From contig OZ242365.1 of the NCBI GenBank assembly GCA_965208905.1, positions 2,112,001-2,176,000 of the forward strand: a stretch of 64,000 nucleotides of DNA. The letters run 5' to 3'. The notes under the pieces were generated by a model. The model was given only the letters and a program-made list of their open reading frames with translations. It was not told the origin of the DNA and did no database searches. The position numbers and the translations under genes were made by a program. Below are positions 1-64,000 of this stretch, piece after piece. How positions within the stretch are numbered: the first letter of the stretch is position 1; each line of letters begins with the position of its first letter. The DNA is from Nitrosopumilaceae archaeon. Lineage in GTDB: Archaea; Thermoproteota; Nitrososphaeria; Nitrososphaerales; Nitrosopumilaceae.

Positions 1-150
1 TCATTAACGCTGTCCGCATTGTGGCCTCTATGGATGGCAATCATGTACCCTCACTTTCCACTACATTCCATGTACTGTATCTTACCAGTTCCTCCTTTGC
101 ATAAAGTTTAAATCGACTATTACGTTCGTTCACGACGTCAGTGTCTAGTT

Positions 151-2598
151 TTATGGGGCGACACTCTGTTCGGCTAGGGAGACCACCTGTAGTATGCTGC
201 CGTCAGGGTTTGAGACCAAGGCGTAGATTACGCCGTCAATAACAAAGATCCCTACATCGACGGGGTTATCCATGGCGTTGAGGCCATCCTGGCCGCCCCG
301 GATGGTGGTTACCGGCAGGGGTTCAGCGGGGTCTGTTATATCTATCACATGAATACTGCCCTCCGAGCCGAACCCGTAGTCTACCACCAGTGCATACATG
401 TGACCGTCGGCGGCAAACGCCTCTACGTCTACGGGCGCCCTGAACACATCGAAGCCATCCTGGCCGCCCAGGACGGTGGCAAGCAGTACAGGGGCTCGGG
501 GCCGCGTGATATCGATCGTCTGCAGCGTCCCGACGGAGTCAAAGTCGCTGTAGCCAGATATCAACGCGTACGTGCGGCCATGAGTGGTGAACAACTCCAT
601 GTCCGTGGGGTCGCTGAAGATCGAGAAGAATCTGGGCGACTCCAGCCTCACTGGATCCAAGAATTCTGGCGCCTCTACGTCCGTGATATCGGCGAACAGA
701 ACCTCTTGGCTATGTCTAGGGGTCGCCATGGCGTAGGTGCGATCGTCAGCGATGAATATCCCAAGGCCTGTCGACCCTCCGGGACCAAAGTAGAACCTCT
801 CAGATGTTCGCGCCCCGGAGATGGTCGAGGAGGTGACCGGGTCTGTGATGTTGATTACCTGTAGCACGCTCTCCGACATCACTAGGGCATAGGTCCGGTC
901 GGATGCGTCGAATGTGCTGATGTCACCTGTGCCGTCCCATATGCCGGTCACCAGCATGGGCGCCACGGGGTCTGTGATGTCTAGTACCTGCACCACTCCG
1001 TAGCGGTCGTTGGCCACCAGTGCGTACGTCTCCCCAGATATCGTCAGCGTCTCCAAATCTAGCGGGCGACTCAGTCCAGTGAATCCGTCTTGTCCGTTAC
1101 CGATAGAGGTAAGCCTCTCGGGGGCGGCGGGGTCGGTGATGTTGATTATCTGTAGGGCGTCGTCCCCGGAGCCGGGCAGTAGGGCGTAGGTGCGGCCAGA
1201 CGCGGTGAATATTTCCATCTCGGTGAAGCCTCCCCCAAACAACTGGATGACCAGTCCGCCACGGATGGAGGTAAGCCTCTCGGGGGCGGCGGGGTCGGTG
1301 ATGTTGATTATCTGTAGGGCGTCGCCGAACCCGGATGTGAGTGCATACGTCCTGCCAGATGCTGCAAATATCTCTACGTCGAAGTGTGGCGCATAGTACC
1401 TATCTGCACCATCGCTATTGGAGATAGCAGCAACATGGGTGGGGAACTGTGGGTCTGTAACGTCGATTATCTGCAGGCCGCCAGAATCTGCCAGCAGGGC
1501 GTAGGTGCGGCCGTCAGCGGTGAAGGTCGCCTCTGGGCTGCTCTCGGCTGCAAACCTACCCTGGCCCTCCCCGGTGGAGACCACGTGGGTGGGGAACTGT
1601 GGGTCTGTAACGTCGATTATCTGGACGGCGCGCTCCTCCGAGCCGGACACCAACACATAAGTGCGGCCGTCAGAGGCGAACGTTTTGATGCCGGCGGAGT
1701 GAGGCATTAGGCCTAACCCGTCTTGGCCCTCGCGAATGCTAGCCACCGGGATGGGGGTGCCAGGTTTGGTTATATCTATTATCTGGATGGCGTGGTCGCC
1801 TTGGCTGACCACCGCCGCATAAGTGCGGCCGTCAGTGGTGAACATCTCGGCGTCCTGTGGCCAGCTCAAGGCGTAAAAGTCGTCTAGGCCATCACGTATG
1901 TCGGCCACAAGCACGGGGATCTGAGGGTCTGTAACGTCGATTATCTGGACAGCATCGCTGTCCACGCTGGAGAGTAGGACGTAGGTCTGGCCGGACACGG
2001 TTACAAACGTCTCTATGTCGGATATCTGCTCCCACGAATAGGACAGATCGCGCGTTCCCGGATAGCCAGCCAGTATTTCCTCTGTTTGTTCCGGGGATAG
2101 GTGACGAAGCGCATAGAAGTTGTCTTGGCCGCTCCGGACGGTGGTAACGATCTGGGAGGCATTGGGGGCCGTGATGTTTATGATCCTGAGCGTGTCGAAG
2201 CTGCCCACCACGGCATATACGTGGCCGGACACCGCAAATGTCCCGGCTCGGTCGTGGCCACCCCAGTAATGCAATCCGTCACGATCACTCCGTATACTGG
2301 CTACCGGCACCGGCGAGTCCGGATTCGTGATGTCCAGTATCTGGGTACCCAGCACACTTGCCGCCAAGGCGTACGTCCGGTTGGAAGCGACAAACACCTC
2401 TATGTCGGCCGGGAAGCTCAGCCGTTCAAATGCGCCCTGTCCATCCTGTAGGCTGCCTACGACCACCGGATATATCGCCCCGGGGTCCTGTCCAAGGGCA
2501 GGGGAGACGGCTGCAGCAGCCAGAGCCACCGCCAAGATAGGAAGCATCAACTGACCGGACGGTAGTCTAGATGAGCGCATCATAATTGGGTTAAACAT
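151..2598 (-). CDS. Secreted LVIVD-repeat (beta-propeller) protein
   Basis: N-terminal hydrophobic signal; many ~55-aa repeats 'GRTYAL..D.LQII(D/N)ITDP..P'; near-identical internal DNA duplications (about 1107-1163 vs 1269-1325). Confidence 0.85.
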   Translation of the reverse strand: MFNPIMMRSSRLPSGQLMLPILAVALAAAAVSPALGQDPGAIYPVVVGSLQDGQGAFERLSFPADIEVFVASNRTYALAASVLGTQILDITNPDSPVPVASIRSDRDGLHYWGGHDRAGTFAVSGHVYAVVGSFDTLRIINITAPNASQIVTTVRSGQDNFYALRHLSPEQTEEILAGYPGTRDLSYSWEQISDIETFVTVSGQTYVLLSSVDSDAVQIIDVTDPQIPVLVADIRDGLDDFYALSWPQDAEMFTTDGRTYAAVVSQGDHAIQIIDITKPGTPIPVASIREGQDGLGLMPHSAGIKTFASDGRTYVLVSGSEERAVQIIDVTDPQFPTHVVSTGEGQGRFAAESSPEATFTADGRTYALLADSGGLQIIDVTDPQFPTHVAAISNSDGADRYYAPHFDVEIFAASGRTYALTSGFGDALQIINITDPAAPERLTSIRGGLVIQLFGGGFTEMEIFTASGRTYALLPGSGDDALQIINITDPAAPERLTSIGNGQDGFTGLSRPLDLETLTISGETYALVANDRYGVVQVLDITDPVAPMLVTGIWDGTGDISTFDASDRTYALVMSESVLQVINITDPVTSSTISGARTSERFYFGPGGSTGLGIFIADDRTYAMATPRHSQEVLFADITDVEAPEFLDPVRLESPRFFSIFSDPTDMELFTTHGRTYALISGYSDFDSVGTLQTIDITRPRAPVLLATVLGGQDGFDVFRAPVDVEAFAADGHMYALVVDYGFGSEGSIHVIDITDPAEPLPVTTIRGGQDGLNAMDNPVDVGIFVIDGVIYALVSNPDGSILQVVSLAEQSVAP

Positions 2599-2646
2599 GT
2601 TGGCATCGCATATTAACGTTGATAAGGCAGAGCTCTGGTACGCGTA

Positions 2647-3579
2647 CTAGCGGACAACAGGATCCGATAGATTTTGAGTGTGATGGTCCAGATCGATGAA
2701 TTTATCCCATATTCGATGACTCGCGGTGTGGCCAACCGAAATATTAAGATCAAGCATACCCTCCCGCACCTACATAACACGAACCAAACCAGAAAAGATT
2801 CCCGCCGGAGACGAATACCTCCCGGACATTCCAGAGACGGAACTGGAATCGATTATTACAGCCATCCCCAGCTGTAAGGATATGCCCAAAGAACTGTTCA
2901 TACTGACGGCCGCCCTCAAAAGGAAGAGGTACGGAAGCATCATCGGAATGTATAGGGGCATGGGCTGACCATAAGCCACCGTCTACTACTAGCTGCTGCG
3001 TGTGCACGAGCGCGTGTTGGACGGCAGGGCATCCCTCAACAGGAAGAGAATTCTGGGCGAAGATTCCTGCCAGTTTATCTTGGAGTGGGTGTCCATATAT
3101 CCTCAGGATTACAAGTTTGAGTCCTGTATCTGGCAGATGTTGATGATCATCAGTATGATCCGTGACAAGTTGGGCATAAGCGTCCAACCCAGAACACTGA
3201 GACGGGCACTACGGCACGCAGGCATCTCGTTCAGAAAGTCGAAGACCCTTCCCGTATAACTCCGCATCAGAGCAGGAGCAGGCCAAGTTCAGCAAGAAGA
3301 CTCAGGGAATAGTCAACCGGCAGGCCGCCGGGGATGCTGTCTTGTATCAGGACGAGATGACTCTCAGGCCGGCGGCGGTATGTATCCAGAGACGGATGCC
3401 GTGCTGCACCAGTCCAGCCGTCAAGATGGGAGTCTCCAGAGTCGATCAAAGCGTTCGGCATTCCGGGCCGGGGCAGACTACACGTCATGGCTGACCGCAC
3501 TAAAACCATCGGACTTTGATAAAAACCACGTGGGAGTCAGCTTTCTTCCAATAGGCTATTGGATCCTATTGTCCGCTAG
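2647..3579 (+). mobile_element. IS630-family element, degenerate and internally deleted
   Basis: TIRs CTAGCGGACAACAGGATCC / GGATCCTATTGTCCGCTAG flanked by TA (2645-46, 3580-81); broken HTH/transposase pieces (ORFs 2726-2968, 3002-3259 'LRRALRHAGISFRK', then 'LYQDE'). Same family as the remnant at 61.5-62 kb. Confidence 0.75.
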
Positions 3580-3654
3580 TACGGTCCATATATCGTTTTT
3601 TTGACAGTTTGAGATTAAATGTTGGTTTATATACGACGCGTCACATTTTTGGGC

Positions 3655-4485
3655 ATGCAAAATCAGGCATATCACCCTCAAGGCATCACTATCTCTTATG
3701 ATCAAGCAAAAGCAGAGCATATACTAATAATCGATGTACGCGCTGAGCGCGAGTATGTAGCCGGACACATACCAGATGCCATCAGTCTGCCGCTGACAAA
3801 GATACTACAGGTAGCAGGGGATGATTACAAGCTAAGCAAAACATTCGGTAGTTTTGGTATTGGGCATGACACACAATGTGTCTTTTATGATGATGCATTT
3901 GGAGCCGTTGCGTCTCGCGTTGCAATGGCATTAGAGTCAGTGGGCGGACGCGCCAGTCTGCTGGATGTCACATATACTATTTGGAGGAGAGACCATACAC
4001 CTAACATGGGAGAGCCTCGCAGGCTAGATCCGATAACATTTTTGATGGCCGATAGATCATCATTGGACACCATGCTGACAGACATCAAAGACGTCAAGGC
4101 GGTGACCGAATCCAATGATTCTAGTAATGACATTCTGCTGGATGCCAGGGAGCGTTTGAACTTCTTATCAGGCCACATACCCGGAGCCATCAACATGCCA
4201 TATACCATGTTCAAGGATGCAGAGAATGACAAAATTTTACGTACTCCTGATGACCTAAGCCGCATCTTTAAGAATCGCGGTCTTGACCCGAACAGACCAA
4301 TCAGAATAATCACATATTGTGGTTCTTCGGGTACATTATCTGGACTGGTATATTACGCGCTTCGACAGGCGGGTTTTGCCAGTATCAGTATGTATGCTAA
4401 CTCGTTTCGTGAGTGGAACTCGCAGGAGGGTCGCGCAGTTGAGGTCCAGGAAGATGCGAATTATTGGGATCTCTCTGCAGAGTAG
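3655..4485 (+). CDS. Thiosulfate sulfurtransferase (tandem rhodanese domains)
   Basis: Two rhodanese domains (IDVR..EY.AGHIPDA; LDAR....GHIPGA), active-site YCGSSG, 'YANSFREW'. Start moved to ATG 3655. Confidence 0.9.
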   Translation: MQNQAYHPQGITISYDQAKAEHILIIDVRAEREYVAGHIPDAISLPLTKILQVAGDDYKLSKTFGSFGIGHDTQCVFYDDAFGAVASRVAMALESVGGRASLLDVTYTIWRRDHTPNMGEPRRLDPITFLMADRSSLDTMLTDIKDVKAVTESNDSSNDILLDARERLNFLSGHIPGAINMPYTMFKDAENDKILRTPDDLSRIFKNRGLDPNRPIRIITYCGSSGTLSGLVYYALRQAGFASISMYANSFREWNSQEGRAVEVQEDANYWDLSAE

Positions 4486-4624
4486 ACATACGCATATAAC
4501 AAGATCAGATCATCTCACGTATAGTGTGGTTTTACCATACTCTTGGCCATACATGACTGTTTCTTGCGTTACCATGCAACATCCAATATATACTATGCAA
4601 AAATCTAAATACATTTTATATTAG

Positions 4625-5698
4625 TTGCAAGCGAAACAATACGTGGGTTTAAAAAAGTATGTTGCGACCAGAGTGGCAACACTCTTTGGTGTATTGATGG
4701 TGACACTACTACTTACGGTGGCTTTGGTGGGCTCCAACATGGATGTGATACTAAAACAGGGTGTTGCTGTGCAGGTTAGACATGAGGTGGCCGAGATACC
4801 AGGATTGGCCGATAGTTTTGAGTCGGTGGAGGCCTTTGAGAAGTATGTACAAGATACAATAGATAGGCGCATAACCGAATTGGGCTTGCATGAACCTTGG
4901 TACTCGCCACAGAGAATCGGACTATCCATGTACAAGATACTGTTACTGGACTTTGGACATGCCACGTTTTTGACCAGTGACTCTGGCTCATCCAATGTGG
5001 GCGATATAATAGCCGAGAAGCTACCAAAGACAGTCCTCCTCTTTACAACGGCGACCATAATAATTTCAATTATTGGTATACTCATGGGAGCACTATCTGG
5101 CAGTAAGGTCGGCTCGGTATTGGACAGAATTACATCTAGCTTTGCAGTTATCAGCTCAAGTTTTCCGGTCTGGTGGGTCGGTATGCTACTGATAATACTC
5201 TTTGCATTTACTTGGCAGATATTTCCGGCCCGGGCAACACCCCCCATACCTGCTGATGACCCTGGCTATATTGGCGCCCTGTTATACCATATGGCGTTGC
5301 CACTCATTACAATAGTCCTGATAGGGTTTGGGGCATGGGCATATTTGGTGCGCAACTTTATGGTGGGAATTTTACAAGATGATTTTATATTCGCAAAAAA
5401 GACCATGGGCATACCAAAGAAACACATAGTCTATCGACACGCACTAAAGAATGCAGCTCCCCCAATAGTTACAATACTTGCATTGAGCCTTTCAGGCTCG
5501 TTGGGCGGTGCCATAATAACCGAAGCCGTATTCGACTGGCCAGGTATGGGCCGACTCTACTTTGAGGCCATCACTGTACTTGACATGCCCGTAATAATAG
5601 GGGCAACATATGTCCTTACCGCCTTCTTTTTAGCTAGTATATTTGTGGCAGATATACTATACGGATACTTTGATCCCCGAGTGAGAACGGGACCATGA
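4625..5698 (+). CDS. dppB: Peptide/nickel ABC transporter permease (DppB/OppB-like)
   Basis: TM helices, EAA-like loop 'DDFIFAKKTMG', 'ITEAVFDWPGMG', C-terminal 'DPRVR'. Confidence 0.9.
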   Translation: MQAKQYVGLKKYVATRVATLFGVLMVTLLLTVALVGSNMDVILKQGVAVQVRHEVAEIPGLADSFESVEAFEKYVQDTIDRRITELGLHEPWYSPQRIGLSMYKILLLDFGHATFLTSDSGSSNVGDIIAEKLPKTVLLFTTATIIISIIGILMGALSGSKVGSVLDRITSSFAVISSSFPVWWVGMLLIILFAFTWQIFPARATPPIPADDPGYIGALLYHMALPLITIVLIGFGAWAYLVRNFMVGILQDDFIFAKKTMGIPKKHIVYRHALKNAAPPIVTILALSLSGSLGGAIITEAVFDWPGMGRLYFEAITVLDMPVIIGATYVLTAFFLASIFVADILYGYFDPRVRTGP

Positions 5699-7056
5699 GT
5701 TTTACAACACAAGACCTGTGGCGCGAGTTCAGGTCCAGCCATATGGGAATGGCGGGCATAATTATACTGGGTACCCTTATACTAATATCATGTGTCACTG
5801 TACTTGCCATACCTTTGGAGACATTTCAGGGATGGTCTAATCCAAACAACTGGCTATACTACCCAAAGGCGGCCGTCCCCGGCTGGACGAACCTGTTTTT
5901 GCCTGAAGCCATACCCGAACACATGATTTTGGACGACTCGGTGACGTATACAGACTCTGCTGGAGGCATAACACTACACTCGGACATATTTACCATAAAT
6001 TACAAGTACGATGACTTTCCAGGCGGCTTCATATACGAGTATACTGCCGAGTATACGGGCGCCCCCCTGCTCACCATGAGTGTGCTACGTCCGGATGATA
6101 CATTATTGAATATACTCTCCATGCCATTACCTCCTTCAGACTCGGAGACAACACACACCGAAAAGATATTCTCGACAGATTTAGCCATATATAAGAACCT
6201 GCTCCTGCACTCAAATGAGTTTGATCACACCATAGATGGTTTGTCTGCCGAATCCATAATCTTCTCAGATAGTACCATACATGAGCCTCTTGATGGAAGA
6301 TACGTCTTTACCGTAAACTTGTACGGGAGTCAGGGAGACGCCATACAAGACTCCATACTTGTAATAGATGGAAAGGCATTTGGCATAATGGGGACAGATG
6401 AACTACGTCGGGATCTGGTTGTGGGTCTTTTATGGGGCACTCCATTGGCACTCTTCATAGGATTGGTAGTGGCCATTGGATCAGTTACCGCGGGTCTGAT
6501 ATATGGTGTATATGCTGGCTACAAAGGCAAGCTTACCGATGAATCATTAATGCGGTTCAACGATGTGATATATGCACTGCCTGCACTACCGTTTTTGATA
6601 ATACTGGCGGTTACCATAAGTAATAGTATATTTGTAATGATCGGATTTCTGATGATATTTGGCTGGGTTGGAATAGCCAAGGTATCCCGGAGCATGGCGC
6701 TCCAAATAAAGACCCGGGGATATGTGGAGGCTGCCCAAATGATGGGCCAAAGCAATACCGCCATAATATTTCGACATATAATACCACAACTACTACCGTA
6801 TGCATTTGCAAGTATTGCCATATCTGTACCTGCTGCCATAACAACAGAAGCAGGTCTGAGTTTTTTAGGACTGGGTGATCCATCATTTCCCACCTGGGGT
6901 CACATTTTATATGATGCCAATACGTATGGCGCTGCCGCCCGGGGTATGTGGTGGTGGATTGTACCGCCAGGGATGATGATTGCACTGACCGGTCTAGCGT
7001 TTGTCTTTATAGGTAATGCGCTTGATGCCATAGTGAATCCGCGCCTACGCCGGTAG
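5695..7056 (+). CDS. dppC: Peptide/nickel ABC transporter permease (DppC/OppC-like)
   Basis: 'GTDELRRD', 'YVEAAQMMG', 'EAGLSFLGLG', 'NPRLR'; ATGA overlap with dppB. Confidence 0.9.
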   Translation: MSFTTQDLWREFRSSHMGMAGIIILGTLILISCVTVLAIPLETFQGWSNPNNWLYYPKAAVPGWTNLFLPEAIPEHMILDDSVTYTDSAGGITLHSDIFTINYKYDDFPGGFIYEYTAEYTGAPLLTMSVLRPDDTLLNILSMPLPPSDSETTHTEKIFSTDLAIYKNLLLHSNEFDHTIDGLSAESIIFSDSTIHEPLDGRYVFTVNLYGSQGDAIQDSILVIDGKAFGIMGTDELRRDLVVGLLWGTPLALFIGLVVAIGSVTAGLIYGVYAGYKGKLTDESLMRFNDVIYALPALPFLIILAVTISNSIFVMIGFLMIFGWVGIAKVSRSMALQIKTRGYVEAAQMMGQSNTAIIFRHIIPQLLPYAFASIAISVPAAITTEAGLSFLGLGDPSFPTWGHILYDANTYGAAARGMWWWIVPPGMMIALTGLAFVFIGNALDAIVNPRLRR

Positions 7057-7716
7057 CGGCTCTGTGCACGACATTGTATCAGTATAGAATATCTTACATA
7101 CATGTTGCCTGTTGGGGGCAGACCACCCATCATCTCCGTACATGTATCTTAGTACATTTTGGGTGTTTGTATCATCACTCAATCTGATGTCTGTGGATGC
7201 GCCAGCACATGTACTTTGATTATTCTCCTCGCTACACATCATGTTGGGACCTTCTCCAAAGTAATGTCCCACACCCATCATGTGTATGGTCTCATGTAGT
7301 ATTGCATATTTTATGTCGGTATCGTTTCGCCACCAGTCCACACATACGTATATTGTGCCAGATCTATAATCTGCCATGCCACTCCACTCTGGATTTAGAC
7401 AGTTGGCCCAGCCCGAATCAGTATCTTGTACTCCAGATATTGCATGTACGGTTATGTGCAGTGTCGCAGGTCTTGTGTTTAGTGTGACCAAATCCCATTG
7501 AGGACCCATGGATAACGGTATATCGTTTAGGGCATCTTGTACTGTCGCCATATACTCGGCGTTTGGTACGAATATTATCGGCTCGTATGGCAATGGTGTA
7601 GCCACCATATAGTATGATGGGCCTGTATGGTAGTTGTCAGATACCGACCACCACAGCAGCAACGCTGCAACGGCTATTGTGGTAACTAGCATAAGGTTGA
7701 GTGCATACTTTGGCAT
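7045..7716 (-). CDS. Membrane-anchored matrixin-like (metzincin) zinc metalloprotease
   Basis: HETIHMMGVGH (HExxHxxGxxH) followed by Met-turn-like 'NMM'; N-terminal TM from ATG 7716. Confidence 0.75.
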   Translation of the reverse strand: MPKYALNLMLVTTIAVAALLLWWSVSDNYHTGPSYYMVATPLPYEPIIFVPNAEYMATVQDALNDIPLSMGPQWDLVTLNTRPATLHITVHAISGVQDTDSGWANCLNPEWSGMADYRSGTIYVCVDWWRNDTDIKYAILHETIHMMGVGHYFGEGPNMMCSEENNQSTCAGASTDIRLSDDTNTQNVLRYMYGDDGWSAPNRQHVCKIFYTDTMSCTEPLPA

Positions 7717-7770
7717 GATACAGATGTATCTGCAACTGATGTATATAGTCACGGCACACAGTATGTAATA

Positions 7771-8289
7771 ATGATTATAGTGTATACGGGGGGCGGTAAA
7801 GGAAAGACTACTGCTGCATTGGGTCTGGCGTTGCGAGCAACCGCATATGACAAAAAGATACGCATGATTCAGTTCATCAAGGGCAGCTGGCACTATGGCG
7901 AGATGAGCTCATCATCAAGACTCTCTCCAGAGTTTGAGATAGTTGCGGTGGGAAAGGGATTTGTGGGAATAATGGATGATGTCAGCACTCCACAACAACA
8001 TATTGATACTGCCCGGCAAGCCTTATCCTTGGCGCGTAAGAGCGTATCTGATGATACATTGGATATAATAATACTCGATGAGGTAAACTATGCAATACAT
8101 CTAGATTTGATATCTGAAGATGACATACTTGGCGTGTTGGATGCCTGCCATGCGGGTGCGGATGTCATATTAACTGGAAACTACGCAACAGATAAAATCA
8201 TACAGGCAGCTGATCTGGTTACCGAGATGCGCTCAATAAAACATCCCTTCCAAAAAGGCATACGCGCAAAGCAGGGAATAGACTTTTAA
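7771..8289 (+). CDS. cobO: Cob(I)yrinic acid a,c-diamide adenosyltransferase
   Basis: 'YTGGGKGKTTAALG', 'QFIKG', 'ILDEVN', 'ADLVTEM..IKHPF..G'. Confidence 0.95.
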   Translation: MIIVYTGGGKGKTTAALGLALRATAYDKKIRMIQFIKGSWHYGEMSSSSRLSPEFEIVAVGKGFVGIMDDVSTPQQHIDTARQALSLARKSVSDDTLDIIILDEVNYAIHLDLISEDDILGVLDACHAGADVILTGNYATDKIIQAADLVTEMRSIKHPFQKGIRAKQGIDF

Positions 8290-8296
8290 GACTATA

Positions 8297-8577
8297 GGCG
8301 TGCCGGGAGTAACCCTCCTTCTGTTTTCGCGATATTTCGCTATGCGGCCTACCTAGACCTTTGGCAGGACATACGGTCTCATTTGGCCTTGCTCCGCGCA
8401 GGGCGGCTTTTTCATGCCCGTGTACCGAAACCTCCGACTCACACCATCACCGTATTAACGGGCGGGCTGGTCTCTGTGCCGTTGCCAGCCGTCTCCGACT
8501 ACCCATCTTTAGGTTGCGCTTCCTGCAGGAGGGAGGAGTTTCCTCTGCCGTGGCAGTGTATCGCGCTCCGGCTCGCC
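8297..8577 (-). ncRNA. rnpB: Archaeal RNase P RNA
   Basis: Minus strand reads GGCGAGCCGG...GAGGAAACTCC...AAACAGAAGGAGGGTTACTCCCGGCACGCC, with the P4 consensus halves and complementary 5'/3' ends (P1). Confidence 0.9.
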
Positions 8578-8721
8578 GTTGTTGTTATGTATTGATATAA
8601 TTTTTAGATTACTGTTGTTGTGCATTTGAATCATCTGATTCAACTATGTCAACTTTGCGTTATGTATCTGAGATTTACACACAATTATGACTATTTAATA
8701 TAGCAATAATAACACATATTT

Positions 8722-10125
8722 GTGATGTCACTAGTGCCATTCCTGACCATACTGGATACAATACAGGAGTATCTTGGCATACAGATTACATACGGGGACG
8801 GCATGATATACAGATGGTTAGAGGATAGCGGTGTAAGCGTGTGGATCAACAGTCTACAGGTTTGGTTTGCATCCTTGGTGGACATCATTGGAATCTCCGA
8901 CTCATCCATAGCTTCAGCGCCTGTTCTGTTGTTGGCAGCCGGGGTGGTGATATTTGCAGGGGTGGCCGGAGAGGCGTTCTTTCGGAGGACTGGCGTACCC
9001 GAAGTGGCGTTTCTAATGATACTGGGGGTCATACTAGGACCAGTACTGGGAATAGTTCAGATTGAAGCGGTTATGGCGATTGTCCCCTACTTTGCCGCTT
9101 TGGCTCTAATCATTATAATGTTTGATGGTGGTTTGAATCTGAATTTAAAGCTGCTGGTATCGACGGCGCATTTTGCAACGGCACTGGTGGTGGGAGGCTT
9201 TATAATCTCGGTGGCTTTGGTCGCTGTGGGAGCCCACTTTATTTTAGGGTGGGGATGGTTGGAGAGTTTACTACTGGGAAGCATAGTTGGCGGAAGCAGT
9301 TCAGCCATAGTGTTTGGTTTGGTAAGGCAGATAGGAATATCCAAAGATGCCCGTTCAGTACTGAGTTTTGAGTCGGCACTCACGGACATCTTGGCTACAA
9401 TAGTGGCGTTTGTCATGCTAGAAGCTGTCTTTACTGGACAGTTCAATACAGACACATTATTGAGTAGCATGGGTCGCGCTGCAGCGGTGGGATTGATACT
9501 GGGCTTTGGTGTGGGCATACCCTGGTTATACATCACCACACGTATGGTCAACACGCAGCACGTCTACATGCTAACACTGGGCATGCTCTTTGTACTCTTC
9601 TTTTTGGCAGTGAACTTTGGGGAGTCAGGTGCGCTTACGGCACTGGTCTTTGGACTCATGTTGGGGAATCGTAAGAAACTTACAGACTGGTTGCGTATTC
9701 CATTCCAAAGTATAGACCATAATGATCCTACACACAATCAACTGACGTTCCTTGTACGCTCATTCTTCTTTGTCTTTGTGGGTCTGATGGCCACGTTGGG
9801 CCGCATAGAGTATATCATATTTGGTATTGTAATGACTATACTTGTGTATTATGGAAGGGCGATTGTTGTAAAGTTGACACTTACCAAAAGATTTTCGGAT
9901 TTGGACAAACGCATAACACGTGTTATGATTCCTCGAGGCTTGGCCGCAGCAGTGCTGGCGACGTTTCCCATCACGATGGGGTTGGACAATGCAGAAGCAT
10001 ACCTTCAGATCGTCTTCTTTATCATATTGACATCTGTGATAATAACTACGATGGGATCCAGGGTATCAAAGGCCAAAACTAAGACTGAAGATAGAGATCC
10101 ATCTGCGTGGAGCGGGTTTGAATGA
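8722..10125 (+). CDS. Cation:proton antiporter (CPA1/NhaP-like); true start may be downstream
   Basis: About 13 TM helices, 'FDGGL', 'FESALTD', 'PRGLAAAVLA'. Confidence 0.88.
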   Translation: MMSLVPFLTILDTIQEYLGIQITYGDGMIYRWLEDSGVSVWINSLQVWFASLVDIIGISDSSIASAPVLLLAAGVVIFAGVAGEAFFRRTGVPEVAFLMILGVILGPVLGIVQIEAVMAIVPYFAALALIIIMFDGGLNLNLKLLVSTAHFATALVVGGFIISVALVAVGAHFILGWGWLESLLLGSIVGGSSSAIVFGLVRQIGISKDARSVLSFESALTDILATIVAFVMLEAVFTGQFNTDTLLSSMGRAAAVGLILGFGVGIPWLYITTRMVNTQHVYMLTLGMLFVLFFLAVNFGESGALTALVFGLMLGNRKKLTDWLRIPFQSIDHNDPTHNQLTFLVRSFFFVFVGLMATLGRIEYIIFGIVMTILVYYGRAIVVKLTLTKRFSDLDKRITRVMIPRGLAAAVLATFPITMGLDNAEAYLQIVFFIILTSVIITTMGSRVSKAKTKTEDRDPSAWSGFE

Positions 10126-10164
10126 TGTATATGATTATATCGGAGTAGCGGACTTACGATATAA

Positions 10165-11367
10165 TCAATGCTTATCACTGGTAGTACCCAACAATTTACT
10201 TGCATCTTGCTTCCTATGGAGTAGTAGTGACATGCATGACACTATGGAGCCTATTATTAAGAACAACCAGTAGGGCGCTATGGACCCAAATGCGTTGGCA
10301 ACGTATCCTCCTGTGAGGGGCCCTAGAACCCATCCAACTCCAACCACCGCTGCAAAAGAGCCAATTATTTTGTTATGAATGCGCCTGTCTGTGCGTGAGA
10401 GGATTGCCTCTAGGCACATGGGATATATTATTGATATGCCTATTCCCAGCAGCACCATTGCTATAACGACGTAAAAGTATGATGTTTCAACTATGAATAT
10501 GGCCAGTGCTACAGTTATCATTACGGCGCATGCAGTAAGTGCTATGGGTGCATGATCGTGTATGCGTGGAACCAGCAGCATAGACAACATGCGCGAAACA
10601 CCATAAATTGCATACAGTATCAATATTGCAGATATGTCTATGCCCTGTTCGTTGAGAAATGCAGGATGTATTGTGAACAGGAGACCAAAAAGGGCAGTGC
10701 TGAGCACTAACAAAGACAATATAATTGGGAAATGAAATATCTTTGTCAATGACTTGAGGTCATAGCTGGGATGTTTTTTGGTGGGACGAGTATGTCGTGT
10801 CCAATAAGTCAGTATGACACTTGTCGTCATTATTACACCTGATATCTGAAATAGTAGGCGCAGGTCACCATCAAACACCTCTAGTACCAGAGCTCCCAGG
10901 AGAGGCCCCACCATCATCCCACCTACAAAGATCATTATCATACGTGCAATGTACTTTTTTCGGCGCCGGACATCAGTGGAGAGTAGTGACTCGCTGGCAG
11001 GCCAAAGAAATGAGTGCGAACTGCCTATTATCAGCTGCCATATTATCATCTCGAATACACTAGTCGAGATGGAGATCATAAAGAGCGGTATTACTCGCAG
11101 TAGAATGCCTAGTATCAACAAGTATACATTGTTTATTCGGTCCAGAAGTATTCCAATAAAGATGGGAATTATTACATATGGGAGAAATTTTGCCGTGCCC
11201 AGATTTCCAAGATCCTGATAGGTGGCGCCTATCTCGGTCTTTGCCAAGAGCGGGAATGCTTGGGCCTGTATGCCGATGGATATCCCCAATGTCGCTATAA
11301 TTATAAAGATAGCAATGGGGAGGCGCCTCATACGCAACATGTATTTTTGTATAATATATGTAAACAA
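10165..11367 (-). CDS. MFS transporter
   Basis: About 12 hydrophobic segments, 'GILLDRIN' motif-A-like loop, 'GPLLG' and 'GPLTGG'. Confidence 0.85.
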   Translation of the reverse strand: MFTYIIQKYMLRMRRLPIAIFIIIATLGISIGIQAQAFPLLAKTEIGATYQDLGNLGTAKFLPYVIIPIFIGILLDRINNVYLLILGILLRVIPLFMISISTSVFEMIIWQLIIGSSHSFLWPASESLLSTDVRRRKKYIARMIMIFVGGMMVGPLLGALVLEVFDGDLRLLFQISGVIMTTSVILTYWTRHTRPTKKHPSYDLKSLTKIFHFPIILSLLVLSTALFGLLFTIHPAFLNEQGIDISAILILYAIYGVSRMLSMLLVPRIHDHAPIALTACAVMITVALAIFIVETSYFYVVIAMVLLGIGISIIYPMCLEAILSRTDRRIHNKIIGSFAAVVGVGWVLGPLTGGYVANAFGSIAPYWLFLIIGSIVSCMSLLLHRKQDASKLLGTTSDKH

Positions 11368-11648
11368 TCATTTTTCGTTCTACTGCAATCTTTTAGCTTG
11401 CCAAAGAGTAAATCAAAAGTAATCCCCAACCTTAGAGTGTCAAGATAAAATACCAAATGATACTACAAAACAAAATCCAAACTTACTGACTCTGGTGGTT
11501 ATACTGTACGTCACTCCACATAGTCGCATACATTTATCGGCTAAAAATTCAAGCCAAAAAATTAAACACTACGCTGTACAGCCCAGTAACTCTTCGCTAG
11601 ACCATACATGCAACAACACCAAAATACAGATTATACATTTTATTTATT

Positions 11649-11927
11649 GTGAATCCAGATAGGTTGGCACTAACCAAACCAGAGATAGTTATGTTCTGTG
11701 ATCGGGTTATAAACAAGTGGTCGAAAGATACAACAAAGAATGCCAAAAATATACTGGCAATGAATGCCATAAAGACCAGTGTACTGTGGACTGATGATGA
11801 GACTCTCAAGGCGGTCTGGGGCGAGATAACAGGATGGATGTATGAGTTGCTGTACGAGAATGCCAAGGCTCAGGCCATGCAAGAGGGTGCAACATGGGCA
11901 GACACACTAAAAGATGTCAAAAGCTAG
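11649..11927 (+). CDS. Hypothetical protein
   Basis: 92-aa ORF with protein-like composition in a gene-sized gap, convergent with purC. Confidence 0.6.
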   Translation: MNPDRLALTKPEIVMFCDRVINKWSKDTTKNAKNILAMNAIKTSVLWTDDETLKAVWGEITGWMYELLYENAKAQAMQEGATWADTLKDVKS

Positions 11928-12769
11928 ATATCAAGACCAGTTATTGCCGCATATGATGATATGTAGCGAGCAGTAATCTTTTCAGATATGTCCGAGGGTA
12001 TATCCGGCGGTTGTGACTCTACACCTAAAGACAAGTCATCCTGAAACTTTTTCTCCCAGCCTGCCTCTACAAGCCAGTCTCGAAGAATCTGTTTGTCGTA
12101 CGAGTCCTGCCTTTGGCCTACAACATACGAATCCTTAGGCCAGAGTCTGTATTCATCCGGACCAATAGAGTCGCCCAACAGTATCTGTCCGTCCATCATG
12201 CCAAACTCCAGTTTCAAGTCGGCCAGTATGAAACCGGCAGCATCCACCTGTTTTGCCATTGTCTTGTATATGGATATTGATACATCAGATAATGTGTCAT
12301 ACTGGTGTGCAGTTACAAGACCTGATTCAATGGCGTATTGACGGCTTATAGGCCGGTCATGTTTTGACTTTGTTGTGGGATCAAAGATGGGACTTGCAAG
12401 CTGGGAGGCAAGCTCTGTATCGCTGTTGGGAGGAAGATCCACCTGATTGTTCTTAAATCGACTCATCAGGCTACCATACAGATATCCGCGTACGACACAC
12501 TCTAACGGAATCATATCCATCTTCTTTACCAACATCTCAGTATCGGATAGACTACATACAAAGTGATTCGGGACGGATATGTTTCTGAACCAATACTGCG
12601 CAAACTTGCACAGAACCTCACCCTTGCGGGGTATAATATCATGAAACTGGACATCAAACGCAGACACCCTATCTGAGAAACGGAACATTAGTGTGCCATC
12701 TCCCATGTCGTAGACATCTTTGACCTTGCCAGAGTTTAAAAAGCGAGGCGGAGTAGTATTATACGTCAA
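11924..12769 (-). CDS. purC: Phosphoribosylaminoimidazole-succinocarboxamide synthase
   Basis: 'GKVKDVY', 'SDRVSAFD', 'PLECVVRGY', 'ADLKLEFG', 'DKQILRDWL'. Confidence 0.97.
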   Translation of the reverse strand: MTYNTTPPRFLNSGKVKDVYDMGDGTLMFRFSDRVSAFDVQFHDIIPRKGEVLCKFAQYWFRNISVPNHFVCSLSDTEMLVKKMDMIPLECVVRGYLYGSLMSRFKNNQVDLPPNSDTELASQLASPIFDPTTKSKHDRPISRQYAIESGLVTAHQYDTLSDVSISIYKTMAKQVDAAGFILADLKLEFGMMDGQILLGDSIGPDEYRLWPKDSYVVGQRQDSYDKQILRDWLVEAGWEKKFQDDLSLGVESQPPDIPSDISEKITARYISSYAAITGLDI

Positions 12770-13155
12770 GATCCCATCATACCCACCATCTTTGGTAGTT
12801 CGCGATACCCCTTGCTTACAAATACTCCATTATCTGCAGTAACCTGGACAAACTCCATACCGTTGTCAGGGGGCGGGGATAATATTATCTTCTTGCCTGG
12901 ACTCAAGGAGCCCAGCTCCAATACATCCCCTTCTCCAAAGTTTACGCGTACATTGGTTAGTGGCTGTGAACCTGTATTCTGTACTGTAATGCGGCCTGTG
13001 ATGAACAGGTTTTGCTTGTCTATAATTGGATCAACGAATATATCATAGTCCTGAGTCGATACTGTCATCTTTAACAAGTCTAAGCCAAATATTACTGCCA
13101 TAGCCCCAATAACTGCTATAACAGCCCCCACCATTACCGCATATTGGTTCAACAA
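12766..13155 (-). CDS. Membrane-anchored hypothetical protein (Ig-like/CARDB-like)
   Basis: N-terminal TM then beta-rich 'ITVQNTGSQPLTNVRV'; overlaps the purC start. Confidence 0.7.
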   Translation of the reverse strand: MLNQYAVMVGAVIAVIGAMAVIFGLDLLKMTVSTQDYDIFVDPIIDKQNLFITGRITVQNTGSQPLTNVRVNFGEGDVLELGSLSPGKKIILSPPPDNGMEFVQVTADNGVFVSKGYRELPKMVGMMGS

Positions 13156-13211
13156 TATAGTAAAGCGGTTCTTTACATTTATCTTTGTCCACTAAGACTG
13201 CCACCATATAA

Positions 13212-13367
13212 CTACTCAGATGTGTCCTGAGAACGGGCTTCTTCAAGGTAGGCGCGCCGCATTTCATTGATCATTTCGCGATCAACTTCGGGCTCGTCTT
13301 CTACAACCACTATTCCCATATCATCATAATCGTCGGGTAACTGCTTGGTGTTGTTTATGCTTTCCAA
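13212..13367 (-). CDS. Small acidic hypothetical protein (51 aa)
   Basis: Read by hand from TTG: MESINNTKQLPDDYDDMGIVVVEDEPEVDREMINEMRRAYLEEARSQDTSE*; below the ORF-track cutoff. Confidence 0.5.
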   Translation of the reverse strand: MESINNTKQLPDDYDDMGIVVVEDEPEVDREMINEMRRAYLEEARSQDTSE

Positions 13368-13413
13368 TTTTTATTCAAAAAATAATCGCCGTAATTAAGG
13401 GTTTTCTTTTTTA

Positions 13414-13464
13414 GGTTCTGGGAAATCAGTGGGACATGACGTATGGTGGGAAATTAGGGACATA
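13414..13464 (+). repeat. Left terminal inverted repeat
   Basis: GGTTCTGGGAAATCAGTGGGACATGACGTATGGTGGGAAATTAGGGACATA; contains two GGGAAAT..GGGACAT subrepeats. Confidence 0.9.
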
Positions 13465-13718
13465 GTTGGTGGTTGTTAAGTTAACGTGAGTCGGGGGGCT
13501 GGTAAGTTGGCGTGTGTTGGGTGAGGGTGGAAAGTACGTGTGTTGGGGATCTTCTCAAGAATGAAAAAGGAAGTAGATGGTTAGGCTCCGGCCCCGACCC
13601 ATAGCCTGGCTAGTTGCCAAAGAAGGGGCAAATCAGTCACCCACCTAAACTGTTTGTGGGTTTAAATTATTTGCAGGTAAATTCCTACCAATCAACAGGC
13701 ATTCACACATTACTATCT

Positions 13719-14453
13719 CTAGCTATTTTTGTGTCTTGGTGGTGATTCTACACCGTCAAGATTTCTGAACGTATCCAGTGGCGGTTTGGGTATTTTTTTT
13801 TCCGTACGCTTGTATTGTTTCTTTGAAACTTGATCAATGTACCCAAAATGTGACAACATGTCAATTATTGCATGTATTGGCTGCCTGTTTTCTACAATTT
13901 TCTTTCCTAAAACTGTCAACTCAGCCTTTGAAAATGCTTCACCTTTAAAATGAGAATCAATTCCTCTAATTGCTCTTGCCAATAATGATTCGGGGTTATG
14001 AAATGAACCCAAGTTGATAGCACGTCTTTTGATTCCATTGACACTAACATAACAAATGTAGATGCTTGTATCATAGATATTTTTATGATATGCATACTTG
14101 GCTTTTATTCCCTTTATCATTTTTTGACCATACGTTTCTTTAAAAGGCAGTCTTTCATAATTTGCCTTCAACGAGTCTTCATACGATGACGAGTCTACAA
14201 AGGATTTATCTGGATTAATAATCTGTTTAACATCTCTGATTAGATTCAGATTAAGAAAAATTTGTTCGCCATAGGAGGTAGGCTTTGCGATGATTAGATT
14301 TCTCTTAATTAATTCGTCTAGTGCTGATCTGCCTTGACCTCTATCACTTTTTGGAAACCCTTTGAGAGTGTTTTCTTTAGAGGTGTGTTTACCGCCAATA
14401 CATCTTAGATTGTACAATCGTTTAAGCACAGTTTTGTGATACTTGTTATACAT
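13719..14453 (-). CDS. Hypothetical basic protein, probably with winged-helix-like domains
   Basis: N-terminal 'IGGKHT...KGFPK...ALDELIKRNLI..KPTSYG' and C-terminal 'IIDMLSHFGYIDQV'; divergent from an HTH gene. Confidence 0.6.
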   Translation of the reverse strand: MYNKYHKTVLKRLYNLRCIGGKHTSKENTLKGFPKSDRGQGRSALDELIKRNLIIAKPTSYGEQIFLNLNLIRDVKQIINPDKSFVDSSSYEDSLKANYERLPFKETYGQKMIKGIKAKYAYHKNIYDTSIYICYVSVNGIKRRAINLGSFHNPESLLARAIRGIDSHFKGEAFSKAELTVLGKKIVENRQPIHAIIDMLSHFGYIDQVSKKQYKRTEKKIPKPPLDTFRNLDGVESPPRHKNS

Positions 14454-14586
14454 TTTAGCTATAATAGCACTTAGGTGTCAGTATTTATAAGCATTGTGCC
14501 ATAAAAGTCACAATATGTGTATCAAATTGTAGTACATGAGTTATTAAAACCCAACCTTTATGTGTAAGTATATGTCATAACATGTA

Positions 14587-14985
14587 ATGAATGAGCAGGT
14601 TATGGGATCCAAAGATGCAAGTACGTTAGAATGGCTAATTTCTGGTAATGCTAGTGCGAAGTTGCTGGATTTTTTCATAACATACAGAGATTTCGATTAC
14701 TCAGAAACAGACATTGCAGAATCTTCAAGAGTTTCTAAAAGAACCGTTTTTAGGGAACTGCCAAAATTCCAATCAGCAGGACTGATAAAATTCACAAGAA
14801 ACGTGGGACGTGCAAAAATGTTTAAGCTTGATCCAGAATCCGAGGCAGCAAAACTGTTAGAAAGGTTTGTTTTTGAAGTTGCAACAAGAAGAATAGATGG
14901 GGTTCTTGCTAAGGAAACAATGCAGGAACGTATTGATGTAGCCACAGAAAGAAGCCAAGAAACCCCATTAAGAAATAGCATGTAG
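14587..14985 (+). CDS. Winged-helix transcriptional regulator
   Basis: 'LLDFF..YRDFDYSETDIAESSRVSKRTV...L....GLIK.TRNVGRAKMFKL'. Confidence 0.8.
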   Translation: MNEQVMGSKDASTLEWLISGNASAKLLDFFITYRDFDYSETDIAESSRVSKRTVFRELPKFQSAGLIKFTRNVGRAKMFKLDPESEAAKLLERFVFEVATRRIDGVLAKETMQERIDVATERSQETPLRNSM

Positions 14986-15496
14986 GATCACTCATTTTCT
15001 ATAATCAACCACGGTATTAAAAAATTAGGAAAGCGGCTTCATCCAGCAGCCGTCCCTGCCGTTAGGCAGCCAGCTGAATCCGCTCAGTCTCAGGATGTCG
15101 TTTATCTCGCGCCATACCGGCTTGCCAATCCATCCCTTTGGCACCGTCCTGATGCAGTCGACCTCGTTTGAGATCGTGACCTTTTTGATCCTTTTTCACA
15201 GCCGGCGCGCAAAGTTGTCTTTTTGCGCACCCTGCGAGATCAGTTCCTTGATCTTGTCCCTTCCGAGGCCTAGCCTACATAGGTGGAAATATAGGTCAGG
15301 TCAGCATTTCTTCCCACTTCGGGTCAGCACTTTCCCTAGGTCAGCATTTCTCCCCAGTCCCCCCAGAGTGGAAATTGTGGTTGGTACCGCCGTTTCCACT
15401 CCGCAGCACGAAATTTTCGGACATACATTTTACTCCATGTATCTTTTTTGACAGCCGTGGACCATTACCGTTTTTTGATAGTCCACGGATCGCGGA

Positions 15497-15829
15497 ATGT
15501 TTAAGGATTGGTGGGTGGGATTCTACCTAATGCCGATAACGCCAGAGGAATGGGATAGTGGTCGGGTGGACGTTTCTACCACCATACGAACAAAAATCTT
15601 GAACTTCCTTGATGATGGGAACGCATACAGTTGTAAGGAGATTTTATGTGGACTAAACCCACAAGATGAATATATCTTGCACAGGGAATTTCCGGGGATG
15701 TTAAACAACATGGCCCATACACTACGTGTAATGGTCGACGACGGACAACTTGAGACCAAAAGCGTGATGTTGTCGAGGGGGCAGAACCAGAAAAATGTCG
15801 ACTACTATCGCAAACCAAAATCCACCTGA
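15497..15829 (+). CDS. Small winged-helix-like hypothetical protein
   Basis: 'KILNFLDDGNAYSCKEI...LRVMVDDGQLETK...YYR'; true start probably ATG 15530. Confidence 0.6.
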   Translation: MFKDWWVGFYLMPITPEEWDSGRVDVSTTIRTKILNFLDDGNAYSCKEILCGLNPQDEYILHREFPGMLNNMAHTLRVMVDDGQLETKSVMLSRGQNQKNVDYYRKPKST

Positions 15830-16028
15830 ACATCCCACACGGTTCGGCGCTTGTGCGTATGTGGTTGGTGGATAACACGTCCTTTGGACAAAAACCATAT
15901 CCGTCGCTTTCTACCATGATTCGTGTCCTCGGAACCTACTAGAACCACCGTGATTGGTTGGGAAGTTGTGTGAGTATGGCATCAACCGAAAAAGAGAGAT
16001 ATGATCCTTAACAGGTAACGTTTCTGCT

Positions 16029-17105
16029 CTAGCCGTGGTCATGGGGAGGTGTGAATGCCAGAGCACCGTTCTTTACAAACCCATAGGCAGCCTTCAGTGA
16101 GGCCCGTACCACATCAATGTTGTTCGGCTCGAACCACTGTTCCACCAACACGATCCCCTCACCGGCGGTCTTGATGGTCTGACCGTTGAAGTCTGTGGTT
16201 TTGATCTCGGCGTTGGATATGCGTGTTATGTCGGTCGCGGCTTCGGGCGAAACAGAGATTAGCGCCATCCCCTTCTTCAACCTGTTCTTGATTATGCCTA
16301 CTATCTCTGCATCTCTGTACGAGAACCCAATCACCAACAACACGTCAACCCTGTCAACCTCCTTCTTGAAACGCTCAAACAGTGAGTGAAACGGCTCATC
16401 ACCGTAGTTTTTCGAGCCTTCGGTGGGGGCGATAACAATATCTTTTTTGCCACCTCTCGGTGCAGGCACGCCGGCTTCCACAATCTGACCGTCAACATCC
16501 TCGTGCCAAAATATGGAGCCGTGTAGTTTTAACAGGCGCATGTAGTTGGTGGCATCGATTGACCACCTGTCTGCCCAAATGAAGATCCCGCGGCCACCCT
16601 CCACGAATCCATTGACAACGCTTAGATTTTTCTTGTAGCAGTACCTCTCCAGCACATTATCGTAGTTGGTCGTAAATACTAGAAATTCATCCGCACTACT
16701 GTCGTTCACAATAGCTCTGACCATATCGTACATCCATACAATCTGATTGTCAACAATCGATTTTATGACGAATGATTCAAACAGAACGTCGCTGATGATG
16801 GACTGAGTATGCCTCAATTCGTCAAGTGTCTGCTTGAACGTGTTGTCGCTACCATGCAGTACGTTAAAAATCGGCTTAATGTTGGGTGTATCGTTGGACA
16901 AGCGTAGCACCCTATCTATCCCATCGTACAATTTCTCGACATCTGAGTAGTCACCTTTGTCGATGATGGTTTTAGTGATTTGACTCATGCCACGCCCGCC
17001 CTTCTCATTGCTGACACGCGTCCGCACACTGTCCATCAACTCTACCGTGGTGGGCAGACCTGCAAACGCCGAGGCCCCGGCTCCGAGAAACAGGGCGGTC
17101 TTCAT
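16029..17105 (-). CDS. SIR2-like (SIR2_2) domain protein, candidate NADase defence effector
   Basis: 'FLGAGAS', 'FTTNYD', 'KLHGS', 'LLVIGFSYRD'; start at MKTALF (17105). Confidence 0.85.
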   Translation of the reverse strand: MKTALFLGAGASAFAGLPTTVELMDSVRTRVSNEKGGRGMSQITKTIIDKGDYSDVEKLYDGIDRVLRLSNDTPNIKPIFNVLHGSDNTFKQTLDELRHTQSIISDVLFESFVIKSIVDNQIVWMYDMVRAIVNDSSADEFLVFTTNYDNVLERYCYKKNLSVVNGFVEGGRGIFIWADRWSIDATNYMRLLKLHGSIFWHEDVDGQIVEAGVPAPRGGKKDIVIAPTEGSKNYGDEPFHSLFERFKKEVDRVDVLLVIGFSYRDAEIVGIIKNRLKKGMALISVSPEAATDITRISNAEIKTTDFNGQTIKTAGEGIVLVEQWFEPNNIDVVRASLKAAYGFVKNGALAFTPPHDHG

Positions 17106-17719
17106 GTACCATACGGGAGGAATGATGTCATAAATCCTTTTGCGGTCTGGGGGGCTGTAACATCTTAGAGGGATGAGGTACGTCTGGTGGGACTGTAACA
17201 AGAGGGGGATGGCCTCACACCAGGGCTGTAAAGTTGACGGGACATAAAGTCAGGGACATGGGATCTTCTCAAGAATAGCACGGGGGTTAAATCTGTGACC
17301 TGACGCACTTTCCCTTCCGAATTATTCAATACTGTGAAAAGGTAATTCTCTTGTGTCGTATTCATCAGCACCATGTCTTACTCCCCCAGAAGGAGACTTT
17401 ACGGGGAATGTATGCGCCCATTATGTGATAACTTTGCAATCCTCGGGGGGCTGTAAAGTTACTGTGTACTAGATGGCACTGTAAAGTTGTGTGCTGGGAT
17501 CAGATCTTCTCAAGGTTCCGGAAAGTTGCAGGAGTGTGGGCCAGAGTAGAAAGCAAGGGAGGTTCTGTGAAATTGGTGGGACGTGGGCTAGGGTGCTACG
17601 AAGCCCGTCACGAACCACGGTTCTGGGAAATCTGCGTGTGATGTGTAATCCTGTCAAAAACGTGTGATGAATCTTCAAGAACATGAGCCGGAGTGGAAAG
17701 ATGGGGCCGGAGTAGGGCG

Positions 17720-18643
17720 CTAACTTGGTGGCTTGGTTGGTTGGAAGTCTACCTTGAAGTCAGATTGCATTAGGCCAGCAGTCATCACCAGTTTGTTCGC
17801 GTATCGGATGATGTTAGACGGGCCAACATTGGTGAAGACATAAAGTTTCCCGATTTCTCGATAAGTACTAAACAACTTACCAGTGGGATGTTTTGGTTCT
17901 ACATGCAGTAGGTAGTTCCTTGGACCAATACGGATGGGACAATGCTGTGCGGTAAGGTGTCCGTTGTTAATCAACCACTCGGCCACACTACCCAACAGGT
18001 CCACCCATGACTCTAAGGCCTTTTGGCTACCATCTCTGTGTATGAGAATTTTGGGATGACTGGACCCCTTCTTGTAGGTGACATTTTCCAGCACAATCCC
18101 AGGCACATGCCTAATTGGTGGTCTTGTCTCCGGATGCAGCATCTCGTACATCTCATCGATCTTCTTAATTGGCGTGATCGTGTGTCGCGGCATGTTCCCC
18201 AACACAACGACCCGGTGCAGGCGTATGGCCTTAGATATCACCATCCCCTCTGAATCAGTGACATCAAACTCGGCCTCCGGACTCTTTGTTGTGGCGTTGG
18301 CATCATACATCCTCCATTTCCGCCCGTTTGTCAACACACCATATCTTACATTACGCCCCCTAACATAGTCAATTAGTTTATCCGTGTACTTGTCTAAATT
18401 CTCGTCCAACTTCTTGGCCTCGACAATCATGGCCTTGTGCCCAAGGGTGTAGTCAGTCTTGCCACCGGGACCGGTGTTGTCTTCCGGTACCACCTCACTG
18501 GGGTTGGACAAGTCCCAATCCAGTTCGCGCAACAATGGATCAATCAATGCATACCGGGTCATCGTTTCGTTCTTGGAGAGTGCTACCTCATGAACATTGA
18601 TTGTCTGCTGAATCTTCGCAATCACGTCAAGGAACTCCTGCAT
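17720..18643 (-). CDS. HsdR N-terminal-like PD-(D/E)xK nuclease domain protein with an uncharacterised C-terminal domain
   Basis: 'NETMTRYALIDPLL..LDWD', 'DYTL...IVEAKK', 'GVLTNGRKWRMYD'. Confidence 0.8.
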   Translation of the reverse strand: MQEFLDVIAKIQQTINVHEVALSKNETMTRYALIDPLLRELDWDLSNPSEVVPEDNTGPGGKTDYTLGHKAMIVEAKKLDENLDKYTDKLIDYVRGRNVRYGVLTNGRKWRMYDANATTKSPEAEFDVTDSEGMVISKAIRLHRVVVLGNMPRHTITPIKKIDEMYEMLHPETRPPIRHVPGIVLENVTYKKGSSHPKILIHRDGSQKALESWVDLLGSVAEWLINNGHLTAQHCPIRIGPRNYLLHVEPKHPTGKLFSTYREIGKLYVFTNVGPSNIIRYANKLVMTAGLMQSDFKVDFQPTKPPS

Positions 18644-19059
18644 GGTTCTATGCCTGCCGTACCTGCATATAAGCATGTAATTGTCTGGGGACTGCCACAT
18701 CTACGTCACCTAGGTAACACGCGTCACCTACGGATCTTCTCAAGATGGCTGTATGATCCTGCTGACCTAGCCGAGACTGTATAATTGCTGACCTAGAGTG
18801 GGAATGGGGGTTTTCGTACATCAGGTGTGTGGAGTGGAAATCTAGTGAGATGGAAATTGTACGTTTGGAATGAACATCCCCGACCCCATTGAAGCTAGTT
18901 CCTTAAATGGGATGAGTATGATAGAGTGGTATGGGAATATATTTCGCTGAGGAGGAACTGGTGGTGTCCTTAGAGTCTTACGAAAACCTACACTACTGAT
19001 GAAAACATCTACTCGTACTCAACATTTAGCAGATGAACAGTGCAGAAACACTTTCCCTG

Positions 19060-20691
19060 CTACCTCCAAACACTAACCATTCCAAACGCTTCATTTAGCA
19101 CTCTTTCAATCTCCAATTCATTGGCTTCGCCGCCAGAGCTACTTTCTTGGAGTTTCGACTCAACCAATTCGAGCACGATTTTAGTTTTGGTTTTTCCTAT
19201 AACACGGAAAAGCCCGTTATGATATTTGGTCCCGTAGGCATCCTCAATTGCTTTAATGAGTCCTTTTTTGGGTTGCTCTTGTTTTGCTATTTCATCATCA
19301 GATACGCTTTGTCCATACTTCTTTAGGTGAGAATTTATCAGATTGATTATAGACTCTCGCTCAAAATTGTCTCCTTCAAAGCTGGTGTTCCATATGTGGT
19401 GTTTAAATTCCCCGCCAAATCTCTGTTGTATTCGTCTAAGCTCGGTTTTCCAGTTCAACTCATCATCAGCAATCAAGTATATTGCAATCGAGTCTATGCG
19501 AGCAGATTGAATTATAAAATCAATGTTGTTGGCAATCATGTTGGTTACACCTTTTCTATTAACTATCCTCACAACGTCATCATCAAGACTGATCCCACGT
19601 TTTTTACAAATTTTTTTGATTACCGCCTCTTCCGTTTTACCCTCTACCAAGAGGTAAAGTCTGGTTGAAGTATCCTGTACAAAATACCGAACTATTGCCT
19701 GTTTGGTCTTGTGCGTCTTATAGTCGAATGGTTTCGAATACACGCGCTCTTTCCATTCGGCATTATCAAAGGGCATATTCGGAACACCGGTCTTCCCATC
19801 CAACTCGTGCAGAAACAACGCCAGCATCCGCGCAGCCGTGTAGTATAACTGCGCAGTGTAAGCATCCCCTTTTATTTTCTCTACGACTGATGGTCGCATA
19901 ATTCTGATCAGATCATACCATTCCATTAATGGATCAAGGAAACGTACCTGCGCGTCAAACCGATTAAGAGTACGACGAACTTGTTCTATTGGAACCCCGA
20001 TATCTTCCAAAAGATCGCTGACACTAAAACTGTTTCTCCACTCTAACCACATCTCTTGGAAGCGCTTGATGCCAACGGTAAGAGGGAACGGTATGGAATT
20101 GTAAACGTAAACTGAATAGCGTTCCTCCAATAGCATTAGCATTCCTATATCTTTGATTATATCTAGCTGCGATGAGTTAAACCAGTCGTCTCTCAACATG
20201 TTAGTCTCAACATTGTTCATCACTTGTTTAAGGTCTGATTTAGTGTATGAATCAAAGTATAAAAAGCGAACTTCTTTGAAATGAAATATGTTCTTGACTT
20301 GAAGGATTTGGAATTTGTGATAAAAGAGCAGTTTTTTGTCGCGTTTTAAGCTTTTGGGCTCGGACTTGAAATTACTCCACGGTTCAAAGTCTCCGACCTG
20401 TGGAAGCTCTATATGCCCAGCTGCATAGAATTCCTGGATGGCATCAAGTCCATAATACAGATCTCCACGCCGCTGCTGTTCGGGCAAAACCAGCCGGAAA
20501 GCCGGCTGGAGCCACCCTTCACGTTCAAAGCTTTCCAAATCTTCTTCTCTAATTCTGATCCCATGTTTCTCTAGCAAACGGACGAATCCATGTGGTTGTT
20601 CAAAGTCGCCATGCATGTATGGCCGCATCATTTTTTTCCGGATGTACGGCGAGAGTCCAGCATCCATGTCATGGAGAAGCGTATGAGGCAA
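19060..20691 (-). CDS. Hypothetical protein with a C-terminal OLD-like TOPRIM domain
   Basis: 'LLVEGKTEE', 'VNRKG', 'IADDE', 'SFE'; the N-terminal ~340 aa are unassigned. Confidence 0.65.
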   Translation of the reverse strand: MPHTLLHDMDAGLSPYIRKKMMRPYMHGDFEQPHGFVRLLEKHGIRIREEDLESFEREGWLQPAFRLVLPEQQRRGDLYYGLDAIQEFYAAGHIELPQVGDFEPWSNFKSEPKSLKRDKKLLFYHKFQILQVKNIFHFKEVRFLYFDSYTKSDLKQVMNNVETNMLRDDWFNSSQLDIIKDIGMLMLLEERYSVYVYNSIPFPLTVGIKRFQEMWLEWRNSFSVSDLLEDIGVPIEQVRRTLNRFDAQVRFLDPLMEWYDLIRIMRPSVVEKIKGDAYTAQLYYTAARMLALFLHELDGKTGVPNMPFDNAEWKERVYSKPFDYKTHKTKQAIVRYFVQDTSTRLYLLVEGKTEEAVIKKICKKRGISLDDDVVRIVNRKGVTNMIANNIDFIIQSARIDSIAIYLIADDELNWKTELRRIQQRFGGEFKHHIWNTSFEGDNFERESIINLINSHLKKYGQSVSDDEIAKQEQPKKGLIKAIEDAYGTKYHNGLFRVIGKTKTKIVLELVESKLQESSSGGEANELEIERVLNEAFGMVSVWR

Positions 20692-21062
20692 ATATTTGCT
20701 TCGGACATTGCAGTATCCGAAGATATGATCTGTGGTTGGGAATCATATGTGTGCATAATACTAACCAAAAAGAATGGAAAAACCCTAGCGGATGAAAGCC
20801 CCCGGCCCAATATAGTCAAGAACATGTATCCTGACTTGAAGTTCTGTTTACTTTAATTTAATTTATGCAGTATGTCATCTGGGGGCTTTCACTACAGATG
20901 TATAATTTCTACTCCACACACCTAAACTCTGAGTTATAATTTTCCCAAACTTGTTTAGGTCAGCGTTTCTTCCCTACATGAGAAGGGTGGTGCATGGATA
21001 CGTGGGCGAGAGTGCTGTACGGTAGTGATTGAGTTATAAGAATCTGGTGGTGGGAAATAACC

Positions 21063-21567
21063 ATGTCTGACACCGATTGGCTACCCATCATCTTGGAGGC
21101 TTCTGCTATAGCTGGTGGGCTGATATTCTACGTAAAAAACTGGCAGGCGCGTGATCGCCTGCGGAAGGTACGCTATGCCAACATGTTGATGAATGAATTG
21201 AAAGCAGTATGGGATGCCATCAAGCGTAGAGACCAATGACTACCACGAAGAGTTCTTGGAGCCTTTACCGGATAACGTCTATGATGGGTTCGTCTCATCC
21301 ACCAACCTCTCATACTTCGACAAGGATCTCCAAGAGCACTTACATGATCTGTACATGAACCTCAAGAATTACAACGAGGACGTTTTTCCCGATGAGAATA
21401 CACGTGCGAGCAAGGGTATGGCAATAGACCCGATGGGTTTGTTTGATGACCTATCAGATTCGGTTGAGGAGGCCATCGCCTTGGTCAATGAGTTCCGCCG
21501 GCGCAACAGATCTGCCAAACGCTGGCGCCCACTCCTGAAAGCCATTCATTGGTACTATGATGACTAG
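21063..21567 (+). pseudogene. Frameshifted membrane-anchored hypothetical protein
   Basis: ATG 21063 MSDTDWLPIILEASAIAGGLIFY... stops at 21239; a protein-like sequence continues in the overlapping frame (21214-21567). Confidence 0.5.
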
Positions 21568-21687
21568 TGGATCTATTCTCAAGATCCGCCATGTACCCCA
21601 TGCAACACCATCAGTCATATACCGAAGATGCAACAGTTCCTTCAGTCTAGGCACGTAATACCCACACTAAACAAAAAATAAAAAAAC

Positions 21688-22020
21688 TTACTTTCTCTTA
21701 GCCTTTGTAGCTGCCTCTATGAGGGCCTTCCACTTGTTTGTACCCTCGATATGTACACCTGCCGCCTCCGCGGGCGTCTGACCATTCGGCAACCCCTGAT
21801 GCTGCCGCACATAGTTATGATATGTCTTCAAGCCACTTACTATGGGTGAGTCCTCGCGTTTGAGACCGCGCGTTGCCTCCTCGCGATACCCGAGCGTATT
21901 ACCATTGAATGACTCCATCTAGTTGTTGTGGTGTATGCCATCAAATGCAACATCCTTGATGTGTTCGGTATCCTTATGTGTAAAGTTCTTTGATTCATAC
22001 TGGGTGCCTTGACCATATCT
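21688..22020 (-). pseudogene. 3' fragment of a second IS6-family transposase
   Basis: 'QYESKNFTHKDTEHIKDVAFDGIHHNN*MESFNG...GLKREDS...TPAEAAG' closely matches the C-terminus of 33558-34679; has an in-frame stop. Confidence 0.85.
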
Positions 22021-22521
22021 TTTTTTAACCGTAAAATTTTGCTTATCATAGGCGGGATCTCGATAGCCGTCACGGCAGTCGTGGCGACAGAGGTGTACGA
22101 CTACGTGTACTTTGAGGTGCCCATCAAGAACGCCGTACCTTCGGAGGGGTACGCGCATGTCGATCTTGTGCCGGTGGCCCAGACGGTTCATCCGTACACG
22201 ATCGAGGACATCACGCATGATCCCATAAACGATGCCATAACGGTCACCTTCAAGGGAGGCACTCACCCCGTTACGCGGGAGCGCGTGGTTTTTGAGTATG
22301 TTGAGACGTATTCCGTAAACGAGTCGTTTGCTTTCAGATGTGACGAATCAGAGGGCGGATCGTACTTGGTGTTTTACGGGTATCTGAGAGTGGAGAGAAA
22401 GAACGGCACGGACTACATGCGCCTTTTACACTACGACGGGACCACACATGGACCGATGCCGTGCATCTATCCTGACGTGATAATCCACTCAAGGGTATCA
22501 ATCCCCCCAGCAGAGCCTTGA
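22009..22521 (+). CDS. Membrane-anchored hypothetical protein
   Basis: N-terminal hydrophobic helix, 170 aa. Confidence 0.55.
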   Translation: MTISFFNRKILLIIGGISIAVTAVVATEVYDYVYFEVPIKNAVPSEGYAHVDLVPVAQTVHPYTIEDITHDPINDAITVTFKGGTHPVTRERVVFEYVETYSVNESFAFRCDESEGGSYLVFYGYLRVERKNGTDYMRLLHYDGTTHGPMPCIYPDVIIHSRVSIPPAEP

Positions 22522-23016
22522 CCGGTACATAATCGATCTCTTTGATGACCTACGGCGACCCGAGCGCCGGACAAACACTTCATTGGGGTGGACGGCGTGT
22601 AGTGTGTGTGGACGGAGAACTACGAGCAGTACACCACGACGCGCAGGCCGGTCCGTCCGGCTGGCTGTGTAGATGATGTGGCCTCATGCCAGAATAGTCA
22701 GATCTGTTACGTTTAAGGCGCTATGTGGCTTTGGGCTGTAGGTGGTAACACAGTGGGCCCGGCACCCTCGACAACGAACATAATTATGAATCATGTCCTA
22801 CTTCAATGGAATGGGATATTTCGCGCGGCTCTGAAATTCGAGGTACGCGTACGAGATTGTGAAAGAGGGTACATATGTACGGGTTTGTGATTGCGGTGTG
22901 TACTTGACATATTCGAAACCTATATCTGCATTAGTCAAGAAAATGAGGATGGGAGACCTCGAGCACTAAAAGTTATCAAATGTTTATATTTAACAAAAAC
23001 ACGTCACGATAGCATA

Positions 23017-23664
23017 ATGGATCAGTTACATAAAACACTAATCATTGGTTTGATTTCAGTAATACTAATTGCTAATTTAATTTTACTTACAATAAACACC
23101 GAATATTCTTCTAATGCTATAACATGGTCTGCAGTAATAGTTTCAGTGTCAGCTGGCATAATTGTAACATCAATAGTAGATAAGCGTGCATCAGATGCGC
23201 ATAACGAAGTATTACGATCACAAAACAAAATTGCAAAAATTTTAAAGCAGTTAGATGAAACAGACCAAAAACACAATAAAGTGCTAACACATTTAAAGCA
23301 AAGTAAGCTTAGAAACGAAAATTTGGCTAAAAACTCAATAACTGCATCATTAAAGTATATACAATTAATGCTGAATCGTCTAGAATTATCACTAAATAAA
23401 CCAACATTAGAGAAAAAGGAAATGGATCTTATTATCAACGTATTAAGTCATTTAGAATCGCCACTAAATTTAATCGAGCAATCTGTTCCTCAAAGTGGTG
23501 CGGAGTTTAAAAAATATGAGGCAGATATAGAAAATGTGGTAGCTGTATTACGAAAACTAATAATTGCATCAATTGTTGTATCTGATTCAAAGGTCGCTGA
23601 AGTTTTTGAATTAATAAGACATAGTAACAGGAAATTAGAAATATTGCTTAAACAAGTAAGTTAA
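23017..23664 (+). CDS. Two-TM coiled-coil hypothetical protein
   Basis: Two N-terminal TM helices then a helical/coiled-coil region; AT-rich; convergent with the ASCH gene; start taken at ATG 23017. Confidence 0.65.
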   Translation: MDQLHKTLIIGLISVILIANLILLTINTEYSSNAITWSAVIVSVSAGIIVTSIVDKRASDAHNEVLRSQNKIAKILKQLDETDQKHNKVLTHLKQSKLRNENLAKNSITASLKYIQLMLNRLELSLNKPTLEKKEMDLIINVLSHLESPLNLIEQSVPQSGAEFKKYEADIENVVAVLRKLIIASIVVSDSKVAEVFELIRHSNRKLEILLKQVS

Positions 23665-24047
23665 ATATAAGTAGTAATTTTACCTTTTGTATGATGATCA
23701 AGCAATAGAACATTTCTTACCCAAATTCGAGCACCATTAGGATGTAAATATTTTTTTGGTACTCTAAATCTTTCACTAATGCTAATTTCCCAAACATATA
23801 ATATTAAAGAATCATCTAATTCATCTAAACTTACTCTGTGCAAATGAATATTATCTTTTAGCTTTTTCTGATTAATGGGTCCATGCGATGATTGAATTTT
23901 AATTTTACCTAAGATGTTGCCTTTACTAAGAAGATATATTTCAAAGCCAATTTTAGATTTTGGCGCTGGTCTACTACGTAATTCCCACGATTTTTGACCA
24001 TTAATGATAAGATTAGCGTATGGTTGATTTATAATCAGTCCATCCAT
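23661..24047 (-). CDS. ASCH domain protein
   Basis: 'LIINQPYANLIINGQKSWELRS' is the ASCH signature (GxKxxExR). Confidence 0.88.
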   Translation of the reverse strand: MDGLIINQPYANLIINGQKSWELRSRPAPKSKIGFEIYLLSKGNILGKIKIQSSHGPINQKKLKDNIHLHRVSLDELDDSLILYVWEISISERFRVPKKYLHPNGARIWVRNVLLLDHHTKGKITTYI

Positions 24048-24049
24048 GG

Positions 24050-25297
24050 TTAAGGTACTCCATAATTATTGATCCGCTTTTCTAATTGACTGTATTGTCT
24101 TTGTAATATGCTATCATCAATTATTTCTAAATTACATTTGGCAAGTTGAGCTAATGGTGATTTGCCGCCATTAATTTCTAGACACTTTTTTAGGCCAATA
24201 TACATATCCACGGCATGATTTCTTATAACATGGTGCTTTTTTATTAAATTGGCGCAATTATCTCGGTCTAAGAACGTTGGTGCAAGATCAGGATGAATTA
24301 GATATTTCCAAAATTCAACACAATCAATAAGGATTCTAAATGAATTTTTTCTTACGGACTTAAGTTTATTCACTGAGAGTGCCATCACATTATCATTGTA
24401 AGTACGTTCCAGATTCTCACCTTGATTTATTGTATAAAGTGAAAGAATTCGAACAAAACATGCCATGCATAACCCACACATTTTTGAAATTCCTTGTGAG
24501 GTGGAACAGGACCATGTGTGCTTGATTGATTCAGGCTTATTTGCAGCGAGAATAACTTCGGATTTTGTATAGTTAAAAAATGGTGTTTGAATTTCTATTT
24601 TTTGCCCAAAAATGTTTTCAAAAATTTTTGCCCAGCCCGTAATCATGGCCGGGTCTGTTGTTCGTGTAGGCGCAACTCGCATAGATACAGGGTAATTTAT
24701 CATAAATGGGCCATTTTCCGGTATCACAACCTGCCCAATATTGTATTCCGAGGCTAAGCATAACAATGTAGTTAGAAAAACAACTCCTCGCACATGTAAA
24801 AGTGGGATGTCTGTCGCACTCTTTAGCCTTAAATTTGTTTCAACCATCTTGTGATTATTAGGCAAACATTTTTTATGAACATCCCTAGCAACTTTTTGCA
24901 TACGTGAGCTTGTTATCGTATGACTAAGCAGCCCTCTTTTTGTTATATTATTTGGCAGTAGTGGATATGACAAGCTATCTAGACCGCCCGAAAATAAACT
25001 AACAAAATCAAAAGAACTTTCAAATAGTCGCTGTTGTCTATTAGTTTTAGCCATCTTTAAAAATTTGAGTTTTATTTCTCTATCCGTAATTGTTTCATAA
25101 AAAAATTGAAGCTCATCTAAATTCTTTTGAAAGCGTTCGGGTTCTGATACTGGAACCACGACTTTCACAAAATTAGATTGTTTTGACTCTGCATAGTGAA
25201 CACACATGGCTAATTTTTGAAAATCGAGAAGCTCATCAGCAATTAAAAGTTTTATGTGTTTAGGTCTTAGTGAATTTTTTGGATTTTGATTTTTCAT
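24050..25297 (-). CDS. QueC-family PP-loop protein, QatC-like
   Basis: 'SLFSGGLDS', 'PENGPFMINYP....PTRTTDP', 'TPF..YTKSE', Zn site 'TWSC...CGLCMAC..R'; N-terminal extension 'VVVPVSEPERF' resembles QatC rather than housekeeping QueC. Confidence 0.85.
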   Translation of the reverse strand: MKNQNPKNSLRPKHIKLLIADELLDFQKLAMCVHYAESKQSNFVKVVVPVSEPERFQKNLDELQFFYETITDREIKLKFLKMAKTNRQQRLFESSFDFVSLFSGGLDSLSYPLLPNNITKRGLLSHTITSSRMQKVARDVHKKCLPNNHKMVETNLRLKSATDIPLLHVRGVVFLTTLLCLASEYNIGQVVIPENGPFMINYPVSMRVAPTRTTDPAMITGWAKIFENIFGQKIEIQTPFFNYTKSEVILAANKPESIKHTWSCSTSQGISKMCGLCMACFVRILSLYTINQGENLERTYNDNVMALSVNKLKSVRKNSFRILIDCVEFWKYLIHPDLAPTFLDRDNCANLIKKHHVIRNHAVDMYIGLKKCLEINGGKSPLAQLAKCNLEIIDDSILQRQYSQLEKRINNYGVP

Positions 25298-25587
25298 TTT
25301 TCTAAATCTGATTTAATATCTGTTAATAAGTCATCTCCAAAATTTTCAGGTTCTAATTTAAGGCGGGCATCTAACTCTTCAATACTGTATTTTTTAATTT
25401 TGTTTACTATTTTACGTGCCAGCTTTTCTGCATCCTTTTCTGCATCTGCTAATAACCTATTACGTTTTATCTGAGTTTTAGGGTTTTCAGTATCGTTAAA
25501 TAATTCTTCTGTTATTTCTTTAGTTGGTTGATAAATAGCGCGTTTGTATAATTTAAAAAAATATTGTTGTTGTTCTTCTGTGAGCAC
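25294..25587 (-). CDS. Small helical hypothetical protein in the QueC operon
   Basis: 97 aa; GTG start overlaps the upstream TAG and its stop overlaps the QueC ATG (ATGA). Confidence 0.65.
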   Translation of the reverse strand: MLTEEQQQYFFKLYKRAIYQPTKEITEELFNDTENPKTQIKRNRLLADAEKDAEKLARKIVNKIKKYSIEELDARLKLEPENFGDDLLTDIKSDLEK

Positions 25588-25934
25588 TAATTTTCACTCC
25601 TTTCAATTAATGTATCATAAATTGCTTGTCGAATAGAATCTTTTTTTGGTAGTGTGAGATTTTGTTTAATATTTTTTGGGATTTTTGTAACAGCATCACC
25701 AGAAGCTTTCTTTATAATTTCTTCAGACTGAGCTTTTGTTTTATACGCAGCTATTCCAGCAGACAATATGCCGACAAGATAATTCGAGTCTTTGCTTTGT
25801 GCTGCTTTTGAGATTATAGCTGCGGCTTGTTTGTAATCTCCTTTATTTATACAATTATCAAGATCGGGTTGAATTTTTCTGACTTGAATTTTTGTATTTC
25901 GTTTTGCACCTTTTCTGCTTGGTTGAGTTCCCAC
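25587..25934 (-). CDS. Small basic protein with an N-terminal MGT motif (QatB-like N-terminus)
   Basis: GTG start, MGTQPSRKG...; first gene of the coupled four-gene operon. Confidence 0.6.
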   Translation of the reverse strand: MGTQPSRKGAKRNTKIQVRKIQPDLDNCINKGDYKQAAAIISKAAQSKDSNYLVGILSAGIAAYKTKAQSEEIIKKASGDAVTKIPKNIKQNLTLPKKDSIRQAIYDTLIERSEN

Positions 25935-26120
25935 AATTTTTAGCTTTTATATTCTGTTATAAAGATATCGATAGCCTAAATGGGGCGGACTCCCCCAGAA
26001 TGAGACCAAGCAGAATCGAATGAATCTAAATAAGCTTGACTCTGCCTGTTTAGTGTGCGGCTTCGACCAACCCCCAACATTCGACAGGTGAATGTTCTGG
26101 ATAATCCCCTGTATGATTTA

Positions 26121-26921
26121 TCACCGTCGTTTTAAACGAGCTGGATGCCTGTACTCACGTTTGATTTCGCCGTTGCTTGCCAGACGGCTTTCAATTATCT
26201 CGCAATATCTGGGTTGTATCTCGCAGGTCAGGTAGTTCCTGCCCAAGTTCTTGGCTTGAACCACTTCCGAGCCGCTACCGCCAAATAGTACGAACACCGT
26301 ATCGCCCGGAACAGTGCAAGATTTGATGAGCAGCTCTGAGAGTGTCTCTGGTATCTGGCACGGGTGGTTTGTCTTTTGGCGAGACACGTTCTTAACCAAG
26401 TTTAAATTTATCCAAGAATAGAGCATGCGTCTCAGATGTCCCTGCCTTATTCGCTCCTTAATGCGCACATCATCCGGGTTCTGATATGGCTGTGCCACCT
26501 GTTCTTTGTAAAAGCGGTTGTTCCTAGATTTGGTGGCGTGGAGGATAGAGCGGTGGGCGGTGTTGAACCGGCGCCTGGAGTGGCCCACGTTGGTGTTATA
26601 GATCCAAACATAGTCGTGCACTGAGTAGACGTTCTCGTCAAGATAACTTACGCACAGATACGCGTTTTGCTTGGGATAGTTGATGAAAAACAGGTTACCG
26701 TCAGGCTGCAAGACGCGCAGGCACTCTTGCGCCAAATCCACGTACCATTTCACGTACTCATCCCAAGAAGACGTAAAGGCAGTTCCCTGATATTTGATGC
26801 CAACGTTGTAGTCTGGATCGCCATATATCATATCAATGGAATCATCCGGCAATCTCCTTAGCGTCGCCATTACGTCCTCGTTGACGACGCGGTTGCGGTA
26901 TTTTTTAGGTAGTGTGGTCAT
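26121..26921 (-). CDS. DNA N4-C/N6-A methyltransferase (beta class)
   Basis: Catalytic motif IV variant 'DPDY' precedes 'HPCQIP' and motif I 'LFGGSGS'. Confidence 0.88.
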   Translation of the reverse strand: MTTLPKKYRNRVVNEDVMATLRRLPDDSIDMIYGDPDYNVGIKYQGTAFTSSWDEYVKWYVDLAQECLRVLQPDGNLFFINYPKQNAYLCVSYLDENVYSVHDYVWIYNTNVGHSRRRFNTAHRSILHATKSRNNRFYKEQVAQPYQNPDDVRIKERIRQGHLRRMLYSWINLNLVKNVSRQKTNHPCQIPETLSELLIKSCTVPGDTVFVLFGGSGSEVVQAKNLGRNYLTCEIQPRYCEIIESRLASNGEIKREYRHPARLKRR

Positions 26922-26923
26922 CG

Positions 26924-27697
26924 CTACACCAGCACGTACTCGGCATTACGCCTGAGCACTATAGAACCGGGATCATGAGGGTCTTTGAACGTGTACAGAT
27001 ACAGACGTATCTTATTGCCGTGGCGCAGCAGGTAGCAGCACTCTATTGAATCGGCTTGCAGGTTATCTATCTTGTCTGCATAGTACCGATACGGGTGAAA
27101 AAGTTGAAAAACGTTAAAGTCGTGCGGTTCGCCGTTTTTTGCCTCGAATATGATTATCTGGCCTTGGAATTCCGTGGTGAGGTCAATCTCAAGTTGCAGT
27201 TTATTGCATTGAATGGTATCACCGCCTATGCTATAGTCAAACGTGGCAAACGTTCGGTGAGCGCCATAGACTTTCGGTGATGCGGTTATGTCCCTGTACA
27301 GGAAATCATGTATGATGCGCTGGTTGTATCCCACCGACAGGATGTTGCTCTCGCTGGTGTTCGTGTTGTCCAGTATTCCCGGCCGGTGGTACCACTGGAA
27401 CCTGTCATTGGCCGATACGGCTTCAAACTTATGGTAGCCGATATCAATGCCACGCACAAACTTGTGCATGCCGCGCCCCAAATGCACTACAAATACGTCG
27501 TCTGCTACCAACACATCGGGCAGCCTTGTCGTGCTGTCCAACTTGGTAACGTCATACTGATTGCTAAACTCAACTTTAGTGGACACGGCCTTGACATCTT
27601 TGTTGCTAAAAACAAAGTCACGCTTGGACTTGCACGCATCGTACAGCTTGGCAACCACCACGCCTTTTCTGCCTATGCGCTGTTGTACCATTGTCAA
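26924..27697 (-). CDS. Putative type II restriction endonuclease
   Basis: PD-(D/E)xK motif 'QLEID......IFEAKN'; directly upstream of the MTase. Confidence 0.75.
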   Translation of the reverse strand: MTMVQQRIGRKGVVVAKLYDACKSKRDFVFSNKDVKAVSTKVEFSNQYDVTKLDSTTRLPDVLVADDVFVVHLGRGMHKFVRGIDIGYHKFEAVSANDRFQWYHRPGILDNTNTSESNILSVGYNQRIIHDFLYRDITASPKVYGAHRTFATFDYSIGGDTIQCNKLQLEIDLTTEFQGQIIIFEAKNGEPHDFNVFQLFHPYRYYADKIDNLQADSIECCYLLRHGNKIRLYLYTFKDPHDPGSIVLRRNAEYVLV

Positions 27698-27967
27698 TGC
27701 TGCTCCGTTACGTGCCAGATATGCGTAGGACGGTAGGTATGGCTCAACCGCATGCGAACTCGCATCTGTTACTGATTTTTATGTCATGCGTTCACCGGTT
27801 CTGGTAACAAATCGAGACATGGGGATTCTCCGAACCCGCTGTTAACTTTCGGGACATGAGGCTGGACGGCGCCTCGGCGGATCTTCTCCAAATTGGCCCC
27901 GCTGGATGCTGTTAACTTTCGGGACATGGCCAGATCGCAGGCCCCAACCATCGGGACAACGTGACGC

Positions 27968-28318
27968 TCAGTACAAGGCCGCCGTCTTCTCCATCCATGC
28001 CCGGATGGACTTCACGCTCTCGCCTCTGCCCACGTACTTGCCGTCCAGCAGGTCGGCCCCCTCGTGGACGTAGCTGCCCACCTTGTCCACCACGAAGTGC
28101 ACCGCCTCACCCTCCGGACCGGCCGTACGCCAGACGCTCACGCTGCACGGGGCCGCCGACGCCGCATGCTCGGCCGCCTTGCCGTAACCGTCGGGCGTCT
28201 TGAGGAACTGTAAAGAACTCGTGACCTGGCGTATAGTGTAAAGCGCGTGACCTAAGGAGGCCAGAGATATGGTTATATAAACAAAATCAAGTATGTTAGA
28301 AAACATATCTAAAACCAA
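27968..28318 (-). CDS. Small hypothetical protein; start uncertain
   Basis: GC-rich 3' part with protein-like sequence 'VHFVVDKVGSYVHEGADLLDGKY'. Confidence 0.35.
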   Translation of the reverse strand: MVLDMFSNILDFVYITISLASLGHALYTIRQVTSSLQFLKTPDGYGKAAEHAASAAPCSVSVWRTAGPEGEAVHFVVDKVGSYVHEGADLLDGKYVGRGESVKSIRAWMEKTAALY

Positions 28319-28387
28319 CCAACTTTAAAAAGAACAATAGTCAACAATCGATATGGTTGACTTCCGGGCAGGTGTCGTGACTTAGTA

Positions 28388-31300
28388 TTGGATGCCGACA
28401 GTTTTGGCAAAACACTTCAACACCTTCGTACCATTTGTAATGATGAGGGTAACACCAAGGGCAGCCTCTTCGAGAAGTTGGTGCGGTCGTTTCTAAAGAC
28501 TGATAATCTGTACGCCGACAGGTTTGTTGAAGTATACGCGTGGAAGGACTACCCGGGACGTAACGGGCGGGGTGACTTTGGCGTTGATTTGGTCGGTGTT
28601 GAGCAGGATGGCCAACTCTGTGCGATACAATGCAAGTTCTTTGACAAGACAACCCTCACCAAACGCAGCATAGACAGTTTCTTGGAGGCTGGTTCGCGCT
28701 CGGAGTTTGACTCCATGATGCTGGTGTATGTGGGTGGTGGCTATGGCAAAAACGTACAGGATGCGTTGGAGGGTCATGGGTGTAAGGTGTTGAACTTCGA
28801 GTCACTGTCCGAGAGTAACGTGGAGTGGCCTGATTTGGCCGCTGGCCTGACTGACATCAAGCCTAGAAAGGCACGCCCGTTGTGGGACCACCAGAAGGAG
28901 GCGATGAGTAATGTTATATCCAAACTGGAAAACAACAACCGTGGACAGTTGATAATGGCGTGTGGGACGGGTAAGACATTAACATCTTTACGGCTGGCCG
29001 AAAAAACAGTGGGTGAGGGCGGTCTTGTGTTGTATGCAGTACCATCCATATCACTAATGCGACAGGTGATACGTAACTGGGCCGGGGACCGAACCCTACA
29101 GCATGGATATGTGGGTGTTTGCTCCGACAACACGGTGTCCCGTGGCCAGACCGACATACCAATCATAGAGATGGAGATTGGTGTGAGTACAGATGAGGAT
29201 CGTATAGCCTCGGTGATGCGCCGGGACTCCTCTAAAATGACCGTTATATTCACAACATACCAGAGTATGGAGGTTATTGAGAAGGCCCAGAAGTTGTCCG
29301 GGGAACCATTCGACTTGGTATTATGTGATGAGGCTCACCGTACCACCGGCGTAGAGAAGGGGTCGGCATTCACTATCATACATGACGATGAGAAGATACA
29401 GGCGCGCAAACGAATCTACATGACAGCCACACCAAAAATATACAAGCGCGCGGTCAAGACAAAAGCCGCCAATGAGGATGTGGTATTATATTCTATGGAT
29501 GATGATTCGGTCGAGTCCAGGAGTGTATTTGGACCGGTAATGTTTAGACTGAGTTTCTCAGATGCCATAGACGCGAAACTACTGACCGACTATGATGTGT
29601 TGACGTTGGGTGTCTCTGAGGAATATGGTGGTAAGATACTACAAAAGATTGTGGAAACGACTGGTGATGATGGCGATATTAACCTGACGGACGCGGCCCG
29701 TATGGCTGGATTGTACCGCGTGTTGGAGCGGCCAGACCCAGACAATGACGTGTTGCCACTCCAAACCGCCATAGCGTATACCAACCGTATATCTGACTCA
29801 AAGCGGTTCGCCAACAGTTTCAAGAATCTTATGATGGAGCCTGCCGGTAGTGTAGAGTTTGCTTGTGATGCCGAACATGTAGACAGTACACAAAACTCCA
29901 CCGCACGGGATAAGGCGATGCAGTGGCTACGAGATTCTGACCAGGACTCCAATGAATGTCGTGTGGTGTCTAACGCCAAATGTTTGTCTGAGGGTGTGGA
30001 CGTACCGGCACTAAGTGCGATCACGTTCTTAAACCCCAAGTCGTCCGAGATCGACATAATACAGGCCATCGGTAGGGTGATGCGGAAGCATAAAGGTAAG
30101 GAGCGCGGTTATGTGATTATACCGTTGGGGATACCACCGGACACCGAGCCTGAGAAAATACTGAATAATGAAAAGTCATTTGGTGTGGTGTGGAATGTGT
30201 TGAGGGCGTTGCGGTCACATGATTCACGGCTGGACGTAGAGGTTAATACAGCAGATTTGAAGAAACAGTTGCCTAAACGCATAAAGTTCATTGGGATAGA
30301 TAGAGAGGGAAAACGCGTCGACAATGAGGAGGGAGGAAAATCATTCTCATTGGGTGAATTGGATGTGCCAGCCGATGCATTATATTCTCGTATAGTGGAG
30401 GAGGTAGGCGACAGGCAATATCTGGCGCGGTGGGCGAACGATGTCGCAGCCGTGGTGTCCCGTATACAAGAGCGTATTGGGGTAGTGGTTGCGGACGGTC
30501 CTGCGCGAGACAAATTCGGTGCGTACATGGTGGGTCTGCGCGATATAATACACGATACAATATCAGAGTCCGAGGGTATTGGGATGCTTGCCCAACACAT
30601 GGTGACCAGACGGATATTCGGTGCTATGTTTGGGACAGATAACTTTGCGCAATCCAATCCAGTGTCGGCTGCGCTCGACGCGGTACTGAATGAGTTGCGT
30701 GCGCATGGTCTGGATACTGAGCTACGTGATTTGGAAAAGTTCTACAACTCCATAGAGTTGCGTGTCGCTGGGTTGGACTCACATGATGCCCGGCAGCGCG
30801 TTATATCTGAACTATACGGGACATTCTTCAAGAAGGCATTTTCCAAGATGGCTGACCGACTGGGGATAGTGTATACACCAACTGAAGTAGTAGATTTCAT
30901 ACTGCGGTCAGTTGACCATGTGCTGCGGGAGAACTTTGGAAGGGGACTGACCGACGAAGGGGTGAATGTGATAGACCCATTCACAGGTGCCGGTACGTTC
31001 ATTGCGCGTATGATGTCCAAGGATTTGGACTTGATACGGGATGAGGATATTGAGCGAAAGTATGAATACGAGATATTCGCCAACGAGATTGTTTTACTGG
31101 CGTATTATATCGCGGCGGTCAACTGCGAGTCCATGTATGGCCAGCGTACCGGGTCTTTCAAGCAGTTCGAGGGACTGTCATTTACGGATACGTTCAGCCC
31201 TGGTAACTTGGATGAGCACACCGGTGACGTGATGGCCGGGCCCAAGAAACGCATCAGGAGGCAGCGGGAGGCGAAGATTACGTGTATAGTGGGCAATCCA

Positions 31301-32515
31301 CCCTATTCGGCGGGGCAAAAGTCGGCTAATGAGGATAACAAGAACGTAAAATACCCTGCCATAGAGGGTCGTGTCAAGGACACATACATTAGGATGGCAC
31401 CTAAAGGGAATCAGGTATCATTATACAACTCATACATTAAGGCTCTACGGCAGGCATCTGACCGTATAGGTGAGTCTGGTGTGATAGGGTTCATCACACC
31501 CTCTGCATATATCACCGGAATTGCCGAGGCCGGAATACGTGCCTGTCTGTATGAGGAGTTTACTGATGTGTATTGTTTGGATTTACTTGGTCAAAGAGGA
31601 ATGAAAAATAATGGTAATAGTATATTTGGGAATAGTGGTAATGAAGGCGGTATAACTGTTGGAGTTGCCATAACCATACTGGTTAAGAACCCACGAAAGA
31701 GTGGATGTACTATCCATTACAGCAAACTACCAACAAACGATTTTTACTGTGAGGAAAAACGTGCTAGGGTAAAGCAGTTGGGCCTTGTGGCCAACATAAC
31801 AGACTGGCAACCAATAACCCCAAACAGGTACCACGACTGGTTAGACCAGCGTGGTGAGGCAGACGAATCATGGCAGAAGTATTTGCCCATTGGTAGTAAA
31901 GATGCCAAACGCGGGAAAACTAACAAGGTTATGTTCAGTACATATTCGCGTGGACTTGCCACAGCTCGAGATGGCTGGGTCTACAACACGTCAAGAACAA
32001 AACTTACCGAAAACATGAAGCGACATATTGACTATTGTAACACACAGGACATTGACAACTTCACAATAGACCCAAAGCAGGCGAAATATAATACGGAGCT
32101 CGCAATCGAACTCAAAAAACTCCACAAACAGAACACAGTACCCACGTTGAACGAGTCGCATATACGAACGGCGCTGTTCCGCCCATTCCTCAAACAAAAC
32201 TTGTATTTTGACCCGACATTCATTGCAGCCAAGTACAAGATTCCCAAGTTCTTCCCGCATGGCGACGTGAAGAACCCCACCATCATGGTTCCCAACAAAA
32301 CCAAAGGAGAATTCTCCACGATAGTCATGGACCGCACACCGGACCTGCAAAACGTCGTGAACGGGCAGGCATTCCCCTTGAAGGCAAAGATACAAAACCA
32401 TGAAAATGTACGTCGGGTAGGAAGACTCCAGACTCCAGACTCCAGACTCCAGACTCCAGACTCCAGACTCCAGACTCCAGACTCCAGACTCCAGACTCAG
32501 AGAATCTGTCAATAA
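28388..32515 (+). CDS. Type ISP restriction-modification enzyme (nuclease-helicase-MTase-TRD), truncated at a tandem repeat
   Basis: Mrr-like 'D.GVDLV...IQCK', helicase 'MACGTGKT', 'DEAH', 'TATP', 'QAIGRVMR', MTase 'DPFTGAGTF' and 'GNPPY', TRD 'ATARDGWVYN'. Confidence 0.92.
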   Translation: MDADSFGKTLQHLRTICNDEGNTKGSLFEKLVRSFLKTDNLYADRFVEVYAWKDYPGRNGRGDFGVDLVGVEQDGQLCAIQCKFFDKTTLTKRSIDSFLEAGSRSEFDSMMLVYVGGGYGKNVQDALEGHGCKVLNFESLSESNVEWPDLAAGLTDIKPRKARPLWDHQKEAMSNVISKLENNNRGQLIMACGTGKTLTSLRLAEKTVGEGGLVLYAVPSISLMRQVIRNWAGDRTLQHGYVGVCSDNTVSRGQTDIPIIEMEIGVSTDEDRIASVMRRDSSKMTVIFTTYQSMEVIEKAQKLSGEPFDLVLCDEAHRTTGVEKGSAFTIIHDDEKIQARKRIYMTATPKIYKRAVKTKAANEDVVLYSMDDDSVESRSVFGPVMFRLSFSDAIDAKLLTDYDVLTLGVSEEYGGKILQKIVETTGDDGDINLTDAARMAGLYRVLERPDPDNDVLPLQTAIAYTNRISDSKRFANSFKNLMMEPAGSVEFACDAEHVDSTQNSTARDKAMQWLRDSDQDSNECRVVSNAKCLSEGVDVPALSAITFLNPKSSEIDIIQAIGRVMRKHKGKERGYVIIPLGIPPDTEPEKILNNEKSFGVVWNVLRALRSHDSRLDVEVNTADLKKQLPKRIKFIGIDREGKRVDNEEGGKSFSLGELDVPADALYSRIVEEVGDRQYLARWANDVAAVVSRIQERIGVVVADGPARDKFGAYMVGLRDIIHDTISESEGIGMLAQHMVTRRIFGAMFGTDNFAQSNPVSAALDAVLNELRAHGLDTELRDLEKFYNSIELRVAGLDSHDARQRVISELYGTFFKKAFSKMADRLGIVYTPTEVVDFILRSVDHVLRENFGRGLTDEGVNVIDPFTGAGTFIARMMSKDLDLIRDEDIERKYEYEIFANEIVLLAYYIAAVNCESMYGQRTGSFKQFEGLSFTDTFSPGNLDEHTGDVMAGPKKRIRRQREAKITCIVGNPPYSAGQKSANEDNKNVKYPAIEGRVKDTYIRMAPKGNQVSLYNSYIKALRQASDRIGESGVIGFITPSAYITGIAEAGIRACLYEEFTDVYCLDLLGQRGMKNNGNSIFGNSGNEGGITVGVAITILVKNPRKSGCTIHYSKLPTNDFYCEEKRARVKQLGLVANITDWQPITPNRYHDWLDQRGEADESWQKYLPIGSKDAKRGKTNKVMFSTYSRGLATARDGWVYNTSRTKLTENMKRHIDYCNTQDIDNFTIDPKQAKYNTELAIELKKLHKQNTVPTLNESHIRTALFRPFLKQNLYFDPTFIAAKYKIPKFFPHGDVKNPTIMVPNKTKGEFSTIVMDRTPDLQNVVNGQAFPLKAKIQNHENVRRVGRLQTPDSRLQTPDSRLQTPDSRLQTQRICQ
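32423..32498 (+). repeat. Heptanucleotide tandem repeat (AGACTCC)x10 plus AGACTC
   Basis: Counted directly; encodes RLQTPDS with no stop in any plus-strand frame. Confidence 0.97.
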
Positions 32516-32621
32516 TCGTACCGGACAAGATCAAAGGCGAGTTCTCGGTATTCATAACGGATATGACACCGGACTTGGAGGTGGTTCACCACGGCCAAGT
32601 ATTCCCGATGAAGGTGATGAC

Positions 32622-33281
32622 ATGAAGGATAACATCACCGAGTGGGCGCTGGAACAATACCGCCAAATATACAAAGATGACACAATAACCAAACAGGACA
32701 TCTTCTACTACACGTATGGTGTGCTGCACAGCCCAGGATTCCGGAAGAAGTACCAGGCGTTCTTGGTGCGCGGCATCCCCAACATTCCGTACGCCCCTAA
32801 CTTCCGTGCCTTTGAGAAGGCGGGTCGCGAGCTCGCATACCTACACCTCAATTACGAGACCTGCCCACGGTACGACTTGGGCGAACCACTACATCCAATA
32901 CCGAACCAACCCAAAAAGATAGCGTTTGGTAAGAAAGCCCGCGACGGGCCTGGCCCAGACACCGCAGACGACCAGAGCAAACTCCTGTTGGATGGTATAC
33001 TGGTGTATGACATTCTCCCTATTGTTACGTATCATGTAAATGGTAAGACCCCCATTGGTTGGTTTGAGGACAGATACGGCTTTAGTATAGACCACAAGGG
33101 TAAGTCGGGCAACACTAACTGGCCACTGGAAGGTGTCGGTGGAGATACGATACGCGCCATAATAGAACGGCTCGTATACGTTGGTGTGGAATCAGATAGA
33201 ATAATACAAAACCTGCCGGAGGAGTTTGAGATGGAAGTTAAACCACAGGAGCCTACCGGCTTGGACATGTATACTGCCTGA
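32622..33281 (+). CDS. C-terminal part of the type ISP specificity domain
   Basis: 'DNITEWAL...ITKQDIFYYTYGVLHSP.FRKKY...P.IP', 'AGRELA.LHLNYE', 'Y.VNGKTPI.W' typical of type ISP C-termini. Confidence 0.88.
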   Translation: MKDNITEWALEQYRQIYKDDTITKQDIFYYTYGVLHSPGFRKKYQAFLVRGIPNIPYAPNFRAFEKAGRELAYLHLNYETCPRYDLGEPLHPIPNQPKKIAFGKKARDGPGPDTADDQSKLLLDGILVYDILPIVTYHVNGKTPIGWFEDRYGFSIDHKGKSGNTNWPLEGVGGDTIRAIIERLVYVGVESDRIIQNLPEEFEMEVKPQEPTGLDMYTA

Positions 33282-33329
33282 ATTACACTATGTGTAATTC
33301 ACAGACTAACATTACTATGTGACTGAAGC

Positions 33330-33473
33330 CTATCTTACCCTTGCCTTGTTCCAGTACGGCGACTTACACTTCTTGTTGTTGCAGTGTTTAGGGGATTCGT
33401 TTCGACTGTACCAAACCTCGCCGCATCTGTTGCACTCGTGCTTCCAATACGCACCCTCAACCTTCGTGCTCAT
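33330..33473 (-). CDS. Small zinc-ribbon protein (47 aa)
   Basis: MSTKVEGAYWKHECNRCGEVWYSRNESPKHCNNKKCKSPYWNKARVR; divergent from the transposase. Confidence 0.7.
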   Translation of the reverse strand: MSTKVEGAYWKHECNRCGEVWYSRNESPKHCNNKKCKSPYWNKARVR

Positions 33474-33557
33474 ACTGTACGATACACGTACCACACATAT
33501 AACTGATACCCATATATACCCAGAACCCCTATATATTGTAACTGACATAGTGGAATC

Positions 33558-34679
33558 ATGAAAGGCACCACGCGAGAACTCCGGGGCAGACAGATAAAGC
33601 CCGACCAAATCGCGAAGGTTGACGAACATACCTATACAGTAAGATCCCAGTCATCCGAAGGGGTATACGAGTTGATGTCCACCGAGCACGGGTGGATATG
33701 TAGTTGTCCGGACCACATGTACCGGGGTGTCTGTTGCAAGCATATTCACGCCGTTGAGATATCCAAGAGGATGCGCGAGGCCGTCCAGCAGGGGACCATT
33801 ATACGACAGGTGGACCTGGGTAGATGCAAGCGCTGCGACTCGGACAACATTGTCAAGCAGGGGATGCGCAAACTCAAGAGGGGACCCGTCCAAGGGTACA
33901 AGTGCAAGGACTGCGGTAAGCGGTTCACGCACAATCTCGGCTTTGAGAAAAAACATGCCACACCCGAACAGATTACACAAGCCGTAGATTTGCTGTTTAG
34001 TGGCTTGTCTAGCAGGAAGGTTGCCAAGAGCCTTGAGATGACAGGCTTCAAGATCACCTACAAGACCGTTCAGAATTGGGGTAAAGAGTATGCTGAGATA
34101 ATGGAACGGTTCGCCGACACCATCAAACCACAGGTCGGAGAGACTTGGCGCACTGATGAATTATATCTGAAAATCAAAGGTAACCGCAAATATCTATTTG
34201 CCATGCTTGATTCTGAAACTCGCTTTTGGATAGCCAAGATGGTAGCCACCCACAAAGGCAATGATGACGTCGCGCCGATGTTTAAACAGGCCAAGCGTGT
34301 AGCGGGTAAAGTCCCAACTACGCTGTATAGTGACAAGGCCGCCAACTTTCACAATGCATGGAAGAAGCAATACAAATCAAAGAACTTTCTGCACAAAGAG
34401 ACCGAGCATATACATGATGTTGCCTTTGATGGTATCCACCACAATAACCAAATGGAGAGCTTCAACGGAGCAACACTACGACACCGTGAAAAAGTAACCA
34501 GAGGGCTTAAGCGTGAGGACTCTGGTATTATTACTGGATTACGACTCTACCATAACTTTGTCAAACCACATGAAGGACTCCCAGACAAAATTACACCCGC
34601 CGAGGCCGCAGGTATTGCCGTAGAGGGAGATAACAAATACCTGACCCTCATTCGAGCCGCCGCAGAGTCGGCGACTTAA
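33558..34679 (+). CDS. IS6-family DDE transposase with N-terminal SWIM finger and zinc ribbon
   Basis: SWIM 'CSCPD......CKH', 'CKRC..CKDC', HTH, DDE 'WRTDELYLKIKG', 'YSDK', 'NNQMESFN'; intact ORF. Confidence 0.88.
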   Translation: MKGTTRELRGRQIKPDQIAKVDEHTYTVRSQSSEGVYELMSTEHGWICSCPDHMYRGVCCKHIHAVEISKRMREAVQQGTIIRQVDLGRCKRCDSDNIVKQGMRKLKRGPVQGYKCKDCGKRFTHNLGFEKKHATPEQITQAVDLLFSGLSSRKVAKSLEMTGFKITYKTVQNWGKEYAEIMERFADTIKPQVGETWRTDELYLKIKGNRKYLFAMLDSETRFWIAKMVATHKGNDDVAPMFKQAKRVAGKVPTTLYSDKAANFHNAWKKQYKSKNFLHKETEHIHDVAFDGIHHNNQMESFNGATLRHREKVTRGLKREDSGIITGLRLYHNFVKPHEGLPDKITPAEAAGIAVEGDNKYLTLIRAAAESAT

Positions 34680-34691
34680 TCTCTCATTTTT

Positions 34692-34742
34692 TATGTCCCT
34701 AATTTCCCACTATACGCCATGTCCCACTGATTTCCCAGAACC
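34692..34742 (-). repeat. Right terminal inverted repeat
   Basis: Reverse complement matches 13414-13464 at 49/51 positions. Confidence 0.9.
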
Positions 34743-34875
34743 CTTTTTTATAAAAATTAGGTTGCACTAGGATCAGGCGTATGGTAGATGCGCCAAGCAT
34801 TATACAAACGAGTGTATCTATAGCAGAGTCTATCGCGCAAAGGGTTAAATCAATACTATATGTGATAGAGTTATT

Positions 34876-34952
34876 GCCGCCCTAGCTCAGCGTGGTAGAG
34901 CAGCGGACTGTTAATCCGTTGGTCGACAGTTCAAGTCTGTCGGGCGGCGCCA
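34876..34952 (+). tRNA. tRNA-Asn(GTT), CCA encoded
   Basis: GCCGCCC/GGGCGGC acceptor stem, D loop 'TGGTA', anticodon arm GCGGA-CTGTTAA-TCCGT, T loop 'GTTCAAGTC'. Confidence 0.95.
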
Positions 34953-35166
34953 TCCATATCGATACTACATATATTCATCTAGCGAACTGCCACTCTATAC
35001 GAAAGTATTTGATATTGTACTGAACTGACCATCTGCAAAATCTCCTGTTACCAACCTCACATCAGCGAGTATCTGCTGGGTCATAATGTATATCATTTAC
35101 AATGGAGTGTGATTTTCAATATTGTATAGTTTAACCTTTTATACAAAAAATACCACAATATATCAG

Positions 35167-35412
35167 ATGGCCAGAGCAAGGACTAACCGTTACTGTGTGG
35201 ACTGTAGTGCAAGGTTGGTATATTATGCCCGGCTCTCCAACCCAAAGGCTCCCAACGAACATAGGGTACTAGTGTATGCATGCCCTAATTGTACCAAGAA
35301 CTTTGAAAAGCCAAAGATGTTCTCTATTCGCCGGAATCAGGTCGATGATCCTCTTGAAACCGTCGAAATAGAGATAACACAGTATAGAAAGAAAAAATCT
35401 ACCAGTGTATGA
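35167..35412 (+). CDS. Small zinc-binding hypothetical protein
   Basis: CVDC and CPNC motifs; start at MARART. Confidence 0.7.
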   Translation: MARARTNRYCVDCSARLVYYARLSNPKAPNEHRVLVYACPNCTKNFEKPKMFSIRRNQVDDPLETVEIEITQYRKKKSTSV

Positions 35413-35572
35413 TGTACAAACAGCAATACAATGCCATACCATACATGTTTTGGTATATACAGGTATGAGTGCTTGACTCTTACAGCTGAATGTACACCTC
35501 ATATTGATAACTTGATCGGCACAAAATCCATACAAATAAACTTTATATGTGTTCCAACAATACTCTCACTAG

Positions 35573-35902
35573 ATGTTTAGTTATAAGTGGTATTTGATAT
35601 TTCTATTTGCGTCTTTGGCAGTAAGCATAGGCATACAGCTCATACTACCCTTCCCATATGGGCTAGGTGTGGCGTTGGCGCTGTTCATAATGTTACCATT
35701 ATTAATCAGGAGACGATTTATGAATCGGGCTGCGGGTGGTGGATCCCAAAGCATGGGTGGCGGTTTCTTTGGAATTGGGTCCAAACCAGGTAGTTCCTCT
35801 ATAAATTACGTCTGCTTGGTGTGCAACAACAAATACAAGGGAGGGGTTTGCCCCCGTTGTGGCTCAAAGATGAAGCGTGCGGACTTTCGTAATGACTCTT
35901 GA
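35573..35902 (+). CDS. Membrane protein with C-terminal zinc ribbon
   Basis: Two TM helices, then 'CLVC...CPRCGS'. Confidence 0.7.
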   Translation: MFSYKWYLIFLFASLAVSIGIQLILPFPYGLGVALALFIMLPLLIRRRFMNRAAGGGSQSMGGGFFGIGSKPGSSSINYVCLVCNNKYKGGVCPRCGSKMKRADFRNDS

Positions 35903-36206
35903 AGAACTGCGCAAAAAAGTACTCTTTCACAACTCTGTTGATGTATGGATGGAGTACTGCGCAGAGACAGACCGCGATTGGAAGGATACAAAAGGATATG
36001 GTAGATTTATCAAATATTTACTCGATAAAAATCTGAATCTCAAATCATTCAACTTGTGTGCGCATGAATCTGGCGAGACAAAGTTAGATAAAAAAGAGTT
36101 TGCCGAGAGGCTGGCAAATCTAAAACGGACCAATCCCGAGTATGCCACGTATACACTACGTCTAAATGGTGAAATAATTGATGCCATACGAACTTTTACA
36201 GACTAA
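35892..36206 (+). CDS. Hypothetical protein
   Basis: 'MTLEELRKKVLFHNSVDVW...' overlaps the upstream gene end. Confidence 0.65.
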   Translation: MTLEELRKKVLFHNSVDVWMEYCAETDRDWKDTKGYGRFIKYLLDKNLNLKSFNLCAHESGETKLDKKEFAERLANLKRTNPEYATYTLRLNGEIIDAIRTFTD

Positions 36207-36248
36207 AAATTCCTATACACTTGTGAGTTGTATCCATATGGAATAATA

Positions 36249-36701
36249 TCAACGATGTTTTTGAAAGTATTTCTGATGATACTCTTCAGCATCATAGAAT
36301 GGCACCGCTGGTCTTATCTCGGTCACTATGGGACGAGCGTATGACTTTGATATGTTGTGTAGTGATTCGCGTGCGGTCTCTATCTGAGCATCATCATGAC
36401 AGAATATGGCAGAACGATATTGGCTACCTATGTCTGGACCTTGTCTATTCAGTGTAGTGGGGTCATGATTCTTCCAGAATATGTCAAGAAGTGTATTGTA
36501 TGATACAATATTTGGATCATACTCGACTTGGACTGCCTCGGCATGGCCTGTATAGTCACCACATACATCCTGATATGATGGGTTAGGCATTGTACCTCCA
36601 GTATATCCAACCTTTGTTGATGTAACACCTTCTGTGTGGCCAAATATCTCCTCTACATGCCAAAAACATCCTGCAGCAAAAGTTGCCTTCATCTCTAGCA
36701 T
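36249..36701 (-). CDS. msrA: Peptide-methionine (S)-S-oxide reductase
   Basis: 'AGCFW', 'GHAEAV', '[17 protein letters not shown]', 'AEEYHQKY'. Confidence 0.96.
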
Positions 36702-36792
36702 TTTTAGATTTGTAAATTAATTAATGTATTGCAAAGAGTTGGTGTTGTAGTATGAGTGCTACATTTATGGGGCATCCTGTATTGTACACAGT

Positions 36793-37668
36793 ATGGATTG
36801 TGATAGATGTAAAGACAAGGCCGTGTACACGCGAAGATATTCAGGGGAGAGTCTGTGCGGCAGATGTTTCTCCCAGTCCATAGTAAGAAAGACGGCCAAG
36901 ACCATATCAAAATATAACATGATACAAAGGGGCGATGATGTAGCTGTAGCTGTATCTGGAGGCAAGGACTCGCTCTCGCTGTTACATGTCTTGAGCAAAC
37001 TATCAAAGAGTGGGGGATATACCATAAGAGCGGTTACAATCGATGAGGGTATACCAGGTTATAGGGACGAGGCCTTGGAGATAGTGGACAGATACTGTAA
37101 TGATATGGGTATTCAGTATTCCGTACTCAGCTACAAGCAGATGTATAACACAACACTACAAGAGAGGCTGGATCAACGCACAGACAATACATCATCGTGT
37201 TCACTGTGTGGTGTGTTGAGACGACAAGCCATTGAGCAAGCTGCTACAGATGCAGATGTAATTGCCACTGCCCATAATATGGATGACTACATACAAACAT
37301 TTCTTATAAATACAATGTCCGGGGACGTTTCACGGATAGGACGAAATATTATAGGTGCGTCTAGACGTGTACAACCATTCTGCAATATATACGAGTCTGA
37401 GATTGTCTTTTATGCGTTTATCAATGATATACCCTTTCAGAGCGAACCATGTCCCCACATGGATGAGGGAATCCGTACCAGTATACGTGAATTTCTAAAC
37501 GAGTTAGAAGAGAAGCACAGTGGAATAAAAAACAACATGAACAAGTCCATTCAAAAGATAGCCAATTATGTTCAGGATACCAAAGTGCGCAAGACTTGCC
37601 AGATGTGTGGTCAGCAGTCAACTACTGAAGTCTGCTCAGTATGTCGTATGTTGGAGCGGACGGCATGA
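36793..37668 (+). CDS. tRNA 2-thiolation protein (TtuA/Ncs6 family)
   Basis: N- and C-terminal Zn fingers, 'SGGKDS', 'CSLCGVLRR', 'TAHNMDD', 'PCPH'. Confidence 0.9.
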   Translation: MDCDRCKDKAVYTRRYSGESLCGRCFSQSIVRKTAKTISKYNMIQRGDDVAVAVSGGKDSLSLLHVLSKLSKSGGYTIRAVTIDEGIPGYRDEALEIVDRYCNDMGIQYSVLSYKQMYNTTLQERLDQRTDNTSSCSLCGVLRRQAIEQAATDADVIATAHNMDDYIQTFLINTMSGDVSRIGRNIIGASRRVQPFCNIYESEIVFYAFINDIPFQSEPCPHMDEGIRTSIREFLNELEEKHSGIKNNMNKSIQKIANYVQDTKVRKTCQMCGQQSTTEVCSVCRMLERTA

Positions 37669-37850
37669 CTTTATGCGGTTGATGTACACCTCTGAGCAGG
37701 CATACTCTGCATCGCATTATACACACAGGATACTGGAATATATGGTCTTGCGCATGTATCACAATAGGTCTGTATCATATACAAAATAGTATTAAAATTC
37801 TGGTCTGATGACAGCCTGGGAGTGTCATTATACAAATTTTCGTATTAAAT

Positions 37851-39310
37851 GGGAATTACATACAAAAGTACACAGCCTTGGGGTTCTGAGAGTCAGGTGG
37901 GTTTCGTGACTACGTCAATCTTCTTAAATACCAGTATACCGTATTACACATCATGATACGGATAGTCAAGGTACCGCTACGAAGAGATGTGTTGTTTGCA
38001 GAGTGGGCGCACCACACGAATCATGCGTCAAGATACGTATACAATCGCGCCGTCTCGGAGTATTTGTATAGTGAAAAGTACTTCAAGAGGGTTGTGGTGG
38101 ATATACTACACCCGTTCAAGTTACCCGGTAAGTCGAGTTTCACGACAGGTATGTTGGATGACTACTATCAGGCGTATGATTTTAGCCCGTCAAAGAGGGC
38201 ATTGAAGTATGGTATGTTCAAGCAGCTTACGGGGTGGCGCGCTGAACATACATGGCTACGCGAGTGCCCCATGGTGTTTGGCCGCGGTGCTATACAGGAT
38301 GCCTCGGTTGCATGTAGGAGGGTTGTAGAGGACAATTCAAACCATACACCGTACCGCCGCAAAGATGGCCGCATCATACTTAGTTCTATTACGCCACCCA
38401 TATGGAAAGACAATCATACGGTACGAATACCCGGATATGGTATTGTAAACACGGCAAAACCAATAGACGAAGCATGGGACATGCGCTCATTCAAGATAGT
38501 TGATGTTACAAAACATGTGGACAAGCATACAAAGCCATCTGATCACATGTTCGAGCTGCATATAGCCGTGTATACACCGGTAAAACCACACCGTAATACG
38601 GGTACAATACGCGGTGTGGACGTTGGCGGCAAGCACCTGGCGGTCACGGTAGACACTGATGGCAATATTGTGATACATAACACCAGACACAAAAAGATAC
38701 TGCGGGAGATTGACGCGCTCAAAAGCCTGCGTGACCATAAAAAGAAACATAGCCGGAAGTGGCATGTATTGAACGACCAAATCAAACGATTATACAGGAA
38801 GGCTGACGGCATTGCCGTGAATACCATAAACCAGACTGTATCACGTGTTGTACAGGGTACGGATGCCGTCATAGCCGAGATACTATCCATACAGGACATG
38901 ACCGCACATGGTGGGAACTACAAAAAACACATGAACCGTTCCATGCGGGAGAATAGGCTTGGCGAGTTCCTGCGGAAGTTGGCGCAGCGATGCGAAAAAG
39001 AAGGCATTCCATTGTGTGGGGTGATGGCCAACTATACAAGCCAGACGTGCCATGTGTGTGGTCATGTAGATTCGGAGTCGCGTATATCACGCGACCAGTT
39101 CATTTGCACTAATTGTACCAGAGTATTTCACGCGGACGTAAATGCCGCCTGGAATATTCTGTATCGGGTGGCGGGGAACGTCATCCTTAGACGGCCGGAG
39201 CATAAGGAGGGTTACAAGCCAACACCCACCATGCTCTATACTATACAACGAGGCCGTCAGAAAAGGCATGAGTGTACGGCTGAGGCTGTGTACTTTTGTA
39301 TATAATTCCC
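37851..39310 (+). mobile_element. Non-autonomous TIR element carrying tnpB
   Basis: 28-bp TIRs GGGAATTA(C/T)ATACAAAAGTACACAGCCT at 37851-37878 and 39283-39310; 8-bp TSD TATTAAAT at 37843-37850 and 39311-39318. Confidence 0.85.
37953..39305 (+). CDS. tnpB: RNA-guided endonuclease TnpB
   Basis: RuvC I 'GVDVG', RuvC II 'IAEIL', Zn finger 'TSQTCHVCG...CTNC', RuvC III 'ADVNAAWNI'. Confidence 0.9.
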   Translation: MIRIVKVPLRRDVLFAEWAHHTNHASRYVYNRAVSEYLYSEKYFKRVVVDILHPFKLPGKSSFTTGMLDDYYQAYDFSPSKRALKYGMFKQLTGWRAEHTWLRECPMVFGRGAIQDASVACRRVVEDNSNHTPYRRKDGRIILSSITPPIWKDNHTVRIPGYGIVNTAKPIDEAWDMRSFKIVDVTKHVDKHTKPSDHMFELHIAVYTPVKPHRNTGTIRGVDVGGKHLAVTVDTDGNIVIHNTRHKKILREIDALKSLRDHKKKHSRKWHVLNDQIKRLYRKADGIAVNTINQTVSRVVQGTDAVIAEILSIQDMTAHGGNYKKHMNRSMRENRLGEFLRKLAQRCEKEGIPLCGVMANYTSQTCHVCGHVDSESRISRDQFICTNCTRVFHADVNAAWNILYRVAGNVILRRPEHKEGYKPTPTMLYTIQRGRQKRHECTAEAVYFCI

Positions 39311-39348
39311 TATTAAATAAATATCGCATGTCTTTTTACTATAACAAA

Positions 39349-40881
39349 ATGAAATTCATATTCATAATTATGTTAATGGTGGGCATCTCCATCATACCTG
39401 CCGCTTTTGCAGAGCACGAGCAGGTCACAATTACTATACAACCCAAAGGCGCAACCTGTGAGATGAATGATCCGTGCTTTACACCAAATACTGTAACTGT
39501 AAATACTGGAAGTGAAGTGGTATGGTACAATGGCGATGATGGGCCTCGCAACATTGTGATTGCCACATTGGGAGACTGTACTGCAGATATGGATGCATGT
39601 ATGTTTGATGATTCTGAAAGTCTAATCAACACAGCCTCAATACTTGTGAGTACCACCATACACGAGAATGATAAATACAGTATGGTATTTGATGAGATTG
39701 GAACTTTTCCCTTTTATGATCCAAACTATGCAAGAACTCCCGGAACCATTACAGTTCAAGAATCTCCAGATACAGAAGAGTATCGTAAAATTACAATTGG
39801 TGGCGTGTTTGACATTACGGGAAGTTGGGCGCTAGTTGGTGATGAAACAAAGACTGCCACAGATATAGCGGTTGTTGACTTTAACAAATTTCTTCATGCT
39901 ACAGGAGCAGATTGGCGACTTGCAATACAGATAGAAGATAGTCAGGCCAATGGTAATGTTGCTCTAGAAAAAGTGTCGTCACTAAATGGTAGAGGGGTAG
40001 ACCTCTTGGTGGGTATGGCACTAAGCTCGCATATTCGTACCTCGTATAACTACATAGAGAGCAATGACATGCTTGTAGTAAGCTGTTGTTCGACTGCTGC
40101 AACTTTGGCCATAGAAGATCACATATTCAGACTTAGGCCCGATGACAGTAGGCAGGCTCCGGCGATGAACGCCATGCTAGAAAACGCTCAGATAGAGGTA
40201 GTATACATGATAAACCGAAATGATGCTTGGGGCGATGGTTTCAAGAATGGTATACGAGATATATTTGATGGAGTGTTTGTAGAGGGAATCAGTTATGATC
40301 CAAATCAAAGAGACTACTCTGTTGAGGCATCCATAATAGATGAAGACATAAAAAAACTAATTGATGAGTATGGTGCCGAGAAGGTCGGTGTATTCTACGT
40401 AGGCTTTGATGAATTGATACTGCTGGTCGAAACATTGGAGAATTACCAGCATGCGGCGCAGGTGAGATGGTTCGGTTCCAACACACAGGCTGATGCAGAT
40501 CAATTCATAACAAATCCCACATCTGTAAGGTTCTTTGAGACGACAAACTTTACAGCAGTAAAGACTGTGACACCAGATAATCTCATACGACAGTATCTTG
40601 ATGGTAGGATATCGGAGATATATGACCGCGAGCCTAGCATATACAGTCACTCTGCATACGATGCCATCTGGCTTCTGGGATATGCAATACACATGACACA
40701 GAGTACTAATCCGGACGTGTTGAAGAGTGCGATACCACTGATAGCAGAAAGAATGACTGGCTCTTTTGGATACCTACGACTCAATGATGCAGGCGATGTA
40801 GCCACAGAGTCCTATGAGATATGGTCCGTACGCGACAGTCAGTGGGTAATGGAGTATACCTATGACACTGGAGTCAAGTAA
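39349..40881 (+). CDS. Secreted cupredoxin-like domain fused to a branched-chain amino-acid ABC substrate-binding domain
   Basis: Signal 'MKFIFIIML..PAAFA'; 'CFTPNTVTVNTGSEVVWYN.D'; type 1 periplasmic-binding features 'IEDSQ', 'FRLRPDD', 'YDAIWL', 'G.LRLN.AGD'. Confidence 0.8.
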   Translation: MKFIFIIMLMVGISIIPAAFAEHEQVTITIQPKGATCEMNDPCFTPNTVTVNTGSEVVWYNGDDGPRNIVIATLGDCTADMDACMFDDSESLINTASILVSTTIHENDKYSMVFDEIGTFPFYDPNYARTPGTITVQESPDTEEYRKITIGGVFDITGSWALVGDETKTATDIAVVDFNKFLHATGADWRLAIQIEDSQANGNVALEKVSSLNGRGVDLLVGMALSSHIRTSYNYIESNDMLVVSCCSTAATLAIEDHIFRLRPDDSRQAPAMNAMLENAQIEVVYMINRNDAWGDGFKNGIRDIFDGVFVEGISYDPNQRDYSVEASIIDEDIKKLIDEYGAEKVGVFYVGFDELILLVETLENYQHAAQVRWFGSNTQADADQFITNPTSVRFFETTNFTAVKTVTPDNLIRQYLDGRISEIYDREPSIYSHSAYDAIWLLGYAIHMTQSTNPDVLKSAIPLIAERMTGSFGYLRLNDAGDVATESYEIWSVRDSQWVMEYTYDTGVK

Positions 40882-42783
40882 TTTTTACTTTTTTTATTTA
40901 GTCATACAATATTGTCACATAATCAGAGTGTAGACAGTATTGTTCTAAAAATAAGATTATCTCATAAGAGTTTATGCGTAATTGGCATGCTTGTTGTATA
41001 AGTAATTATGATCTATCAATGCTATTTGGCAAATATTCTAAATGTGCAGTAGAATTTAGTGGGTTTTGGCATCATACTATGTAAAACAGGTTTACAGTAG
41101 AGATTTTAGCGATACGTGTTTTCAACAGTGCCGACAGCCCAGTGGATATTCCCAAAAGCCGTGCGCAGTATCGTGCATTTGCATCATGGTCCGCTATATT
41201 AGCAGGCGGTATACGATACCGCCATACACTAGGTCTCTGTATGATGCCTTCATACAGAGTATCTTATCCTTCCAAGTTGGGAGGATAATGCCGCATCTGT
41301 GTCCTTGAATGGCTCGGCAGGCCGACTTGACGGGGTTATTTTATGGGTTTGTGTGAGTCGTGGACAGCCCCGATCAACCTAGAATATATTTAAATGTGTA
41401 CCCTAAGGAGTCCTTAATGGTGAAATCAGGAGCCTTGTCACGTTTAGTCACAACCAATGCGCGGTTTGCGTTGCCCGCAGTGGCACTGATTGCACTTGTA
41501 GCGTGCCTTGCTCCTGCAGTAGATGCCTATGGCACTACACAAGATCGCACCCTGTATGATCAAAGCAGCATTGATTCTCGAATAAATGCAGAGGTGGACA
41601 GAATACAGGCGCTATATGCAGCACAAGGACAAGCTGCATTTGACACAATCACGTCTGCGGGATTGGCAGACGCTAATACGGCAATTTTGTACGTAGTGAA
41701 TGCTGACACTCTGCAGATAGTGGCACATGCTTCGGATCCTGGACAGGTGGGTCAGGTTGCACAAACCCTGAGAGCGGCGGACAAATCCTACAGCCAAATT
41801 CGTGCCGAACTGGCGCAAAATAACCGAATATGGATAACAAACATAGACACAAACCCTGCCAACTTGGAGTTTCAGACAACGCGCACACTGTTGCATCTGC
41901 ATGACGGCTACATTTTTGCTGCGGGGCACCTCCTACCGGATACCGAAATACAATTGTTCATAGAGGAAAAAGTAAAGATGTATGACTCATATGGCGATGC
42001 AGAAGCATTCTTTGATAGTATTACCCCTGATAGTCCCGTCCTTACGGATGAGCTGTATATGTTTGTGATAGACTACTCTGCTTGGATGAGGGTGGCAGAT
42101 GAGGTGGTACCCGCCCGAGTGGGACAATCCGAGACCATACTGGACACCTCCGCTAGGTCCGTAGAGGATGTCTTGGCGGATCTTGGGGAAAATGAGGGTA
42201 CATGGGCAGAATACACATTCCACAACCCTGGTACTGATATAATACAGATCAAGCGCACCTGGCTATACCTGTATGACGGCTATGTCTTTGGCTCCGGATA
42301 TTATCCCAGCGATTCTAGGGCGCAGGCACAGGCAGACTCGGCCAAAATACTGTATGCGGCCCATGGCCAGGATGCCTTTGGTATGATAACGCCAACCGAA
42401 CCTGACCCTCTGTCAATACAGTCAACCTTCGTACTGGATGCGACAACCTTGGATGTGGTGGCTCACGCCAGGGCGCCCAACTTGGTAGGAACCACCAACA
42501 CATATCTTGATGCGGCCGACAGGCCCTTGGAGACTATACTGGCAGAACTACAAGATGGCGGTGTCTGGGTGTGGCACATGGACAGGAATCCTGCAACCCA
42601 GACCAACCAACTCACACGTACGTATCTCACCATATATGATGGATACATGTTTGGCGCAAGCTACTCGTTACCCGACTCTAGGATACAGTCTGTGGTGGAC
42701 GAAGCAATCTACACCTACAGGAACGACCCGGAGAGCGGCTTTGAGGTGATCACCTCGGGGACGCTCAACAGACTGGACATATA

Positions 42784-43893
42784 TAGTTAGGTGCATAAAT
42801 AACCCGACACCAGTTTTACACCGGTAGGATTTTGTCTAAATTTCTGAACAGAATGCTGCGCGGATCAAACTTTATTTCCAGCGACTCGTATATCCGCATG
42901 ATTTTCCTCCGGAAATATCTCTTGGCAGGTCGCTTGAAAGTCCGCCGTATCCTTGCCTTGCCGTTGAGCCACAGCCATTCGGCCGGATTCAGAAATGGTG
43001 AGTACGGCGGCAGAAATATTAGTTTGATGAAATCACTATTCTTTTTCAAGTATCGCTTTACGCGGCTAGAGTTGTGATATGCAGCATTATCCAGTATTAC
43101 GGCAACCTTGCCGAACCGTTTTTTCGTCTTGTTCAAATATCTGATAAAGGACCTGTCGTTGGCCTTGCTAGCGGCCATATAGCATGTCTGCCCATCTAGC
43201 GTGATGCCACCGTATATGGTCTGGCGCTGGTTGCCGAGTGGCGTTTGTACCGGTATGGCATCACCGCGTGTATAGACTGCGCCGCTGCCAAACATACTTA
43301 AATTTTGGTGGCTTTCGTCTACCATCACGAGTGTAAAACCGTCCTTTTCAAACATTTCTGCCTCCTTTTTGGTGTCTTTCTGCCAGATTTCGAGATCTTT
43401 CCTTGGTGGAATTCGGTCGGATATCCGGGGAGTCTTCCGTATAGTGAAGCCAAGAGACCTAAGGATACGGCGCGCTTGTGATTCGCTGTATTTTATGCCG
43501 GTCTTTTTCTCAGCCAGTTTAACAAATCCGTAGGCGGTAAATCGCTTGACACCGTTAATTATGTTCTCTAATGTGTGGCGCGGTACGAAAGATGGACGGC
43601 CAGGCCTCGCACCATCGGCGAGGCCATCCAGGCCTTTGTGGTCGTAGGCATTAAGCCAATCATATATGGTGCTACGATCGACACCAAGCACATCCGCTGC
43701 CGCAGAGATGGTATATCCTTTAATGCGCACCATGTTTACGGCTACGATACGGGCGTGCTGTGTCGCACTCTTAGTCTGTTTTAGGGCAGCCTTTATTTTT
43801 TGGGCATTAGTTTGGTTATTCATATAATTAGTTAGTAATTTTGATCATTTATGTATTTCTAATAGAGTGTAGGATTATTTATGCTCCCAACTA
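42784..43893 (-). mobile_element. IS630-family insertion sequence (intact)
   Basis: Imperfect 27-bp TIRs TAGTT(A/G)G(T/A)GCATAAATAA.CC.ACAC; TA duplication at 42782-83 and 43894-95. Confidence 0.9.
42816..43823 (-). CDS. IS630-family transposase
   Basis: HTH, 'VDES', 'ILDNAAYH', 'LPPYSPFLNPAEWLW'. Confidence 0.93.
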   Translation of the reverse strand: MNNQTNAQKIKAALKQTKSATQHARIVAVNMVRIKGYTISAAADVLGVDRSTIYDWLNAYDHKGLDGLADGARPGRPSFVPRHTLENIINGVKRFTAYGFVKLAEKKTGIKYSESQARRILRSLGFTIRKTPRISDRIPPRKDLEIWQKDTKKEAEMFEKDGFTLVMVDESHQNLSMFGSGAVYTRGDAIPVQTPLGNQRQTIYGGITLDGQTCYMAASKANDRSFIRYLNKTKKRFGKVAVILDNAAYHNSSRVKRYLKKNSDFIKLIFLPPYSPFLNPAEWLWLNGKARIRRTFKRPAKRYFRRKIMRIYESLEIKFDPRSILFRNLDKILPV

Positions 43894-44129
43894 TATCCCG
43901 CCGTCAGAAACTTTACGCATATAGTCGCACATGGCACGCTGCCGCACCTGATCGGACCGCTTCCGAGCTTTCAGATAACAAGATCCAACGAGGATATATG
44001 GCGCGTGGCCGCGGAAAGCGGTACGGTATGGTCACTATACTCCTTTGTAAACCCTTTTACCGGTGCGGATCAGATCAAGCGAGGAATCAATATCTTATAC
44101 GATGACTACCTCTTCGCATCCACCTACAC

Positions 44130-47121
44130 CCTTTCTGATGCAGATACCAGATCAGTTGTGGACTATGCCATATTCACCTATGAGTCCAATAAGGAGAACG
44201 ATGTCTGGATAGACCTAATCACCCCCGATGAACCCATCATAACCGACGACCTCTACCCGTTCGTCATAGATGCCGCCTCCTGGACCAGACTGGCCGATGG
44301 CGTAGTGCCGGACCGGGTCGGAAAGGCCGAGACTATTCTGGACACCTCTACTCGGTCCGTCGAGGATGTCTTAGCCGATCTGGAGGCCAACGGGAGTGTC
44401 TGGGTGACCTACACGTTCCACAATCCGGCCACCGGAGTGGAGCAGCTCAAGCGCAGCTATTTACAGCTGCGCGACGGGATGGTCTTTGGCTCCGGCTACT
44501 ACCTACTTGATTCACAGGCCCAAGCAGCCGCATACGGTAGTGTCTTGGATTATAGCGTCAAAGGCATGGACGCCACCCTTGCAGACATCAATACAATCCC
44601 TGAGGAGCCGGTCTCCACGTACGGCTTTATCGTCAACCCGCATAACGGAACCACGATAGCACAGAGTGTGGACTCTGACCTGATAGATAACACCAACGAC
44701 TGGGATGCCATTATTCAGGTACTCTCCGTAGAGGAGATACTGGATGTAACAGGCAGCGAGCCCGGCATGTGGGTCAGCTACACGCATACAGAGCCTGTAA
44801 CAAGCCAGGAAGAGACCAAGCGCACATGGCTTATACTGAATGATGGCCTGATATTTGGGTCCGGATACTATTCATCCAACATCCCCGAGTCCGACGTCCA
44901 GTTTGCAGTAAGCAACGCTATCCGCACCTACGAGGCCAACAAGGAGAATGACGCGTGGGTGGATATCATAACCCCCGATGAACCCATCAGGACCGATGCC
45001 CTGTATCCGTTTGTGATAGATGCCGCAACTTGGACCAGACTGGCTGATGGTGTCGTACCCGCCAGGGTGGGACAGCCCGAGACCATACTGGACACCTCCA
45101 GCAGGTCAGTAGAGGATGTCTTGGCGGATCTTGAGGAGAATGGTTCCACATGGGCTACGTATCTGTTCCACAATCCGGCCACCGGCGTGGAGCAGCTCAA
45201 GCGCAGTTACCTTGAGATGCGCGACGGAATAGTCTTTGGCTCAGGTTATTACACGCTGGACTCAAAAGTACAGTCGACACTGCACGGTCGCATACTAGAG
45301 TACGAGCGCGACGGCAGAGACGCAGTGCTTGCCTCAATTAATGTGATACCCGATGAGCCGGTCTCCACGTATGTGTTTGCAGTCGCCCAACTGACCGGAA
45401 CCACGGTGGCGCAGGGTGTGGACTCTGACCTGATAGATAACACCAACGACTGGGATGCCGTTACGGCCGTAATACCAGTACAAGATATCATTGATACAAT
45501 AAGCAAGGGAACCGGCATATGGGTCAGCTATGAGCATATAAACCCCGTAACGGGTCAGGATGAAATAAAGCGCACATGGCTTGTCATGCACGGCGGCCTG
45601 ATATTTGGGTCCGGATACTACTCGTCCAACATCCCCGAGTCCGACGTCCAGTTTGCAGTAAGCAATGCCATACGCACCTACGAGGCCAACAAGGAGAATG
45701 ACGCGTGGGTGGATATCATAACCCCCGACGCACCCATCAGAACAGACACAATGTATCCGTTTGTGATAGATGCCGCAACCTGGACCAGACTGGCTGATGG
45801 TGTCGTCCCCGCCAGGGTGGGACAGCCCGAGACCATACTGGACACCTCCAGCAGGTCAGTAGAGGATGTCTTGGCGGATCTCGAGGCGAATGGTTCAACA
45901 TGGGCTACGTATCTGTTCCACAATCCGGCCACCGGCGTGGAGCAGCTCAAGCGCAGCTACCTGCAGCTACGCGATGGGATAGTCTTTGGCTCCGGCTACT
46001 ACGCACTGGATGCTCAGGTACAGACATCGCTGAACGGCCGCATATTGGAGTACGAGCGCGACGGCAGAGATGCAGTGCTTGCCTCAATCAATATGATACC
46101 TGATGAGCCGGTCTCCACGTACGTGTTTGCAGTAGACCAACAGAGCGGGACCACGGTGGCGCAGAACGTCGATGCCAATCTAATAGACAGTGTGCCGGAT
46201 TGGGATGCTGTTATGGCCGTAATCCCCGAACAGAATATCATTGATACAATAAGCAAGGGAACCGGCATATGGGTCAGCTATGAGCATATAAACCCCGTAA
46301 CGGGTCAGGATGAAATAAAGCGCACATGGCTTGTCATGCACGGCGACCTGATATTTGGGTCCGGATACTACTCGTCCAACATCCCCGAGTCCGACGTCCA
46401 GTTTGCAGTAAGCAATACAATCGGCATCTACGAGGCCAACAAGGAGAATGACGCGTGGGTGGACATCATAACCCCCGATGAACCCATCAGGACCGATGCC
46501 CTGTATCCGTTTGTGATAGATGCCGCAACCTGGACCAGACTGGCTGATGGTGTCGTACCCGCCAGGGTGGGACAGCCCGAGACCATACTGGACACCTCAG
46601 AGAGGTCCGTATATGATGTCCTTGCAGAGCTTCGGGCGAAGGGCAGTCTGTGGATCATGTATACATTCCATAATCCAGCTACCGATTTGGAGCAGCTCAA
46701 GCGCAGCTACCTACAGCTGTACGATGGGATAGTCTTTGGCTCCGGCTACTACGCACTGGATGCTCAGGTACAGACATCGCTGAACGGCCGCATACTGGAG
46801 TACGAGCGCGACGGTAGAGATGCAGTGCTTGCCTCAATCAATGTGATACCTGATGAGCCGGTCTCCACGTACGTGTTTGCAGTAGACCAAACCGGAACCA
46901 CAGTAGCGCAGGGTGTGGACTCTGACCTGATAGATAACACCAACGACTGGGATACCATTGTAGCCATAATCCCAGAACAAGACATTATAGATGTGATAAG
47001 CAAGGGAACCGGCATGTGGGTCAGCTATGAGCATACGAACCCCGTAACAGGCCAGGATGAAACAAAGCGCACGTGGCTTGTCATGCACGGCGGCCTGATA
47101 TTTGGGTCCGGATACTATCCC
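44130..47121 (+). repeat. Four ~750-bp intragenic tandem repeats (double-Cache units)
   Basis: 'ATCCCCGAGTCCGACGTCCAGTTTGCAGTA' recurs at 44881, 45631 and 46381; a more diverged first unit starts near 44130. Confidence 0.9.
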
Positions 47122-47488
47122 TGAAATAATTCTGTGTTGCCTCCCGATGTATGGCCGCAGCAACGTTGATCTCTCTCCTCTCCAAGCTTGCTGGCATCAT
47201 GTAGTGACAAGCCCACACCCCAACCCATACCGGAGATAATGAAAGGTGTGGCCGTGAACTTGTGTGGATAATTATCAAGCAGCCAAGCTGATATTCATGG
47301 GAGCAGTAATGGCGTGGGGCCCTATGGCCGCATATATTCGAAGAGATTTTCGCCGCTTACGTCGCTGTTCAGGATTATCCTTGCTGTGTGCCTTTTTTGT
47401 CTTTGAGAGTTCCTTATTTTTTGATTTTTTGTATGGAACGCGCTCGTCTGCGGCAAAGTACATCCTGATGATGTCATTATATCCATAG

Positions 47489-48005
47489 ATGGAAAACCGC
47501 CCTCCGAATTGCAGTATGATCGTTCCGTAGGCGAGTATGTTGTCGTACAATTGGAGAACAGAACAATACAGGTACAACTAGGCTACATGGGTGAGCGGTT
47601 CGGCATTCACAGATACATGGACTCGCCAAACAGTCTGGACAGGCTGACGGTACAGAACCTGGCAGCACACACTACACCTGATGGGATTGTCATATCTGGT
47701 GACATACATAATATCGGCAGCACCAAACTAACCTCTTTGACACTCGATAGGCTTACCATACGTATCTGGTAATCACGCAGGATGATACAACCGGTGATGT
47801 GTTGTTGTACCATAACGGGACAGATTATGGGGCATATTCAGCCGCTGCAGGGTATATGACATTTCACTTTGGCGATATGTTGGACATTGATCTGACCGGC
47901 CTGACCGTACATGACACCATACAGCACAGCCTATACCCAATGACATCAAACCCATACAGGGTTGTCATAACCGGTGATATGCATACCCAACTGGATCATC
48001 CATGA
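47489..48005 (+). pseudogene. Fragmented hypothetical gene
   Basis: Consecutive protein-like pieces in different frames (47509-47772, 47799-48005). Confidence 0.4.
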
Positions 48006-48052
48006 CTCCCACGCTTATGTCTTCTGTTAGCATCATACCTCGTACCATCCTA

Positions 48053-48910
48053 TCATGGGATTAAATCATTTGGGAGAAGAAAGTTTACTATGAAAGCATA
48101 CCAACGCTCAAACTCAAATGGTATGGATGTACCAATGGTACCATCTGTATCTGAAAAGCAGATGGTCTTGGGGTTCTTATACGTATCCGTTGTAAGTTGG
48201 GGGCAATAATAGAATTTGTAATGAGGGTTCATATTGTTGGCATTTTCAATCTCAGCCTGCGCATCAGGGTCATGTTTTGCATTAAAGGCACTACACGATC
48301 TTTGGTCATTTTTTCTCATGCTTCCTATAATCGCCATTATTGCATCTTTGTTGAGTGGAGTACTGTTAAACAACACTAAGTTTTCCGTGTTGTTTGGGAA
48401 CAGTGATTTTGTCATTTCTCTAATTGTACGATTGACGTACCTTTCCTTACCTAAAACCACAAATGCGTTCTGTTTCAATAAAAACAAGAAGTGAAGACGG
48501 TTTCGCACTGTGATGTACTGTGCATCTTTATTCTGACGTTCTTGGGCCTCTACTATACAACTAAGCACATAGTTTGTATCGTCACTATCATCTAAGATAC
48601 TGAGTTCAAACTCAATTTTTTGGATCGGACCTTTGAGATCATTAATGGTCCACTTCTTCTCTCCCCTCATTATCTCATTTAGAATGTTAGTCAATCTGAT
48701 CGGCAATCCCAAGCTATAGAATGCTGCCCTCCTATACATGATATGATATCCAGGTGGCATTATAAAAAATACTCTTGCCGGGTGAGTCATCTCACTAATA
48801 GTACTTGTCCCTAAGTGGCGTCGAGTGTCGACATAACCTACGCTTCCACCCCAGATGTACAATTTCCACTCCACACACCTGATGTACACTGATATATGTC
48901 TCCATTCCAA
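48053..48910 (-). CDS. Hypothetical protein; start probably downstream of 48910
   Basis: Long ORF with no recognisable motif. Confidence 0.55.
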   Translation of the reverse strand: MEWRHISVYIRCVEWKLYIWGGSVGYVDTRRHLGTSTISEMTHPARVFFIMPPGYHIMYRRAAFYSLGLPIRLTNILNEIMRGEKKWTINDLKGPIQKIEFELSILDDSDDTNYVLSCIVEAQERQNKDAQYITVRNRLHFLFLLKQNAFVVLGKERYVNRTIREMTKSLFPNNTENLVLFNSTPLNKDAIMAIIGSMRKNDQRSCSAFNAKHDPDAQAEIENANNMNPHYKFYYCPQLTTDTYKNPKTICFSDTDGTIGTSIPFEFERWYAFIVNFLLPNDLIP

Positions 48911-49107
48911 GTCACTTTTTTGACAGTCTTGTACAGATCATAAGTTCTTGACACCTTCCACACTGTAGTCTGGAATCAGGTACTTCCATGGAAGTACGAA
49001 GTTGGCGTTACAGGGACGCGTTCATGTCCTTTCTGTACTCTTGCCTGCGTCCAGTGTCCCCTGTACCCTGATCTTCTGCGGATCGTCACGACGACCCACC
49101 CGAAAAG

Positions 49108-50067
49108 TCAGTAAACGATCACATTTGTGTGTAGCACGTCACTGTGCTGGTAGTCAAATACCTCCACGGTCAGACAGATCTCGCCAGTCTTGTTTGTCAC
49201 GTCGACCACCAGCGGACTGCCGTACATCGTACCCGAAAACAGACTTAGTTGGCCTGTTCCACAGCTGCTACGCCACTTATATCCGCTGATGTTGTTTTCT
49301 GCATCGAACGTCGTAGGCCGTACCGTTAGCGTGTTTCCGCTTTGAGTGGATTGTATCCCAAAAACTTGCGGTGGAGTATTATCCCTGACGGTTATGATCT
49401 TTGTCGTATAATCGTGTAGAGAACCGTCAGAAACATTAAGCCCTACCTGTATTCGTATATCTCCATCATCATCAGGTATCGCTGGTGCGTAAAAGTCCGT
49501 ATTCTCGCCATAGTGCCAAATATACCCATCATAGTCGGTCACGTTCCAAAAGTAGGTCAAATCGTCTCTGTCTGGATCTGACGTTCTGTCCCCGATTAGA
49601 TCCACTAGCGTGTCCTCAAATACCGTAGAAGGTGCCACGATTACTGCATTTGGTGTCCTGTTGTGATTTGGATACTTTTCCTCTTCTGGATCATCCCTAG
49701 GTTGCGTGTTGCCCGGTATTGTCACGCTGACCGAATCACACGCAACCCTGTCCCATGCGTTTGAAGAATCTCTTACGTCCTTATCCAAGGCGCACACAGT
49801 ATACGTTATACGATCTCCGGGTGAGTGATTTCTGGTGTCTTGAATTGACGTGACATGGGACGGCATGAACCAACCAGTCTTACCTTGAGTTATATCATAT
49901 GCGTCCACTCTCGGATCGTTTACGTCATTCCAGTATACGTTGATGCTACTTCCGCTTATTGAAGCCCTGGCGTTTATACTTGCGGCCTCGGCCTCAAATA
50001 TAGAGTAGGCTCCAAGCATGCATACTGTTAGCAGTGCGGCAATAAGTATCGCGGTTTTGCGATCCAT
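49108..50067 (-). CDS. Secreted protein with FN3/PKD-like Ig domains
   Basis: Signal peptide; 'PNAVI.AP..V.E...V.L.G..TSDPDRDDLTYFW', 'LNVSDG'. Confidence 0.75.
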   Translation of the reverse strand: MDRKTAILIAALLTVCMLGAYSIFEAEAASINARASISGSSINVYWNDVNDPRVDAYDITQGKTGWFMPSHVTSIQDTRNHSPGDRITYTVCALDKDVRDSSNAWDRVACDSVSVTIPGNTQPRDDPEEEKYPNHNRTPNAVIVAPSTVFEDTLVDLIGDRTSDPDRDDLTYFWNVTDYDGYIWHYGENTDFYAPAIPDDDGDIRIQVGLNVSDGSLHDYTTKIITVRDNTPPQVFGIQSTQSGNTLTVRPTTFDAENNISGYKWRSSCGTGQLSLFSGTMYGSPLVVDVTNKTGEICLTVEVFDYQHSDVLHTNVIVY

Positions 50068-50171
50068 ATACTATATAAGATATCTGATATTTAAACATGC
50101 AGTATGGCTTGGCTGTCGATAACCCACCAGAATCCGGGCTCACACGGCCGAGTGGGATATCACCAGTTTCG

Positions 50172-50424
50172 TTAACGGCGCCGATGAGAAATTAGGAGGT
50201 AGATAAACCGGTGACAATCACGTAATCTAATAATCGGTGATGGTAGTAGATTGACCTCTACGGCCCATGGTTGTAGATGACCGGTATTTTTGTACTTGGC
50301 CCAGAGACGTCTTACGTGGCGTGTGCTGATATTCATGCTCTCTGCTATAGTGGAATTTGGAGTACCTTTCTTCTCACGAATGATATATTTGATTTTATCA
50401 TAATCCAGTTTGACCTGCATCATA
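50172..50424 (-). pseudogene. IS481-family transposase N-terminal remnant
   Basis: 'KIKYIIRE..GTPNSTIAESMNISTRHVRRLWAKY' resembles the N-terminus of 51809-52747. Confidence 0.7.
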
Positions 50425-50699
50425 CTATTTAGGTTATACAGCTTAATGAAGTCGCATAATGTGCGTCTGATCCGGAGCGGACATAATTTTGTTACAATAC
50501 AACCTGCTGACCATATGCCCCTCGCCGATCTCCAGGAGAGACACGGCGCCCGCCTGAGTCCTGCCGCATCTCTCATACATCCAACCAACCAGAACAGCGG
50601 TCGGGTCGTTGCCGCATGGCTTAGTCATGAGCAGATTTGACCTGAACTTGTAAGACACGATATCCCATCGCGAAAACCACGGATTTACATGTGTAGATT

Positions 50700-51290
50700 C
50701 TAGTAATCATGCTCATCCCAGTCTGAACCTAACGGCACACTAACTGATATGATGTTCTCTTCTATTTCATATTTTACATTTATACCTGGCTCGAATTTGG
50801 TAAACATGTTGTCCAGTAGCATCTTTATTAACATGGACCACTTGACTCCCATCTTGTGGTGGATGATCAAGTAATGCATATCGCCATCTATTGTATGAGA
50901 AGAAGGGATACCCATAGACTGTATATAGTCCTCCAACGTTTCTATACCTGATTTGAGGCCATATTTGCCTTTTATAAGCATGACCGCATCCTGAAAGATT
51001 GGGAGAATACAGTCCAAAAACCTAGCGATATCCTTTTCATCATTGTTCCGGATCATCATGGATAGCAGATCCTTTGATACTAGAATCATCCCGAGACTCT
51101 GCATATGTCTGTCCCATCTTGCCCATCTACTAAGTATACCGCTCGCTAAAGAATTCATCGAGATTCCAAGACGCGCCGAATCTGACTCCAGCGCAGTTAC
51201 GGCATCGATTGGAACACGTAGTGATATATGTTTTGTCTTAACTGTTTTTTTCTGGTGGTATTTTTGTTCTATCAGTTTATCTTCGGGCAA
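50700..51290 (-). CDS. Hypothetical protein with N-terminal ribbon-helix-helix-like region
   Basis: 'ISLRVP......LE.......ISMNSLASGIL..W..WD', 'IIHHKMGVKWS'. Confidence 0.7.
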   Translation of the reverse strand: MPEDKLIEQKYHQKKTVKTKHISLRVPIDAVTALESDSARLGISMNSLASGILSRWARWDRHMQSLGMILVSKDLLSMMIRNNDEKDIARFLDCILPIFQDAVMLIKGKYGLKSGIETLEDYIQSMGIPSSHTIDGDMHYLIIHHKMGVKWSMLIKMLLDNMFTKFEPGINVKYEIEENIISVSVPLGSDWDEHDY

Positions 51291-51569
51291 AATTGATGTC
51301 CAGTGCTATTAATAGCTTTCTATGGTGGACAACTAATGTATTGTACGAAAATCATGTCGCGCTTCGGCCTGATCGTCAGCAATTGATATCGGCCTCCATC
51401 CACTTGGGATTCTGCCTTCTTGTATAATCTGTGGCGGTCTTGTTTCGGAATGCCATTAATGGTGTCTCATAGTTATCTATGTCCAAAGCCCAGTGTAGTC
51501 TGTCTGTATTGTAGTACTCGATATAGGCATCTAAGCATGTGTAGCGCCACGCCTCATCCTCAACACTCT

Positions 51570-51730
51570 TGTGGAACCGCTCTAGTTTGCCGTTGGTTTG
51601 TGGGTGGTATGGTCGCGTGTTGATTAGTCCTATGTCAAGGTTAAGTCATTCTTTCTCGAATAGGAGTGGGTCCAAGGACCGGTATGCTTCTTTCGGCCAC
51701 CTCTACCAACAGAAGCGAATCCTGTACTCT
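51570..51730 (-). pseudogene. IS481 transposase core remnant
   Basis: Minus strand encodes 'INTRPYHPQTNGKLERFH'-like sequence, inverted relative to the adjacent intact copy. Confidence 0.65.
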
Positions 51731-51808
51731 ATTGTGCGGAAATTAGTTCGCCCTAACTTTAGACTGCCAACCAAAGAATATTTTAGTCTATATAGATCAC
51801 GCAAACCC

Positions 51809-52747
51809 ATGAGAGTCAATCTGACACAGAAGCAGATAGATTATATCATTCGACAATGCAGGAAAGGTAGTAGTACATCACACATTGCTACAGAGATGAA
51901 GATTAGCCAGAGACGCGTACAACAACTCTGGGCAATGTATCGTGCAACGGGCAAGATTCCCACACTACAAATGCCAGGCAGACCCAAGATTCCTCCCACC
52001 GAGGAGCAAACCAACGTCGTACTAGCAGCACATCGTATAATGCCAGCAGGCGTCACAAGGATCACCAAGTACTTAAATCACAAGGGCATACAAATAAGTG
52101 AAAAAACGGTATACACAATCATGAAAGAAAACAATATGGTCACTCCATCTGCAGCAAAATCGCGCAGGCGTAAATGGATACGCTATGAGCGCAGATACTC
52201 CAATGCGATGTGGCATACGGACTGGCATGCGATGAAAGATCCACGTTTTCAAGGCTACCAATTAATCACATATCTTGATGATGCGTCAAGATGTGTGGTT
52301 GGAGCCATGATATTCAAGGGGGCCACATCCGAGAACGCGGTAACAGTCCTGCAAAATAGCATTGTTGAGTTTGGAACCCCGGCCACCATACTCTCCGACA
52401 ACGGATCGTGCTTTGTGGGTGTGAGAAGAAAGATTCCTGCAAAATCATGGACCCCCACTATATTTGAGGCAGAGCTGCTTGACCGGGGTATTGAGTTGAT
52501 CAACATCCGCCCCTACCACCCACAAACAAACGGCAAGCTTGAACGGTTCCACCGCACCTTGGAAGAAGAACTATGTCATTTTGGCAGCCTAGCGGAGTTT
52601 GTCGCGTACTACAACGAGGTGCGACTGCACTGGTCTTTAGACATAAACAATGGCGAGACCCCGCTACAGGCATTTCACAACAAAAAAGTACCAGATGATG
52701 TCAGGAAGAGTGACTTAGAATGGATGGAGAGGGACACCGATGACTAG
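51809..52747 (+). CDS. IS481-family transposase (element about 51733-52766)
   Basis: HTH, 'WHTDW', 'YLDDASR', 'SDNGS', 'PQTNGKLERFH'; imperfect IRs GAAATTAGTTCGCC / GGCGAAATAATTTC. Confidence 0.9.
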   Translation: MRVNLTQKQIDYIIRQCRKGSSTSHIATEMKISQRRVQQLWAMYRATGKIPTLQMPGRPKIPPTEEQTNVVLAAHRIMPAGVTRITKYLNHKGIQISEKTVYTIMKENNMVTPSAAKSRRRKWIRYERRYSNAMWHTDWHAMKDPRFQGYQLITYLDDASRCVVGAMIFKGATSENAVTVLQNSIVEFGTPATILSDNGSCFVGVRRKIPAKSWTPTIFEAELLDRGIELINIRPYHPQTNGKLERFHRTLEEELCHFGSLAEFVAYYNEVRLHWSLDINNGETPLQAFHNKKVPDDVRKSDLEWMERDTDD

Positions 52748-52771
52748 GCGAAATAATTTCGACATAATACA

Positions 52772-53302
52772 TTATTGTAGATTTCTGTATAATGATAAGA
52801 GATCATCATGATACAAGAGTAGTTGCCTCAGTGTTGCATCATTTATTGATACTAGGTTCTGCCTGCCGACTTTGTGTATCATACCCTTTGAGAGTAGTTT
52901 ACCATATATCAGCCGGGGGCTCTTTACCTTATACGGGCGGAATATTGCATAATCTTTGATGGCAAACTTGTTGGTTGCATAGTAACGGAGAGCAGAGTTG
53001 TCCCACGGGTCCAGCTGCGTATAAATCGGCGATACTGCTATCAGCTCCAACATCGATATGTTCAGCGTATTGGCCATATGGTACAAGCGTCCTTGTGGCG
53101 TCAGTGATAGTGGGGGGTGTACTATAAGGTTGTACTGTATGGCCCTATTCATGGATACTAGAAGGGTGTTGTGTTTTACTTGTATCACATACTCTAGTTG
53201 GTCCTGTGTTACTGTTCTATGAAATAAAATATCGACAATCTTTGATATGATACTGCCGGAGCGTATCATGTTATATCTCTTCATTGTACGATTGCCATGC
53301 AC
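52772..53302 (-). CDS. Hypothetical protein, possible tandem winged helix
   Basis: Overlaps the TFB end; 'LSLTPQGR' and 'LLSKGMIHK' resemble wHTH wings. Confidence 0.5.
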   Translation of the reverse strand: MHGNRTMKRYNMIRSGSIISKIVDILFHRTVTQDQLEYVIQVKHNTLLVSMNRAIQYNLIVHPPLSLTPQGRLYHMANTLNISMLELIAVSPIYTQLDPWDNSALRYYATNKFAIKDYAIFRPYKVKSPRLIYGKLLSKGMIHKVGRQNLVSINDATLRQLLLYHDDLLSLYRNLQ

Positions 53303-54038
53303 GTAGGAGGTTCTTTAGGCCTGGTTCGGATATCTGCGCAGCAACCACTGCTTTACTTTTGGATATGCGTGTGCCGGCCAACACTATAGCTGCTGCCGCC
53401 ACGCATTGAGGTTTCTTGCCATGCGTAAAGTTACACTTTTCCATTGCATTGAGTATCGACAGAACCCTTTGGGCATCATATATGGACAGGTCCATATCAG
53501 TGCATAGCCGGGATATTATGGAGTGTGTATATCTGTCTGGTGTAATACCAGATACATACTGTATCTCTCTGTACATCCTCAAGATGCGACGCATCTTTGT
53601 TGATATGCCGGGTATCTCTTTCCACCCCAGCACACGGCCATGTAGACGACAGGCCAACATCGTGGCTGCGGCCGCAATTACAGTCTTATCTTTACCGGTA
53701 GCAAAGTCACCATACACCAATCTGCGGCACAGTGAGTATGCCTCACGCCGTATAGTCGTGCCCACACCTATACATTCTAGCATCTGCCGAAGCTTTACAA
53801 ATATTCTTGACAGTGTTATTGCTTGTGAGTTTCGACGTGCAGCTATGCCATTGGCACCGTACTTTGTCCGGGGCAGCATAGTCCCGACACCATAATCGTC
53901 CCGGCCTTCACTCAAGACTGATGTGGCAGGCGTCTGCTCTGATACATTGCACTCTAGTACTATCCCGCATGAGCTACATATTATTTCGCCGCGTATGCTG
54001 TCTATTATACTAGTTGTTTGTTTGCAGAGGCAGTTCAT
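53271..54038 (-). CDS. tfb: Divergent transcription initiation factor IIB (TFB) paralog
   Basis: Zn ribbon 'C.C......D..RGEIICSSCG.VL'; two cyclin folds 'GKDKTVIAAAA..LACR' and 'GKKPQCVAAAAI.LA'. Confidence 0.8.
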   Translation of the reverse strand: MNCLCKQTTSIIDSIRGEIICSSCGIVLECNVSEQTPATSVLSEGRDDYGVGTMLPRTKYGANGIAARRNSQAITLSRIFVKLRQMLECIGVGTTIRREAYSLCRRLVYGDFATGKDKTVIAAAATMLACRLHGRVLGWKEIPGISTKMRRILRMYREIQYVSGITPDRYTHSIISRLCTDMDLSIYDAQRVLSILNAMEKCNFTHGKKPQCVAAAAIVLAGTRISKSKAVVAAQISEPGLKNLLRAWQSYNEEI

Positions 54039-54244
54039 TGTGTATGCTCCGGGTTATACTTTACCAGTCTGCAGGGCTGTCGGTTTGTGGCCGCCCACTT
54101 ATTCTGTAATTTTTTATCCATGCTACAATATAGTAGCATTAGTATTTAAGGTTGTAACACTATTGTAACATATACACCAGATGACTCTACATATATGGTG
54201 CAACCATGTTATATAAAATTAAAAAAGAAAAATTCAGAATGATA

Positions 54245-55963
54245 TCAGTTCTGCATACATCCGTCAGTTACGGCGGAGTCATAGTTAATTTGAACCAGTA
54301 TTGAGGAGTTATCAACCAGATCTCCAGTTATCGTCAAGTCACTACCACTGAATTCAAATGGTAGACTAGATTCATCCGCTATTATGGACGTATTGTTCAC
54401 AAAGGTGAACTCTGCCTTTGTATCATAGCCAACCTTCAACTCCATGGTAACGAAGTTGTTAAGGCCATCAGCGCCACTAAGATACCCTACTACACCTGTA
54501 ATTCTTGCTGGATTGAGATCACAACCGAACGTTTTAGTATAACCTTGTACAAGACTAGTACTGCCATCAATATCATTGATAGACACAAATGCTACCTGAT
54601 CGGTCGCACTTATAGCCGTAGTTTTGCTCGGGGTTATCATACATTTGGCATCCTCAGCTGCTGAGAAGTACGATACCTCTACCTGATATGCTTCGGCTCC
54701 TGCTAGTGCGGCCTTTGTAACATTACTGTTGGCATTTATATCCCCATCATTCTCAGTACCTGTGCTACGCTCTAGGTTAAAGGTAGTAGCACCACCAGCA
54801 GCCGTAAAGTTTGCAGCTATTGCGGTATTCTTTGTTGTGTTCACAATGAACTCTAAGGGTCCCGGACTGCTACCAGTATTAACACCAGTATTTCGATCAT
54901 ATACACTAGACTTGAATTCGATAGTCTTGCCTGCCTTTAGCTCCATAACATTGGGGTACTCTATGGCACGGTTGTATAGTTGGGGATTATCAGCTCCAAT
55001 ATTAAAGTAGGTATCAAATAGCGTCTGGCTGTTGACAGTTAGTGAGACATCATTAAGACGTGCCGTGGGAAGATCGGTATCTGCCCGGTCAGATTCGCCA
55101 CTATCATATATGGGGTTTTGTATAGTTCTATCCATCTTAGCACCATCTTTGACCGTAATTGTCGTGCGGTCATTCAAGTTAGTAGTGATCTTTTGTACAA
55201 AGACATCGGACTCACAGACGAATCTAAAGTCTGTAGTGTAGTATCCTGAGGCGTCATCAGCAACACCATCACCACCAGTAGGTATCTTGGTTAAACCCTG
55301 TGTATACCAGGATAATAGAACCTTGCCGGTTGTACTAGCCGAATGTAAGTCGGTGGGTGCTGGGCCGATTCTGTTACTTACAGACTCTTGTACAAGCCCT
55401 AACTCACTTTGAATTTCACTAACATCCTCCTGAAGTGTAGTTATACTAGATGTGAACGTACCAATCTGTGCCTGTAGGGCATCAAGTTTGTCAGATATGG
55501 TATCAAAGGATGTGTCAGCATCATCAACAATTGTATCTACAGTACTTTGAATGTCAGGCAACATATCTGCAAGGTTATCATAATTTGTCTGAGCCTCTCT
55601 GGTGTTCTCTGCATCAGTTGCTACAAATTGATCGAATTTGGATTCAAGATTATTAATCTTGGAGTCCACCGCCATCACATCACTAGACACCTCAGATACT
55701 TTGTCAGACACCGTAGACAACTCATCAGATAGATCATTTATAACACTCAAGATTGGTGTAAAGTTGCTATCAAAGTTTGACCATAAATTAACTAGGTTTG
55801 ACACCATTGTGTTGGTGTCAGCCGTAGTATCAACAACCGTAATAAGTCTCTCAGTATTAGTTTGCGCAAAAGCATCATTAATCGTCATTGCTCCTGTCAC
55901 CATTACTATAGATAACAGGAGTGCATGGAATGTTTTATCTTTCATTTTAAACACATATTCCAT
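54245..55963 (-). CDS. Secreted/surface protein with coiled-coil N-terminal half and beta-rich C-terminal half
   Basis: Signal ending 'DAFA', heptad-rich region, then T/S/G/N-rich beta region. Confidence 0.75.
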   Translation of the reverse strand: MEYVFKMKDKTFHALLLSIVMVTGAMTINDAFAQTNTERLITVVDTTADTNTMVSNLVNLWSNFDSNFTPILSVINDLSDELSTVSDKVSEVSSDVMAVDSKINNLESKFDQFVATDAENTREAQTNYDNLADMLPDIQSTVDTIVDDADTSFDTISDKLDALQAQIGTFTSSITTLQEDVSEIQSELGLVQESVSNRIGPAPTDLHSASTTGKVLLSWYTQGLTKIPTGGDGVADDASGYYTTDFRFVCESDVFVQKITTNLNDRTTITVKDGAKMDRTIQNPIYDSGESDRADTDLPTARLNDVSLTVNSQTLFDTYFNIGADNPQLYNRAIEYPNVMELKAGKTIEFKSSVYDRNTGVNTGSSPGPLEFIVNTTKNTAIAANFTAAGGATTFNLERSTGTENDGDINANSNVTKAALAGAEAYQVEVSYFSAAEDAKCMITPSKTTAISATDQVAFVSINDIDGSTSLVQGYTKTFGCDLNPARITGVVGYLSGADGLNNFVTMELKVGYDTKAEFTFVNNTSIIADESSLPFEFSGSDLTITGDLVDNSSILVQINYDSAVTDGCMQN

Positions 55964-56296
55964 GTAATTTATATAAACATAATGGATCTAAGTTGGGGAA
56001 TTATATCTGGATAGGCAAGGCAAATCCTGTAGGGTACATGTTTATAAAGTATTATGATATATCAGCTAACCCATAAGTGATCTGCAAATCAAAGGTAGAT
56101 TCGTTAAATTGGTCTACGCCAGTACGCCAGTTTATTGTATATGCTTACACATCTGACGTTTTAGTATACGCTTGATGCTCCAACCCATGCGCAGACTTCT
56201 GGACGTGCATCCTAAACTGCATATGCTGGGAAGGAGTTCTTGGGCCCGCCCTATCCATTATACGCGACCGCGGGTATCACATACATGGTTGTAGTA

Positions 56297-57397
56297 TCAG
56301 TTGGGAGGTCCTAGACCTGTTCTGTCTATTGTATACCTGAGCACCTCCTTGAATGCCAGTTGTGTAATTGTTCTCTTGCGGCGTGACATGGATGCTACCG
56401 AGGCTGCCAGTACCACCTTTACCATCACCCAGACGTTGAACATCATTAGCGTGTATAGGAAACAAAACAGGCGTGCCCCAGGCTCACGACTCCGCGTCTT
56501 TGCCCTCATAGACTCTATCATTGCGTATCCGGACTCGATTCCCCACCGAACAGCATATGCAATAACGTCAATCCAAGGCAGGTTAGTAGCAAACCCGATG
56601 TACTGTACCTCAGGTAATTTTTCATCCTTTTTAGAGTCGTATCTTTTCCGTTTGGCTATCACCATGTTATATGAGGCAGTTGCATTGTATCCTGTCAGGG
56701 TGTTGCACAATACATTCTCAGTGGGATTGGTTGCAAAATAACGCAGTTTCTCTACTACACCATGAGTGTTACGGCAGGGCATTAGATAGGGTATGTTCAA
56801 TTTATTCAGGTTTGATATATTCTCAGCCGAAAAGAACTCACGATCAAACAGACATAGTTTGATCATTATGCCATAATTTAGACACTCTTGTATGATGACA
56901 CGCACCATGTCTGGAACCGATGCTAGAGCCGGTACCGGCAGGCATCCTAGATTGAGACGAATGTTATTGTTGACGCATTGTATTGTTACATATCGCTCAA
57001 AATATTTGGTCCCGTTCTTGTATCTGTATATTGCCAACTCCCCTCCCCGTGTACGATCATATCTGGGTATGAGATGCATATCTATTGCAACGACCATACC
57101 ATCTTTGGGAAGCAGATTCAGCTGCTTTAGTTTGAGAAGCTGTTTTGCTACTGATTCTTTAAACATCTTTTGAACATTATCTGTATCCATCGTAGCCAAC
57201 CGTCTCCGAAACCATTCATCGCTGGGGGAAACTCTTGCATAATTGCCTGCCGACACGCCAGATGCGCATCCTCCTACAGAAGAGTTAGCACAAACTGCCC
57301 GTATAATTCCACCATTGAAATCCTGCACATCGTATAATGCGTTGTGTTTGGTAGAGATGTCAACCAATGGAGAGATTGCGCCCTCCAAATGTTTCAT
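56297..57397 (-). CDS. ISH3-like (IS4 superfamily) transposase, N-terminus possibly disrupted
   Basis: 'AIDMHLIPRYD', 'LFDREFF', 'Y..RWGIESGY'. Confidence 0.8.
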   Translation of the reverse strand: MKHLEGAISPLVDISTKHNALYDVQDFNGGIIRAVCANSSVGGCASGVSAGNYARVSPSDEWFRRRLATMDTDNVQKMFKESVAKQLLKLKQLNLLPKDGMVVAIDMHLIPRYDRTRGGELAIYRYKNGTKYFERYVTIQCVNNNIRLNLGCLPVPALASVPDMVRVIIQECLNYGIMIKLCLFDREFFSAENISNLNKLNIPYLMPCRNTHGVVEKLRYFATNPTENVLCNTLTGYNATASYNMVIAKRKRYDSKKDEKLPEVQYIGFATNLPWIDVIAYAVRWGIESGYAMIESMRAKTRSREPGARLFCFLYTLMMFNVWVMVKVVLAASVASMSRRKRTITQLAFKEVLRYTIDRTGLGPPN

Positions 57398-57686
57398 GAT
57401 ATTGGCTCGTACGGTCAGGTTGTTCTGGAACTCACGTACGGCCGGCCTCCTCTCAATGCTGGTCGTGCCGCGGTACCGCCATCCGCATCAAGCAGACACA
57501 AATGCACCGTAAGCCAGTTTGGAACGATGATAAAGTCAGACAGTGTGTAGATAGATATTATACTGAACAGCAAGAAGGTATGCGTGCACGAGCCGACGCT
57601 GCCCAGATCCGCACAAACAGACACAAAGTCGGCATATAGTTCTAAAAATAATATTAAAAGAGGGGTACCTGACTACATACTTTAGA

Positions 57687-58541
57687 TTGGGTATTGTGCG
57701 TGGTGTGTGTAGTCTAGGTTCTTTGGAGCTGCGTAGCCCCGTCATACTAGCGTCGGGGTTACAAGGAGATACTCCTCAAAGATTAAAAGAGGCCTATGAT
57801 ACTGGAGTAGGAGCCGTTGTAACAAAGTCTGTTACAATGGAGCCTCGCTCAGGACACCCGGAACCAAATATAATTAAAAGAGAGAATGGTGGCTGGATTA
57901 ATGCAATAGGACTAAAAAATGTTGGAGCAAGACGATTTGCCGAAGAGTTGGGGCAGCCCACTTATCCGGTTATAGTGAGTTTAGCTGGCAATGATCCGTC
58001 TGATTTTGTACGAATGATCGAGATGTTTGATGGTGCTGCCGCCTTTGAGATTAATCTATCTTGCCCATCTGTTGTTACCTTTGGGTATAATGTTGGCGAC
58101 GACACATCACTAACTACTGAAATAATACGCGCAGCAAAGTCTGCAACCGATGTGCCGATATTTGTAAAGATTGCATATACAATGTTACAGTCCGTAGATG
58201 TATTTGTAAAAGCCGGAGTCGACGGCATAACTGCTATAAATACAGTACCTGCCATGGAGATAGACATTACCACCGGCAAACCAGAACTTGGCAATGGTAT
58301 GGGTGGCTTATCTGGTCCTCCAATAAAGAGCACTGCCATATATACAGTACATAAGCTATCAAAGATACATGACATACCAATAATGGGATGTGGTGGGATA
58401 TCGTCATGGCGTGATGCTGTAGAGTTTCTTTTGGCTGGAGCTGATGCCATACAGGTGGGTAGCGCTGCAATGGAGAACGTATCCGTATTACGTGACATAG
58501 CCAAAGGCGTTAAGGATTGGCAACTCAGTCATCACGCATGA
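57687..58541 (+). CDS. pyrD: Dihydroorotate dehydrogenase (class 1)
   Basis: 'PVILASG', 'VTKS', 'NAIGL.N', 'EINLSCP', 'GGLSGP', 'GCGGI', 'QVGSA'. Confidence 0.92.
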   Translation: MGIVRGVCSLGSLELRSPVILASGLQGDTPQRLKEAYDTGVGAVVTKSVTMEPRSGHPEPNIIKRENGGWINAIGLKNVGARRFAEELGQPTYPVIVSLAGNDPSDFVRMIEMFDGAAAFEINLSCPSVVTFGYNVGDDTSLTTEIIRAAKSATDVPIFVKIAYTMLQSVDVFVKAGVDGITAINTVPAMEIDITTGKPELGNGMGGLSGPPIKSTAIYTVHKLSKIHDIPIMGCGGISSWRDAVEFLLAGADAIQVGSAAMENVSVLRDIAKGVKDWQLSHHA

Positions 58542-58604
58542 TAGGCGGCGTTTGGACAGATATCGGATTTTGTATGTGTTCACGCATGTTTCCCAGAGTA
58601 CCTC

Positions 58605-59160
58605 CTATCTCACGGGATGCAGGAAGAGCAGCTGGCCTCCCTCGACTAGGTATCCATACCGTATGCGGGAGGTCGGGTTGAACTGTTGCTGGTCGTCGAT
58701 GCCGTGTGCCTGCACGCCCAGAACGAAGAGGGTCTCGTATCCGAAGAGGCCGCCGATATCCAGTATGCCAGAGCTCTCCCACGAGCCGGTGTCGCCGGTG
58801 TACACATCCACGGCGGCGGAGGGGTTGGCTAGGGAAGCATCAAGTACGACGCTTCTGTCGATGTTGGCTATCCGGATTACCACGCCGGTCCGGGGATCCA
58901 GAGTTACGATTCCAGCCTCGTTGGCGTTTGGAGCATCACCGCCGAACATTCCGCCTCCGGCCCTGTCCTCTTGAATGTATATCCGCCCGTCCTCGGCCCA
59001 GGCCAGGTTGTCTGGGGATCTGAGTGCCTGGGACGGGCCCGCATCGCCGTCATAGATGATCTCCAGAACGGCCGTCATGGTGCTGAAATCTGTCCGGACT
59101 GTATAGGTGGTGCCGACTCTGTCCGACCCATCCAGCCAGGATGTGCCGGTGGACGCCAGC
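58605..59160 (-). pseudogene. C-terminal fragment of a PhoX-like alkaline phosphatase
   Basis: 'SPDNL....DG.IYIQEDR', 'WESSGILD', 'VQAH'; lacks the N-terminal part; GC-richer than its flanks. Confidence 0.65.
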
Positions 59161-59571
59161 ACGATCTCGTTGCAGCGCCCAAGACAATCTTGCCAGCGGT
59201 AGTCCAAGGATGGTGCGTCCCCCACTATATGTAGCGCATACATGGCGACATACCAGAACCATCTTGCCAGACCCTACCTGAAAAAGGCGCTGGAGCTGGC
59301 GCCAGGGGATCCGGACGTGTTGGAGATGTTGGCACTTTTGGATGACTGATGTGCCGTGCGTATCGGCGCAATCCCGCGGGATCATGGTGATATTCGACGG
59401 GTCCAGAGCGGGCATCATGGGTCGAGAGAACTTACGTACGCGTAGTACTCGGCAAAAATATCCAATGTTTGTGGAGTGATAATGGGTTTGGTTTGCACGA
59501 AAAAATATTGAATGTCATTACGGAATACTACCCATCAGAATATAGACGAAACGGAAATATTTTTCAGTCAA

Positions 59572-60063
59572 TTATATGCGTATGCCCAACTCGCGCAACA
59601 TCTGAAACGTGTCTACATATCGTATGTTGAATTCTTCACAGACGTTGGGAATAAGAACTCTCCTCTTATTGTTAAGATTTAATCGTTCTTCAGTAACTAC
59701 AGTAAGTTTTTTTGTTAGCGCATAAGAGATAACCCAAGCATCCGCATTATTGCTGTCTGCAAATTCAGCTACTGCTACTTCCTTAAAGTTTTGACCTTTG
59801 GCCCATTGTATAATACGGGCATATCCATCAACAACATCCCCTTGCTTCGTATTTTTCCACTCTTTAAAATTACTAGTAGCCCACTCTTTCAATTCTCGAT
59901 TTTTAGTATCTATTTCATCATACACTTTATCTATACTCATTACCAATCCATCTTGAGCCACAAGAGCCAAGTTATTCCAAAAAGCTGGAGCTATGTCAAA
60001 GGCATAATAGCGTTTGTGAGCCTCAATGAATACATTGGCATCTAGTAAATACTTGGATGTCAA
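59572..60063 (-). CDS. DUF4411-family PIN-like protein
   Basis: 'YLLDANVFIEA..RYY.FD..P.FW', 'ADAWVISYA', 'VVTEE', 'IPNVC'. Confidence 0.88.
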   Translation of the reverse strand: MTSKYLLDANVFIEAHKRYYAFDIAPAFWNNLALVAQDGLVMSIDKVYDEIDTKNRELKEWATSNFKEWKNTKQGDVVDGYARIIQWAKGQNFKEVAVAEFADSNNADAWVISYALTKKLTVVTEERLNLNNKRRVLIPNVCEEFNIRYVDTFQMLRELGIRI

Positions 60064-61247
60064 ATCGGCACCCTCTTCTCTATGTGTTTTTTAATAGCAT
60101 CAAAAGTCTTTGGAGTTGTGTGGGTGAGTGCGTAAGCTTCACGATATAGGGTTCGACCTTCCCCAACGGCGGTGGTTAAAATATTCATGAACCGGTGGCT
60201 TATGTAGGCGGGTATGGCTTTGTCAGGGGGCGCTCCACCCGACCTTTTCTGTTTTTCTGCGGCTTTCCAATCATCATATATTCGTGTGTAGTCCTGATAA
60301 AAGGCATCAAATTGGGCCTGGGATATACATTCTGCATCCAAGGCTCTGCGCGCAGCAACAATCTTGCTCACCTTGAAACGACGGGCTATAGCGCGATAGA
60401 CATCACCTGATACGGTAAACTCATCCCAATGTTGGGTTATTGCTTTGGTGGGAACCAATAGTTCGGCGGCGATCCTATTACATGCACGTTCTAGTTGGTT
60501 GTTTGCTGGTTGAAAATTGTGTAGATCAAATGAGGCGCTTTCTCCAAGCCATATGTGGGCCAACTCATGGGCTAAAGTGAACATTTGGGCACCAGGATAG
60601 TCGGCGCTATTAACAAAGATGAATGGCGCATAATCATCTACCAAGACAAAACCACGAAACTCCACCGGGTCTAGTTTACGACTGTGATGGTGTTTGACCA
60701 TCTGTGTCCTCGCTAGAAATATTCGCTTCTTCTCTATTTTGGAACGTAAAACAGACCAATTAACCTCCTCTTTTTGGCTATTAGCCCATGCTTCCTGTAA
60801 GCTCAGTTCATCTTGAATCTTGGTGGCCACCTGTATAGGATCATCATGTATAGTACAGGAATTGACAAAGGGTAGTTTGTCCGCGCCAAGCTCTACAAGG
60901 TACTCCCGTACCCACTCTTGGCGCCGTTCTGTGAATTTGATGGTATCCTCAAGGTTAATGCTACGCTTTAGCGGTTTGGTGTTGTTCATGGTTCTAAAGT
61001 GTGGGATAGGTGATGGAGAGTCATCTGGCGGTTCAGAAAGTAGTAGGTAACCAAGTGGCGTATAGGTGGTTTTTGATAATCTCTCTAATTGCAAAAGCGT
61101 TGGGGATTTGTCGCCAGCCAACCATTTTGGTAGACGTTTAAAGTTCGTCTTGGCAGATAGTTCAGATACACTCTTGCCAGATCGCCGTAGTGCCCATTCC
61201 AATACTTTTGGCTCTACATCAACATAGAGTCGACTCTGCTCTCCCAT
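60060..61247 (-). CDS. XRE-HTH + ImmA/IrrE-family metallopeptidase
   Basis: 'LEWALRRSG', 'PTL.QLE', 'FRGF', 'FTLAHELAHIW', 'ERACNRIAAELLVP'; coupled to DUF4411. Confidence 0.9.
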   Translation of the reverse strand: MGEQSRLYVDVEPKVLEWALRRSGKSVSELSAKTNFKRLPKWLAGDKSPTLLQLERLSKTTYTPLGYLLLSEPPDDSPSPIPHFRTMNNTKPLKRSINLEDTIKFTERRQEWVREYLVELGADKLPFVNSCTIHDDPIQVATKIQDELSLQEAWANSQKEEVNWSVLRSKIEKKRIFLARTQMVKHHHSRKLDPVEFRGFVLVDDYAPFIFVNSADYPGAQMFTLAHELAHIWLGESASFDLHNFQPANNQLERACNRIAAELLVPTKAITQHWDEFTVSGDVYRAIARRFKVSKIVAARRALDAECISQAQFDAFYQDYTRIYDDWKAAEKQKRSGGAPPDKAIPAYISHRFMNILTTAVGEGRTLYREAYALTHTTPKTFDAIKKHIEKRVPI

Positions 61248-61509
61248 TACTATACAATAGATATACATCATATGTGTCTTTTTGTGTTCTCCGCTGTTCT
61301 CCGCGACGAGACGATGCACTGGGGGGTTATGAGGTTGGTGAGCTGTAACGCATGCTAAAATCAGTCAGTCGCCTATAATTTTGGTCCGATATAGTATATT
61401 TTGGCTGATTCTATGAATGATTGCGAAGCAAACTACGATCCAATGAAACGTCAAGTATTCGTCGAGTATTCAACCTAGTGGAAATACGGAGATGTGGACA
61501 TGTCTTTCT

Positions 61510-61964
61510 CCATGAAACCCGGCAGGCATCCCTGTCTAGTATCCTCTTCCTGCTGGGAGCCACCCTATCGACCTTGCCGTCCAGTCCGAGCCCATGCACG
61601 CGCAGCAGCCAGTCGTAGACGGTAGCATACGGCCTGCCCATATCTTTGGCCATCCTGTTGATGCTATCACATCTCTTCCTTTTGAGGATAGCCGTCAGTA
61701 TGAGCAGCTCCATGTAGATCTCCTTGCAGTTGGGGATGGCGGCAACCATCTCTTCTAGTTCCGCCTCTGAAACATCCGGAATGTACCCATCACCGATGGG
61801 CATCTTCTCAGGTTTTTCCGTTTTGGTGTATACCATGGGGTATGCGAGCAGTTAGTCTGATCTTAATCTTTCGATTGGTCACGCCACGGAATCGCTCGGA
61901 TTGGGGCAAATTTATCGATTTGTGTCAGTACATCCATAATCTATCGAATCCTACTGTCCGCTAG
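61510..61964 (-). mobile_element. IS630-family remnant (left end plus HTH fragment)
   Basis: End CTAGCGGACAGTAGGATTC next to TA; ORF 'TEKPEKMP.GD.Y.PD.SE.ELE' homologous to 2726-2968. Confidence 0.75.
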
Positions 61965-61969
61965 TATGC

Positions 61970-63401
61970 CTACGTTTTACATCCTGCATTGGGGTTATTT
62001 TGTGCAACAACTAACTGTCGTATCAGACCAGTCAGTGATCCTAGTATATCTTCAGGTGTATCATCCGAGTCCGAATATCTTTTTAGTAAATCTAATAGTT
62101 CGGTAGCAGACATCTCCTGTTGTTTCCTTAATGTAGATATCTCCTGACGCATACTATCTCTTTCATGTCTCATATCAGCCACATCTCTAGAAAGACGCTC
62201 TAGAGTTCTATCCACCGCAGTCTCTAATTTTTGTATATTAGACGTCATTACATGGTTGGATTGTCGTAGTCTTTCAGTCTCCTCGATTGTAAGGTCAGGT
62301 ACAACCTTGGTGTACTCTATTGCCAACTCCATCAGATTTGTCTTAAAGTAGTTCTGGTCTAATGATACAAGACCTCGATGTCCCATCATATACTCTTTTT
62401 TGATGAGAGAGGCTAGTGTTGAGTCTCCAGATGCAGCCTCTTTACATGTCTTGTTCCAAAATCGACGAAAGCCGTTCATTATAGGTACCTCGAATCTTTT
62501 GGATGTTTTAGTGCGTCGTAGTCCTGCCTTGGTGGCCATCCTGACCACACGGTCCCGAAGTATCTTTGTAGATGCGCTCCCATACGAGCCTCTCTGCACC
62601 AGAAATATCGGATCTTTTGGGTTTGGTGGCTGGCGTCTTAACTCGGCCCATGTACGACCATACACCTGCAAGGCATCAAACGCCTCGGGCGTAATGAATG
62701 CAAGATAGCTCTCAGGAGATCCCCTATACACGCGGAGTACTGCACATGCTACGCTACCATCATTATTTTCTGGGCCTAGTACAAGACTGCCATCATTGAT
62801 GCGATATATTGGTGTCAAATCTTCCCATATGAGGTTCAAACCTCCGGCACGCATGCCCGAGCTTGCCAATACCAGTACCAAGGCCCGGTCTAATGGGCCG
62901 CGTGCGTACTTTAGCATCAAAGATATCTCGTCTCTGATCCAGCCTCTGGACTCGGACATATTGTCTCTCTCTGGATAGGTGGCATAGATTCTCTTCCAGG
63001 GTATGGTCACATCATTCATGTCAAGTAACTTTTTGATTGGCTTAAAGTAGTTTCCAACCGAGTCGGGGGTTTAGATAATTAGTATGCTCTGTAGGGAGTT
63101 CTGTTCTCTCACGCAACTTCCTAGAGAGGCTCAACAGCAAGTCGCGCATCCATACGGGTTCATCCCTTCCTATATCGACCATCTGTTGTGCACGTTCTTC
63201 AAATGTGCCTTCTAATACATCTTCGAGGATCTTGCATGTGACCTGTTTGAGTACCTGTGTGTACTTATCAGCAGTCTCCTTGGACTTTATACCCTGCTTA
63301 AACAACTCCAGTGGCGAATCGTCTTCTACTCTCACTATTTCGTCTCGGGTTATCTTCACATGTAAGAATGTCAAAGAACCTATAAAAGAACAGTTAATCA
63401 T
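61970..63401 (-). pseudogene. Tyrosine recombinase/integrase, frameshifted
   Basis: Catalytic 'ASSGMR', 'NGFRRF', 'MGH', 'NY'; the two ORFs join as NYLNP|DSVGNYFKPIKKLLDMND if one base is removed from the G5 run at 63065-63069. Confidence 0.85.
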
Positions 63402-63405
63402 GTAG

Positions 63406-64000
63406 ATCTCTGAGAATCTAGGTGTCGTTCAAGAGACTGTAGCTCCAGACCCCTCTGCCACTGCAATACCATCTCTGATGAGTGAGGTGAGGGACAATGT
63501 CATTAAAGCCAGCTTTTACGCAAAGCAATTTGCCGCTACCAATAACGAGAACGCCATAAGTCTTTGGCCAAAGAATGACGACGCTTACGGCTTGGAGTAT
63601 GACTTTACCTTTAGCTGTGACAAGCCTGTCCTAGTCGATACGGTTACGGTTACGGCAGAAGGGCCACTGAAGGGTGATGACGAGCTTCCTGCTGCTGGCA
63701 GTAGTAACGCTATTAGTGCGGGGGCTTATGGTCACCCACTTCTTGTTAGAACATACGATGACGATGATACCCGTCCCACTACACCTGCCGAGGAACTAAT
63801 TCTAGATCCGGCAACAACAATCACGGTTAATGGTCGCACTATAGTAGATACTGACTTTGATACTGGTAGTAGTAATGTTGCATTTATTAAGCCAGCAGAC
63901 TTTGAGCTCATGCACCTAAATCCAGGACAGACACTGAACTTTAAGACGGAGGTAAACTTTAGAGCATATACTGACGTTGAAAGTCCAGACTTTCAGTCCG
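63406..64000 (+). pseudogene. 5'-truncated paralog of the 54245-55963 surface protein (runs off the window)
   Basis: 'ISENLGVVQETV', 'YDFTFSCDKPVLV', 'ITVNGRTIVDTDF', 'MHLNPGQTLNFK' align with 'IQSELGLVQESV', 'TDFRFVCESDVFV', 'LTVNSQTLFDTYF', 'MELKAGKTIEFK'. Confidence 0.7.

What the first reader, a model, noticed from the sequence alone, without database searches (positions are those of the whole stretch)
13406..34750. 21.3-kb IS6-type 'defence transposon' with long TIRs and a perfect 8-bp TSD
Seen: 13414-13464 and 34692-34742 are 51-bp inverted repeats (49/51) starting GGTTCTG, flanked by the identical 8-mer CTTTTTTA. One intact SWIM/Zn-ribbon IS6 transposase abuts the right TIR. Between the TIRs lie Sir2, HsdR_N, TOPRIM, QatC-ASCH, type II R-M and type ISP genes, with housekeeping genes immediately outside. 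Known: IS6 elements (IS26, IS257) have GG-initiated TIRs and make 8-bp TSDs, but are usually under 1 kb and move cargo between two IS copies. Inference: the whole defence island moved as one single-transposase unit, making it an archaeal vehicle for anti-viral systems.
Basis: partly seen in the sequence, partly recalled or inferred. Interest (0 to 1): 0.92.

Follow-up and report, generated by a model that had tools for sequence, protein, structure and literature searches.

The report
Archaeal transposon carrying a defence island
A 21-kb block of anti-virus genes in this archaeal genome is a single jumping-gene insertion, one member of a widespread and apparently undescribed transposon family that mostly ferries restriction-modification genes.

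Summary
Window 13414-13464 and 34692-34742 are 51-nt inverted repeats (49/51), flanked by identical CTTTTTTA 8-mers.

An empty site exists. Contigs from three metagenome runs of three studies join the left flank directly to window 34751 onward, with one copy of the 8-mer.

The transposase (33558-34679) is only a distant IS6 relative: Pfam DDE_Tnp_IS240 is passed, NCBIfam IS6 scores 93 bits against a cut-off of 125. It has invariant SWIM-like and zinc-ribbon cysteines.

It belongs to a family found in 127 of 301 genomes of the class. Ends are about 50 nt: GGNNCTG followed by two direct subrepeats. Nine further full elements of 2.6-34.9 kb have perfect 8-bp duplications, and no element was a bare IS of about 1.3 kb. 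Of 14 elements examined for cargo, 11 carry restriction-modification or other defence genes.

The 21-kb cargo is a mosaic with relic ends of other family members. So whether all 21 kb moved together (about 65%) or accreted after a smaller insertion (about 27%) is not settled.

Verdict: a new variant of a known kind.

The parts
13406..13413 (.). left copy of the 8-bp target-site duplication CTTTTTTA
   Evidence: a single copy is present in empty-site contigs
13414..13464 (+). left terminal inverted repeat: GGTTCTG plus two direct subrepeats (13419-13438 and 13447-13464) around an 8-nt spacer
13469..13520 (+). relic left end of another family member (same type as the ends of element C1:1130912-1134320), stacked 4 nt inside the left repeat in the same orientation
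   Evidence: 19/19 exact match; alignment by eye
13719..14985 (.). 244-aa ORF with no family match (13719-14453, minus strand) and a 132-aa HTH protein (14587-14985, plus strand). This module occurs at 95% identity in a different context on a 22.7-kb contig of run X1.
16029..17201 (-). SIR2-family defence protein, 390 aa
   Evidence: Pfam SIR2_2; PADLOC SIR2 E=2.7e-24
17561..17669 (+). two relic left ends in the same orientation: 17561-17585 (21/25 to the left repeat) and 17619-17669 (87-89% to the ends of the 3,360-bp element)
17720..18700 (-). 326-aa protein with an HSDR_N-like nuclease N-terminus
19060..20691 (-). 543-aa protein with an OLD-type TOPRIM / DUF3226 domain; weak GajA-like match
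21586..21640 (-). relic right end resembling the ends of the 3,602-bp elements
   Evidence: pattern-level likeness only
21691..22002 (-). relic of a family transposase: C-terminal ~100 aa, 67% identical to residues 271-371 of the intact enzyme
23661..25934 (-). low-GC (30-36%) operon: ASCH protein (128 aa), QatC-like QueC-family protein (415 aa) and two small ORFs
26121..27697 (-). type II restriction-modification pair: N4/N6 methylase (266 aa) plus a DUF6996/DUF6997 protein (257 aa; its role as the endonuclease is inferred)
28204..28258 (+). relic left end just upstream of the type ISP gene
   Evidence: (pair I3)
28388..33281 (+). type ISP restriction-modification enzyme (Mrr-type nuclease, helicase, coupler, methylase, specificity domain). 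It is read as 1375 aa plus 219 aa because (AGACTCC)11 at 32423-32499 puts the two parts in different frames.
33330..33473 (-). 47-aa zinc-ribbon ORF transcribed divergently from the transposase, with a TATA-rich intergenic region. It is conserved beside some family transposases, 68-89% identical in four of them and 48% over 33 residues in a fifth.
33558..34679 (+). intact 373-aa DDE transposase. Invariant in 32 family sequences: SWIM-like C48/C50/C60/H62, zinc ribbon C90/C93/C116/C119, catalytic D200/D259/E300.
34692..34742 (-). right terminal inverted repeat
34743..34750 (.). right copy of the 8-bp target-site duplication CTTTTTTA

Best explanation
Window 13414-34742 is one 21,329-bp unit transposon. 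It inserted between purC and tRNA-Asn and duplicated the 8-bp target CTTTTTTA.

Its transposition module sits at the right end: a 47-aa zinc-ribbon ORF, a divergent promoter region, a 373-aa DDE transposase distantly related to IS6, and the right repeat.

Inferred mechanism: the transposase binds the two direct subrepeats in each 51-nt end, pairs the ends, cuts the target with an 8-bp stagger, and so moves everything between the ends. The most likely route is the replicative, cointegrate-forming one used by IS6 elements, followed by recombination between the two copies.

The 19.9 kb of cargo is a mosaic of defence modules: SIR2, a nuclease-like protein, an OLD/TOPRIM protein, a QatC-like operon, a type II restriction-modification pair and a frame-split type ISP enzyme. 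These were probably gathered when other family members inserted into the element and then lost their own transposase and right end, which would leave stacked left ends.

Shown: the ends, the duplication, the empty site, the intact enzyme, and the family habit of carrying cargo.
Inferred: binding to the subrepeats, the replicative route, and that the whole 21 kb was aboard at the last jump (about 65%).
For: Ends and duplication.

Empty site: 3 of the 4 runs laid have contigs that cross from 13413 (or 13411) to the sequence at 34751, with one 8-mer. Their identity to the left flank is about 97.5-98% (X1: 56 differences over 2,217 nt; X7: 30 differences over about 1,612 nt). The target 30-mer is unique in the genome.

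Local allele duplicated: the last two letters of the site vary between populations (TA here, CG in G005, CA in X5, TG in G008). Both duplicated copies carry the local allele, TA/TA here and CG/CG in G005.

Family in this genome: 13 full-length transposase paralogues at 37-87% identity, and 8 MITEs of 171 bp. Nine repeat-paired elements were delimited.
- Four have perfect 8-bp duplications (21,329, 3,360, 8,983 and 34,881 bp).
- Two identical 3.6-kb copies share split duplications.
- Three have none.

Other genomes: a 12.1-kb element in G005 has the duplication CTTTTTCG. Of 20 transposase loci surveyed, 5 have a perfect 8-bp duplication (2,557-13,698 bp).

No bare IS: no left end lies within 700 bp of any of the 13 transposase genes of this genome.

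Cargo: restriction-modification or defence genes in 11 of 14 delimited elements.

Enzyme: D200, D259, E300 and eight Cys/His residues are invariant in 32 family transposases.

Replicative signature: the two 100%-identical 3,602-bp copies have flanks X[A]Y ... Y[B]X. The two Y halves are contiguous, with one 8-mer, on G005 contig C2 at 34691-34698.

Relic ends: inside this element 5 of 6 relic ends point the same way as the left repeat. So do 2 of 2 in the 34.9-kb element and 1 of 1 in L047.
Against: - No second copy of this 21-kb element, and no other copy of its exact end type, was found. The 25-nt end gave 0 hits in metagenome contigs and 0 in genome contigs. The whole cargo was not found in 60 relatives; only single modules were, in other contexts.
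- The interior holds several relic ends and a truncated transposase, and none of them is paired with a duplication (flanks read by eye). That fits growth after arrival as well as growth before it.
- Two short non-coding pieces of the interior (about 17150-17305 and 17446-17614) resemble DNA at the same locus in G005 at 83-92%. This could mean that some interior DNA is local rather than imported.
- Three repeat-paired elements in this genome have no duplication. In the survey, 9 of 20 transposases had no partner end within 18.5 kb.
- No biochemical or genetic test of transposition exists. The cointegrate-like pattern could instead be a mis-join through the 3.6-kb repeat during assembly.
Confidence: 0.65

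Rival explanations
1. Growth in place. A much smaller ancestor with the same two ends and the same transposase inserted here and made the duplication. Afterwards other family members and other DNA inserted into it and were partly deleted, so the present 21 kb never moved as a unit.
For: - Relic ends of at least three other end types (13469, 17619, 21640, 28204) and a truncated transposase lie inside.
- GC content swings between 30% and 53% along the cargo.
- Single modules occur in other contexts elsewhere.
- Short interior pieces resemble DNA at the same locus in G005.
- The genome is rich in active-looking copies: 13 transposases and 8 identical MITEs.
Against: - No internal pair of ends has its own 8-bp duplication, which fresh nested insertions should have (by eye).
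- The empty-site populations are about 97.5-98% identical in the flank. That leaves little time for several insertions and their decay.
- Two other large elements (34.9 kb here, 13.7 kb in G277) also have perfect duplications at their outermost ends, so large units of this family do appear to land whole.
- The interior pieces shared with G005 are less alike (83-92%) than the chromosomal flanks (91-95%), as expected for mobile rather than orthologous DNA.
Confidence: 0.27
2. IS26-style pseudo-compound transposon. The cargo was once bracketed by two complete IS copies, and the left copy has since decayed to a lone repeat.
For: This is how classical IS6 elements carry cargo (Varani 2021, PMC7986276, passages read). 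Lone ends do exist in this genome, for example at C1:1726841.
Against: - There is no left end next to the transposase gene. The only look-alike (33473-33527) aligns with the TATA-rich divergent promoter region of relatives, where the heptamer is not conserved.
- No bare IS of about 1.3 kb was found among the 9 paired elements of this genome, nor among the 11 survey loci that had a partner end.
- The left repeat is followed at once by another element's end, not by transposase remains.
Confidence: 0.04
3. Not a transposition at all: a genomic island placed beside tRNA-Asn by a site-specific integrase or by recombination, with the repeats and the 8-mers being incidental.
For: The island lies 125 nt upstream of a tRNA gene. 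In Thaumarchaeota most integrated elements target tRNA genes (Krupovic 2019, PMC6563490, passages read).
Against: - No integrase family was matched by any of the 21 ORFs scanned between the repeats, the zinc-ribbon ORF included.
- The boundaries are inverted repeats, not direct att repeats, and they lie outside the tRNA gene.
- An 8-mer match has P = 2.2e-5 by chance.
- The same architecture recurs at many sites that are not beside tRNA genes.
Confidence: 0.02

Closest known systems
IS6/IS26 family insertion sequences (IS26, IS257, IS240; the long clostridial clades with N-terminal zinc fingers)
   Same: - DDE_Tnp_IS240 catalytic domain.
- 8-bp target duplication.
- Ends that begin GG and have G at position 7, as Harmer & Hall 2019 describe for IS26-type ends (PMC6807381, passages read).
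- An N-terminal zinc-finger extension, as in clades h/VII.
- A cointegrate-like arrangement of two copies.
   Different: - Ends are about 50 nt with two subrepeats, against 14-20 nt.
- Elements are 2.6-35 kb with cargo between one left end and one transposase, against 0.7-1.7 kb. The 2021 review names only one member with a passenger gene, ISDsp3 (PMC7986276).
- The transposase scores 93 bits against NCBIfam's IS6 cut-off of 125, and also matches IS1 at 52 bits. NCBI names two homologues 'IS1/IS6 family transposase'.
- A SWIM-like CxC...CxH motif is present.
Transposon-like restriction-modification units with long imperfect inverted repeats and 8-bp duplications (Xanthomonas oryzae 60/65 nt; Neisseria gonorrhoeae 26/26 nt), Furuta, Abe & Kobayashi 2010
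   Same: Restriction-modification genes lie between long imperfect terminal inverted repeats, with an 8-bp duplication and a matching empty site in a relative (PMC2853133, passages read).
   Different: - Those are isolated bacterial cases with no clearly active transposase. That survey retained no archaeal case.
- Here there is an intact cognate transposase, a large multi-copy family with MITEs, and cargo up to 35 kb holding several defence systems.
Tn7-like transposons with defence cargo (Benler et al. 2021)
   Same: Single-unit transposons whose cargo is rich in defence systems (PMC8649781; only the search listing and the start of the abstract were seen).
   Different: From recall, not from a call: Tn7-like elements use a multi-protein TnsABC machinery, make 5-bp duplications and choose targets by dedicated selectors; they are bacterial. 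The element here has one small DDE enzyme and makes 8-bp duplications.
Tn3-family unit transposons, and insertion sequences with passenger genes (the IS1595 and IS1-ISMhu11 groups of ISfinder)
   Same: From recall: a single transposase, inverted-repeat ends, passenger genes, and (for Tn3) replicative cointegrates. IS1 and IS1595 ends of the form GGnnnTG with 8-9-bp duplications resemble GGNNCTG here.
   Different: From recall: Tn3 has transposases of about 1000 aa, 38-nt ends, 5-bp duplications and a resolvase. Listed passenger-carrying IS are under about 5 kb. I could not check these figures: a search for 'ISMhu11' gave 0 papers and two look-ups of the IS review were not held.

Membership tests
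IS6/IS26 family | DDE transposase of the IS240/IS26 type | tested here: inconclusive
   Pfam DDE_Tnp_IS240 scores 54.2 bits against a cut-off of 27. NCBIfam IS6 equivalog scores 93.1 bits against a cut-off of 125, with a second match to IS1 at 52 bits. D200, D259 and E300 are invariant in 32 family sequences.
IS6/IS26 family | 8-bp target-site duplication | tested here: met
   Ten full elements and two MITEs have perfect 8-bp duplications. An empty site with a single copy exists for this element.
IS6/IS26 family | Short terminal inverted repeats (14-20 nt) beginning GG with G at position 7 | tested here: not met
   GG and G7 are present (GGTTCTG, GGAACTG, GGGGCTG; one subtype begins TGAACTG). 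But the ends are 41-51 nt with two internal subrepeats. The standard comes from PMC6807381 and PMC7986276.
IS6/IS26 family | Small element (about 0.7-1.7 kb) holding only transposition genes; cargo moves only between two IS copies | tested here: not met
   Elements are 2,557-34,881 bp with cargo between one left end and one transposase. No left end lies within 700 bp of any of 13 transposase genes.
IS6/IS26 family | Transposition by cointegrate (replicon fusion) | tested here: inconclusive
   Two identical 3,602-bp copies in direct orientation have swapped flanks, X[A]Y...Y[B]X. The Y halves are contiguous in G005. An assembly mis-join would give the same picture, and there is no experiment.
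Unit (non-composite) DNA transposon with passenger genes | One pair of terminal inverted repeats, one cognate transposase inside, passenger genes inside, a target duplication outside, and an empty site elsewhere | tested here: met
Unit (non-composite) DNA transposon with passenger genes | The same unit observed at two or more sites | tested here: not met
   This is met for the 3,602-bp family member, which has two identical copies. It is not met for the 21-kb element: no second copy in this genome, in 60 relatives or by exact end search.
Anti-phage defence island | Several recognised defence genes clustered together | tested here: met
   SIR2 (PADLOC E=2.7e-24), QatC-like (NCBIfam 90.6 bits, below its cut-off of 280; PADLOC E=1e-22), OLD-TOPRIM, N4/N6 methylase plus DUF6996/6997, and type ISP. 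Only QatC of the Qat system was matched, and no activity was tested.

The most novel reading that the evidence does not exclude
These elements are a previously undescribed archaeal transposon family. It has an IS6/IS1-like enzyme with SWIM and zinc-ribbon domains, two-part ends of about 50 nt, and 8-bp duplications. Its normal form is a cargo carrier, not a bare IS, and its usual cargo is restriction-modification and other defence genes.

The elements would grow like Russian dolls. Family members insert into one another and lose their right halves. The outermost cognate ends then move the enlarged unit, so whole defence islands of 21-35 kb become single mobile units.

This would explain why transposases and restriction-modification genes are enriched together in sponge-associated ammonia-oxidising archaea. 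The same enzyme may also have fused a 0.51-Mb replicon with the main chromosome by replicative transposition.
Probability: 0.45. Interest if true: 0.82.

Novelty: new variant of a known kind. Interest (0 to 1): 0.72.

Why it matters
How defence islands are assembled and spread is an open question, and least is known for archaea. This element gives a concrete vehicle for that process.

- One small DDE enzyme with long two-part ends carries anything from a single restriction-modification pair (about 3.4 kb) up to islands of 21-35 kb. Clean empty sites and target duplications make the events readable.
- The family is common: 127 of 301 genomes of the class were hit at E<=1e-20. That tally includes three unpublished genomes, G259, G173 and G307.
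- It links two separately reported enrichments in sponge-associated Thaumarchaeota, transposases and restriction-modification systems, whose cause was called unclear (PMC7848895, passages read).
- It stretches the definition of IS6-like elements, which reviews describe as having 14-20-nt ends and almost never carrying passengers.
- It offers a simple system (two 51-nt ends, one 373-aa enzyme, perhaps a 47-aa partner) for a first biochemical study of an archaeal cargo transposon.

Tried and rejected
- Empty site in species-representative genomes: not available. G005 (95% identical flank) has a different 12.1-kb family member at the same nucleotide, plus 3.5 kb of other inserted DNA. G008's contigs break at the site, and what follows the 8-mer there is unrelated. 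More distant genomes have different gene order.
- Exact 25-nt end searches found nothing in metagenome contigs or genome contigs.
- The whole 20-kb cargo was searched in 60 relatives. Only single modules matched: type ISP in G005, G003 and G004; the type II pair in G006 and G001; short pieces elsewhere.
- The type ISP module in G005 is not bounded by family ends, so I dropped the idea that 28204-33527 is a nested non-autonomous element.
- The end-like 33473-33527 was rejected as an end. In relatives the same region is a TATA-rich divergent promoter and the heptamer is not conserved. My first translation of the small ORF was off by one base and was redone.
- Internal pairs of relic ends were checked by eye for 8-bp duplications. 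None was found.
- Run X24: its contig ends exactly at 13413 with no loose end, so it says nothing. Parts of the laid stretch without cover are not evidence.
- Flanks X of the two 3.6-kb copies hit only repeated families in G005, so the X site could not be rebuilt.
- Literature: a search for 'ISMhu11' gave 0 papers. Two look-ups of the 2014 IS review by DOI and by a recalled PMC id were not held. The four word-start hits for 'IS6' in Krupovic 2019 were, in the two passages shown, names such as IS605, IS607 and IS630. That paper's supplementary IS tables could list thaumarchaeal IS6-like elements, and I could not see them.
- My searches for a description of this family found none. This is absence from the held library, not proof that nothing is in print.
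- No structure or complex prediction was run, because no claim here depends on one.

Full report
OBSERVATION

The two 51-nt arms at 13414-13464 and 34692-34742 are 49/51 complementary. They are the second-longest inverted pair in 12000-36500. The 8-mer CTTTTTTA sits immediately outside both arms. Two random 8-mers of this genome match with P = 2.2e-5. In 100 shuffles of the region the longest exact inverted match averaged 15.1 nt (maximum 22, palindromes included), against 25 exact nt here.

Each arm is GGTTCTG followed by two direct subrepeats of 18-20 nt around an 8-nt spacer. Both mismatches between the arms fall in that spacer.

The flanks are purC (11924-12769) and tRNA-Asn (34876-34952), followed by MsrA and a TtuA-like gene.

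WHAT LIES BETWEEN THE ARMS

- Right end: an intact 373-aa transposase (33558-34679) ends 12 nt before the right arm. It matches Pfam DDE_Tnp_IS240 (54 bits against a cut-off of 27) and rve. NCBIfam's IS6 model gives 93 bits, below its cut-off of 125, and IS1 gives 52 bits.
- Conserved residues: an alignment of 32 family transposases has invariant C48, C50, C60, H62 (a SWIM-like CxC...CxH), C90, C93, C116, C119 (a zinc ribbon), and D200, D259, E300.
- Small partner ORF: a 47-aa zinc-ribbon ORF (33330-33473, minus strand) is transcribed divergently from the transposase across a TATA-rich spacer. It recurs beside some family transposases, at 68-89% identity in four of them and at 48% over 33 residues in L063.
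- Cargo: a SIR2 protein, an HSDR_N-like protein, an OLD-type TOPRIM protein, a low-GC QatC-like/ASCH operon, an N4/N6 methylase with a DUF6996/6997 partner, and a type ISP enzyme.
- Relics of other family members: a complete second left end only 4 nt inside the left arm (13469-13520); two more left ends at 17561 and 17619; a right end at 21640; a 100-aa transposase relic (21691-22002, minus strand); and a left end at 28204.

THE EMPTY SITE

Species-representative genomes did not supply an empty site.

- G005, whose flank is 95% identical, carries a different family member at the same nucleotide. It is 12.1 kb, its transposase is 48% identical, and it has its own duplication CTTTTTCG.
- G008's contigs break at the site.

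Public runs did supply it. Logan contigs of runs X7, X1 and X5 come from three studies of sponge and marine metagenomes. They match the left flank up to 13413 (X5 up to 13411) and then run on into letters that I compared by eye with window 34751 onward.

| Run | Match to window 34751 onward | Left-flank record |
|---|---|---|
| X7 | 27/30 | no difference over 13273-13413 |
| X1 | 27/30 | 8,288-nt contig, 56 differences over 11197-13413 |
| X5 | 26/28 | two short records |

That 30-mer is unique in the genome even with five substitutions allowed. So related populations join the two flanks with one copy of the 8-mer, exactly as a transposition predicts.

The last two letters of the site differ between populations (TA, CG, CA, TG). 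In both occupied genomes the two copies carry the same local allele. This is what duplication of the resident target gives.

THE FAMILY

In this genome there are 13 full-length paralogues of the transposase (37-87% identical) and eight identical 171-bp MITEs. None of the 13 genes has a left end within 700 bp. Searching up to 45 kb upstream paired nine of them with an inverted copy of their own right end.

| Element (this genome) | Size | 8-bp duplication |
|---|---|---|
| window 13414-34742 | 21,329 bp | CTTTTTTA |
| C1:18695-22054 | 3,360 bp | GAATTTTT |
| C1:1100770-1109752 | 8,983 bp | GATATGGT |
| C1:1251085-1285965 | 34,881 bp | GATACGTC |

These four are perfect. Three other pairs (3.4, 14.7 and 17.4 kb) have no duplication. 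Two MITEs have intact duplications. The other six have flanks swapped in pairs, the mark of inversions between copies.

In 20 transposase loci taken from 11 other genomes, a partner end lay within 18.5 kb in 11 loci. Five of those had a perfect 8-bp duplication, at 2,557, 3,694, 6,671, 10,265 and 13,698 bp. For L045 the ends were adjusted by hand before the scripted check. Nine loci had no partner end.

All end types share GGNNCTG (one subtype has TGAACTG) followed by two subrepeats.

Across the class, 127 of 301 genomes had a match at E<=1e-20. A wider protein search gave 3,053 proteins at E<=1e-10. The few that carry names are called 'DDE-type integrase/transposase/recombinase' or 'IS1/IS6 family transposase'.

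CARGO OF THE FAMILY

I examined cargo in 14 delimited elements.

Eleven carry DNA methylases, restriction enzymes or other defence genes:
- this element;
- the 3,360-bp element (N4/N6 methylase plus a 235-aa ORF);
- the 3,602-bp element (NotI-like endonuclease plus methylase);
- the 3,409-bp element (D12 methylase plus HaeIII-type endonuclease);
- the 8,983-bp element (Eco57I-like type IIG enzyme);
- the 34.9-kb element (two type III Mod/Res pairs, SIR2, DUF3800);
- G005's 12.1-kb element (type IIG-like);
- L053 (methylase-HNH fusion);
- L054 (GmrSD-HNH and a fragmented EcoRI methylase);
- L051 (methylase);
- L047 (only one ORF scanned, a methylase fragment).

Two carry other things: L045 has surface Ig-like proteins and L050 has a subtilase and nested IS. 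One (L059) has a 195-aa ORF with no match. The 14.7-kb and 17.4-kb pairs were not annotated.

MECHANISM

Shown: paired long ends, one cognate DDE enzyme, an 8-bp staggered target, and mobilisation of long inserts.

Inferred: each end's two subrepeats are binding sites.

A replicative, cointegrate-forming route like that of IS6 is supported by one structure. The two 100%-identical 3,602-bp copies lie in direct orientation with flanks X[A]Y ... Y[B]X. The two Y halves, 510 kb apart here, are contiguous with a single 8-mer on G005 contig C2 at 34691-34698. That is the layout left by a replicon fusion, but an assembly mis-join through the repeat would look the same.

A single copy flanked by its duplication, as here, would then arise by recombination between the two copies of a cointegrate. 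Cut-and-paste is not excluded.

DID ALL 21 KB MOVE TOGETHER?

For unit movement:
- The outermost cognate ends carry the duplication.
- Two other large elements (34.9 and 13.7 kb) also have perfect outer duplications.
- Internal relic ends lack duplications of their own.
- The empty-site populations are close relatives.
- Relic ends are mostly stacked in the left-end orientation: 5 of 6 here, 2 of 2 in the 34.9-kb element, 1 of 1 in L047. One copy of the 3.6-kb element also has a tandem duplicate of its first 351 bp. This fits a model in which members insert into one another, lose their right halves, and the outer ends then move the larger unit.

Against unit movement:
- No second copy of this element or of its exact end type was found.
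- The interior is a patchwork, as its GC profile shows.
- Two short interior pieces resemble DNA at the same locus in G005 at 83-92%.

I put unit movement at about 65% and growth in place at about 27%.

COMPARISON WITH WHAT IS KNOWN

- IS6 reviews describe ends of 14-20 nt, elements of 0.7-1.7 kb, a single member with a passenger gene, and cargo moved only between two IS copies. The long zinc-finger clades they describe are clostridial (PMC7986276 and PMC6807381, passages read).
- The survey of integrated elements in Thaumarchaeota treats IS-like transposons as elements of one or two genes (PMC6563490, passages read).
- Furuta and colleagues described bacterial restriction-modification units between long imperfect inverted repeats with 8-bp duplications and empty sites. 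They had no clear transposase and retained no archaeal case (PMC2853133).
- Defence cargo in Tn7-like transposons is established (PMC8649781; listing and abstract only).

So the kind of thing, a transposon that ferries defence genes, is known. This enzyme family, its end architecture, its archaeal host range and its island-sized cargo were not found in the library I could search. Supplementary tables that I could not open might bear on this.

VERDICT

It is a new variant of a known kind.

Noticed in passing
window 32423-32499, within the type ISP gene 28388-33281; also L034 (G005) and L028 (G004): The type ISP gene is split by 11 tandem copies of AGACTCC. The upstream frame ends at 32515, and the downstream frame is open from 32421 to 33281, so both frames run through the repeat. 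By my arithmetic, not a call, repeat counts that differ from 11 by -1 or +2 units would put the two parts in frame. G005's homologue has 17 copies at the same place and the same split. G004's homologue has a different 7-nt repeat, x9. This looks like slipped-strand phase variation of a restriction enzyme in an archaeon.
   Followed up: partly
genome C1:1337692-1341644 and C1:1851328-1854929 (outside the window): Two identical 3.6-kb family elements in direct orientation have swapped 8-bp flanks. The 510-kb arc between them begins and ends with the two halves of one target site, and those halves are contiguous in G005. Either a 0.51-Mb replicon was fused to a 1.7-Mb one by replicative transposition, or the assembly joined two circles through the repeat.
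   Followed up: partly
L019:1010-13108 (G005:C1, same intergenic site): A different family member (12.1 kb, transposase 48% identical, type IIG-like cargo) inserted at the identical nucleotide in a genome whose flank is 95% identical. So this T-rich site 125 nt upstream of tRNA-Asn is a repeated target. The zinc-ribbon ORF and the first ~32 codons of its transposase are 77% identical in DNA to those here although the enzymes are only 48% identical, which suggests module exchange.
   Followed up: partly
genome C1: 347829, 470002, 470822, 474681, 489410, 644882, 1779678, 1928312: Eight identical 171-bp MITEs are derived from the transposase copy at C1:2095856-2096977: a 51-nt end, the last 26 codons, and a 30-nt end. 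Six have flanks swapped in pairs, implying several large inversions, one of about 149 kb.
   Followed up: partly
genome C1:1251085-1285965 (outside the window): A second, larger defence island (34.9 kb) is bounded by family ends with the perfect duplication GATACGTC. It holds two type III Mod/Res pairs, a SIR2 paralogue, DUF3800, peptidases and a nested family transposase, and has two extra left ends stacked inside.
   Followed up: partly
window 38-92 and genome C1:2176801-2177034 (just past the window's right end): An end-like sequence (GGAACTGG type) faces out of the window's left edge, and a transposase fragment lies about 800 nt beyond the right edge. More family debris surrounds the window.
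   Followed up: no
window 1443, 1593 and 1917, in the region 1-3000 with 54-60% GC: A ~30-nt motif recurs three times in a GC-rich stretch, probably a repeated protein domain.
   Followed up: no
window ~35523-35529: G005 has about 2.8 kb of extra DNA at this point relative to the window.
   Followed up: no
window 21998-22600: The 170-aa ORF 22009-22521, next to the transposase relic, is 97% identical in DNA to a short contig of G008, whose chromosomal flanks are only 77-84% identical. This suggests recent exchange of that piece.
   Followed up: no

Follow-up and report, generated by a model that had tools for sequence, protein, structure and literature searches.

Within the window analysed here (the whole 64,000-nucleotide stretch from the genome of a Nitrosopumilaceae archaeon), an IS6-like transposon of 21,329 bp spans positions 13414-34742 (Table 1). 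It ends in terminal inverted repeats (TIRs) of 50 bp each, both starting with the tip GGTTCTG, and is flanked by an 8-bp target-site duplication, as in the IS6 family; it departs from that family's compact format, a single-ORF insertion sequence (IS) of ~0.7-1.8 kb, in its size and its some 20 ORFs. Perfect 8-bp duplications occur at 7/18 end pairs examined in the genome. The element occupies ~1% of the 2.2-Mb genome and is a mosaic whose GC content varies by block from 32% to 56%. All of the transposon-end modules described in a first-pass annotation of this DNA lie inside it, and it extends past the range given there.

The only intact transposase of the element matches the Pfam domain DDE_Tnp_IS240 (54.2 bits, above the cut-off of 27); its best match, NCBIfam transpos_IS6, covers the complete model (1-202/202) at 93.1 bits, below the curated cut-off of 125. 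The genome contains 12 full-length paralogs, and intact cognate transposases are present for the C, G, I and J end types. DNA-binding halves of these proteins diverge faster than the DDE domain (67-76% versus 90% between C and A). The dead second IS6 transposase that had been reported at 21688-22020 is indeed there as a C-terminal remnant, and a sensitive tblastn search found no other transposase remnant beside the modules.

A search of 40 other genomes found the complete island in none of them, scattered pieces are present in 9/9 same-genus genomes, and a megablast search of a plasmid collection with positions 12000-30000 gave no match. The left flank was present at 0/9 genus loci around tRNA-Asn (within about 1.5 kb), so no empty site was found and the duplication is the sole mark of insertion as a unit.

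Table 1. Features of the 21-kb element and its borders, in window coordinates
Feature	Position	Strand	Remark
Left target-site duplication copy CTTTTTTA	13406..13413	.	identical to 34743-34750
Left TIR, A type: GGTTCTG tip, two GGGACAT-type subrepeats	13414..13463	+	48/50 positions identical to right end
Partial G-type end: altered tip, first subrepeat only	13468..13492	+	19/19 match (13474-13492) to right end of element at genome 1130912
M1: tip, two GTGTTGG-type subrepeats, core 13548-13560	13493..13563	+	profile E 4.5e-13
Cargo ORF, 244 aa, no family match	13719..14453	-	
HTH ORF, adjoining and divergent from 244-aa ORF	14587..14985	+	
I-type end, opposite-facing, tip 15361	15283..15361	-	98% identical to right end at genome 1100770; 83 bp, three subrepeats seen
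SIR2 defence gene	16029..17201	-	conserved start (MKTALFLGAGAS) downstream of listed TTG start
M2', GGGGATG type, without core	17150..17212	+	92% identical to G005 terminal end
M2, GGGACAT type, core 17262-17274	17223..17277	+	profile E 2.2e-10
M3, GTGTGCT type, core 17503-17515	17445..17515	+	profile E 1.1e-11; M3+M3b unit 85% identical to G005
M3b, decayed GGGACAT type, three subrepeats	17514..17614	+	contains the 17561 site
M4, GTGTGAT type, degenerate core 17669-17681	17619..17681	+	profile E 4.9e-10
Cargo gene, restriction-enzyme N-terminal domain (HSDR_N)	17720..18700	-	
Composite end: M5 (CGTCACC type), core 18733-18745, M5b (GCTGACC type), tail	18687..18870	+	87-88% identical to genome 1264786 and G008:C24:572-721; homology begins at tip
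OLD/GajA-like TOPRIM defence gene	19060..20691	-	
Opposite-facing end, tip 21640; core-like palindrome 21571-21589	21571..21640	-	weak profile E 4.0
Dead transposase remnant: last 104 residues, one in-frame stop	21691..22002	-	79% identical to paralog
Low-GC (32%) block: 257-aa ORF (+); ASCH, QatC/QueC-like, two small ORFs (-)	22891..25934		
Type II restriction-modification pair: methylase and DUF6997 nuclease	26121..27697	-	
M7, GGGACAT type, loose; core-like site 27880-27892	27797..27960	+	weak profile E 5.8
M8, GTGACCT type	28204..28257	+	profile E 2.1e-7
Type ISP/IIG restriction-modification gene, two ORFs, split at 7-nt tandem repeat	28388..33281	+	
47-aa zinc-ribbon ORF, divergent from transposase gene	33330..33473	-	conserved beside paralogous transposases
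Transposase, 373 aa: two zinc-binding motifs, HTH, DDE domain	33558..34679	+	
Right TIR, A type	34693..34742	-	matches left end
Right target-site duplication copy CTTTTTTA	34743..34750	.	identical to left copy

A common plan of end modules

The modules follow a common plan: a tip of the form GGNNCTG, two ~17-nt subrepeats, mostly 26-28 bp apart and each terminating in a subfamily-specific heptamer, and often a conserved core, GATCTTCTCAAGA. I-type ends contain up to six direct subrepeats. A repeat search recovered the subrepeat pairs 13511/13537, 13419/13447, 17451/17479 and 18760/18786, and further subrepeats were read from the sequence at 17223-17260, 18700-18731 and 27838/27908. Every module site listed in the first-pass annotation is present as described, including 17619-17632, which it had equated with the first 14 nt of the left TIR and which is an exact copy of the 14-nt tip GGTTCTGGGAAATC. 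The window holds three exact copies of this tip, at 13414(+), 17619(+) and 34729(-); at ≤3 mismatches there are 12 matches, compared to a shuffle mean of 4.84, and 0/100 shuffles reach 12. The site at 17561(+), with two mismatches, is also present, but it is probably not an independent end since it is part of a module with three subrepeats (17514-17614), of which a related genome has a conserved counterpart.

The core, positioned after the subrepeats, had gone unmentioned in the earlier annotation. It has five matches in the window at ≤2 mismatches, all on the + strand and all within the element (1.10 expected; 0/100 shuffles reach five), and three of the four exact copies in the genome fall here. 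It is near-palindromic (fullest form GGATCTT CTC AAGATCC), is conserved across subfamilies and occurs at true termini, while no instance was found without tip and subrepeats. The notion that it is confined to right ends was rejected: left ends carry it too.

A strict scan (tip plus exact subrepeat) missed the true left end and gave only 3-fold enrichment; it was replaced by an end profile built from 11 aligned modules. This profile has 95 matches genome-wide at E≤10 and 44 at E≤0.01, whereas three shuffles gave 4-6 and 0, respectively. Twelve matches lie in the element (seven of them outside the training set), as against a single weak one in the remaining 42.7 kb of the window. Single subrepeats are short, and chance similarity or low-complexity sequence might on that account be thought to explain the modules; however, the shuffle controls for tip, core and profile contradict this, as do BLAST matches of modules to real ends, and we regard the explanation as refuted.

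Those matches bear out the earlier proposal that the modules are ends of related IS6-like elements, several of them corresponding to true termini in this genome or genus. M4 matches ends at genome 1275539 and C-type ends, its second subrepeat matching that of an intact C-type element; M8 (28204) matches genome 1937816; and 18688-18799 is an 88% match to the left end of a 7.6-kb element at 1264786 (1257-1264 kb). In the related genome G008 the M5 unit forms a terminus that lies 7 bp past a tRNA-Leu gene, and the M2' homologue in G005 abuts chromosomal flank. In G006, the core of M1 and the 62 bp that follow it are matched, and ~130 bp away another match covers the C-terminal part of a transposase gene, which makes M1 a right-end type.

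The same genome harbours sister cargo transposons with the same transposase family and end type, including the 3.4-3.7-kb members C, G and H. The 21-kb element is three to six times larger, contains at least five defence modules, and differs from the description of its sisters in its stacked, putatively relic ends, shared end plan and core. Flanks are swapped between sister copies E and F, and swapped or inverted between copies of 171-bp derivatives; the latter may be an indirect sign of replicative cointegrate formation as in the IS6 family. Different elements occupy the same 8-bp T-rich site in G000 and in G005. A 12.1-kb element in the latter genome lies 1 bp from an older end, and in two cases tips are 8 bp apart. 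Homology between genomes breaks at, or a few bases from, module tips. Units that combine two specificities recur at other loci and in other genomes, and the 83-92% conservation of some of them between genomes could reflect either selection or co-mobility.

Orientation, stacking and the origin of the modules

The modules had been described as facing the same way as the left TIR. Most do, but two ends that had been missed, with tips at 15361 and 21640, face the opposite way. Orientation is 13 versus 2 by module and 8 versus 2 by independent unit (p ~0.11, own binomial sum), a weak bias once linked modules are merged. Six modules are stacked within 540 bp (17150-17690) with no gene between them, and same-direction stacks occur at four other loci, 62-134 bp apart. 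In 6/6 tight junctions the inner tip lies 0-34 nt after the last subrepeat of the outer module. The eight bases outside inner tips are 48% A+T (46/96), as against 77% (43/56) for true duplications, all three being hand counts; with no A+T richness at the inner junctions, it is doubtful that the tight stacks arose by ordinary insertion into A+T-rich targets. For the inner modules, neither a partner end nor a matching 8-bp flank was found. Between G000 and G005 the decay of heptamers is reciprocal, some being intact only in the first and others only in the second, as expected of relics.

The first-pass annotation had suggested that the island may have grown like an integron array. This would give each gene its own module, with a recombinase or transposase inserting and excising at the conserved core, and the near-palindromic core shared across subfamilies fits, as does the finding that syntenic islands in G000 and G005 have modules in common but not cargo. 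Modules are not distributed one per gene, however: the six at 17150-17690 are not separated by genes and the five-gene block at 22891-26000 has none. The restriction-modification pair has 74% homologues in G006 and G001 that match 26125-27694 only, with no module detectable within 1.5 kb in either genome, contrary to the expectation that cargo homologues would carry the same flanking module. No integrase or recombinase family was found among 54 ORFs scanned, and hence no integron tyrosine integrase with attI. With the core never seen apart from tip and subrepeats, inner modules without partner ends or target duplications, and the reciprocal decay between genomes, integron-like growth is very improbable.

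End skipping is known for ISEcp1-type capture, and a telescopic transposon would grow outward in a similar way by recruiting new left ends. Inner modules would then work as alternative ends, the GGGACAT modules M2, M3b and M7 pairing with the right end, and stacked ends of differing specificity would let several sister transposases move the same cargo. We judge this unlikely. In its favour, the A-type heptamer is common to four tip-rightward modules, and the need for that orientation in pairing with the right end would account for the bias; the duplication sits at the outermost pair, whose match is the best, and there are also the recurring two-specificity units and the intact cognate transposases. 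Against it, M3b heptamers are lost in G000 and M2 heptamers in G005, the subrepeats of the loose module M7 are separated by 70 bp, the genome yielded no shortened copy of the element that stops at an inner module, and eight non-cognate modules also face the same way, which the model does not require.

Rather unlikely, too, is a modular address system in which the shared tip and core carry a swappable heptamer, each transposase subfamily recognising its own through the fast-evolving zinc-finger/HTH half of the protein, and with stacked addresses being kept on purpose.

It is distinctly improbable that the modules are regulatory scars under selection, serving as promoters, terminators or insulators with the palindromic core as operator or hairpin. 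Hybrid promoters are known from IS6 members (PMC7986276, in part), in left ends elsewhere the repeat is followed immediately by a TATA-like stretch and the first cargo gene (the E element, G005 and M8, where it lies upstream of the Type ISP gene), and three minus-strand genes start 0-100 bp from a module tip. But SIR2 has its own TATA-like stretch between tip and start, the core is always accompanied by tip and subrepeats and is present at true termini, and the six stacked modules serve no gene.

The modules are probably, if by no means certainly, relic termini of sister IS6-like cargo transposons, left by insertion and then deletion and now passengers. Sister elements would have landed repeatedly in or beside one another's ends, after which deletions would have removed redundant transposases and partner ends, leaving solo or stacked ends between defence-gene blocks of different sources. 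The resulting 21.3-kb mosaic is now one transposon; its last move would have used only the outermost matched ends and the single intact transposase, the inner ends mostly drifting as passengers. The subrepeats are putative transposase-binding sites, the last seven bases varying by subfamily. The end plan, the homology to real termini, the insertion as a unit, the mosaic composition and the decay are directly demonstrated; we infer the order of events, and likewise the process that packed the ends tightly in one direction, for which we favour, as a guess, end-anchored deletion of the IS6 type or else insertion targeted to ends already in place; repeated capture, as first proposed, is a possible route of growth. 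Several observations sit uneasily with relic termini: random deletion would not give 0-34-nt junctions, the inner junctions are unlike ordinary insertions in A+T content, nested insertion predicts opposite-facing partner ends and only two exist, and the conservation of composite units may have the other causes given above. In both SIR2 paralogs, too, a module is placed ~50 nt upstream of the start, a hint that some role has been kept.

Relation to known mobile systems

Ends with several transposase-binding repeats each are known from Tn7 and Mu, which the direct subrepeats described here (up to six in the I type) resemble; the transposase, in contrast, is a single IS6-like protein, and no TnsB or MuA family match was found. 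Integrative and conjugative elements (ICE) and Tn7-like islands accrete in tandem at a reused attachment site, much as the same T-rich site is reused by different elements in G000 and G005. Here, however, a DDE transposase selects the targets, loosely preferring A+T-rich sites, and the tight same-direction stacks do not consist of whole elements in tandem. Like integron arrays, the island has a short conserved site between unrelated genes; unlike them, it has no integrase and no one-site-per-gene rule, and its sites are transposon termini.

Among the nearest known systems are the IS6/IS26 insertion sequences and IS26 arrays such as pseudo-compound transposons and translocatable units. IS6 elements are small insertion sequences, which mobilise resistance genes by lying on either side of them, and the ends of IS26 and IS257 start with GG..CTG. 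The present element shares this start and the 8-bp target duplication, and its DDE transposase resembles the IS240/IS6 type. Family sequences in direct orientation are scattered among its cargo, as is also the case in IS26 resistance regions (PMC4196232, PMC7885326 and PMC7986276, each in part), but here the cargo lies inside a single element and is separated by bare ends, rather than between whole IS copies. The ends are at least 50 bp long with two subrepeats, as opposed to 14 bp in IS6 (PMC7986276, in part). The targeted reaction of IS26 depends on identity at the reacting end, whereas the ends stacked here belong to different subfamilies (PMC7885326, in part). According to part of PMC7986276, ISfinder has only one IS6 member with a passenger gene. 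Our literature search for an IS6-like transposon family in ammonia-oxidising archaea of sponges returned nothing relevant, the one candidate paper concerning other IS families.

In this archaeal IS6-like branch the cargo is internal to one element, which can reach 21 kb, and includes SIR2, GajA-like and QatC-like genes and two restriction-modification systems. With no fewer than eight natural transposase/end pairings on a common scaffold, the family makes end reading by a DDE transposase directly testable. Were the address system real, several sister transposases would move one defence block, and a DDE-driven network would exchange cargo between archaeal defence islands. If the modules are relic ends, as we think probable, they would form a record of defence-island assembly. 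Together, the results suggest that transposons, rather than integrases, build and shuffle the defence islands of ammonia-oxidising archaea.

Unit of insertion and defence cargo

The left TIR of the first-pass annotation pairs with a right end with which it shares 48 of 50 terminal positions, and CTTTTTTA flanks both ends, indicating that the 21,329 bp they delimit were inserted as a single unit into this genome, which is one contig of 2,214,775 bases; the window covers its positions 2112001-2176000. A 373-aa transposase, encoded immediately inside the right end, exceeds the cut-off for Pfam DDE_Tnp_IS240; its top NCBIfam match is the IS6 model, covered at full model length with 93.1 bits, below the curated cut-off of 125. 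The protein carries two zinc-binding motifs at its N-terminus and an HTH. A divergent 47-aa zinc-ribbon ORF beside it is conserved next to both the transposase of a related genome, G005 (77% nucleotide identity), and the paralog at genome 158-160 kb, and could act as an accessory or regulatory partner in the transposon family. According to passages of a review of IS6 (PMC7986276), a single member in ISfinder carries a passenger, one clade combines zinc fingers with longer transposases, ends measure 14 bp, and compound structures always have IS copies in direct repeat. A limited literature search found nothing relevant on this IS6-like family in sponge ammonia oxidisers, which may nonetheless have been described before.

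The cargo consists of defence genes: SIR2, a gene with a restriction-enzyme N-terminal domain, an OLD/GajA-like TOPRIM protein, a QatC/QueC-like block, a type II methylase-nuclease pair, and a Type ISP/IIG enzyme. Nothing similar to the island was found in a plasmid collection. The 1375-aa Type ISP ORF ends in a ~105-bp tract of the 7-nt tandem repeat (AGACTCC)n, and the following ORF holds the remainder of the specificity domain; the PADLOC profile (1646 positions) is matched at 6-1400 in the first ORF and at 1428-1637 in the second. A change in repeat copy number would shift the frame, making the enzyme a candidate phase-variable restriction enzyme. Elsewhere in the window lie four other mobile-element genes and a TFIIB gene, which shows the window to be archaeal.

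Features of the window, in window positions
Feature	Position	Strand	Remark
IS6-like element (island)	13414-34742		
Module M1	13493-13563		
Segment shared with other genera	15038-15259		
I-type end	15361 (tip)		opposite-facing
Module M2'	17150-17212		
Module M2	17223-17277		
Module M3	17445-17515		
Module M3b	17514-17614		
Module M4	17619-17681		
Composite unit (M5 + M5b)	18687-18870		
Weaker end	21640 (tip)		opposite-facing
Dead transposase	21691-22002	-	
Stretch shared with G008	21998-22600		
Similarity to restriction-modification homologues	26125-27694		
7-nt repeat tract	32409-32513		
Specificity-domain ORF	32622-33281		
Zinc-ribbon ORF	33330-33473	-	47 aa
Transposase	33558-34679		373 aa
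TnpB/Cas12f-like gene	37953-39305		outside island
IS630-type DDE_3 gene	42816-43823		outside island
rve integrase-type gene	51569-52747		outside island
TFIIB gene	53271-54038		outside island
DDE_Tnp_1 gene	56297-57397		outside island

Transposon ends between the cargo genes

Spacers within the island had been described as modules with a GG(N)CTG start, or tip, and 2-4 short direct subrepeats, and read as ends of related IS6 elements. All of the listed sites are present, their subrepeat pairs being recovered by repeat search or direct reading of the sequence. Exact copies of the 14-nt tip occur at 13414, 17619 and 34729; at ≤3 mismatches there are 12 matches, compared to a shuffle mean of 4.84, and none of 100 shuffles reaches 12. 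Most modules are closed by a core that had been overlooked, GATCTTCTCAAGA, which at ≤2 mismatches has five matches (1.10 expected), all on the plus strand and within the element. Genome-wide, the same threshold yields 78 matches, and three of the four exact copies lie in this island.

An alignment of 11 modules (five from the island and six from elsewhere) reveals a common plan in which the tip, GGNNCTG, is followed by two subrepeats of ~17 nt, mostly 26-28 bp apart, and by the core ~50-65 nt from the tip. Left as well as right ends contain the core. Each subrepeat begins with a generic A+T-rich segment and finishes with a heptamer that is identical within a module and different between modules (GGGACAT, GTGTGAT, CGTCACC, GTGACCT, GTGTTGG, GGTGGAT and others). 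With a profile derived from this alignment, the genome yields 95 sites at E≤10 and 44 at E≤0.01, compared to 4-6 and none, respectively, in each of three shuffled genomes; because the profile is blind to I-type ends, these site counts are lower bounds. Equal frequency of the motifs in other intergenic DNA, which would have refuted the first reading, is thus not observed: the element, 1% of the genome, holds 12 sites (seven absent from the training set), and the remaining 42.7 kb of the window hold one weak match. Of 37 strong matches outside the island, 15 have a transposase homologue no more than 10 kb away.

Several modules match true transposon termini, which bears out their identification as ends of IS6-like elements. 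The composite unit is 88% identical to the left end of the element at genome 1257-1264 kb, and 87% identical over ~160 bp to a terminus in G008, another genome of the comparison, that starts 7 bp past a tRNA-Leu gene; both homologies begin at the tip. M4 matches an end at genome 1275539 and shares its second subrepeat with an intact 3,360-bp C element (perfect 50-bp ends, duplication GAATTTTT). M2' is 92% identical to a G005 end adjoining the chromosomal flank. In G006, a match to the M1 core and the next 62 bp lies ~130 bp away from sequence that matches the C-terminal part of a transposase gene, marking M1 as a right-end type. The dead second transposase is also real: it retains only the last 104 residues, interrupted by a single stop, with 79% identity to the paralog at genome 1257341. 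Sensitive tblastn detected no further transposase remnant in the island.

The genome encodes 12 full-length paralogs, 53-89% identical to the 373-aa transposase, and each one whose ends could be located has its own heptamer. Divergence is more rapid in the N-terminal halves than in the DDE domain (C versus A, the island's own subfamily, 67-76% versus 90%; I versus A, 42-58% versus 80%). The A and B transposases have a common heptamer and are 94% identical over residues 96-190, a region that, we infer from these comparisons, would read the heptamer.

Accretion of the island and origin of the tight stacks

The whole island is present in none of 40 other genomes searched, and scattered pieces occur in all nine same-genus genomes. 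G005 carries a different island here, with a start point that agrees to within 1-2 bp. It contains a 12.1-kb element of a different subfamily (duplication CTTTTTCG), whose insertion lies 1 bp away from where an older M2'-type end has its tip. Only module units are common to the two islands, both inverted: M2'+M2 (83% identical) and M3+M3b (85%), the latter homologous from the M3 tip to 5 bp short of the M4 tip, after which G005 has a TATA-like stretch and then a gene, and our genome has M4. In G005, the Type ISP homologue (76-79%) lies between ends of other types and has no transposase. At the T-rich 8-mer next to the conserved left flank (window 13406-13413; 4509-4516 and 16609-16616 of the compared sequence L033), the two genomes carry different, oppositely oriented elements, and G008 diverges at the same point; together, these data mark the site as a hot spot for insertion on the tRNA-Asn side.

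These observations uphold the view of the island as an accreted mosaic. The accompanying proposal of integron-like growth is wrong, or at least unsupported: in G006 and G001, homologues of the restriction-modification pair (74%) are similar only over the pair's own interval (see table) and have no detectable module closer than 1.5 kb. Two side observations concern shared DNA. One 603-bp stretch containing an unannotated 170-aa ORF shares 97% identity with a G008 contig, far more than the 74-92% of other shared pieces, which suggests recent exchange within the genus. A stretch within a supposed spacer of the island matches DNA of two other genera (G012 and G027) at 73-75% identity and may represent an overlooked small gene or RNA.

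Simple insertion fits poorly as the source of the tight stacks, given their inner-junction composition and narrow spacing. By hand count, seven 8-bp duplications of whole elements are rich in A+T, with 43 of 56 bases, compared to 48% A+T (46 of 96) in the 8 bases outside 12 inner tips, and at all six tight junctions the inner tip begins 0-34 nt past the outer module's last subrepeat. Comparable stacks occur at four other loci. Sites beside ends are reused, the same chromosomal 8-mer being occupied in our genome and G005, and tips separated by 8 bp are found both at genome 1937809/1937817 and in G005. Recombination between element copies is established as common. Eight 171-bp derivatives (genome 347829-1928482) each join the 30-bp left tip to the 141-bp right end of a B-type element; two have perfect 8-bp duplications, and the other six have flanks swapped or inverted between copies, several pairing as reverse complements, the pattern expected of inversions or replicative intramolecular events. 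Flanks have likewise been exchanged between elements E and F.

Most modules face the same way as the left TIR, as had been claimed for all; the exceptions are an 83-bp I-type end, 98% identical to the right end of a paralog, and a weaker end ~50 bp from the stop codon of the dead transposase. The bias is 13 to 2 by module and 8 to 2 by independent unit (p ~0.11, binomial sum), and is not to be over-read. Leftward, end-anchored deletions of IS6 type would account for this direction, since they always spare the neighbour's left portion, a same-facing end, but they leave the narrow spacing unexplained. A hypothetical reaction directed at resident ends would account for direction and spacing together.

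Fate of the inner modules

GGGACAT-like heptamers are kept in G005 and lost in our genome for M3b, and the reverse holds for M2; the four M2' copies differ throughout; and no partner end or matching 8-bp flank was found for any inner tip. These findings favour the view that inner modules are drifting passengers. Conversely, both M3 subrepeats are nearly unchanged between the two genomes, while the spacer between them differs at four of eight positions, and in both SIR2 paralogs, which are only 70% identical, a module precedes the conserved start by ~50 nt. Some modules may thus retain a role.

Follow-up and report, generated by a model that had tools for sequence, protein, structure and literature searches.

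The window, which is the whole 64-kb stretch of DNA that we analyzed, carries on its + strand two open reading frames (ORFs) that encode parts of a restriction-modification (R-M) enzyme. The N-terminal ORF (28388..32515, 1375 aa) covers an Mrr nuclease, an SF2 helicase, a coupler, an N6-adenine methylase, and the first half of the target-recognition domain (TRD), and it ends in a TAA codon at 32513-32515. The C-terminal ORF (32622..33281, 219 aa) lies in a different frame and encodes the second TRD half. Pfam searches of the N-terminal ORF returned Mrr_cat_2 (E value of 3.8e-24, residues 37-152), ResIII (4e-23), Helicase_C (1.6e-08), ISP_coupler (5.6e-32, residues 678-799), and N6_Mtase (4.8e-07), and the translation contains the helicase motifs GTGKT (Walker A) and DEAH as well as DPFTGAGTF and GNPPYS, the last of which includes the NPPY motif of gamma-class N6-adenine methylases. 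The Type_ISP_C family was divided between the two ORFs, with its positions 2-156 in the N-terminal ORF and 167-320 in the C-terminal ORF; these halves lie in different frames in the present allele and form one polypeptide only at fused-phase repeat counts, e.g., 9 or 12 units. Judged by these domain matches, the window gene is a Type ISP R-M enzyme, a class characterized by ATP-dependent translocation, cleavage upon collision, and methylation of one strand. The C-terminal ORF corresponds to residues 1384-1576 of LlaBIII, which are the core helices and the "guide" subdomain in the structural account cited (PMC4872093).

Inside the TRD coding region lies a simple repeat, (AGACTCC)10.9, at 32423..32498 on the + strand. 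Tandem Repeats Finder (period 7, 100% matches) and the sequence itself bore out the roughly 10 perfect units of the original prediction; this was the sole array that the program found within the 64-kb window, and it ranked second by score among the short-unit repeats of the 2.21-Mb genome. The count of 10 is one consensus value from a single-contig assembly, in which an error of one unit is possible. The tract is open in all three frames and encodes RLQTPDS in each, and, because the unit length of 7 is not divisible by 3, each change in unit number shifts the frame of the Type ISP gene.

Upstream of the tract, segment A (TIMVPNKTKGEFSTIVMDRTPDLQNVVNGQAFP, 32279..32377, + strand) is read in the frame of the N-terminal ORF, and its last 13 codons (32339-32377, PDLQNVVNGQAFP) align to TRD Loop VI of LlaBIII and LlaGI. 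Downstream, a dual-coding stretch (32499..32621, + strand) extends up to the C-terminal ORF. In frame Y (codons from 32500), it reads ENL, segment B (SIIVPDKIKGEFSVFITDMTPDLEVVHHGQVFP, 32509..32607, + strand), and MKVMT; in frame Z, with codons from 32499, one base before frame Y, it is a stop-free 41-codon linker (RESVNN...DEGDD). The third frame past the tract meets the stop at 32513-32515. Segment A and segment B can each be aligned to the strand-loop-strand bearing Loop VI in LlaGI and LlaBIII, and residues of this loop (H1368, G1372, and Q1373 in LlaGI and N1360 in LlaBIII) are described as reading target position +3 (PMC4872093). At the junction with the C-terminal ORF, the start codon of the latter (32622-32624) overlaps the TGA stop of frame Y (32623-32625) in an ATGA (32622..32625, + strand). 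The Shine-Dalgarno (SD)-like motif AGGTGAT (32612..32618, + strand) matches, as its complement, the 16S rRNA 3' end of the same genome and ends 3 nt before the ATG; we infer that it acts in initiation.

Some side searches were also made. An archaeal RNase P RNA was located in the 64-kb window, which marks the source organism as an archaeon. Four sequencing runs of one sample had word shares with the stretch of 0.96-0.99, and the smaller word shares (0.30 in one sponge-metagenome run and at most 0.12 in seven runs) are not evidence of habitat. A metagenome scan with the 22-nt left flank gave two matches, which were rejected: both were adenylyl-sulfate-kinase-like genes that shared the 22-mer by chance and had no similarity beyond it.

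Frame outcomes and related loci

A script varied the number of AGACTCC units from 5 to 14 and translated each resulting allele in silico, and the outcomes cycled with a period of three. With 9 units (also 6 and 12), the frame ran through ...RESVNNRTGQDQRRVLGIHNGYDTGLGGGSPRPSIPDEGDD-MKDNIT..., generating a fused protein of approximately 1628 aa. With 8 units (also 5, 11, and 14), it ended in ...ENLSIIVPDKIKGEFSVFITDMTPDLEVVHHGQVFPMKVMT at the TGA that overlaps the start of the C-terminal ORF, while 10 units (also 7 and 13) led to a stop after ...QTQRICQ. The window allele, having 10 units, is currently in this last, truncated phase. The script thus agreed in full with the original prediction, which had placed a stop at 32515 with the present 10 units, an open frame into MKDNIT at 32622 with 9 or 12 units, and, with 8 or 11 units, a second TRD-like segment ending in a TGA that overlaps the C-terminal ORF's start codon.

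Window-like (P0002-like) C-terminal halves were present in 33 of 401 Nitrosopumilaceae genomes and in none of the 344 genomes from other families of the same phylum. We retrieved 68 loci, 67 of which could be analyzed. The order segment A, repeat, segment B (in frame -1 relative to the C-terminal half), NTGA, and C-terminal half was found in 22 of the 67, referred to here as switch-type loci. These were spread over 13 Nitrosopumilaceae genomes and four genera; they are relatives, with several paralogs in one MAG (G003), and their counts overstate independence. Another 22 loci were canonical, with a single segment in an in-frame gene. Segment B was in the +1 frame in five loci and in frame with the C-terminal half in three, and the remaining 15 loci, which had no match to the segment motif used, were left unclassified.

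A perfect repeat of at least 10 nt occupied the same place in 20 of the 22 switch-type loci. Eleven different units were seen, with lengths of 1, 2, 7, 8, or 11 nt but never a multiple of 3, and all 11 were stop-free in all three frames. A 5-nt unit was found in one of the +1-variant loci, and the sole repeat seen in the canonical genes was a trinucleotide. All three phases occurred naturally among the switch-type loci: nine were fused, six were split, and six were truncated, with one locus lacking segment A. The stop codon of segment B overlapped the start codon in every one of the 22 (ATGA in 21 and GTGA in 1), and an SD-like match of at least 5 nt was present in 17 of them versus 2 of the 22 canonical loci. 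These comparative data support the three-state repeat switch that the original prediction had proposed.

Tract length also differed between close relatives. The ortholog in G005, the one related locus recovered by a C-half search of genome contigs, carries 17.3 AGACTCC units versus 10.9 in the window and is in the split phase, with both ORFs intact (1382 and 216 aa) and overlapping by 4 nt. G003 has two copies with 99.15% identity over 2348 nt whose tracts are a single 8-nt unit apart (5.6 versus 6.6 units), and the copies are in different phases, one fused and the other truncated. A protein search with the Z-linker region (13 longer candidates) returned two proteins, both natural fused-phase enzymes; a pair of matches is not enough to chart how the design is distributed beyond the family.

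Selection and structure models

Per-site differences in segment B were 0.238, 0.124, and 0.502 at its own codon positions 1, 2, and 3, respectively, and its pN/pS ratio was 0.27 when read in frame Y but 2.17 when read in frame Z. Segment B was also more conserved than either segment A or the canonical segment. By this substitution pattern, purifying selection acts on the second TRD-like segment noted earlier in the reading frame of that segment. Gene conversion by itself was rejected as an explanation of the conservation, since it would not leave 50% third-position divergence together with a conserved protein.

The overlapping frame Z had been thought possibly open by chance, an explanation that the comparison overturned. 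Frame Z was open in all 19 distinct B segments of switch-type loci, compared with 2 of 21 canonical segments and 1 of 20 A segments (the upstream copies). A synonymous T that creates a stop in frame Z was found at 0 of 118 at-risk sites in switch-type loci, versus 70 of 426 other sites and 38 of 107 at-risk sites in canonical genes. In two loci with segment B now in frame with the C-terminal half, the former Z frame carries a stop. Taken together, the recurrence of the layout and the selection signatures, as read from the sequences of the 22 loci, are not due to chance.

The natural fused TRD of one relative (L007, 38-row alignment) was modeled by AlphaFold2 with a pLDDT of 80.9 and a pTM of 0.79, and only residues 166-232, comprising the repeat peptide and the Z linker, were below a pLDDT of 50. 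The top Foldseek matches of this model were LlaGI (1.8e-24), LlaBIII, and DrdV, which confirmed the Type_ISP_C fold in this fused relative. For the natural halves of the split ortholog, the complex model had a median score of 0.66 versus 0.00 for the best control. Of 80 solved complexes, 58 reached this mark, as did 2 of 110 mismatched pairs, and the pass obtained here may reflect only likeness to the one-chain homologs, because those have solved structures. Three runs shared at least 29% of contacts, with a partner pLDDT of at least 80. In the best model, the confident contacts of the N-terminal part ended at residue 146, in the first strand of copy A. Only 8 alignment rows covered copy B (residues 233-265), which had no confident placement, and A and B were not distinguished in the loop position. 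The cassette suggests that the TRD of a Type ISP enzyme tolerates a break after Loop VI or, at the same place, an insertion of 67 residues, and both points are of use in specificity engineering.

A proposed three-phase switch and its alternatives

We consider it probable that the Type ISP TRD contains a conserved three-phase switch with the heptamer tract as its mutable element, and that this switch includes reinitiation and a two-piece form of the enzyme. Through slipped-strand gain or loss of units, ribosomes that have passed segment A would continue in one of three frames. In frame Z, the DNA of segment B would be read as a disordered linker of approximately 41 residues leading into the C-terminal half, and the product would be a one-piece enzyme with copy A as its base-reading Loop VI. 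In frame Y, the same DNA would encode segment B, another copy of the Loop VI hairpin that differs from the first, and translation would end at the TGA that overlaps the ATG. The C-terminal ORF would then be made as a separate chain by termination-reinitiation, with the SD-like motif helping, and this half would dock onto the N-terminal protein to form a two-piece enzyme; we know of no Type ISP enzyme that works as two chains. In the third frame, the stop 5 codons past the tract and approximately 100 nt before the ATG would leave a truncated enzyme, which is presumably off. Coupling at ATGA overlaps through termination-reinitiation has been described for archaea (PMC6728339). Some counterpoints should be mentioned. 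The SD-like motif could let the C-terminal half be made in every phase, in which case a two-piece enzyme of the A type might be assembled even in the truncated phase, and that phase might not be off. Additionally, the 9:6:6 distribution of phases is equally expected from neutral frame drift.

It is possible, if rather doubtful, that the repeat also picks between two DNA specificities, plus an OFF state, by means of the alternative Loop VI copies. The fused phase would have only copy A as protein, while in the split phase B would take the loop position beside the separate C-terminal half, and a different motif would be methylated and restricted. One stretch of 123 nt would serve both as a spacer and as an alternative recognition module, chosen by the reading frame. 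The loops of A and B differed in all 19 loci compared (QNVVNG in A and EVVHHG in B of the window); in two loci (L017 and L018), A was of the EVxHHG type and B was of another type.

Plain ON/OFF phase variation, with the fused phase alone active, the other two OFF, and segment B a functionless relic of duplication, appears unlikely. Such behavior is the commonest one for repeat tracts in bacterial R-M genes according to the reviews consulted, more loci are fused (9 of 21) than split or truncated, the fused form is predicted to fold as a complete TRD, and the complex model left B unplaced. However, segment B is the most conserved of the segments compared and has the third-position substitution pattern of its own frame, its stop overlaps the start codon without exception, and the SD-like motif lies ahead in most of the loci. 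Because these features are kept across four genera at 50% third-position divergence, B would not be a relic. A specificity toggle without a true OFF state is less probable still. Here, every phase would yield the C-terminal half, initiated at its own SD and ATG, the truncated phase would be an A-type two-piece enzyme, and the repeat would decide only whether copy B is appended. A motif matching the 16S rRNA end of the genome does precede the ATG, and the truncated product retains the whole of segment A. Yet, if the truncated and fused phases were equal in effect, there would be no selection for an open frame Z, which was open in 19 of 19 segments with no stop-creating T at the 118 sites, and the strict 4-nt overlap suggests dependence on upstream termination.

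We see little likelihood of a broken gene or an assembly artifact, in which the true tract would be in frame and fixed or the gene would be a decaying pseudogene. The tract count does come from a single consensus of one assembly, and the truncated frame accounts for one-third of the related loci. A pseudogene would gather other lesions, however, whereas the upstream ORF of 1375 aa is intact and has kept its catalytic motifs, the split-phase ortholog is intact, 13 genomes share the layout, with all three phases represented, and two overlapping frames bear signatures of selection. Recoding at the repeat, whether by programmed ribosomal frameshifting or by slippage during transcription, would yield the fused protein from the present allele and would explain why two frames past the repeat are kept readable, but we give it almost no credence and rejected programmed frameshifting: no X XXY YYZ slippery heptamer is visible between 32499 and 32625, the repeats are 1- to 11-nt units and not long A/T runs, and the upstream frame takes all three values among relatives, which fits unit changes at the DNA level.

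The switch appears as a conserved device in at least four genera of ammonia-oxidizing archaea, which are globally important nitrifiers; if it operates as proposed, population-level bet-hedging against viruses, or epigenetic heterogeneity, would exist in these archaea. The cassette is also a clean natural case of one DNA stretch with two selected frames and two purposes. Repeat-driven phase variation of R-M genes is considered characteristic of host-adapted bacteria, and our literature search found no report of it for an archaeal R-M gene or a Type ISP enzyme. The distribution of such loci in archaea is named as future work in a 2025 centenary review (PMC11868660).

Comparison with known systems

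LlaGI and LlaBIII (PDB 5ffj and 4xqk) have the same domain order and TRD fold as the window enzyme; unlike the window gene, these lactococcal enzymes each consist of one unbroken chain that has a single Loop VI and lacks a repeat (PMC4872093). The closest known switch is NgoAV of Neisseria gonorrhoeae, a Type I system whose hsdS1 gene carries a terminal polyG tract (PMC9577141, citing Adamczyk-Poplawska 2011); like the window switch, it has a simple repeat within a specificity-determining gene. According to the same source, the length of the NgoAV tract leads to a truncated specificity subunit, a fused hsdS1-hsdS2 with shifted specificity, or no active methylase, i.e., three outcomes of which two are active, and the window switch similarly has three outcomes. 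In contrast to the window gene, NgoAV is bacterial and multisubunit and has a homopolymer tract, and in that description it shows no second recognition loop in an overlapping frame, no selected open linker frame, and no stop-start overlap feeding a half-domain (PMC9577141).

In the phasevarions of Type III mod and Type I hsdM/hsdS (PMC5909438, PMC7383803) and in the Type IIG gene Cj0031 of Campylobacter jejuni (PMC4889913), a coding repeat with a unit not divisible by 3 sets the R-M frame, as in the window. The cited accounts describe these as ON/OFF switches, whereas in the window system the repeat lies within an archaeal Type ISP TRD and two of the three frames are selected. Shufflons and invertons of Type I hsdS, as presented in PMC7394358 and PMC7672463, resemble our proposal in allowing a population-level choice among recognition modules, but they use site-specific or homologous recombination of duplicated hsdS and not frame choice over a dual-coding cassette. 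Finally, the ATGA coupling described in archaea and bacteria (PMC6728339, PMC10666635) resembles the window case in that the ORFs run in the same direction, encode parts of a single complex, and overlap by 4 nt at stop and start; unlike in ordinary ATGA coupling, the overlap in the window is reached in only one of the three frames set by the repeat.

A repeat within the target-recognition domain

The first ORF of the Type ISP restriction-modification (R-M) gene (28388-32515; 1375 codons) carries near its end a perfect (AGACTCC)10.9 array at 32423-32498, the sole array found in the 64-kb window by Tandem Repeats Finder, and the second ORF, the C-half (32622-33281; 219 codons), is in a different frame. 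Pfam assigned Mrr_cat_2, ResIII, Helicase_C, ISP_coupler, N6_Mtase, and positions 2-156 of Type_ISP_C to the first ORF, whose translation retains Walker A, DEAH, FxGxG-type, and NPPY motifs, while the remainder of Type_ISP_C (positions 167-320) fell in the second. Thus, with Type_ISP_C divided between the two ORFs and the rest of the domain series complete, the repeat interrupts the target-recognition domain (TRD) of a single-polypeptide enzyme that is otherwise intact. The 22 nt immediately to the left of the repeat (32400-32421, encoding ...ENVRRVG) were also matched exactly in two metagenome contigs, in adenylyl-sulfate-kinase-like genes that were otherwise dissimilar, and this match was taken as chance.

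Translating the locus in silico with different numbers of AGACTCC units gave exactly the three frame outcomes of the original prediction. With the 10 units of the present allele the frame stops at 32513-32515 (truncated); with 9 or 12 units it is stop-free, reading RESVNN...DEGDD through a linker and then MKDNIT at 32622 (fused); and with 8 or 11 units it reads ENLSIIVPDKIKGEFSVFITDMTPDLEVVHHGQVFPMKVMT and ends in a TGA (32623-32625) overlapping the ATG (32622-32624) of the C-half (split). Segment B (32509-32607), which is read in the split frame, duplicates in diverged form segment A (32279-32377; TIMVPNKTKGEFSTIVMDRTPDLQNVVNGQAFP), which lies just 5' of the repeat.

The N-half of the TRD aligned with residues 1188-1366 of LlaBIII (E 1.4e-18), and the C-half aligned by sequence with residues 1384-1576; LlaBIII and LlaGI are lactococcal Type ISP enzymes of solved structure. 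In the N-half alignment, PDL-Q of copy A matched PDV-N1360 of LlaBIII, and HVIGGQ of LlaGI (1368-1373 after the construct offset) matched the loop end. Kulkarni et al. define TRD Loop VI as 1365-1374 and describe target position +3 as read by LlaGI H1368, G1372, and Q1373 and by LlaBIII N1360 (PMC4872093). This alignment with Loop VI residues identifies A and B as two versions of a strand-loop-strand element with a base-reading loop. The two loops differ in the window (QNVVNGQ in A versus EVVHHGQ in B) and were unlike in every locus compared, and the recurring types (EVVHHG, HIHEAS, QVITNG, NNIAPS, HVIAQS, QLNKNG, and HILEAN) were found in canonical genes too. With two differing loop copies, it is plausible that DNA specificity changes between the fused phase and the split phase, possibly with B displacing A.

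The own genome is a single 2.21-Mb contig with 45.6% G+C, and the window includes an archaeal RNase P RNA. The surroundings of the gene (19060-39305) form a defense and mobile-element neighborhood, with an OLD-like TOPRIM protein (19060-20691), a QueC-like protein (24050-25297), an N6_N4 methylase plus DUF6996/DUF6997 (26121-27697), an IS240/IS6-type DDE transposase directly 3' of the gene (33558-34679), a tRNA-Asn (34876-34952), and a TnpB-like ORF (37953-39305).

Distribution of the module and constraint on its frames

Relatives of the C-half were present in 33 of 401 genomes of the Nitrosopumilaceae and in none of 344 genomes from other families of the same phylum. Sixty-eight loci were fetched, and the 67 that were analyzable were classed by segment motif. 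Twenty-two were canonical, with a single in-frame segment 63 to 81 nt ahead of the C-half and without a frameshifting repeat, and 22 were of the switch type (A, repeat, B, NTGA, C-half), in all of which B is offset by one base from the frame of the C-half; in the remainder, B was in the other frame (5 loci) or back in frame with the C-half (3 loci), or the locus was unclassified by motif (15 loci). The switch-type loci were spread over 13 genomes and four genera, and 20 of them had a perfect repeat of at least 10 nt, with 11 different units of 1, 2, 7, 8, or 11 nt; one variant locus had a 5-nt unit. Across switch-type and variant loci, unit lengths were never a multiple of three, and all repeats were stop-free in three frames. 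This included the switch-type locus L024 (G383:C1), in which 88.9 perfect copies of the 11-nt unit AACCCACTCAG (978 nt, located 118 to 1096 nt ahead of the C-half) are open throughout.

The upstream frame was fused in nine switch-type loci, B-reading in six, and truncated in six, with segment A absent in one. The orthologue in a sister species has 17.3 copies of the AGACTCC heptamer and is in the B-reading phase, with intact ORFs of 1382 and 216 codons that overlap by 4 nt. Two copies in one metagenome-assembled genome (MAG) of the same genus, G003, were 99.15% identical over 2348 nt and differed by one 8-nt unit, leaving one fused and the other truncated.

This 2.4-Mb MAG had 17 C-half matches (e.g., L006, L015, L019-L023, and L066-L070). 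Some copies lay 2 to 3 kb apart on one strand, the copies were mosaics of one another (95% identical in one part and 80% in another), and copies without the N-terminal part occurred (L020); this pattern looks like recombining cassettes or strain variants. In a variant of the module (L054, L058, L060, L071, and L031), B lies at +1, instead of -1, with respect to the frame of the C-half, and the B-frame stop falls 5 to 53 nt inside the C-half region, without a conserved ATG.

Pairwise differences per site in B were 0.238, 0.124, and 0.502 at codon positions 1, 2, and 3 of its own frame, which is more constrained than either A (0.39, 0.29, and 0.65) or the canonical segment (0.40, 0.27, and 0.66). 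The Nei-Gojobori pN/pS was 0.27 in the B frame versus 2.17 in the linker frame; thus, B, anticipated as a second TRD-like segment, is conserved as protein, and the linker is not conserved as sequence. The linker frame was nevertheless stop-free in all 19 distinct B segments, compared with 2 of 21 canonical segments and 1 of 20 A segments, and the third frame had three to six stops in every segment. It is open because synonymous changes that would create a stop are avoided: a third-position T with this effect was found at 0 of 118 at-risk synonymous sites in B, against 70 of 426 other synonymous sites and 38 of 107 at-risk sites in canonical genes, counts from related loci that are not independent trials, yet whose third positions are approximately 50% diverged. 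Two loci in which B is now in frame with the C-half had gained a stop in the former linker frame. These counts answer the original caveat, under which the linker might be open merely by chance. Judged by these substitution patterns, both frames downstream of the repeat are under selection, which, together with the conserved module, supports the three-state switch originally proposed.

Expected products of the fused and split phases

We modeled the fused phase with AlphaFold2 from a natural fused TRD (L007), a locus that shares its A and B loop types with the window and likewise carries a heptamer repeat, using an alignment of 38 natural sequences. The model had a mean pLDDT of 80.9 and a pTM of 0.79, with copy A as ordered strands. 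The pLDDT fell below 50 only in residues 166-232, a stretch that coincides exactly with the peptide encoded by the repeat and the linker after it. Foldseek ranked LlaGI (E 1.8e-24), LlaBIII, and DrdV at the top.

In all 22 switch-type loci the B frame ended in a TGA overlapping an in-frame C-half start (ATG in 21 and GTG in 1), and an SD-like match of at least 5 nt to the complement of the genome's own 16S rRNA 3' end lay 3 to 17 nt before this start in 17 of 22, versus 2 of 22 canonical loci at the equivalent place. In archaea and bacteria alike, ATGA overlaps are described as coupling translation by termination-reinitiation (PMC6728339). The B phase would then yield the C-half as its own chain of 219 residues. 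When the two natural halves of the split orthologue were modeled as a complex, the median score of three runs was 0.66, versus 0.00 for the best of three controls. Among reference cases, 58 of 80 solved complexes attained this mark, as did 2 of 110 mismatched pairs; the pass may reflect no more than likeness, since one-chain homologues are solved. The three runs shared at least 29% of contacts, with a partner pLDDT of at least 80, and copy B was not placed confidently. We infer that the split form would be active and the truncated form silent.

A second Type ISP-like locus outside the window (G000:C1:1532374-1538499, minus strand; L088 and L001) comprises a PLD nuclease plus SNF2 N-part, a Helicase_C part, and a coupler-methylase-TRD part in three overlapping frames, and it carries (GA)26 at the equivalent TRD point, followed by B-ATGA-C; its frame is now fused. 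Elsewhere in this genome, a C13 tract (1772125-1772137; L083) lies between a 151-codon ORF and a 372-codon N6_N4_Mtase-HNH ORF, in which the methylase match begins at profile position 46, and a G12 tract (654214-654225; L086) lies close to the 5' end of a DndB ORF; these are two further candidates for repeat-switched defense genes. A perfect 310-nt (GTAGT)62 array (1691070-1691379; 1071-1380 of L089) sits between two minus-strand ORFs, approximately 300 nt upstream of the next start.

Comparison with known systems

Bacteria offer established cases of R-M genes whose frame is switched by repeats, such as Type III mod, Type I hsdM/hsdS, and Type IIG Cj0031. In the literature we found no description of phase variation of archaeal R-M or Type ISP enzymes; a preprint remarks in passing, with general reviews as its sources, that studies of contingency loci in archaea exist (PMC12633550), and a centenary review names the archaeal distribution of such loci as future work (PMC11868660). 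Among described systems, NgoAV of Neisseria gonorrhoeae comes closest: a polyG tract at the end of hsdS1 determines whether the subunit is truncated, or fused and of shifted specificity, or whether active enzyme is lacking (PMC9577141). Unlike NgoAV, the present system is archaeal and lies within a Type ISP enzyme, and it differs further in its dual-coding cassette, in which the recognition loop is duplicated, in a spacer frame under selection, and in a stop-start overlap.

Follow-up and report, generated by a model that had tools for sequence, protein, structure and literature searches.

The locus described here raises the questions of which enzyme mobilizes a tnpB gene that is enclosed by terminal inverted repeats (TIRs) and what an RNA-guided nuclease contributes to such an element. 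The window, i.e. the whole stretch of 64,000 nucleotides that was analysed, corresponds to G000:C1:2112001-2176000 of an archaeal genome (2.21 Mb, one contig, completeness 99.57%). The unit extends from 37851 to 39310 (1,460 bp; plus strand unless stated otherwise) and is placed between a ttuA-like gene and a gene for a secreted binding protein, the latter 38 nt downstream. Its left TIR (37851-37878), which starts with GGGAATTA and is similar to the ends of IS1595 elements, is identical at 27 of 28 positions to the right TIR (39283-39310, minus strand), and both are bordered by the 8-bp target site duplication (TSD) TATTAAAT at 37843-37850 and 39311-39318. Repeat comparison bore out this structure, which had been proposed in a preliminary description, and the alignment of the TIRs with the open reading frame also placed the tnpB stop codon (39303-39305) within the right TIR, as had been stated there. 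The TIR/TSD unit is not due to chance, since 17 two-ended copies (family A) are present in G000. Twelve of the 17 TSDs are perfect, one has a single mismatch and four have two to six mismatches, none of the intact ones being alike. All 17 copies extend from TIR to TIR, 14 contain an intact ORF, and 15 near-full-length copies are 77-98% identical at the nucleotide level.

Metagenome contigs from three studies (X5, X8 and X9, all three DNA runs examined) join position 37842/3 to 39311/2. They lack 1,468 bases, i.e. the element and one TSD, and also show near-identical element ends in other flanks. In the relative G005, both flanks align at 90% with an overlap of eight bases and a single TATTAGAT, so that the site is empty in this relative and the TSD occurs once; in the other eight congeners, alignment to the site was restricted to ttuA. 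The stretch is also present in sponge metagenomes. The unit is a mobile element bounded by TIRs, which duplicates 8 bp upon insertion and is polymorphic between strains. The further copies with different TSDs and the single-TSD empty site that the preliminary description had led one to expect were thus found, and none of the copies ends at an IS605-type hairpin internal to the TIRs: all end at the TIRs, and no stable hairpin of this type was detected at the left end (MFE -8.3, shuffle mean -9.3). Three family A fragments (L011-L013; G000:C1:1493807-1494006, 1694379-1694542 and 2197132-2197325) hold the final 165-200 nt with the whole predicted RNA scaffold and the right TIR, but neither a left end nor a TSD. 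Such fragments could be remnants or guide loci that stand alone; no perfect target for their flanks is present in the G000 genome. At the locus itself, the TSD (39311-39351 region) lies within a TATA-like stretch 38 nt ahead of the downstream gene, and the insertion may therefore have swapped the upstream element of that promoter for the TIR.

The tnpB gene (37953-39305) encodes a protein of 450 amino acids, whose assignment is based on profile search, alignment, structure model and fold search. It scored 135 bits on the NF040570 guided_TnpB profile (cut-off 100) and remained below the IS-specific cut-offs (74.7 vs 425 bits on NF038281 for IS200/IS605; 74.7 vs 350 bits on NF038280 for IS607). 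An AlphaFold model (pLDDT 71, tail 409-450 below 50) gave the TnpB complexes 8iaz (E 4.7e-17) and 8h1j as top Foldseek matches. The three RuvC acidic residues ascribed to the protein were all found (D223, E309 and D395) and, like the four cysteines of a C4 zinc finger, are kept in the 14 intact family A ORFs. Among 25 aligned proteins D223 and D395 are invariant, E309 being present in at least 90%. The dN/dS ratio of the 14 ORFs is 0.19, and dS drops from 0.53 to 0.26 across the last 58 codons, the last ~40 codons of tnpB overlapping the predicted RNA scaffold. These values indicate purifying selection on both the TnpB protein and the RNA. The sequence TTAAATA (37924-37930), located ~26 nt ahead of the tnpB start and found in 17 of 17 copies, is probably an internal archaeal promoter. 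A scan for sigma-70 promoters, a model ill-suited to an archaeon, remained at shuffle level.

Close homologues of the protein are labelled Cenarchaeum sp. and Nitrosopumilaceae. A search of the genus yielded matches with E<=1e-30 in seven of nine congeners and in none of 51 other genomes, and a scan of metagenome contigs returned nothing but distant TnpBs (best E 3e-19); at the two of 80 loci that were inspected for these TIRs, no pair was present. Of 41 clade proteins (E<1e-80), 31 have CI or SI as C-terminal end, a dipeptide encoded by the TIR, so that the association of this TnpB clade with this TIR end is an old one.

In G000, neither Y1 transposases (PF01797) nor resolvases (PF00239) had a match. 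By an unbiased TIR/TSD scan of this genome, four intact IS1595 elements were detected that start with GGGAATTATA, have 8-bp TSDs and encode IS1595 transposases. The three ORFs scanned reached 173-177 bits on NF033547; the proteins of two of the four elements are identical. The family A TIR matches the IS1595 ends in 13-15 of 20 bases in G000, the first 10-13 being identical, and in up to 19 of 20 in G005. A TSD of 8 bp is the norm for the IS1595 family, as given in the accessible part of PMC8101967. In the relative G001, a 2,562-bp element with such ends and a perfect 8-bp TSD (L077; G001:C9:21605-24166) contains an intact IS1595 transposase gene (169.7 bits, cut-off 75) followed by tnpB (121.5 bits, cut-off 100), and L079 is its frameshifted sister, likewise with two genes and a perfect 8-bp TSD. 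The TnpB of L077 is of the B type and ~28% identical to that of family A; among the elements examined, none combined an A-type tnpB with a transposase gene. Judging by the same TIR start and the same 8-bp TSD, IS1595 is most likely the partner of family A. From the ends and the two-gene element we strongly infer that a resident IS1595 transposase moves the unit in trans. The earlier proposal of a TnpB captured by a DDE-type non-autonomous element gains support from these data, and the IS1595 elements are candidates for the autonomous partner. IS1595 elements with these ends also carry other passengers, namely DNA methyltransferase genes that have an HNH-like tail (L002, L003, L081, L083, L085).

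A one-sided motif was identified at the insertion sites of family A. With tnpB defining the orientation of the copies, G immediately precedes the left TSD in all 13 TSD-intact copies (15 of 17 if the four copies with two to six TSD mismatches are included) and occupies the mirror position in three of 13. TNG occurs in ten and ATNG in eight of the 13 copies, compared to a background of 0.22 (G) and 0.06 (TNG) ahead of comparable AT-rich 8-mers. The enrichment of G at this position (-1) has a p value of 3e-9, or 5e-7 after 160 tests. TnpB-less IS1595 elements (n=10, G000 and G005) have G at -1 in two cases and on either side in four, which differs from family A (Fisher 9e-5). A-type copies in G006 show G at -1 in four of five cases, a count from which three more A-type copies (G006, G001) without clean TSD or left end were excluded. 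The family A copies are related, so p values for sequence features are overstated; their insertion sites are independent of each other. At the present locus, TTCG (37839-37842) directly 5' of the left TSD is the candidate TAM by position, and we infer a TAM of the form (A)TNG for the family. The possibility that family A seeks promoters was rejected: neighbouring genes show no preferred orientation (7 vs 10 upstream and 9 vs 8 downstream, based on crude ORF calls) and lie at variable distances, and an upstream TATA signal outside the left end was found in only one of 13 copies.

The RNA partner of TnpB is predicted at the 3' end of the element. MFE, covariation and the drop of dS point to a scaffold at 39120-39310 with an uncertain 5' limit. 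The 3'-terminal 221 nt (39110-39330) fold far better than shuffles (MFE z = -4.65), and 93% of the helix cells pair in an alignment of 26 copies (A2). Double-change cells (35 vs 12) and the covariation score of A2 exceed all 500 shuffles, while the remaining two of four covariation measures are no higher than in the shuffles; relatedness of the copies inflates these tests. From folds and complementarity, a hairpin at 39166-39186 was identified whose loop GGGAA (39174-39178) is complementary to 39306-39310, a predicted pseudoknot. Its pairs are without compensatory change in A2, and the loop region is also coding. A terminal scaffold hairpin is predicted at 39270-39295, its 3' arm being the inner half of the right TIR. 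The alignment A2 does not bring this hairpin into register between sub-clades (83% paired), and its covariation was therefore judged from single folds.

The loop varies together with the element end. GGGA loops are present in 16 of 16 family A and five of five G006 copies, GGTT loops in none. In families D and E, which end with GAACC, GGTT loops were found in four of eight and ten of 11 copies and GGGA loops in none; in families B and F, GGAAT loops occur in 16 of 16 and three of three, a motif chosen after inspection of the folds. Loop-end complementarity gave no cross-matches between families at a background of 1-4%, the counts representing a handful of independent lineages rather than dozens. 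In the accessible part of Yoon et al. (PMC10711439), it is described that the apical loop pairs with five nucleotides flanking the guide and that the pseudoknot is needed for ISXfa1 activity. Insertion motif and pseudoknot both place the scaffold/guide boundary at the first base of the TSD, so that the right TSD and its flank (39311-39330) are the predicted guide. The earlier suggestion of an omegaRNA that includes the right TIR and of a guide starting at the TSD is in line with these predictions (motif, fold and loop-end match). A scan of 37600-39500 against Rfam revealed no RNA family and two chance-level matches. Contigs of an RNA run (X18) cover the flanking genes and three short pieces of the element; contigs of this kind cannot show a small RNA. 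The guide 20-mer (39311-39330) has no other copy within three mismatches in G000, and for none of the 17 predicted guides does this genome contain a perfect second target, the nearest having two to three mismatches. The lack of self-targets is compatible with an active nuclease, at which it may faintly hint.

At least six further TnpB families (B-G) are present in G000, and those with resolved ends are also located in TIR shells; the ends of family F in G000 are partly resolved and were left out of the counts. Families D and E (e.g. L006, L007) share near-identical TIRs (GGTTCCTCCCGCAA) and 8-bp TSDs; at three further IS1595-like loci, no partner transposase for this TIR was found. Their motifs ahead of the TSD differ: TTG in five of seven counted copies of D (nine in total) and WTA in all nine counted copies of E (13 in total; A at -1 in D vs E, Fisher 9e-4). 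In family E, TA is found 8 bp beyond the end, in agreement with the published DDE-5 branch, and C follows at TSD position 1 in eight of nine copies. Family C, with a different TnpB and a similar TIR, has G at -1 in three of three copies and in one more. In family B, represented by 16 copies from five genomes, the TIRs start as in family A, TnpB looks intact and the loop matches the element end; the -1 position shows no motif (G7 A6 T2 C1 of 16). Its loci include L004, L098, L099, L104, L107-L112 and L114, with GC-rich TSDs in relatives.

The strongest control for the motif is provided by the relative G003 (L243-L278). Its A-clade TnpBs reside in another type of shell, which has TAGCG... ends and duplicates TA, and for which 113 matches to the end pattern were obtained. 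One pair of TAGCG ends encloses IS630-like fragments, all under the family cut-off; of an IS630-like transposase, nothing but fragments was detected in G003, and most of its A-clade tnpB copies are broken. In a quick IQ-TREE run, a G003 protein grouped with the A clade (support 91-95), and A, B, C and F were united at 94, unstarred. Within 40 loci (the best 30 of the 113 pattern matches and ten others), G precedes TA at 14 of 15 tnpB left ends vs 12 of 37 other ends (Fisher 1e-4), four of these 12 resembling left-end variants missed by the filter. Retention of G at -1 in a TA-duplicating shell indicates that the motif accompanies the nuclease clade in both shells. The homologous loop in G003 is GAGCG or GAGCA. 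Among 15 such hairpins, the element end was located for 12; in these, loop positions 2-5 pair with the new end in 10, 12, 10 and 11 copies, and position 1 is G-A. By these sequences the pseudoknot loop appears to follow the element end across shells, which constitutes a natural experiment on the adaptation of an omegaRNA to new transposon ends.

We consider it probable that the unit is a non-autonomous IS1595-type transposon with an active TnpB and its omegaRNA as sole cargo, activity being predicted from the sequence. An RNA that stems from the element's final ~150-190 nt and overlaps with the tail of tnpB would fold as the TnpB scaffold and be closed by the pseudoknot on the last five bases of the TIR, so that the guide would begin with the 8-bp TSD and continue into the flank. 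The empty allele, consisting of TAM, TSD and flank, would then be a perfect target, regardless of whether it results from precise excision across the TSD or comes from another strain; precise healing across the 8-bp repeat is a step introduced by this analysis. The filled site would be spared because the guide is matched over no more than 7-9 nt at the left junction and TCCC occupies the place of the TAM at the right one. Cleavage of the empty allele followed by repair from the filled allele would restore the element, a scheme that was proposed for TnpB in the discussion of Altae-Tran et al. (PMC10691335). Insertions beside a TAM would persist and others would be lost over time. The absence of the motif from autonomous IS1595 elements favours such selection in cis over a choice made at insertion. 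If the model holds true, the problem of a long variable TSD is solved, since the TAM lies outside the TSD and the TSD serves as the guide seed. Moreover, the model names the TAM, the scaffold end and the guide of a compact nuclease.

Several observations have to be weighed against this model. T is enriched at TSD position 1 in family A (15 of 18 vs three of 20 sides of TnpB-less IS1595 elements), which the model does not explain and which counts against it. Together with the first two TSD bases, for which all 13 TSD-intact copies have A or T, and with the G003 shell, which always supplies TA at this place, it could reflect an active nuclease with a boundary as in Fanzors or IS607, where the TAM reaches one or two bases into the TSD (TNG-TW), these bases form part of the scaffold and the guide begins with TSD position 2 or 3. 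Flanking bases are indeed absorbed by IS607 and Fanzor scaffolds according to the accessible part of PMC10711439. On the other hand, the loop pairs through the last TIR base, and the pseudoknot described there concerns the five nucleotides flanking the guide; its register is identical in both shells, and IS1595 TSDs are AT-rich regardless, so this boundary is a minor possibility. Gene-less MITEs with G on at least one side (four of five) count against the model as well. They would fit a motif that stems from the transposase or a host factor, e.g. promoter-bound proteins, with a TnpB that is intact but passive or otherwise employed. Family B, with its lack of a -1 motif, counts against the model too and points in the same direction, as a TATA-like 5-mer occurs 17-28 nt outside its left end in ten of 16 copies vs none of 16 on the mirror side, showing that something other than a TAM can generate a one-sided signal; the G at -1 of family C, with its different TnpB, is of the same kind. 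We nevertheless regard this explanation as unlikely, since TnpB-less IS1595 elements are at background, the motifs of D and E differ despite near-identical TIRs, and the G is retained where the TnpB clade occupies an unrelated shell that duplicates TA. Furthermore, A copies vary in their orientation and distance relative to neighbouring genes, their upstream TATA signal is almost lacking, and protein and RNA are under purifying selection.

A motif chosen at integration would arise if TnpB and its omegaRNA, which contains TIR sequence, brought the transpososome to TAM sites. With G in 13 of 13 copies at a background of 0.22, selection alone must remove about four fifths of the insertions, and G at -1 tends to occur also at broken or deleted family A copies and at MITEs, as such steering would predict. 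However, autonomous IS1595 elements in the same cells and family B are without the motif, contact between the two proteins would have to be assumed, and the RuvC residues of TnpB are fully conserved. The transposon-targeting Cas12k, by contrast, is not known to have a fully conserved RuvC. Steered insertion is, in our opinion, quite unlikely. Just as doubtful is its extension to a two-component TnpB-directed transposon, in which TnpB, via its TAM, would decide where a borrowed DDE transposase integrates and would act as a portable module that swaps between IS1595 and IS630-like shells, keeps the TAM and rewrites the pseudoknot loop. An ordinary IS1341-type (IS200/IS605) tnpB element nested in an IS1595 MITE would agree with the common occurrence of TnpB in IS200/IS605 and IS607, as outlined in the available text of the review PMC13565253. 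This reading is hardly credible and is practically refuted by the 17 copies running TIR to TIR, the lack of Y1 and resolvase matches in G000 and the location of the stop codon and the terminal RNA helix inside the TIR; the TIR-encoded CI/SI ends of 31 of 41 clade proteins and the missing left-end hairpin argue against it as well.

The favoured model of an IS1595-borne, self-restoring TnpB unit has precedents in part, which were compared by means of the accessible text of the respective papers. Altae-Tran et al. (2023, PMC10691335) reported inverted repeats for six DDE-associated TnpB branches (DDE-1 to DDE-6) as well as solo TnpBs that share the same ends and are thought to move in trans, and their supplement states that in DDE-5 the predicted end is preceded by a TA motif located 8 bp upstream. 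The surprise expressed initially at a TnpB within TIRs was therefore overstated. Like the unit, which may itself belong to one of them, the six branches, compared here by text description, have inverted terminal repeats, a tnpB 3' end near the transposon end and solo copies. DDE-5 also resembles family A in its motif 8 bp outside the end, the TA itself corresponding to the family E motif; it differs by a rearranged catalytic site, whereas the unit has canonical D/E/D spacing and TNG. As partner, the text of that paper names IS630 only, and ISL2, IS630 and IS1031 are listed in the consulted part of a 2026 review (PMC13565253) where IS1595 is not named and TnpB in prokaryotic DDE transposons is called rare and mechanistically unexplained. 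Passenger-carrying non-autonomous derivatives of IS1595 are similar to the unit in their GG-starting TIRs and 8-bp TSDs; their partner elements encode a zinc-finger and DDE transposase, which the unit lacks (PMC8101967). The passenger of the unit is an RNA-guided nuclease, and the right TIR incorporates parts of both its gene and its predicted RNA.

The unit resembles the IS200/IS605 TnpB-omegaRNA systems (ISDra2, ISFba1, IS1341-type) in its best structural matches (8iaz, 8h1j) and, by prediction, in a scaffold over the tnpB tail, a pseudoknot between loop and 3' end, a TAM on the left and a guide on the right. Unlike them, it is bounded by TIRs and a TSD where hairpin ends would be expected, it resides in a genome without a Y1 match, and the 8-bp TSD lies between its candidate TAM and the element end. 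IS607 does not match either, as the genome gave no resolvase match and the unit has TIRs and a TSD. The parallel to Fanzors drawn in the preliminary description stood up in so far as these too are nucleases in TIR elements with the TIR, in the unit by prediction, within the RNA scaffold; it failed with respect to the TSD, which in Fanzors forms TAM and scaffold and here apparently the start of the guide. The archaeal host, in place of a eukaryotic or viral one, the predicted retention of the pseudoknot and the canonical RuvC-II position are further differences (PMC10711439, PMC13565253, accessible text): the Fanzor RuvC-II glutamate is six residues ahead of the zinc finger, while E309 precedes C366 by 57 residues (PMC13565253). 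The unit thus falls outside IS200/IS605, IS607 and Fanzor and seems to work like an IS605 TnpB system moved into an IS1595 shell. In the literature searched, with most subscription journals outside its scope, neither the naming of IS1595 as a TnpB partner nor a treatment of the TSD as guide was encountered. TnpB with DDE-type TIRs and solo copies were already known in outline; IS1595 as partner and the TSD as guide are apparently new. Why TnpBs seem to be tied to IS200/605 and IS607 was posed as a question by Yoon et al. (PMC10711439, accessible text). G000, whose TIR shells hold tnpB copies by the dozen and which gave no match to a canonical TnpA, bears on this tie.

Elsewhere in the window, a large helicase/methylase-like ORF (28388-33281; motifs recognized by eye) ends in tandem DSRLQTP repeats and is followed by an ORF that is apparently its continuation. 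An ORF for an IS6-like transposase with an N-terminal extension (33558-34742) precedes an end matching 171-bp MITEs (GGTTCTGGGAAATC) and a tRNA-Asn gene (34876-34952). At 42816-43823 (minus strand), an IS630 transposase gene (162 bits) interrupts a repetitive surface-protein gene, and the family A copy at G000:1972621 contains an ORF that shares its N-terminus with this transposase.
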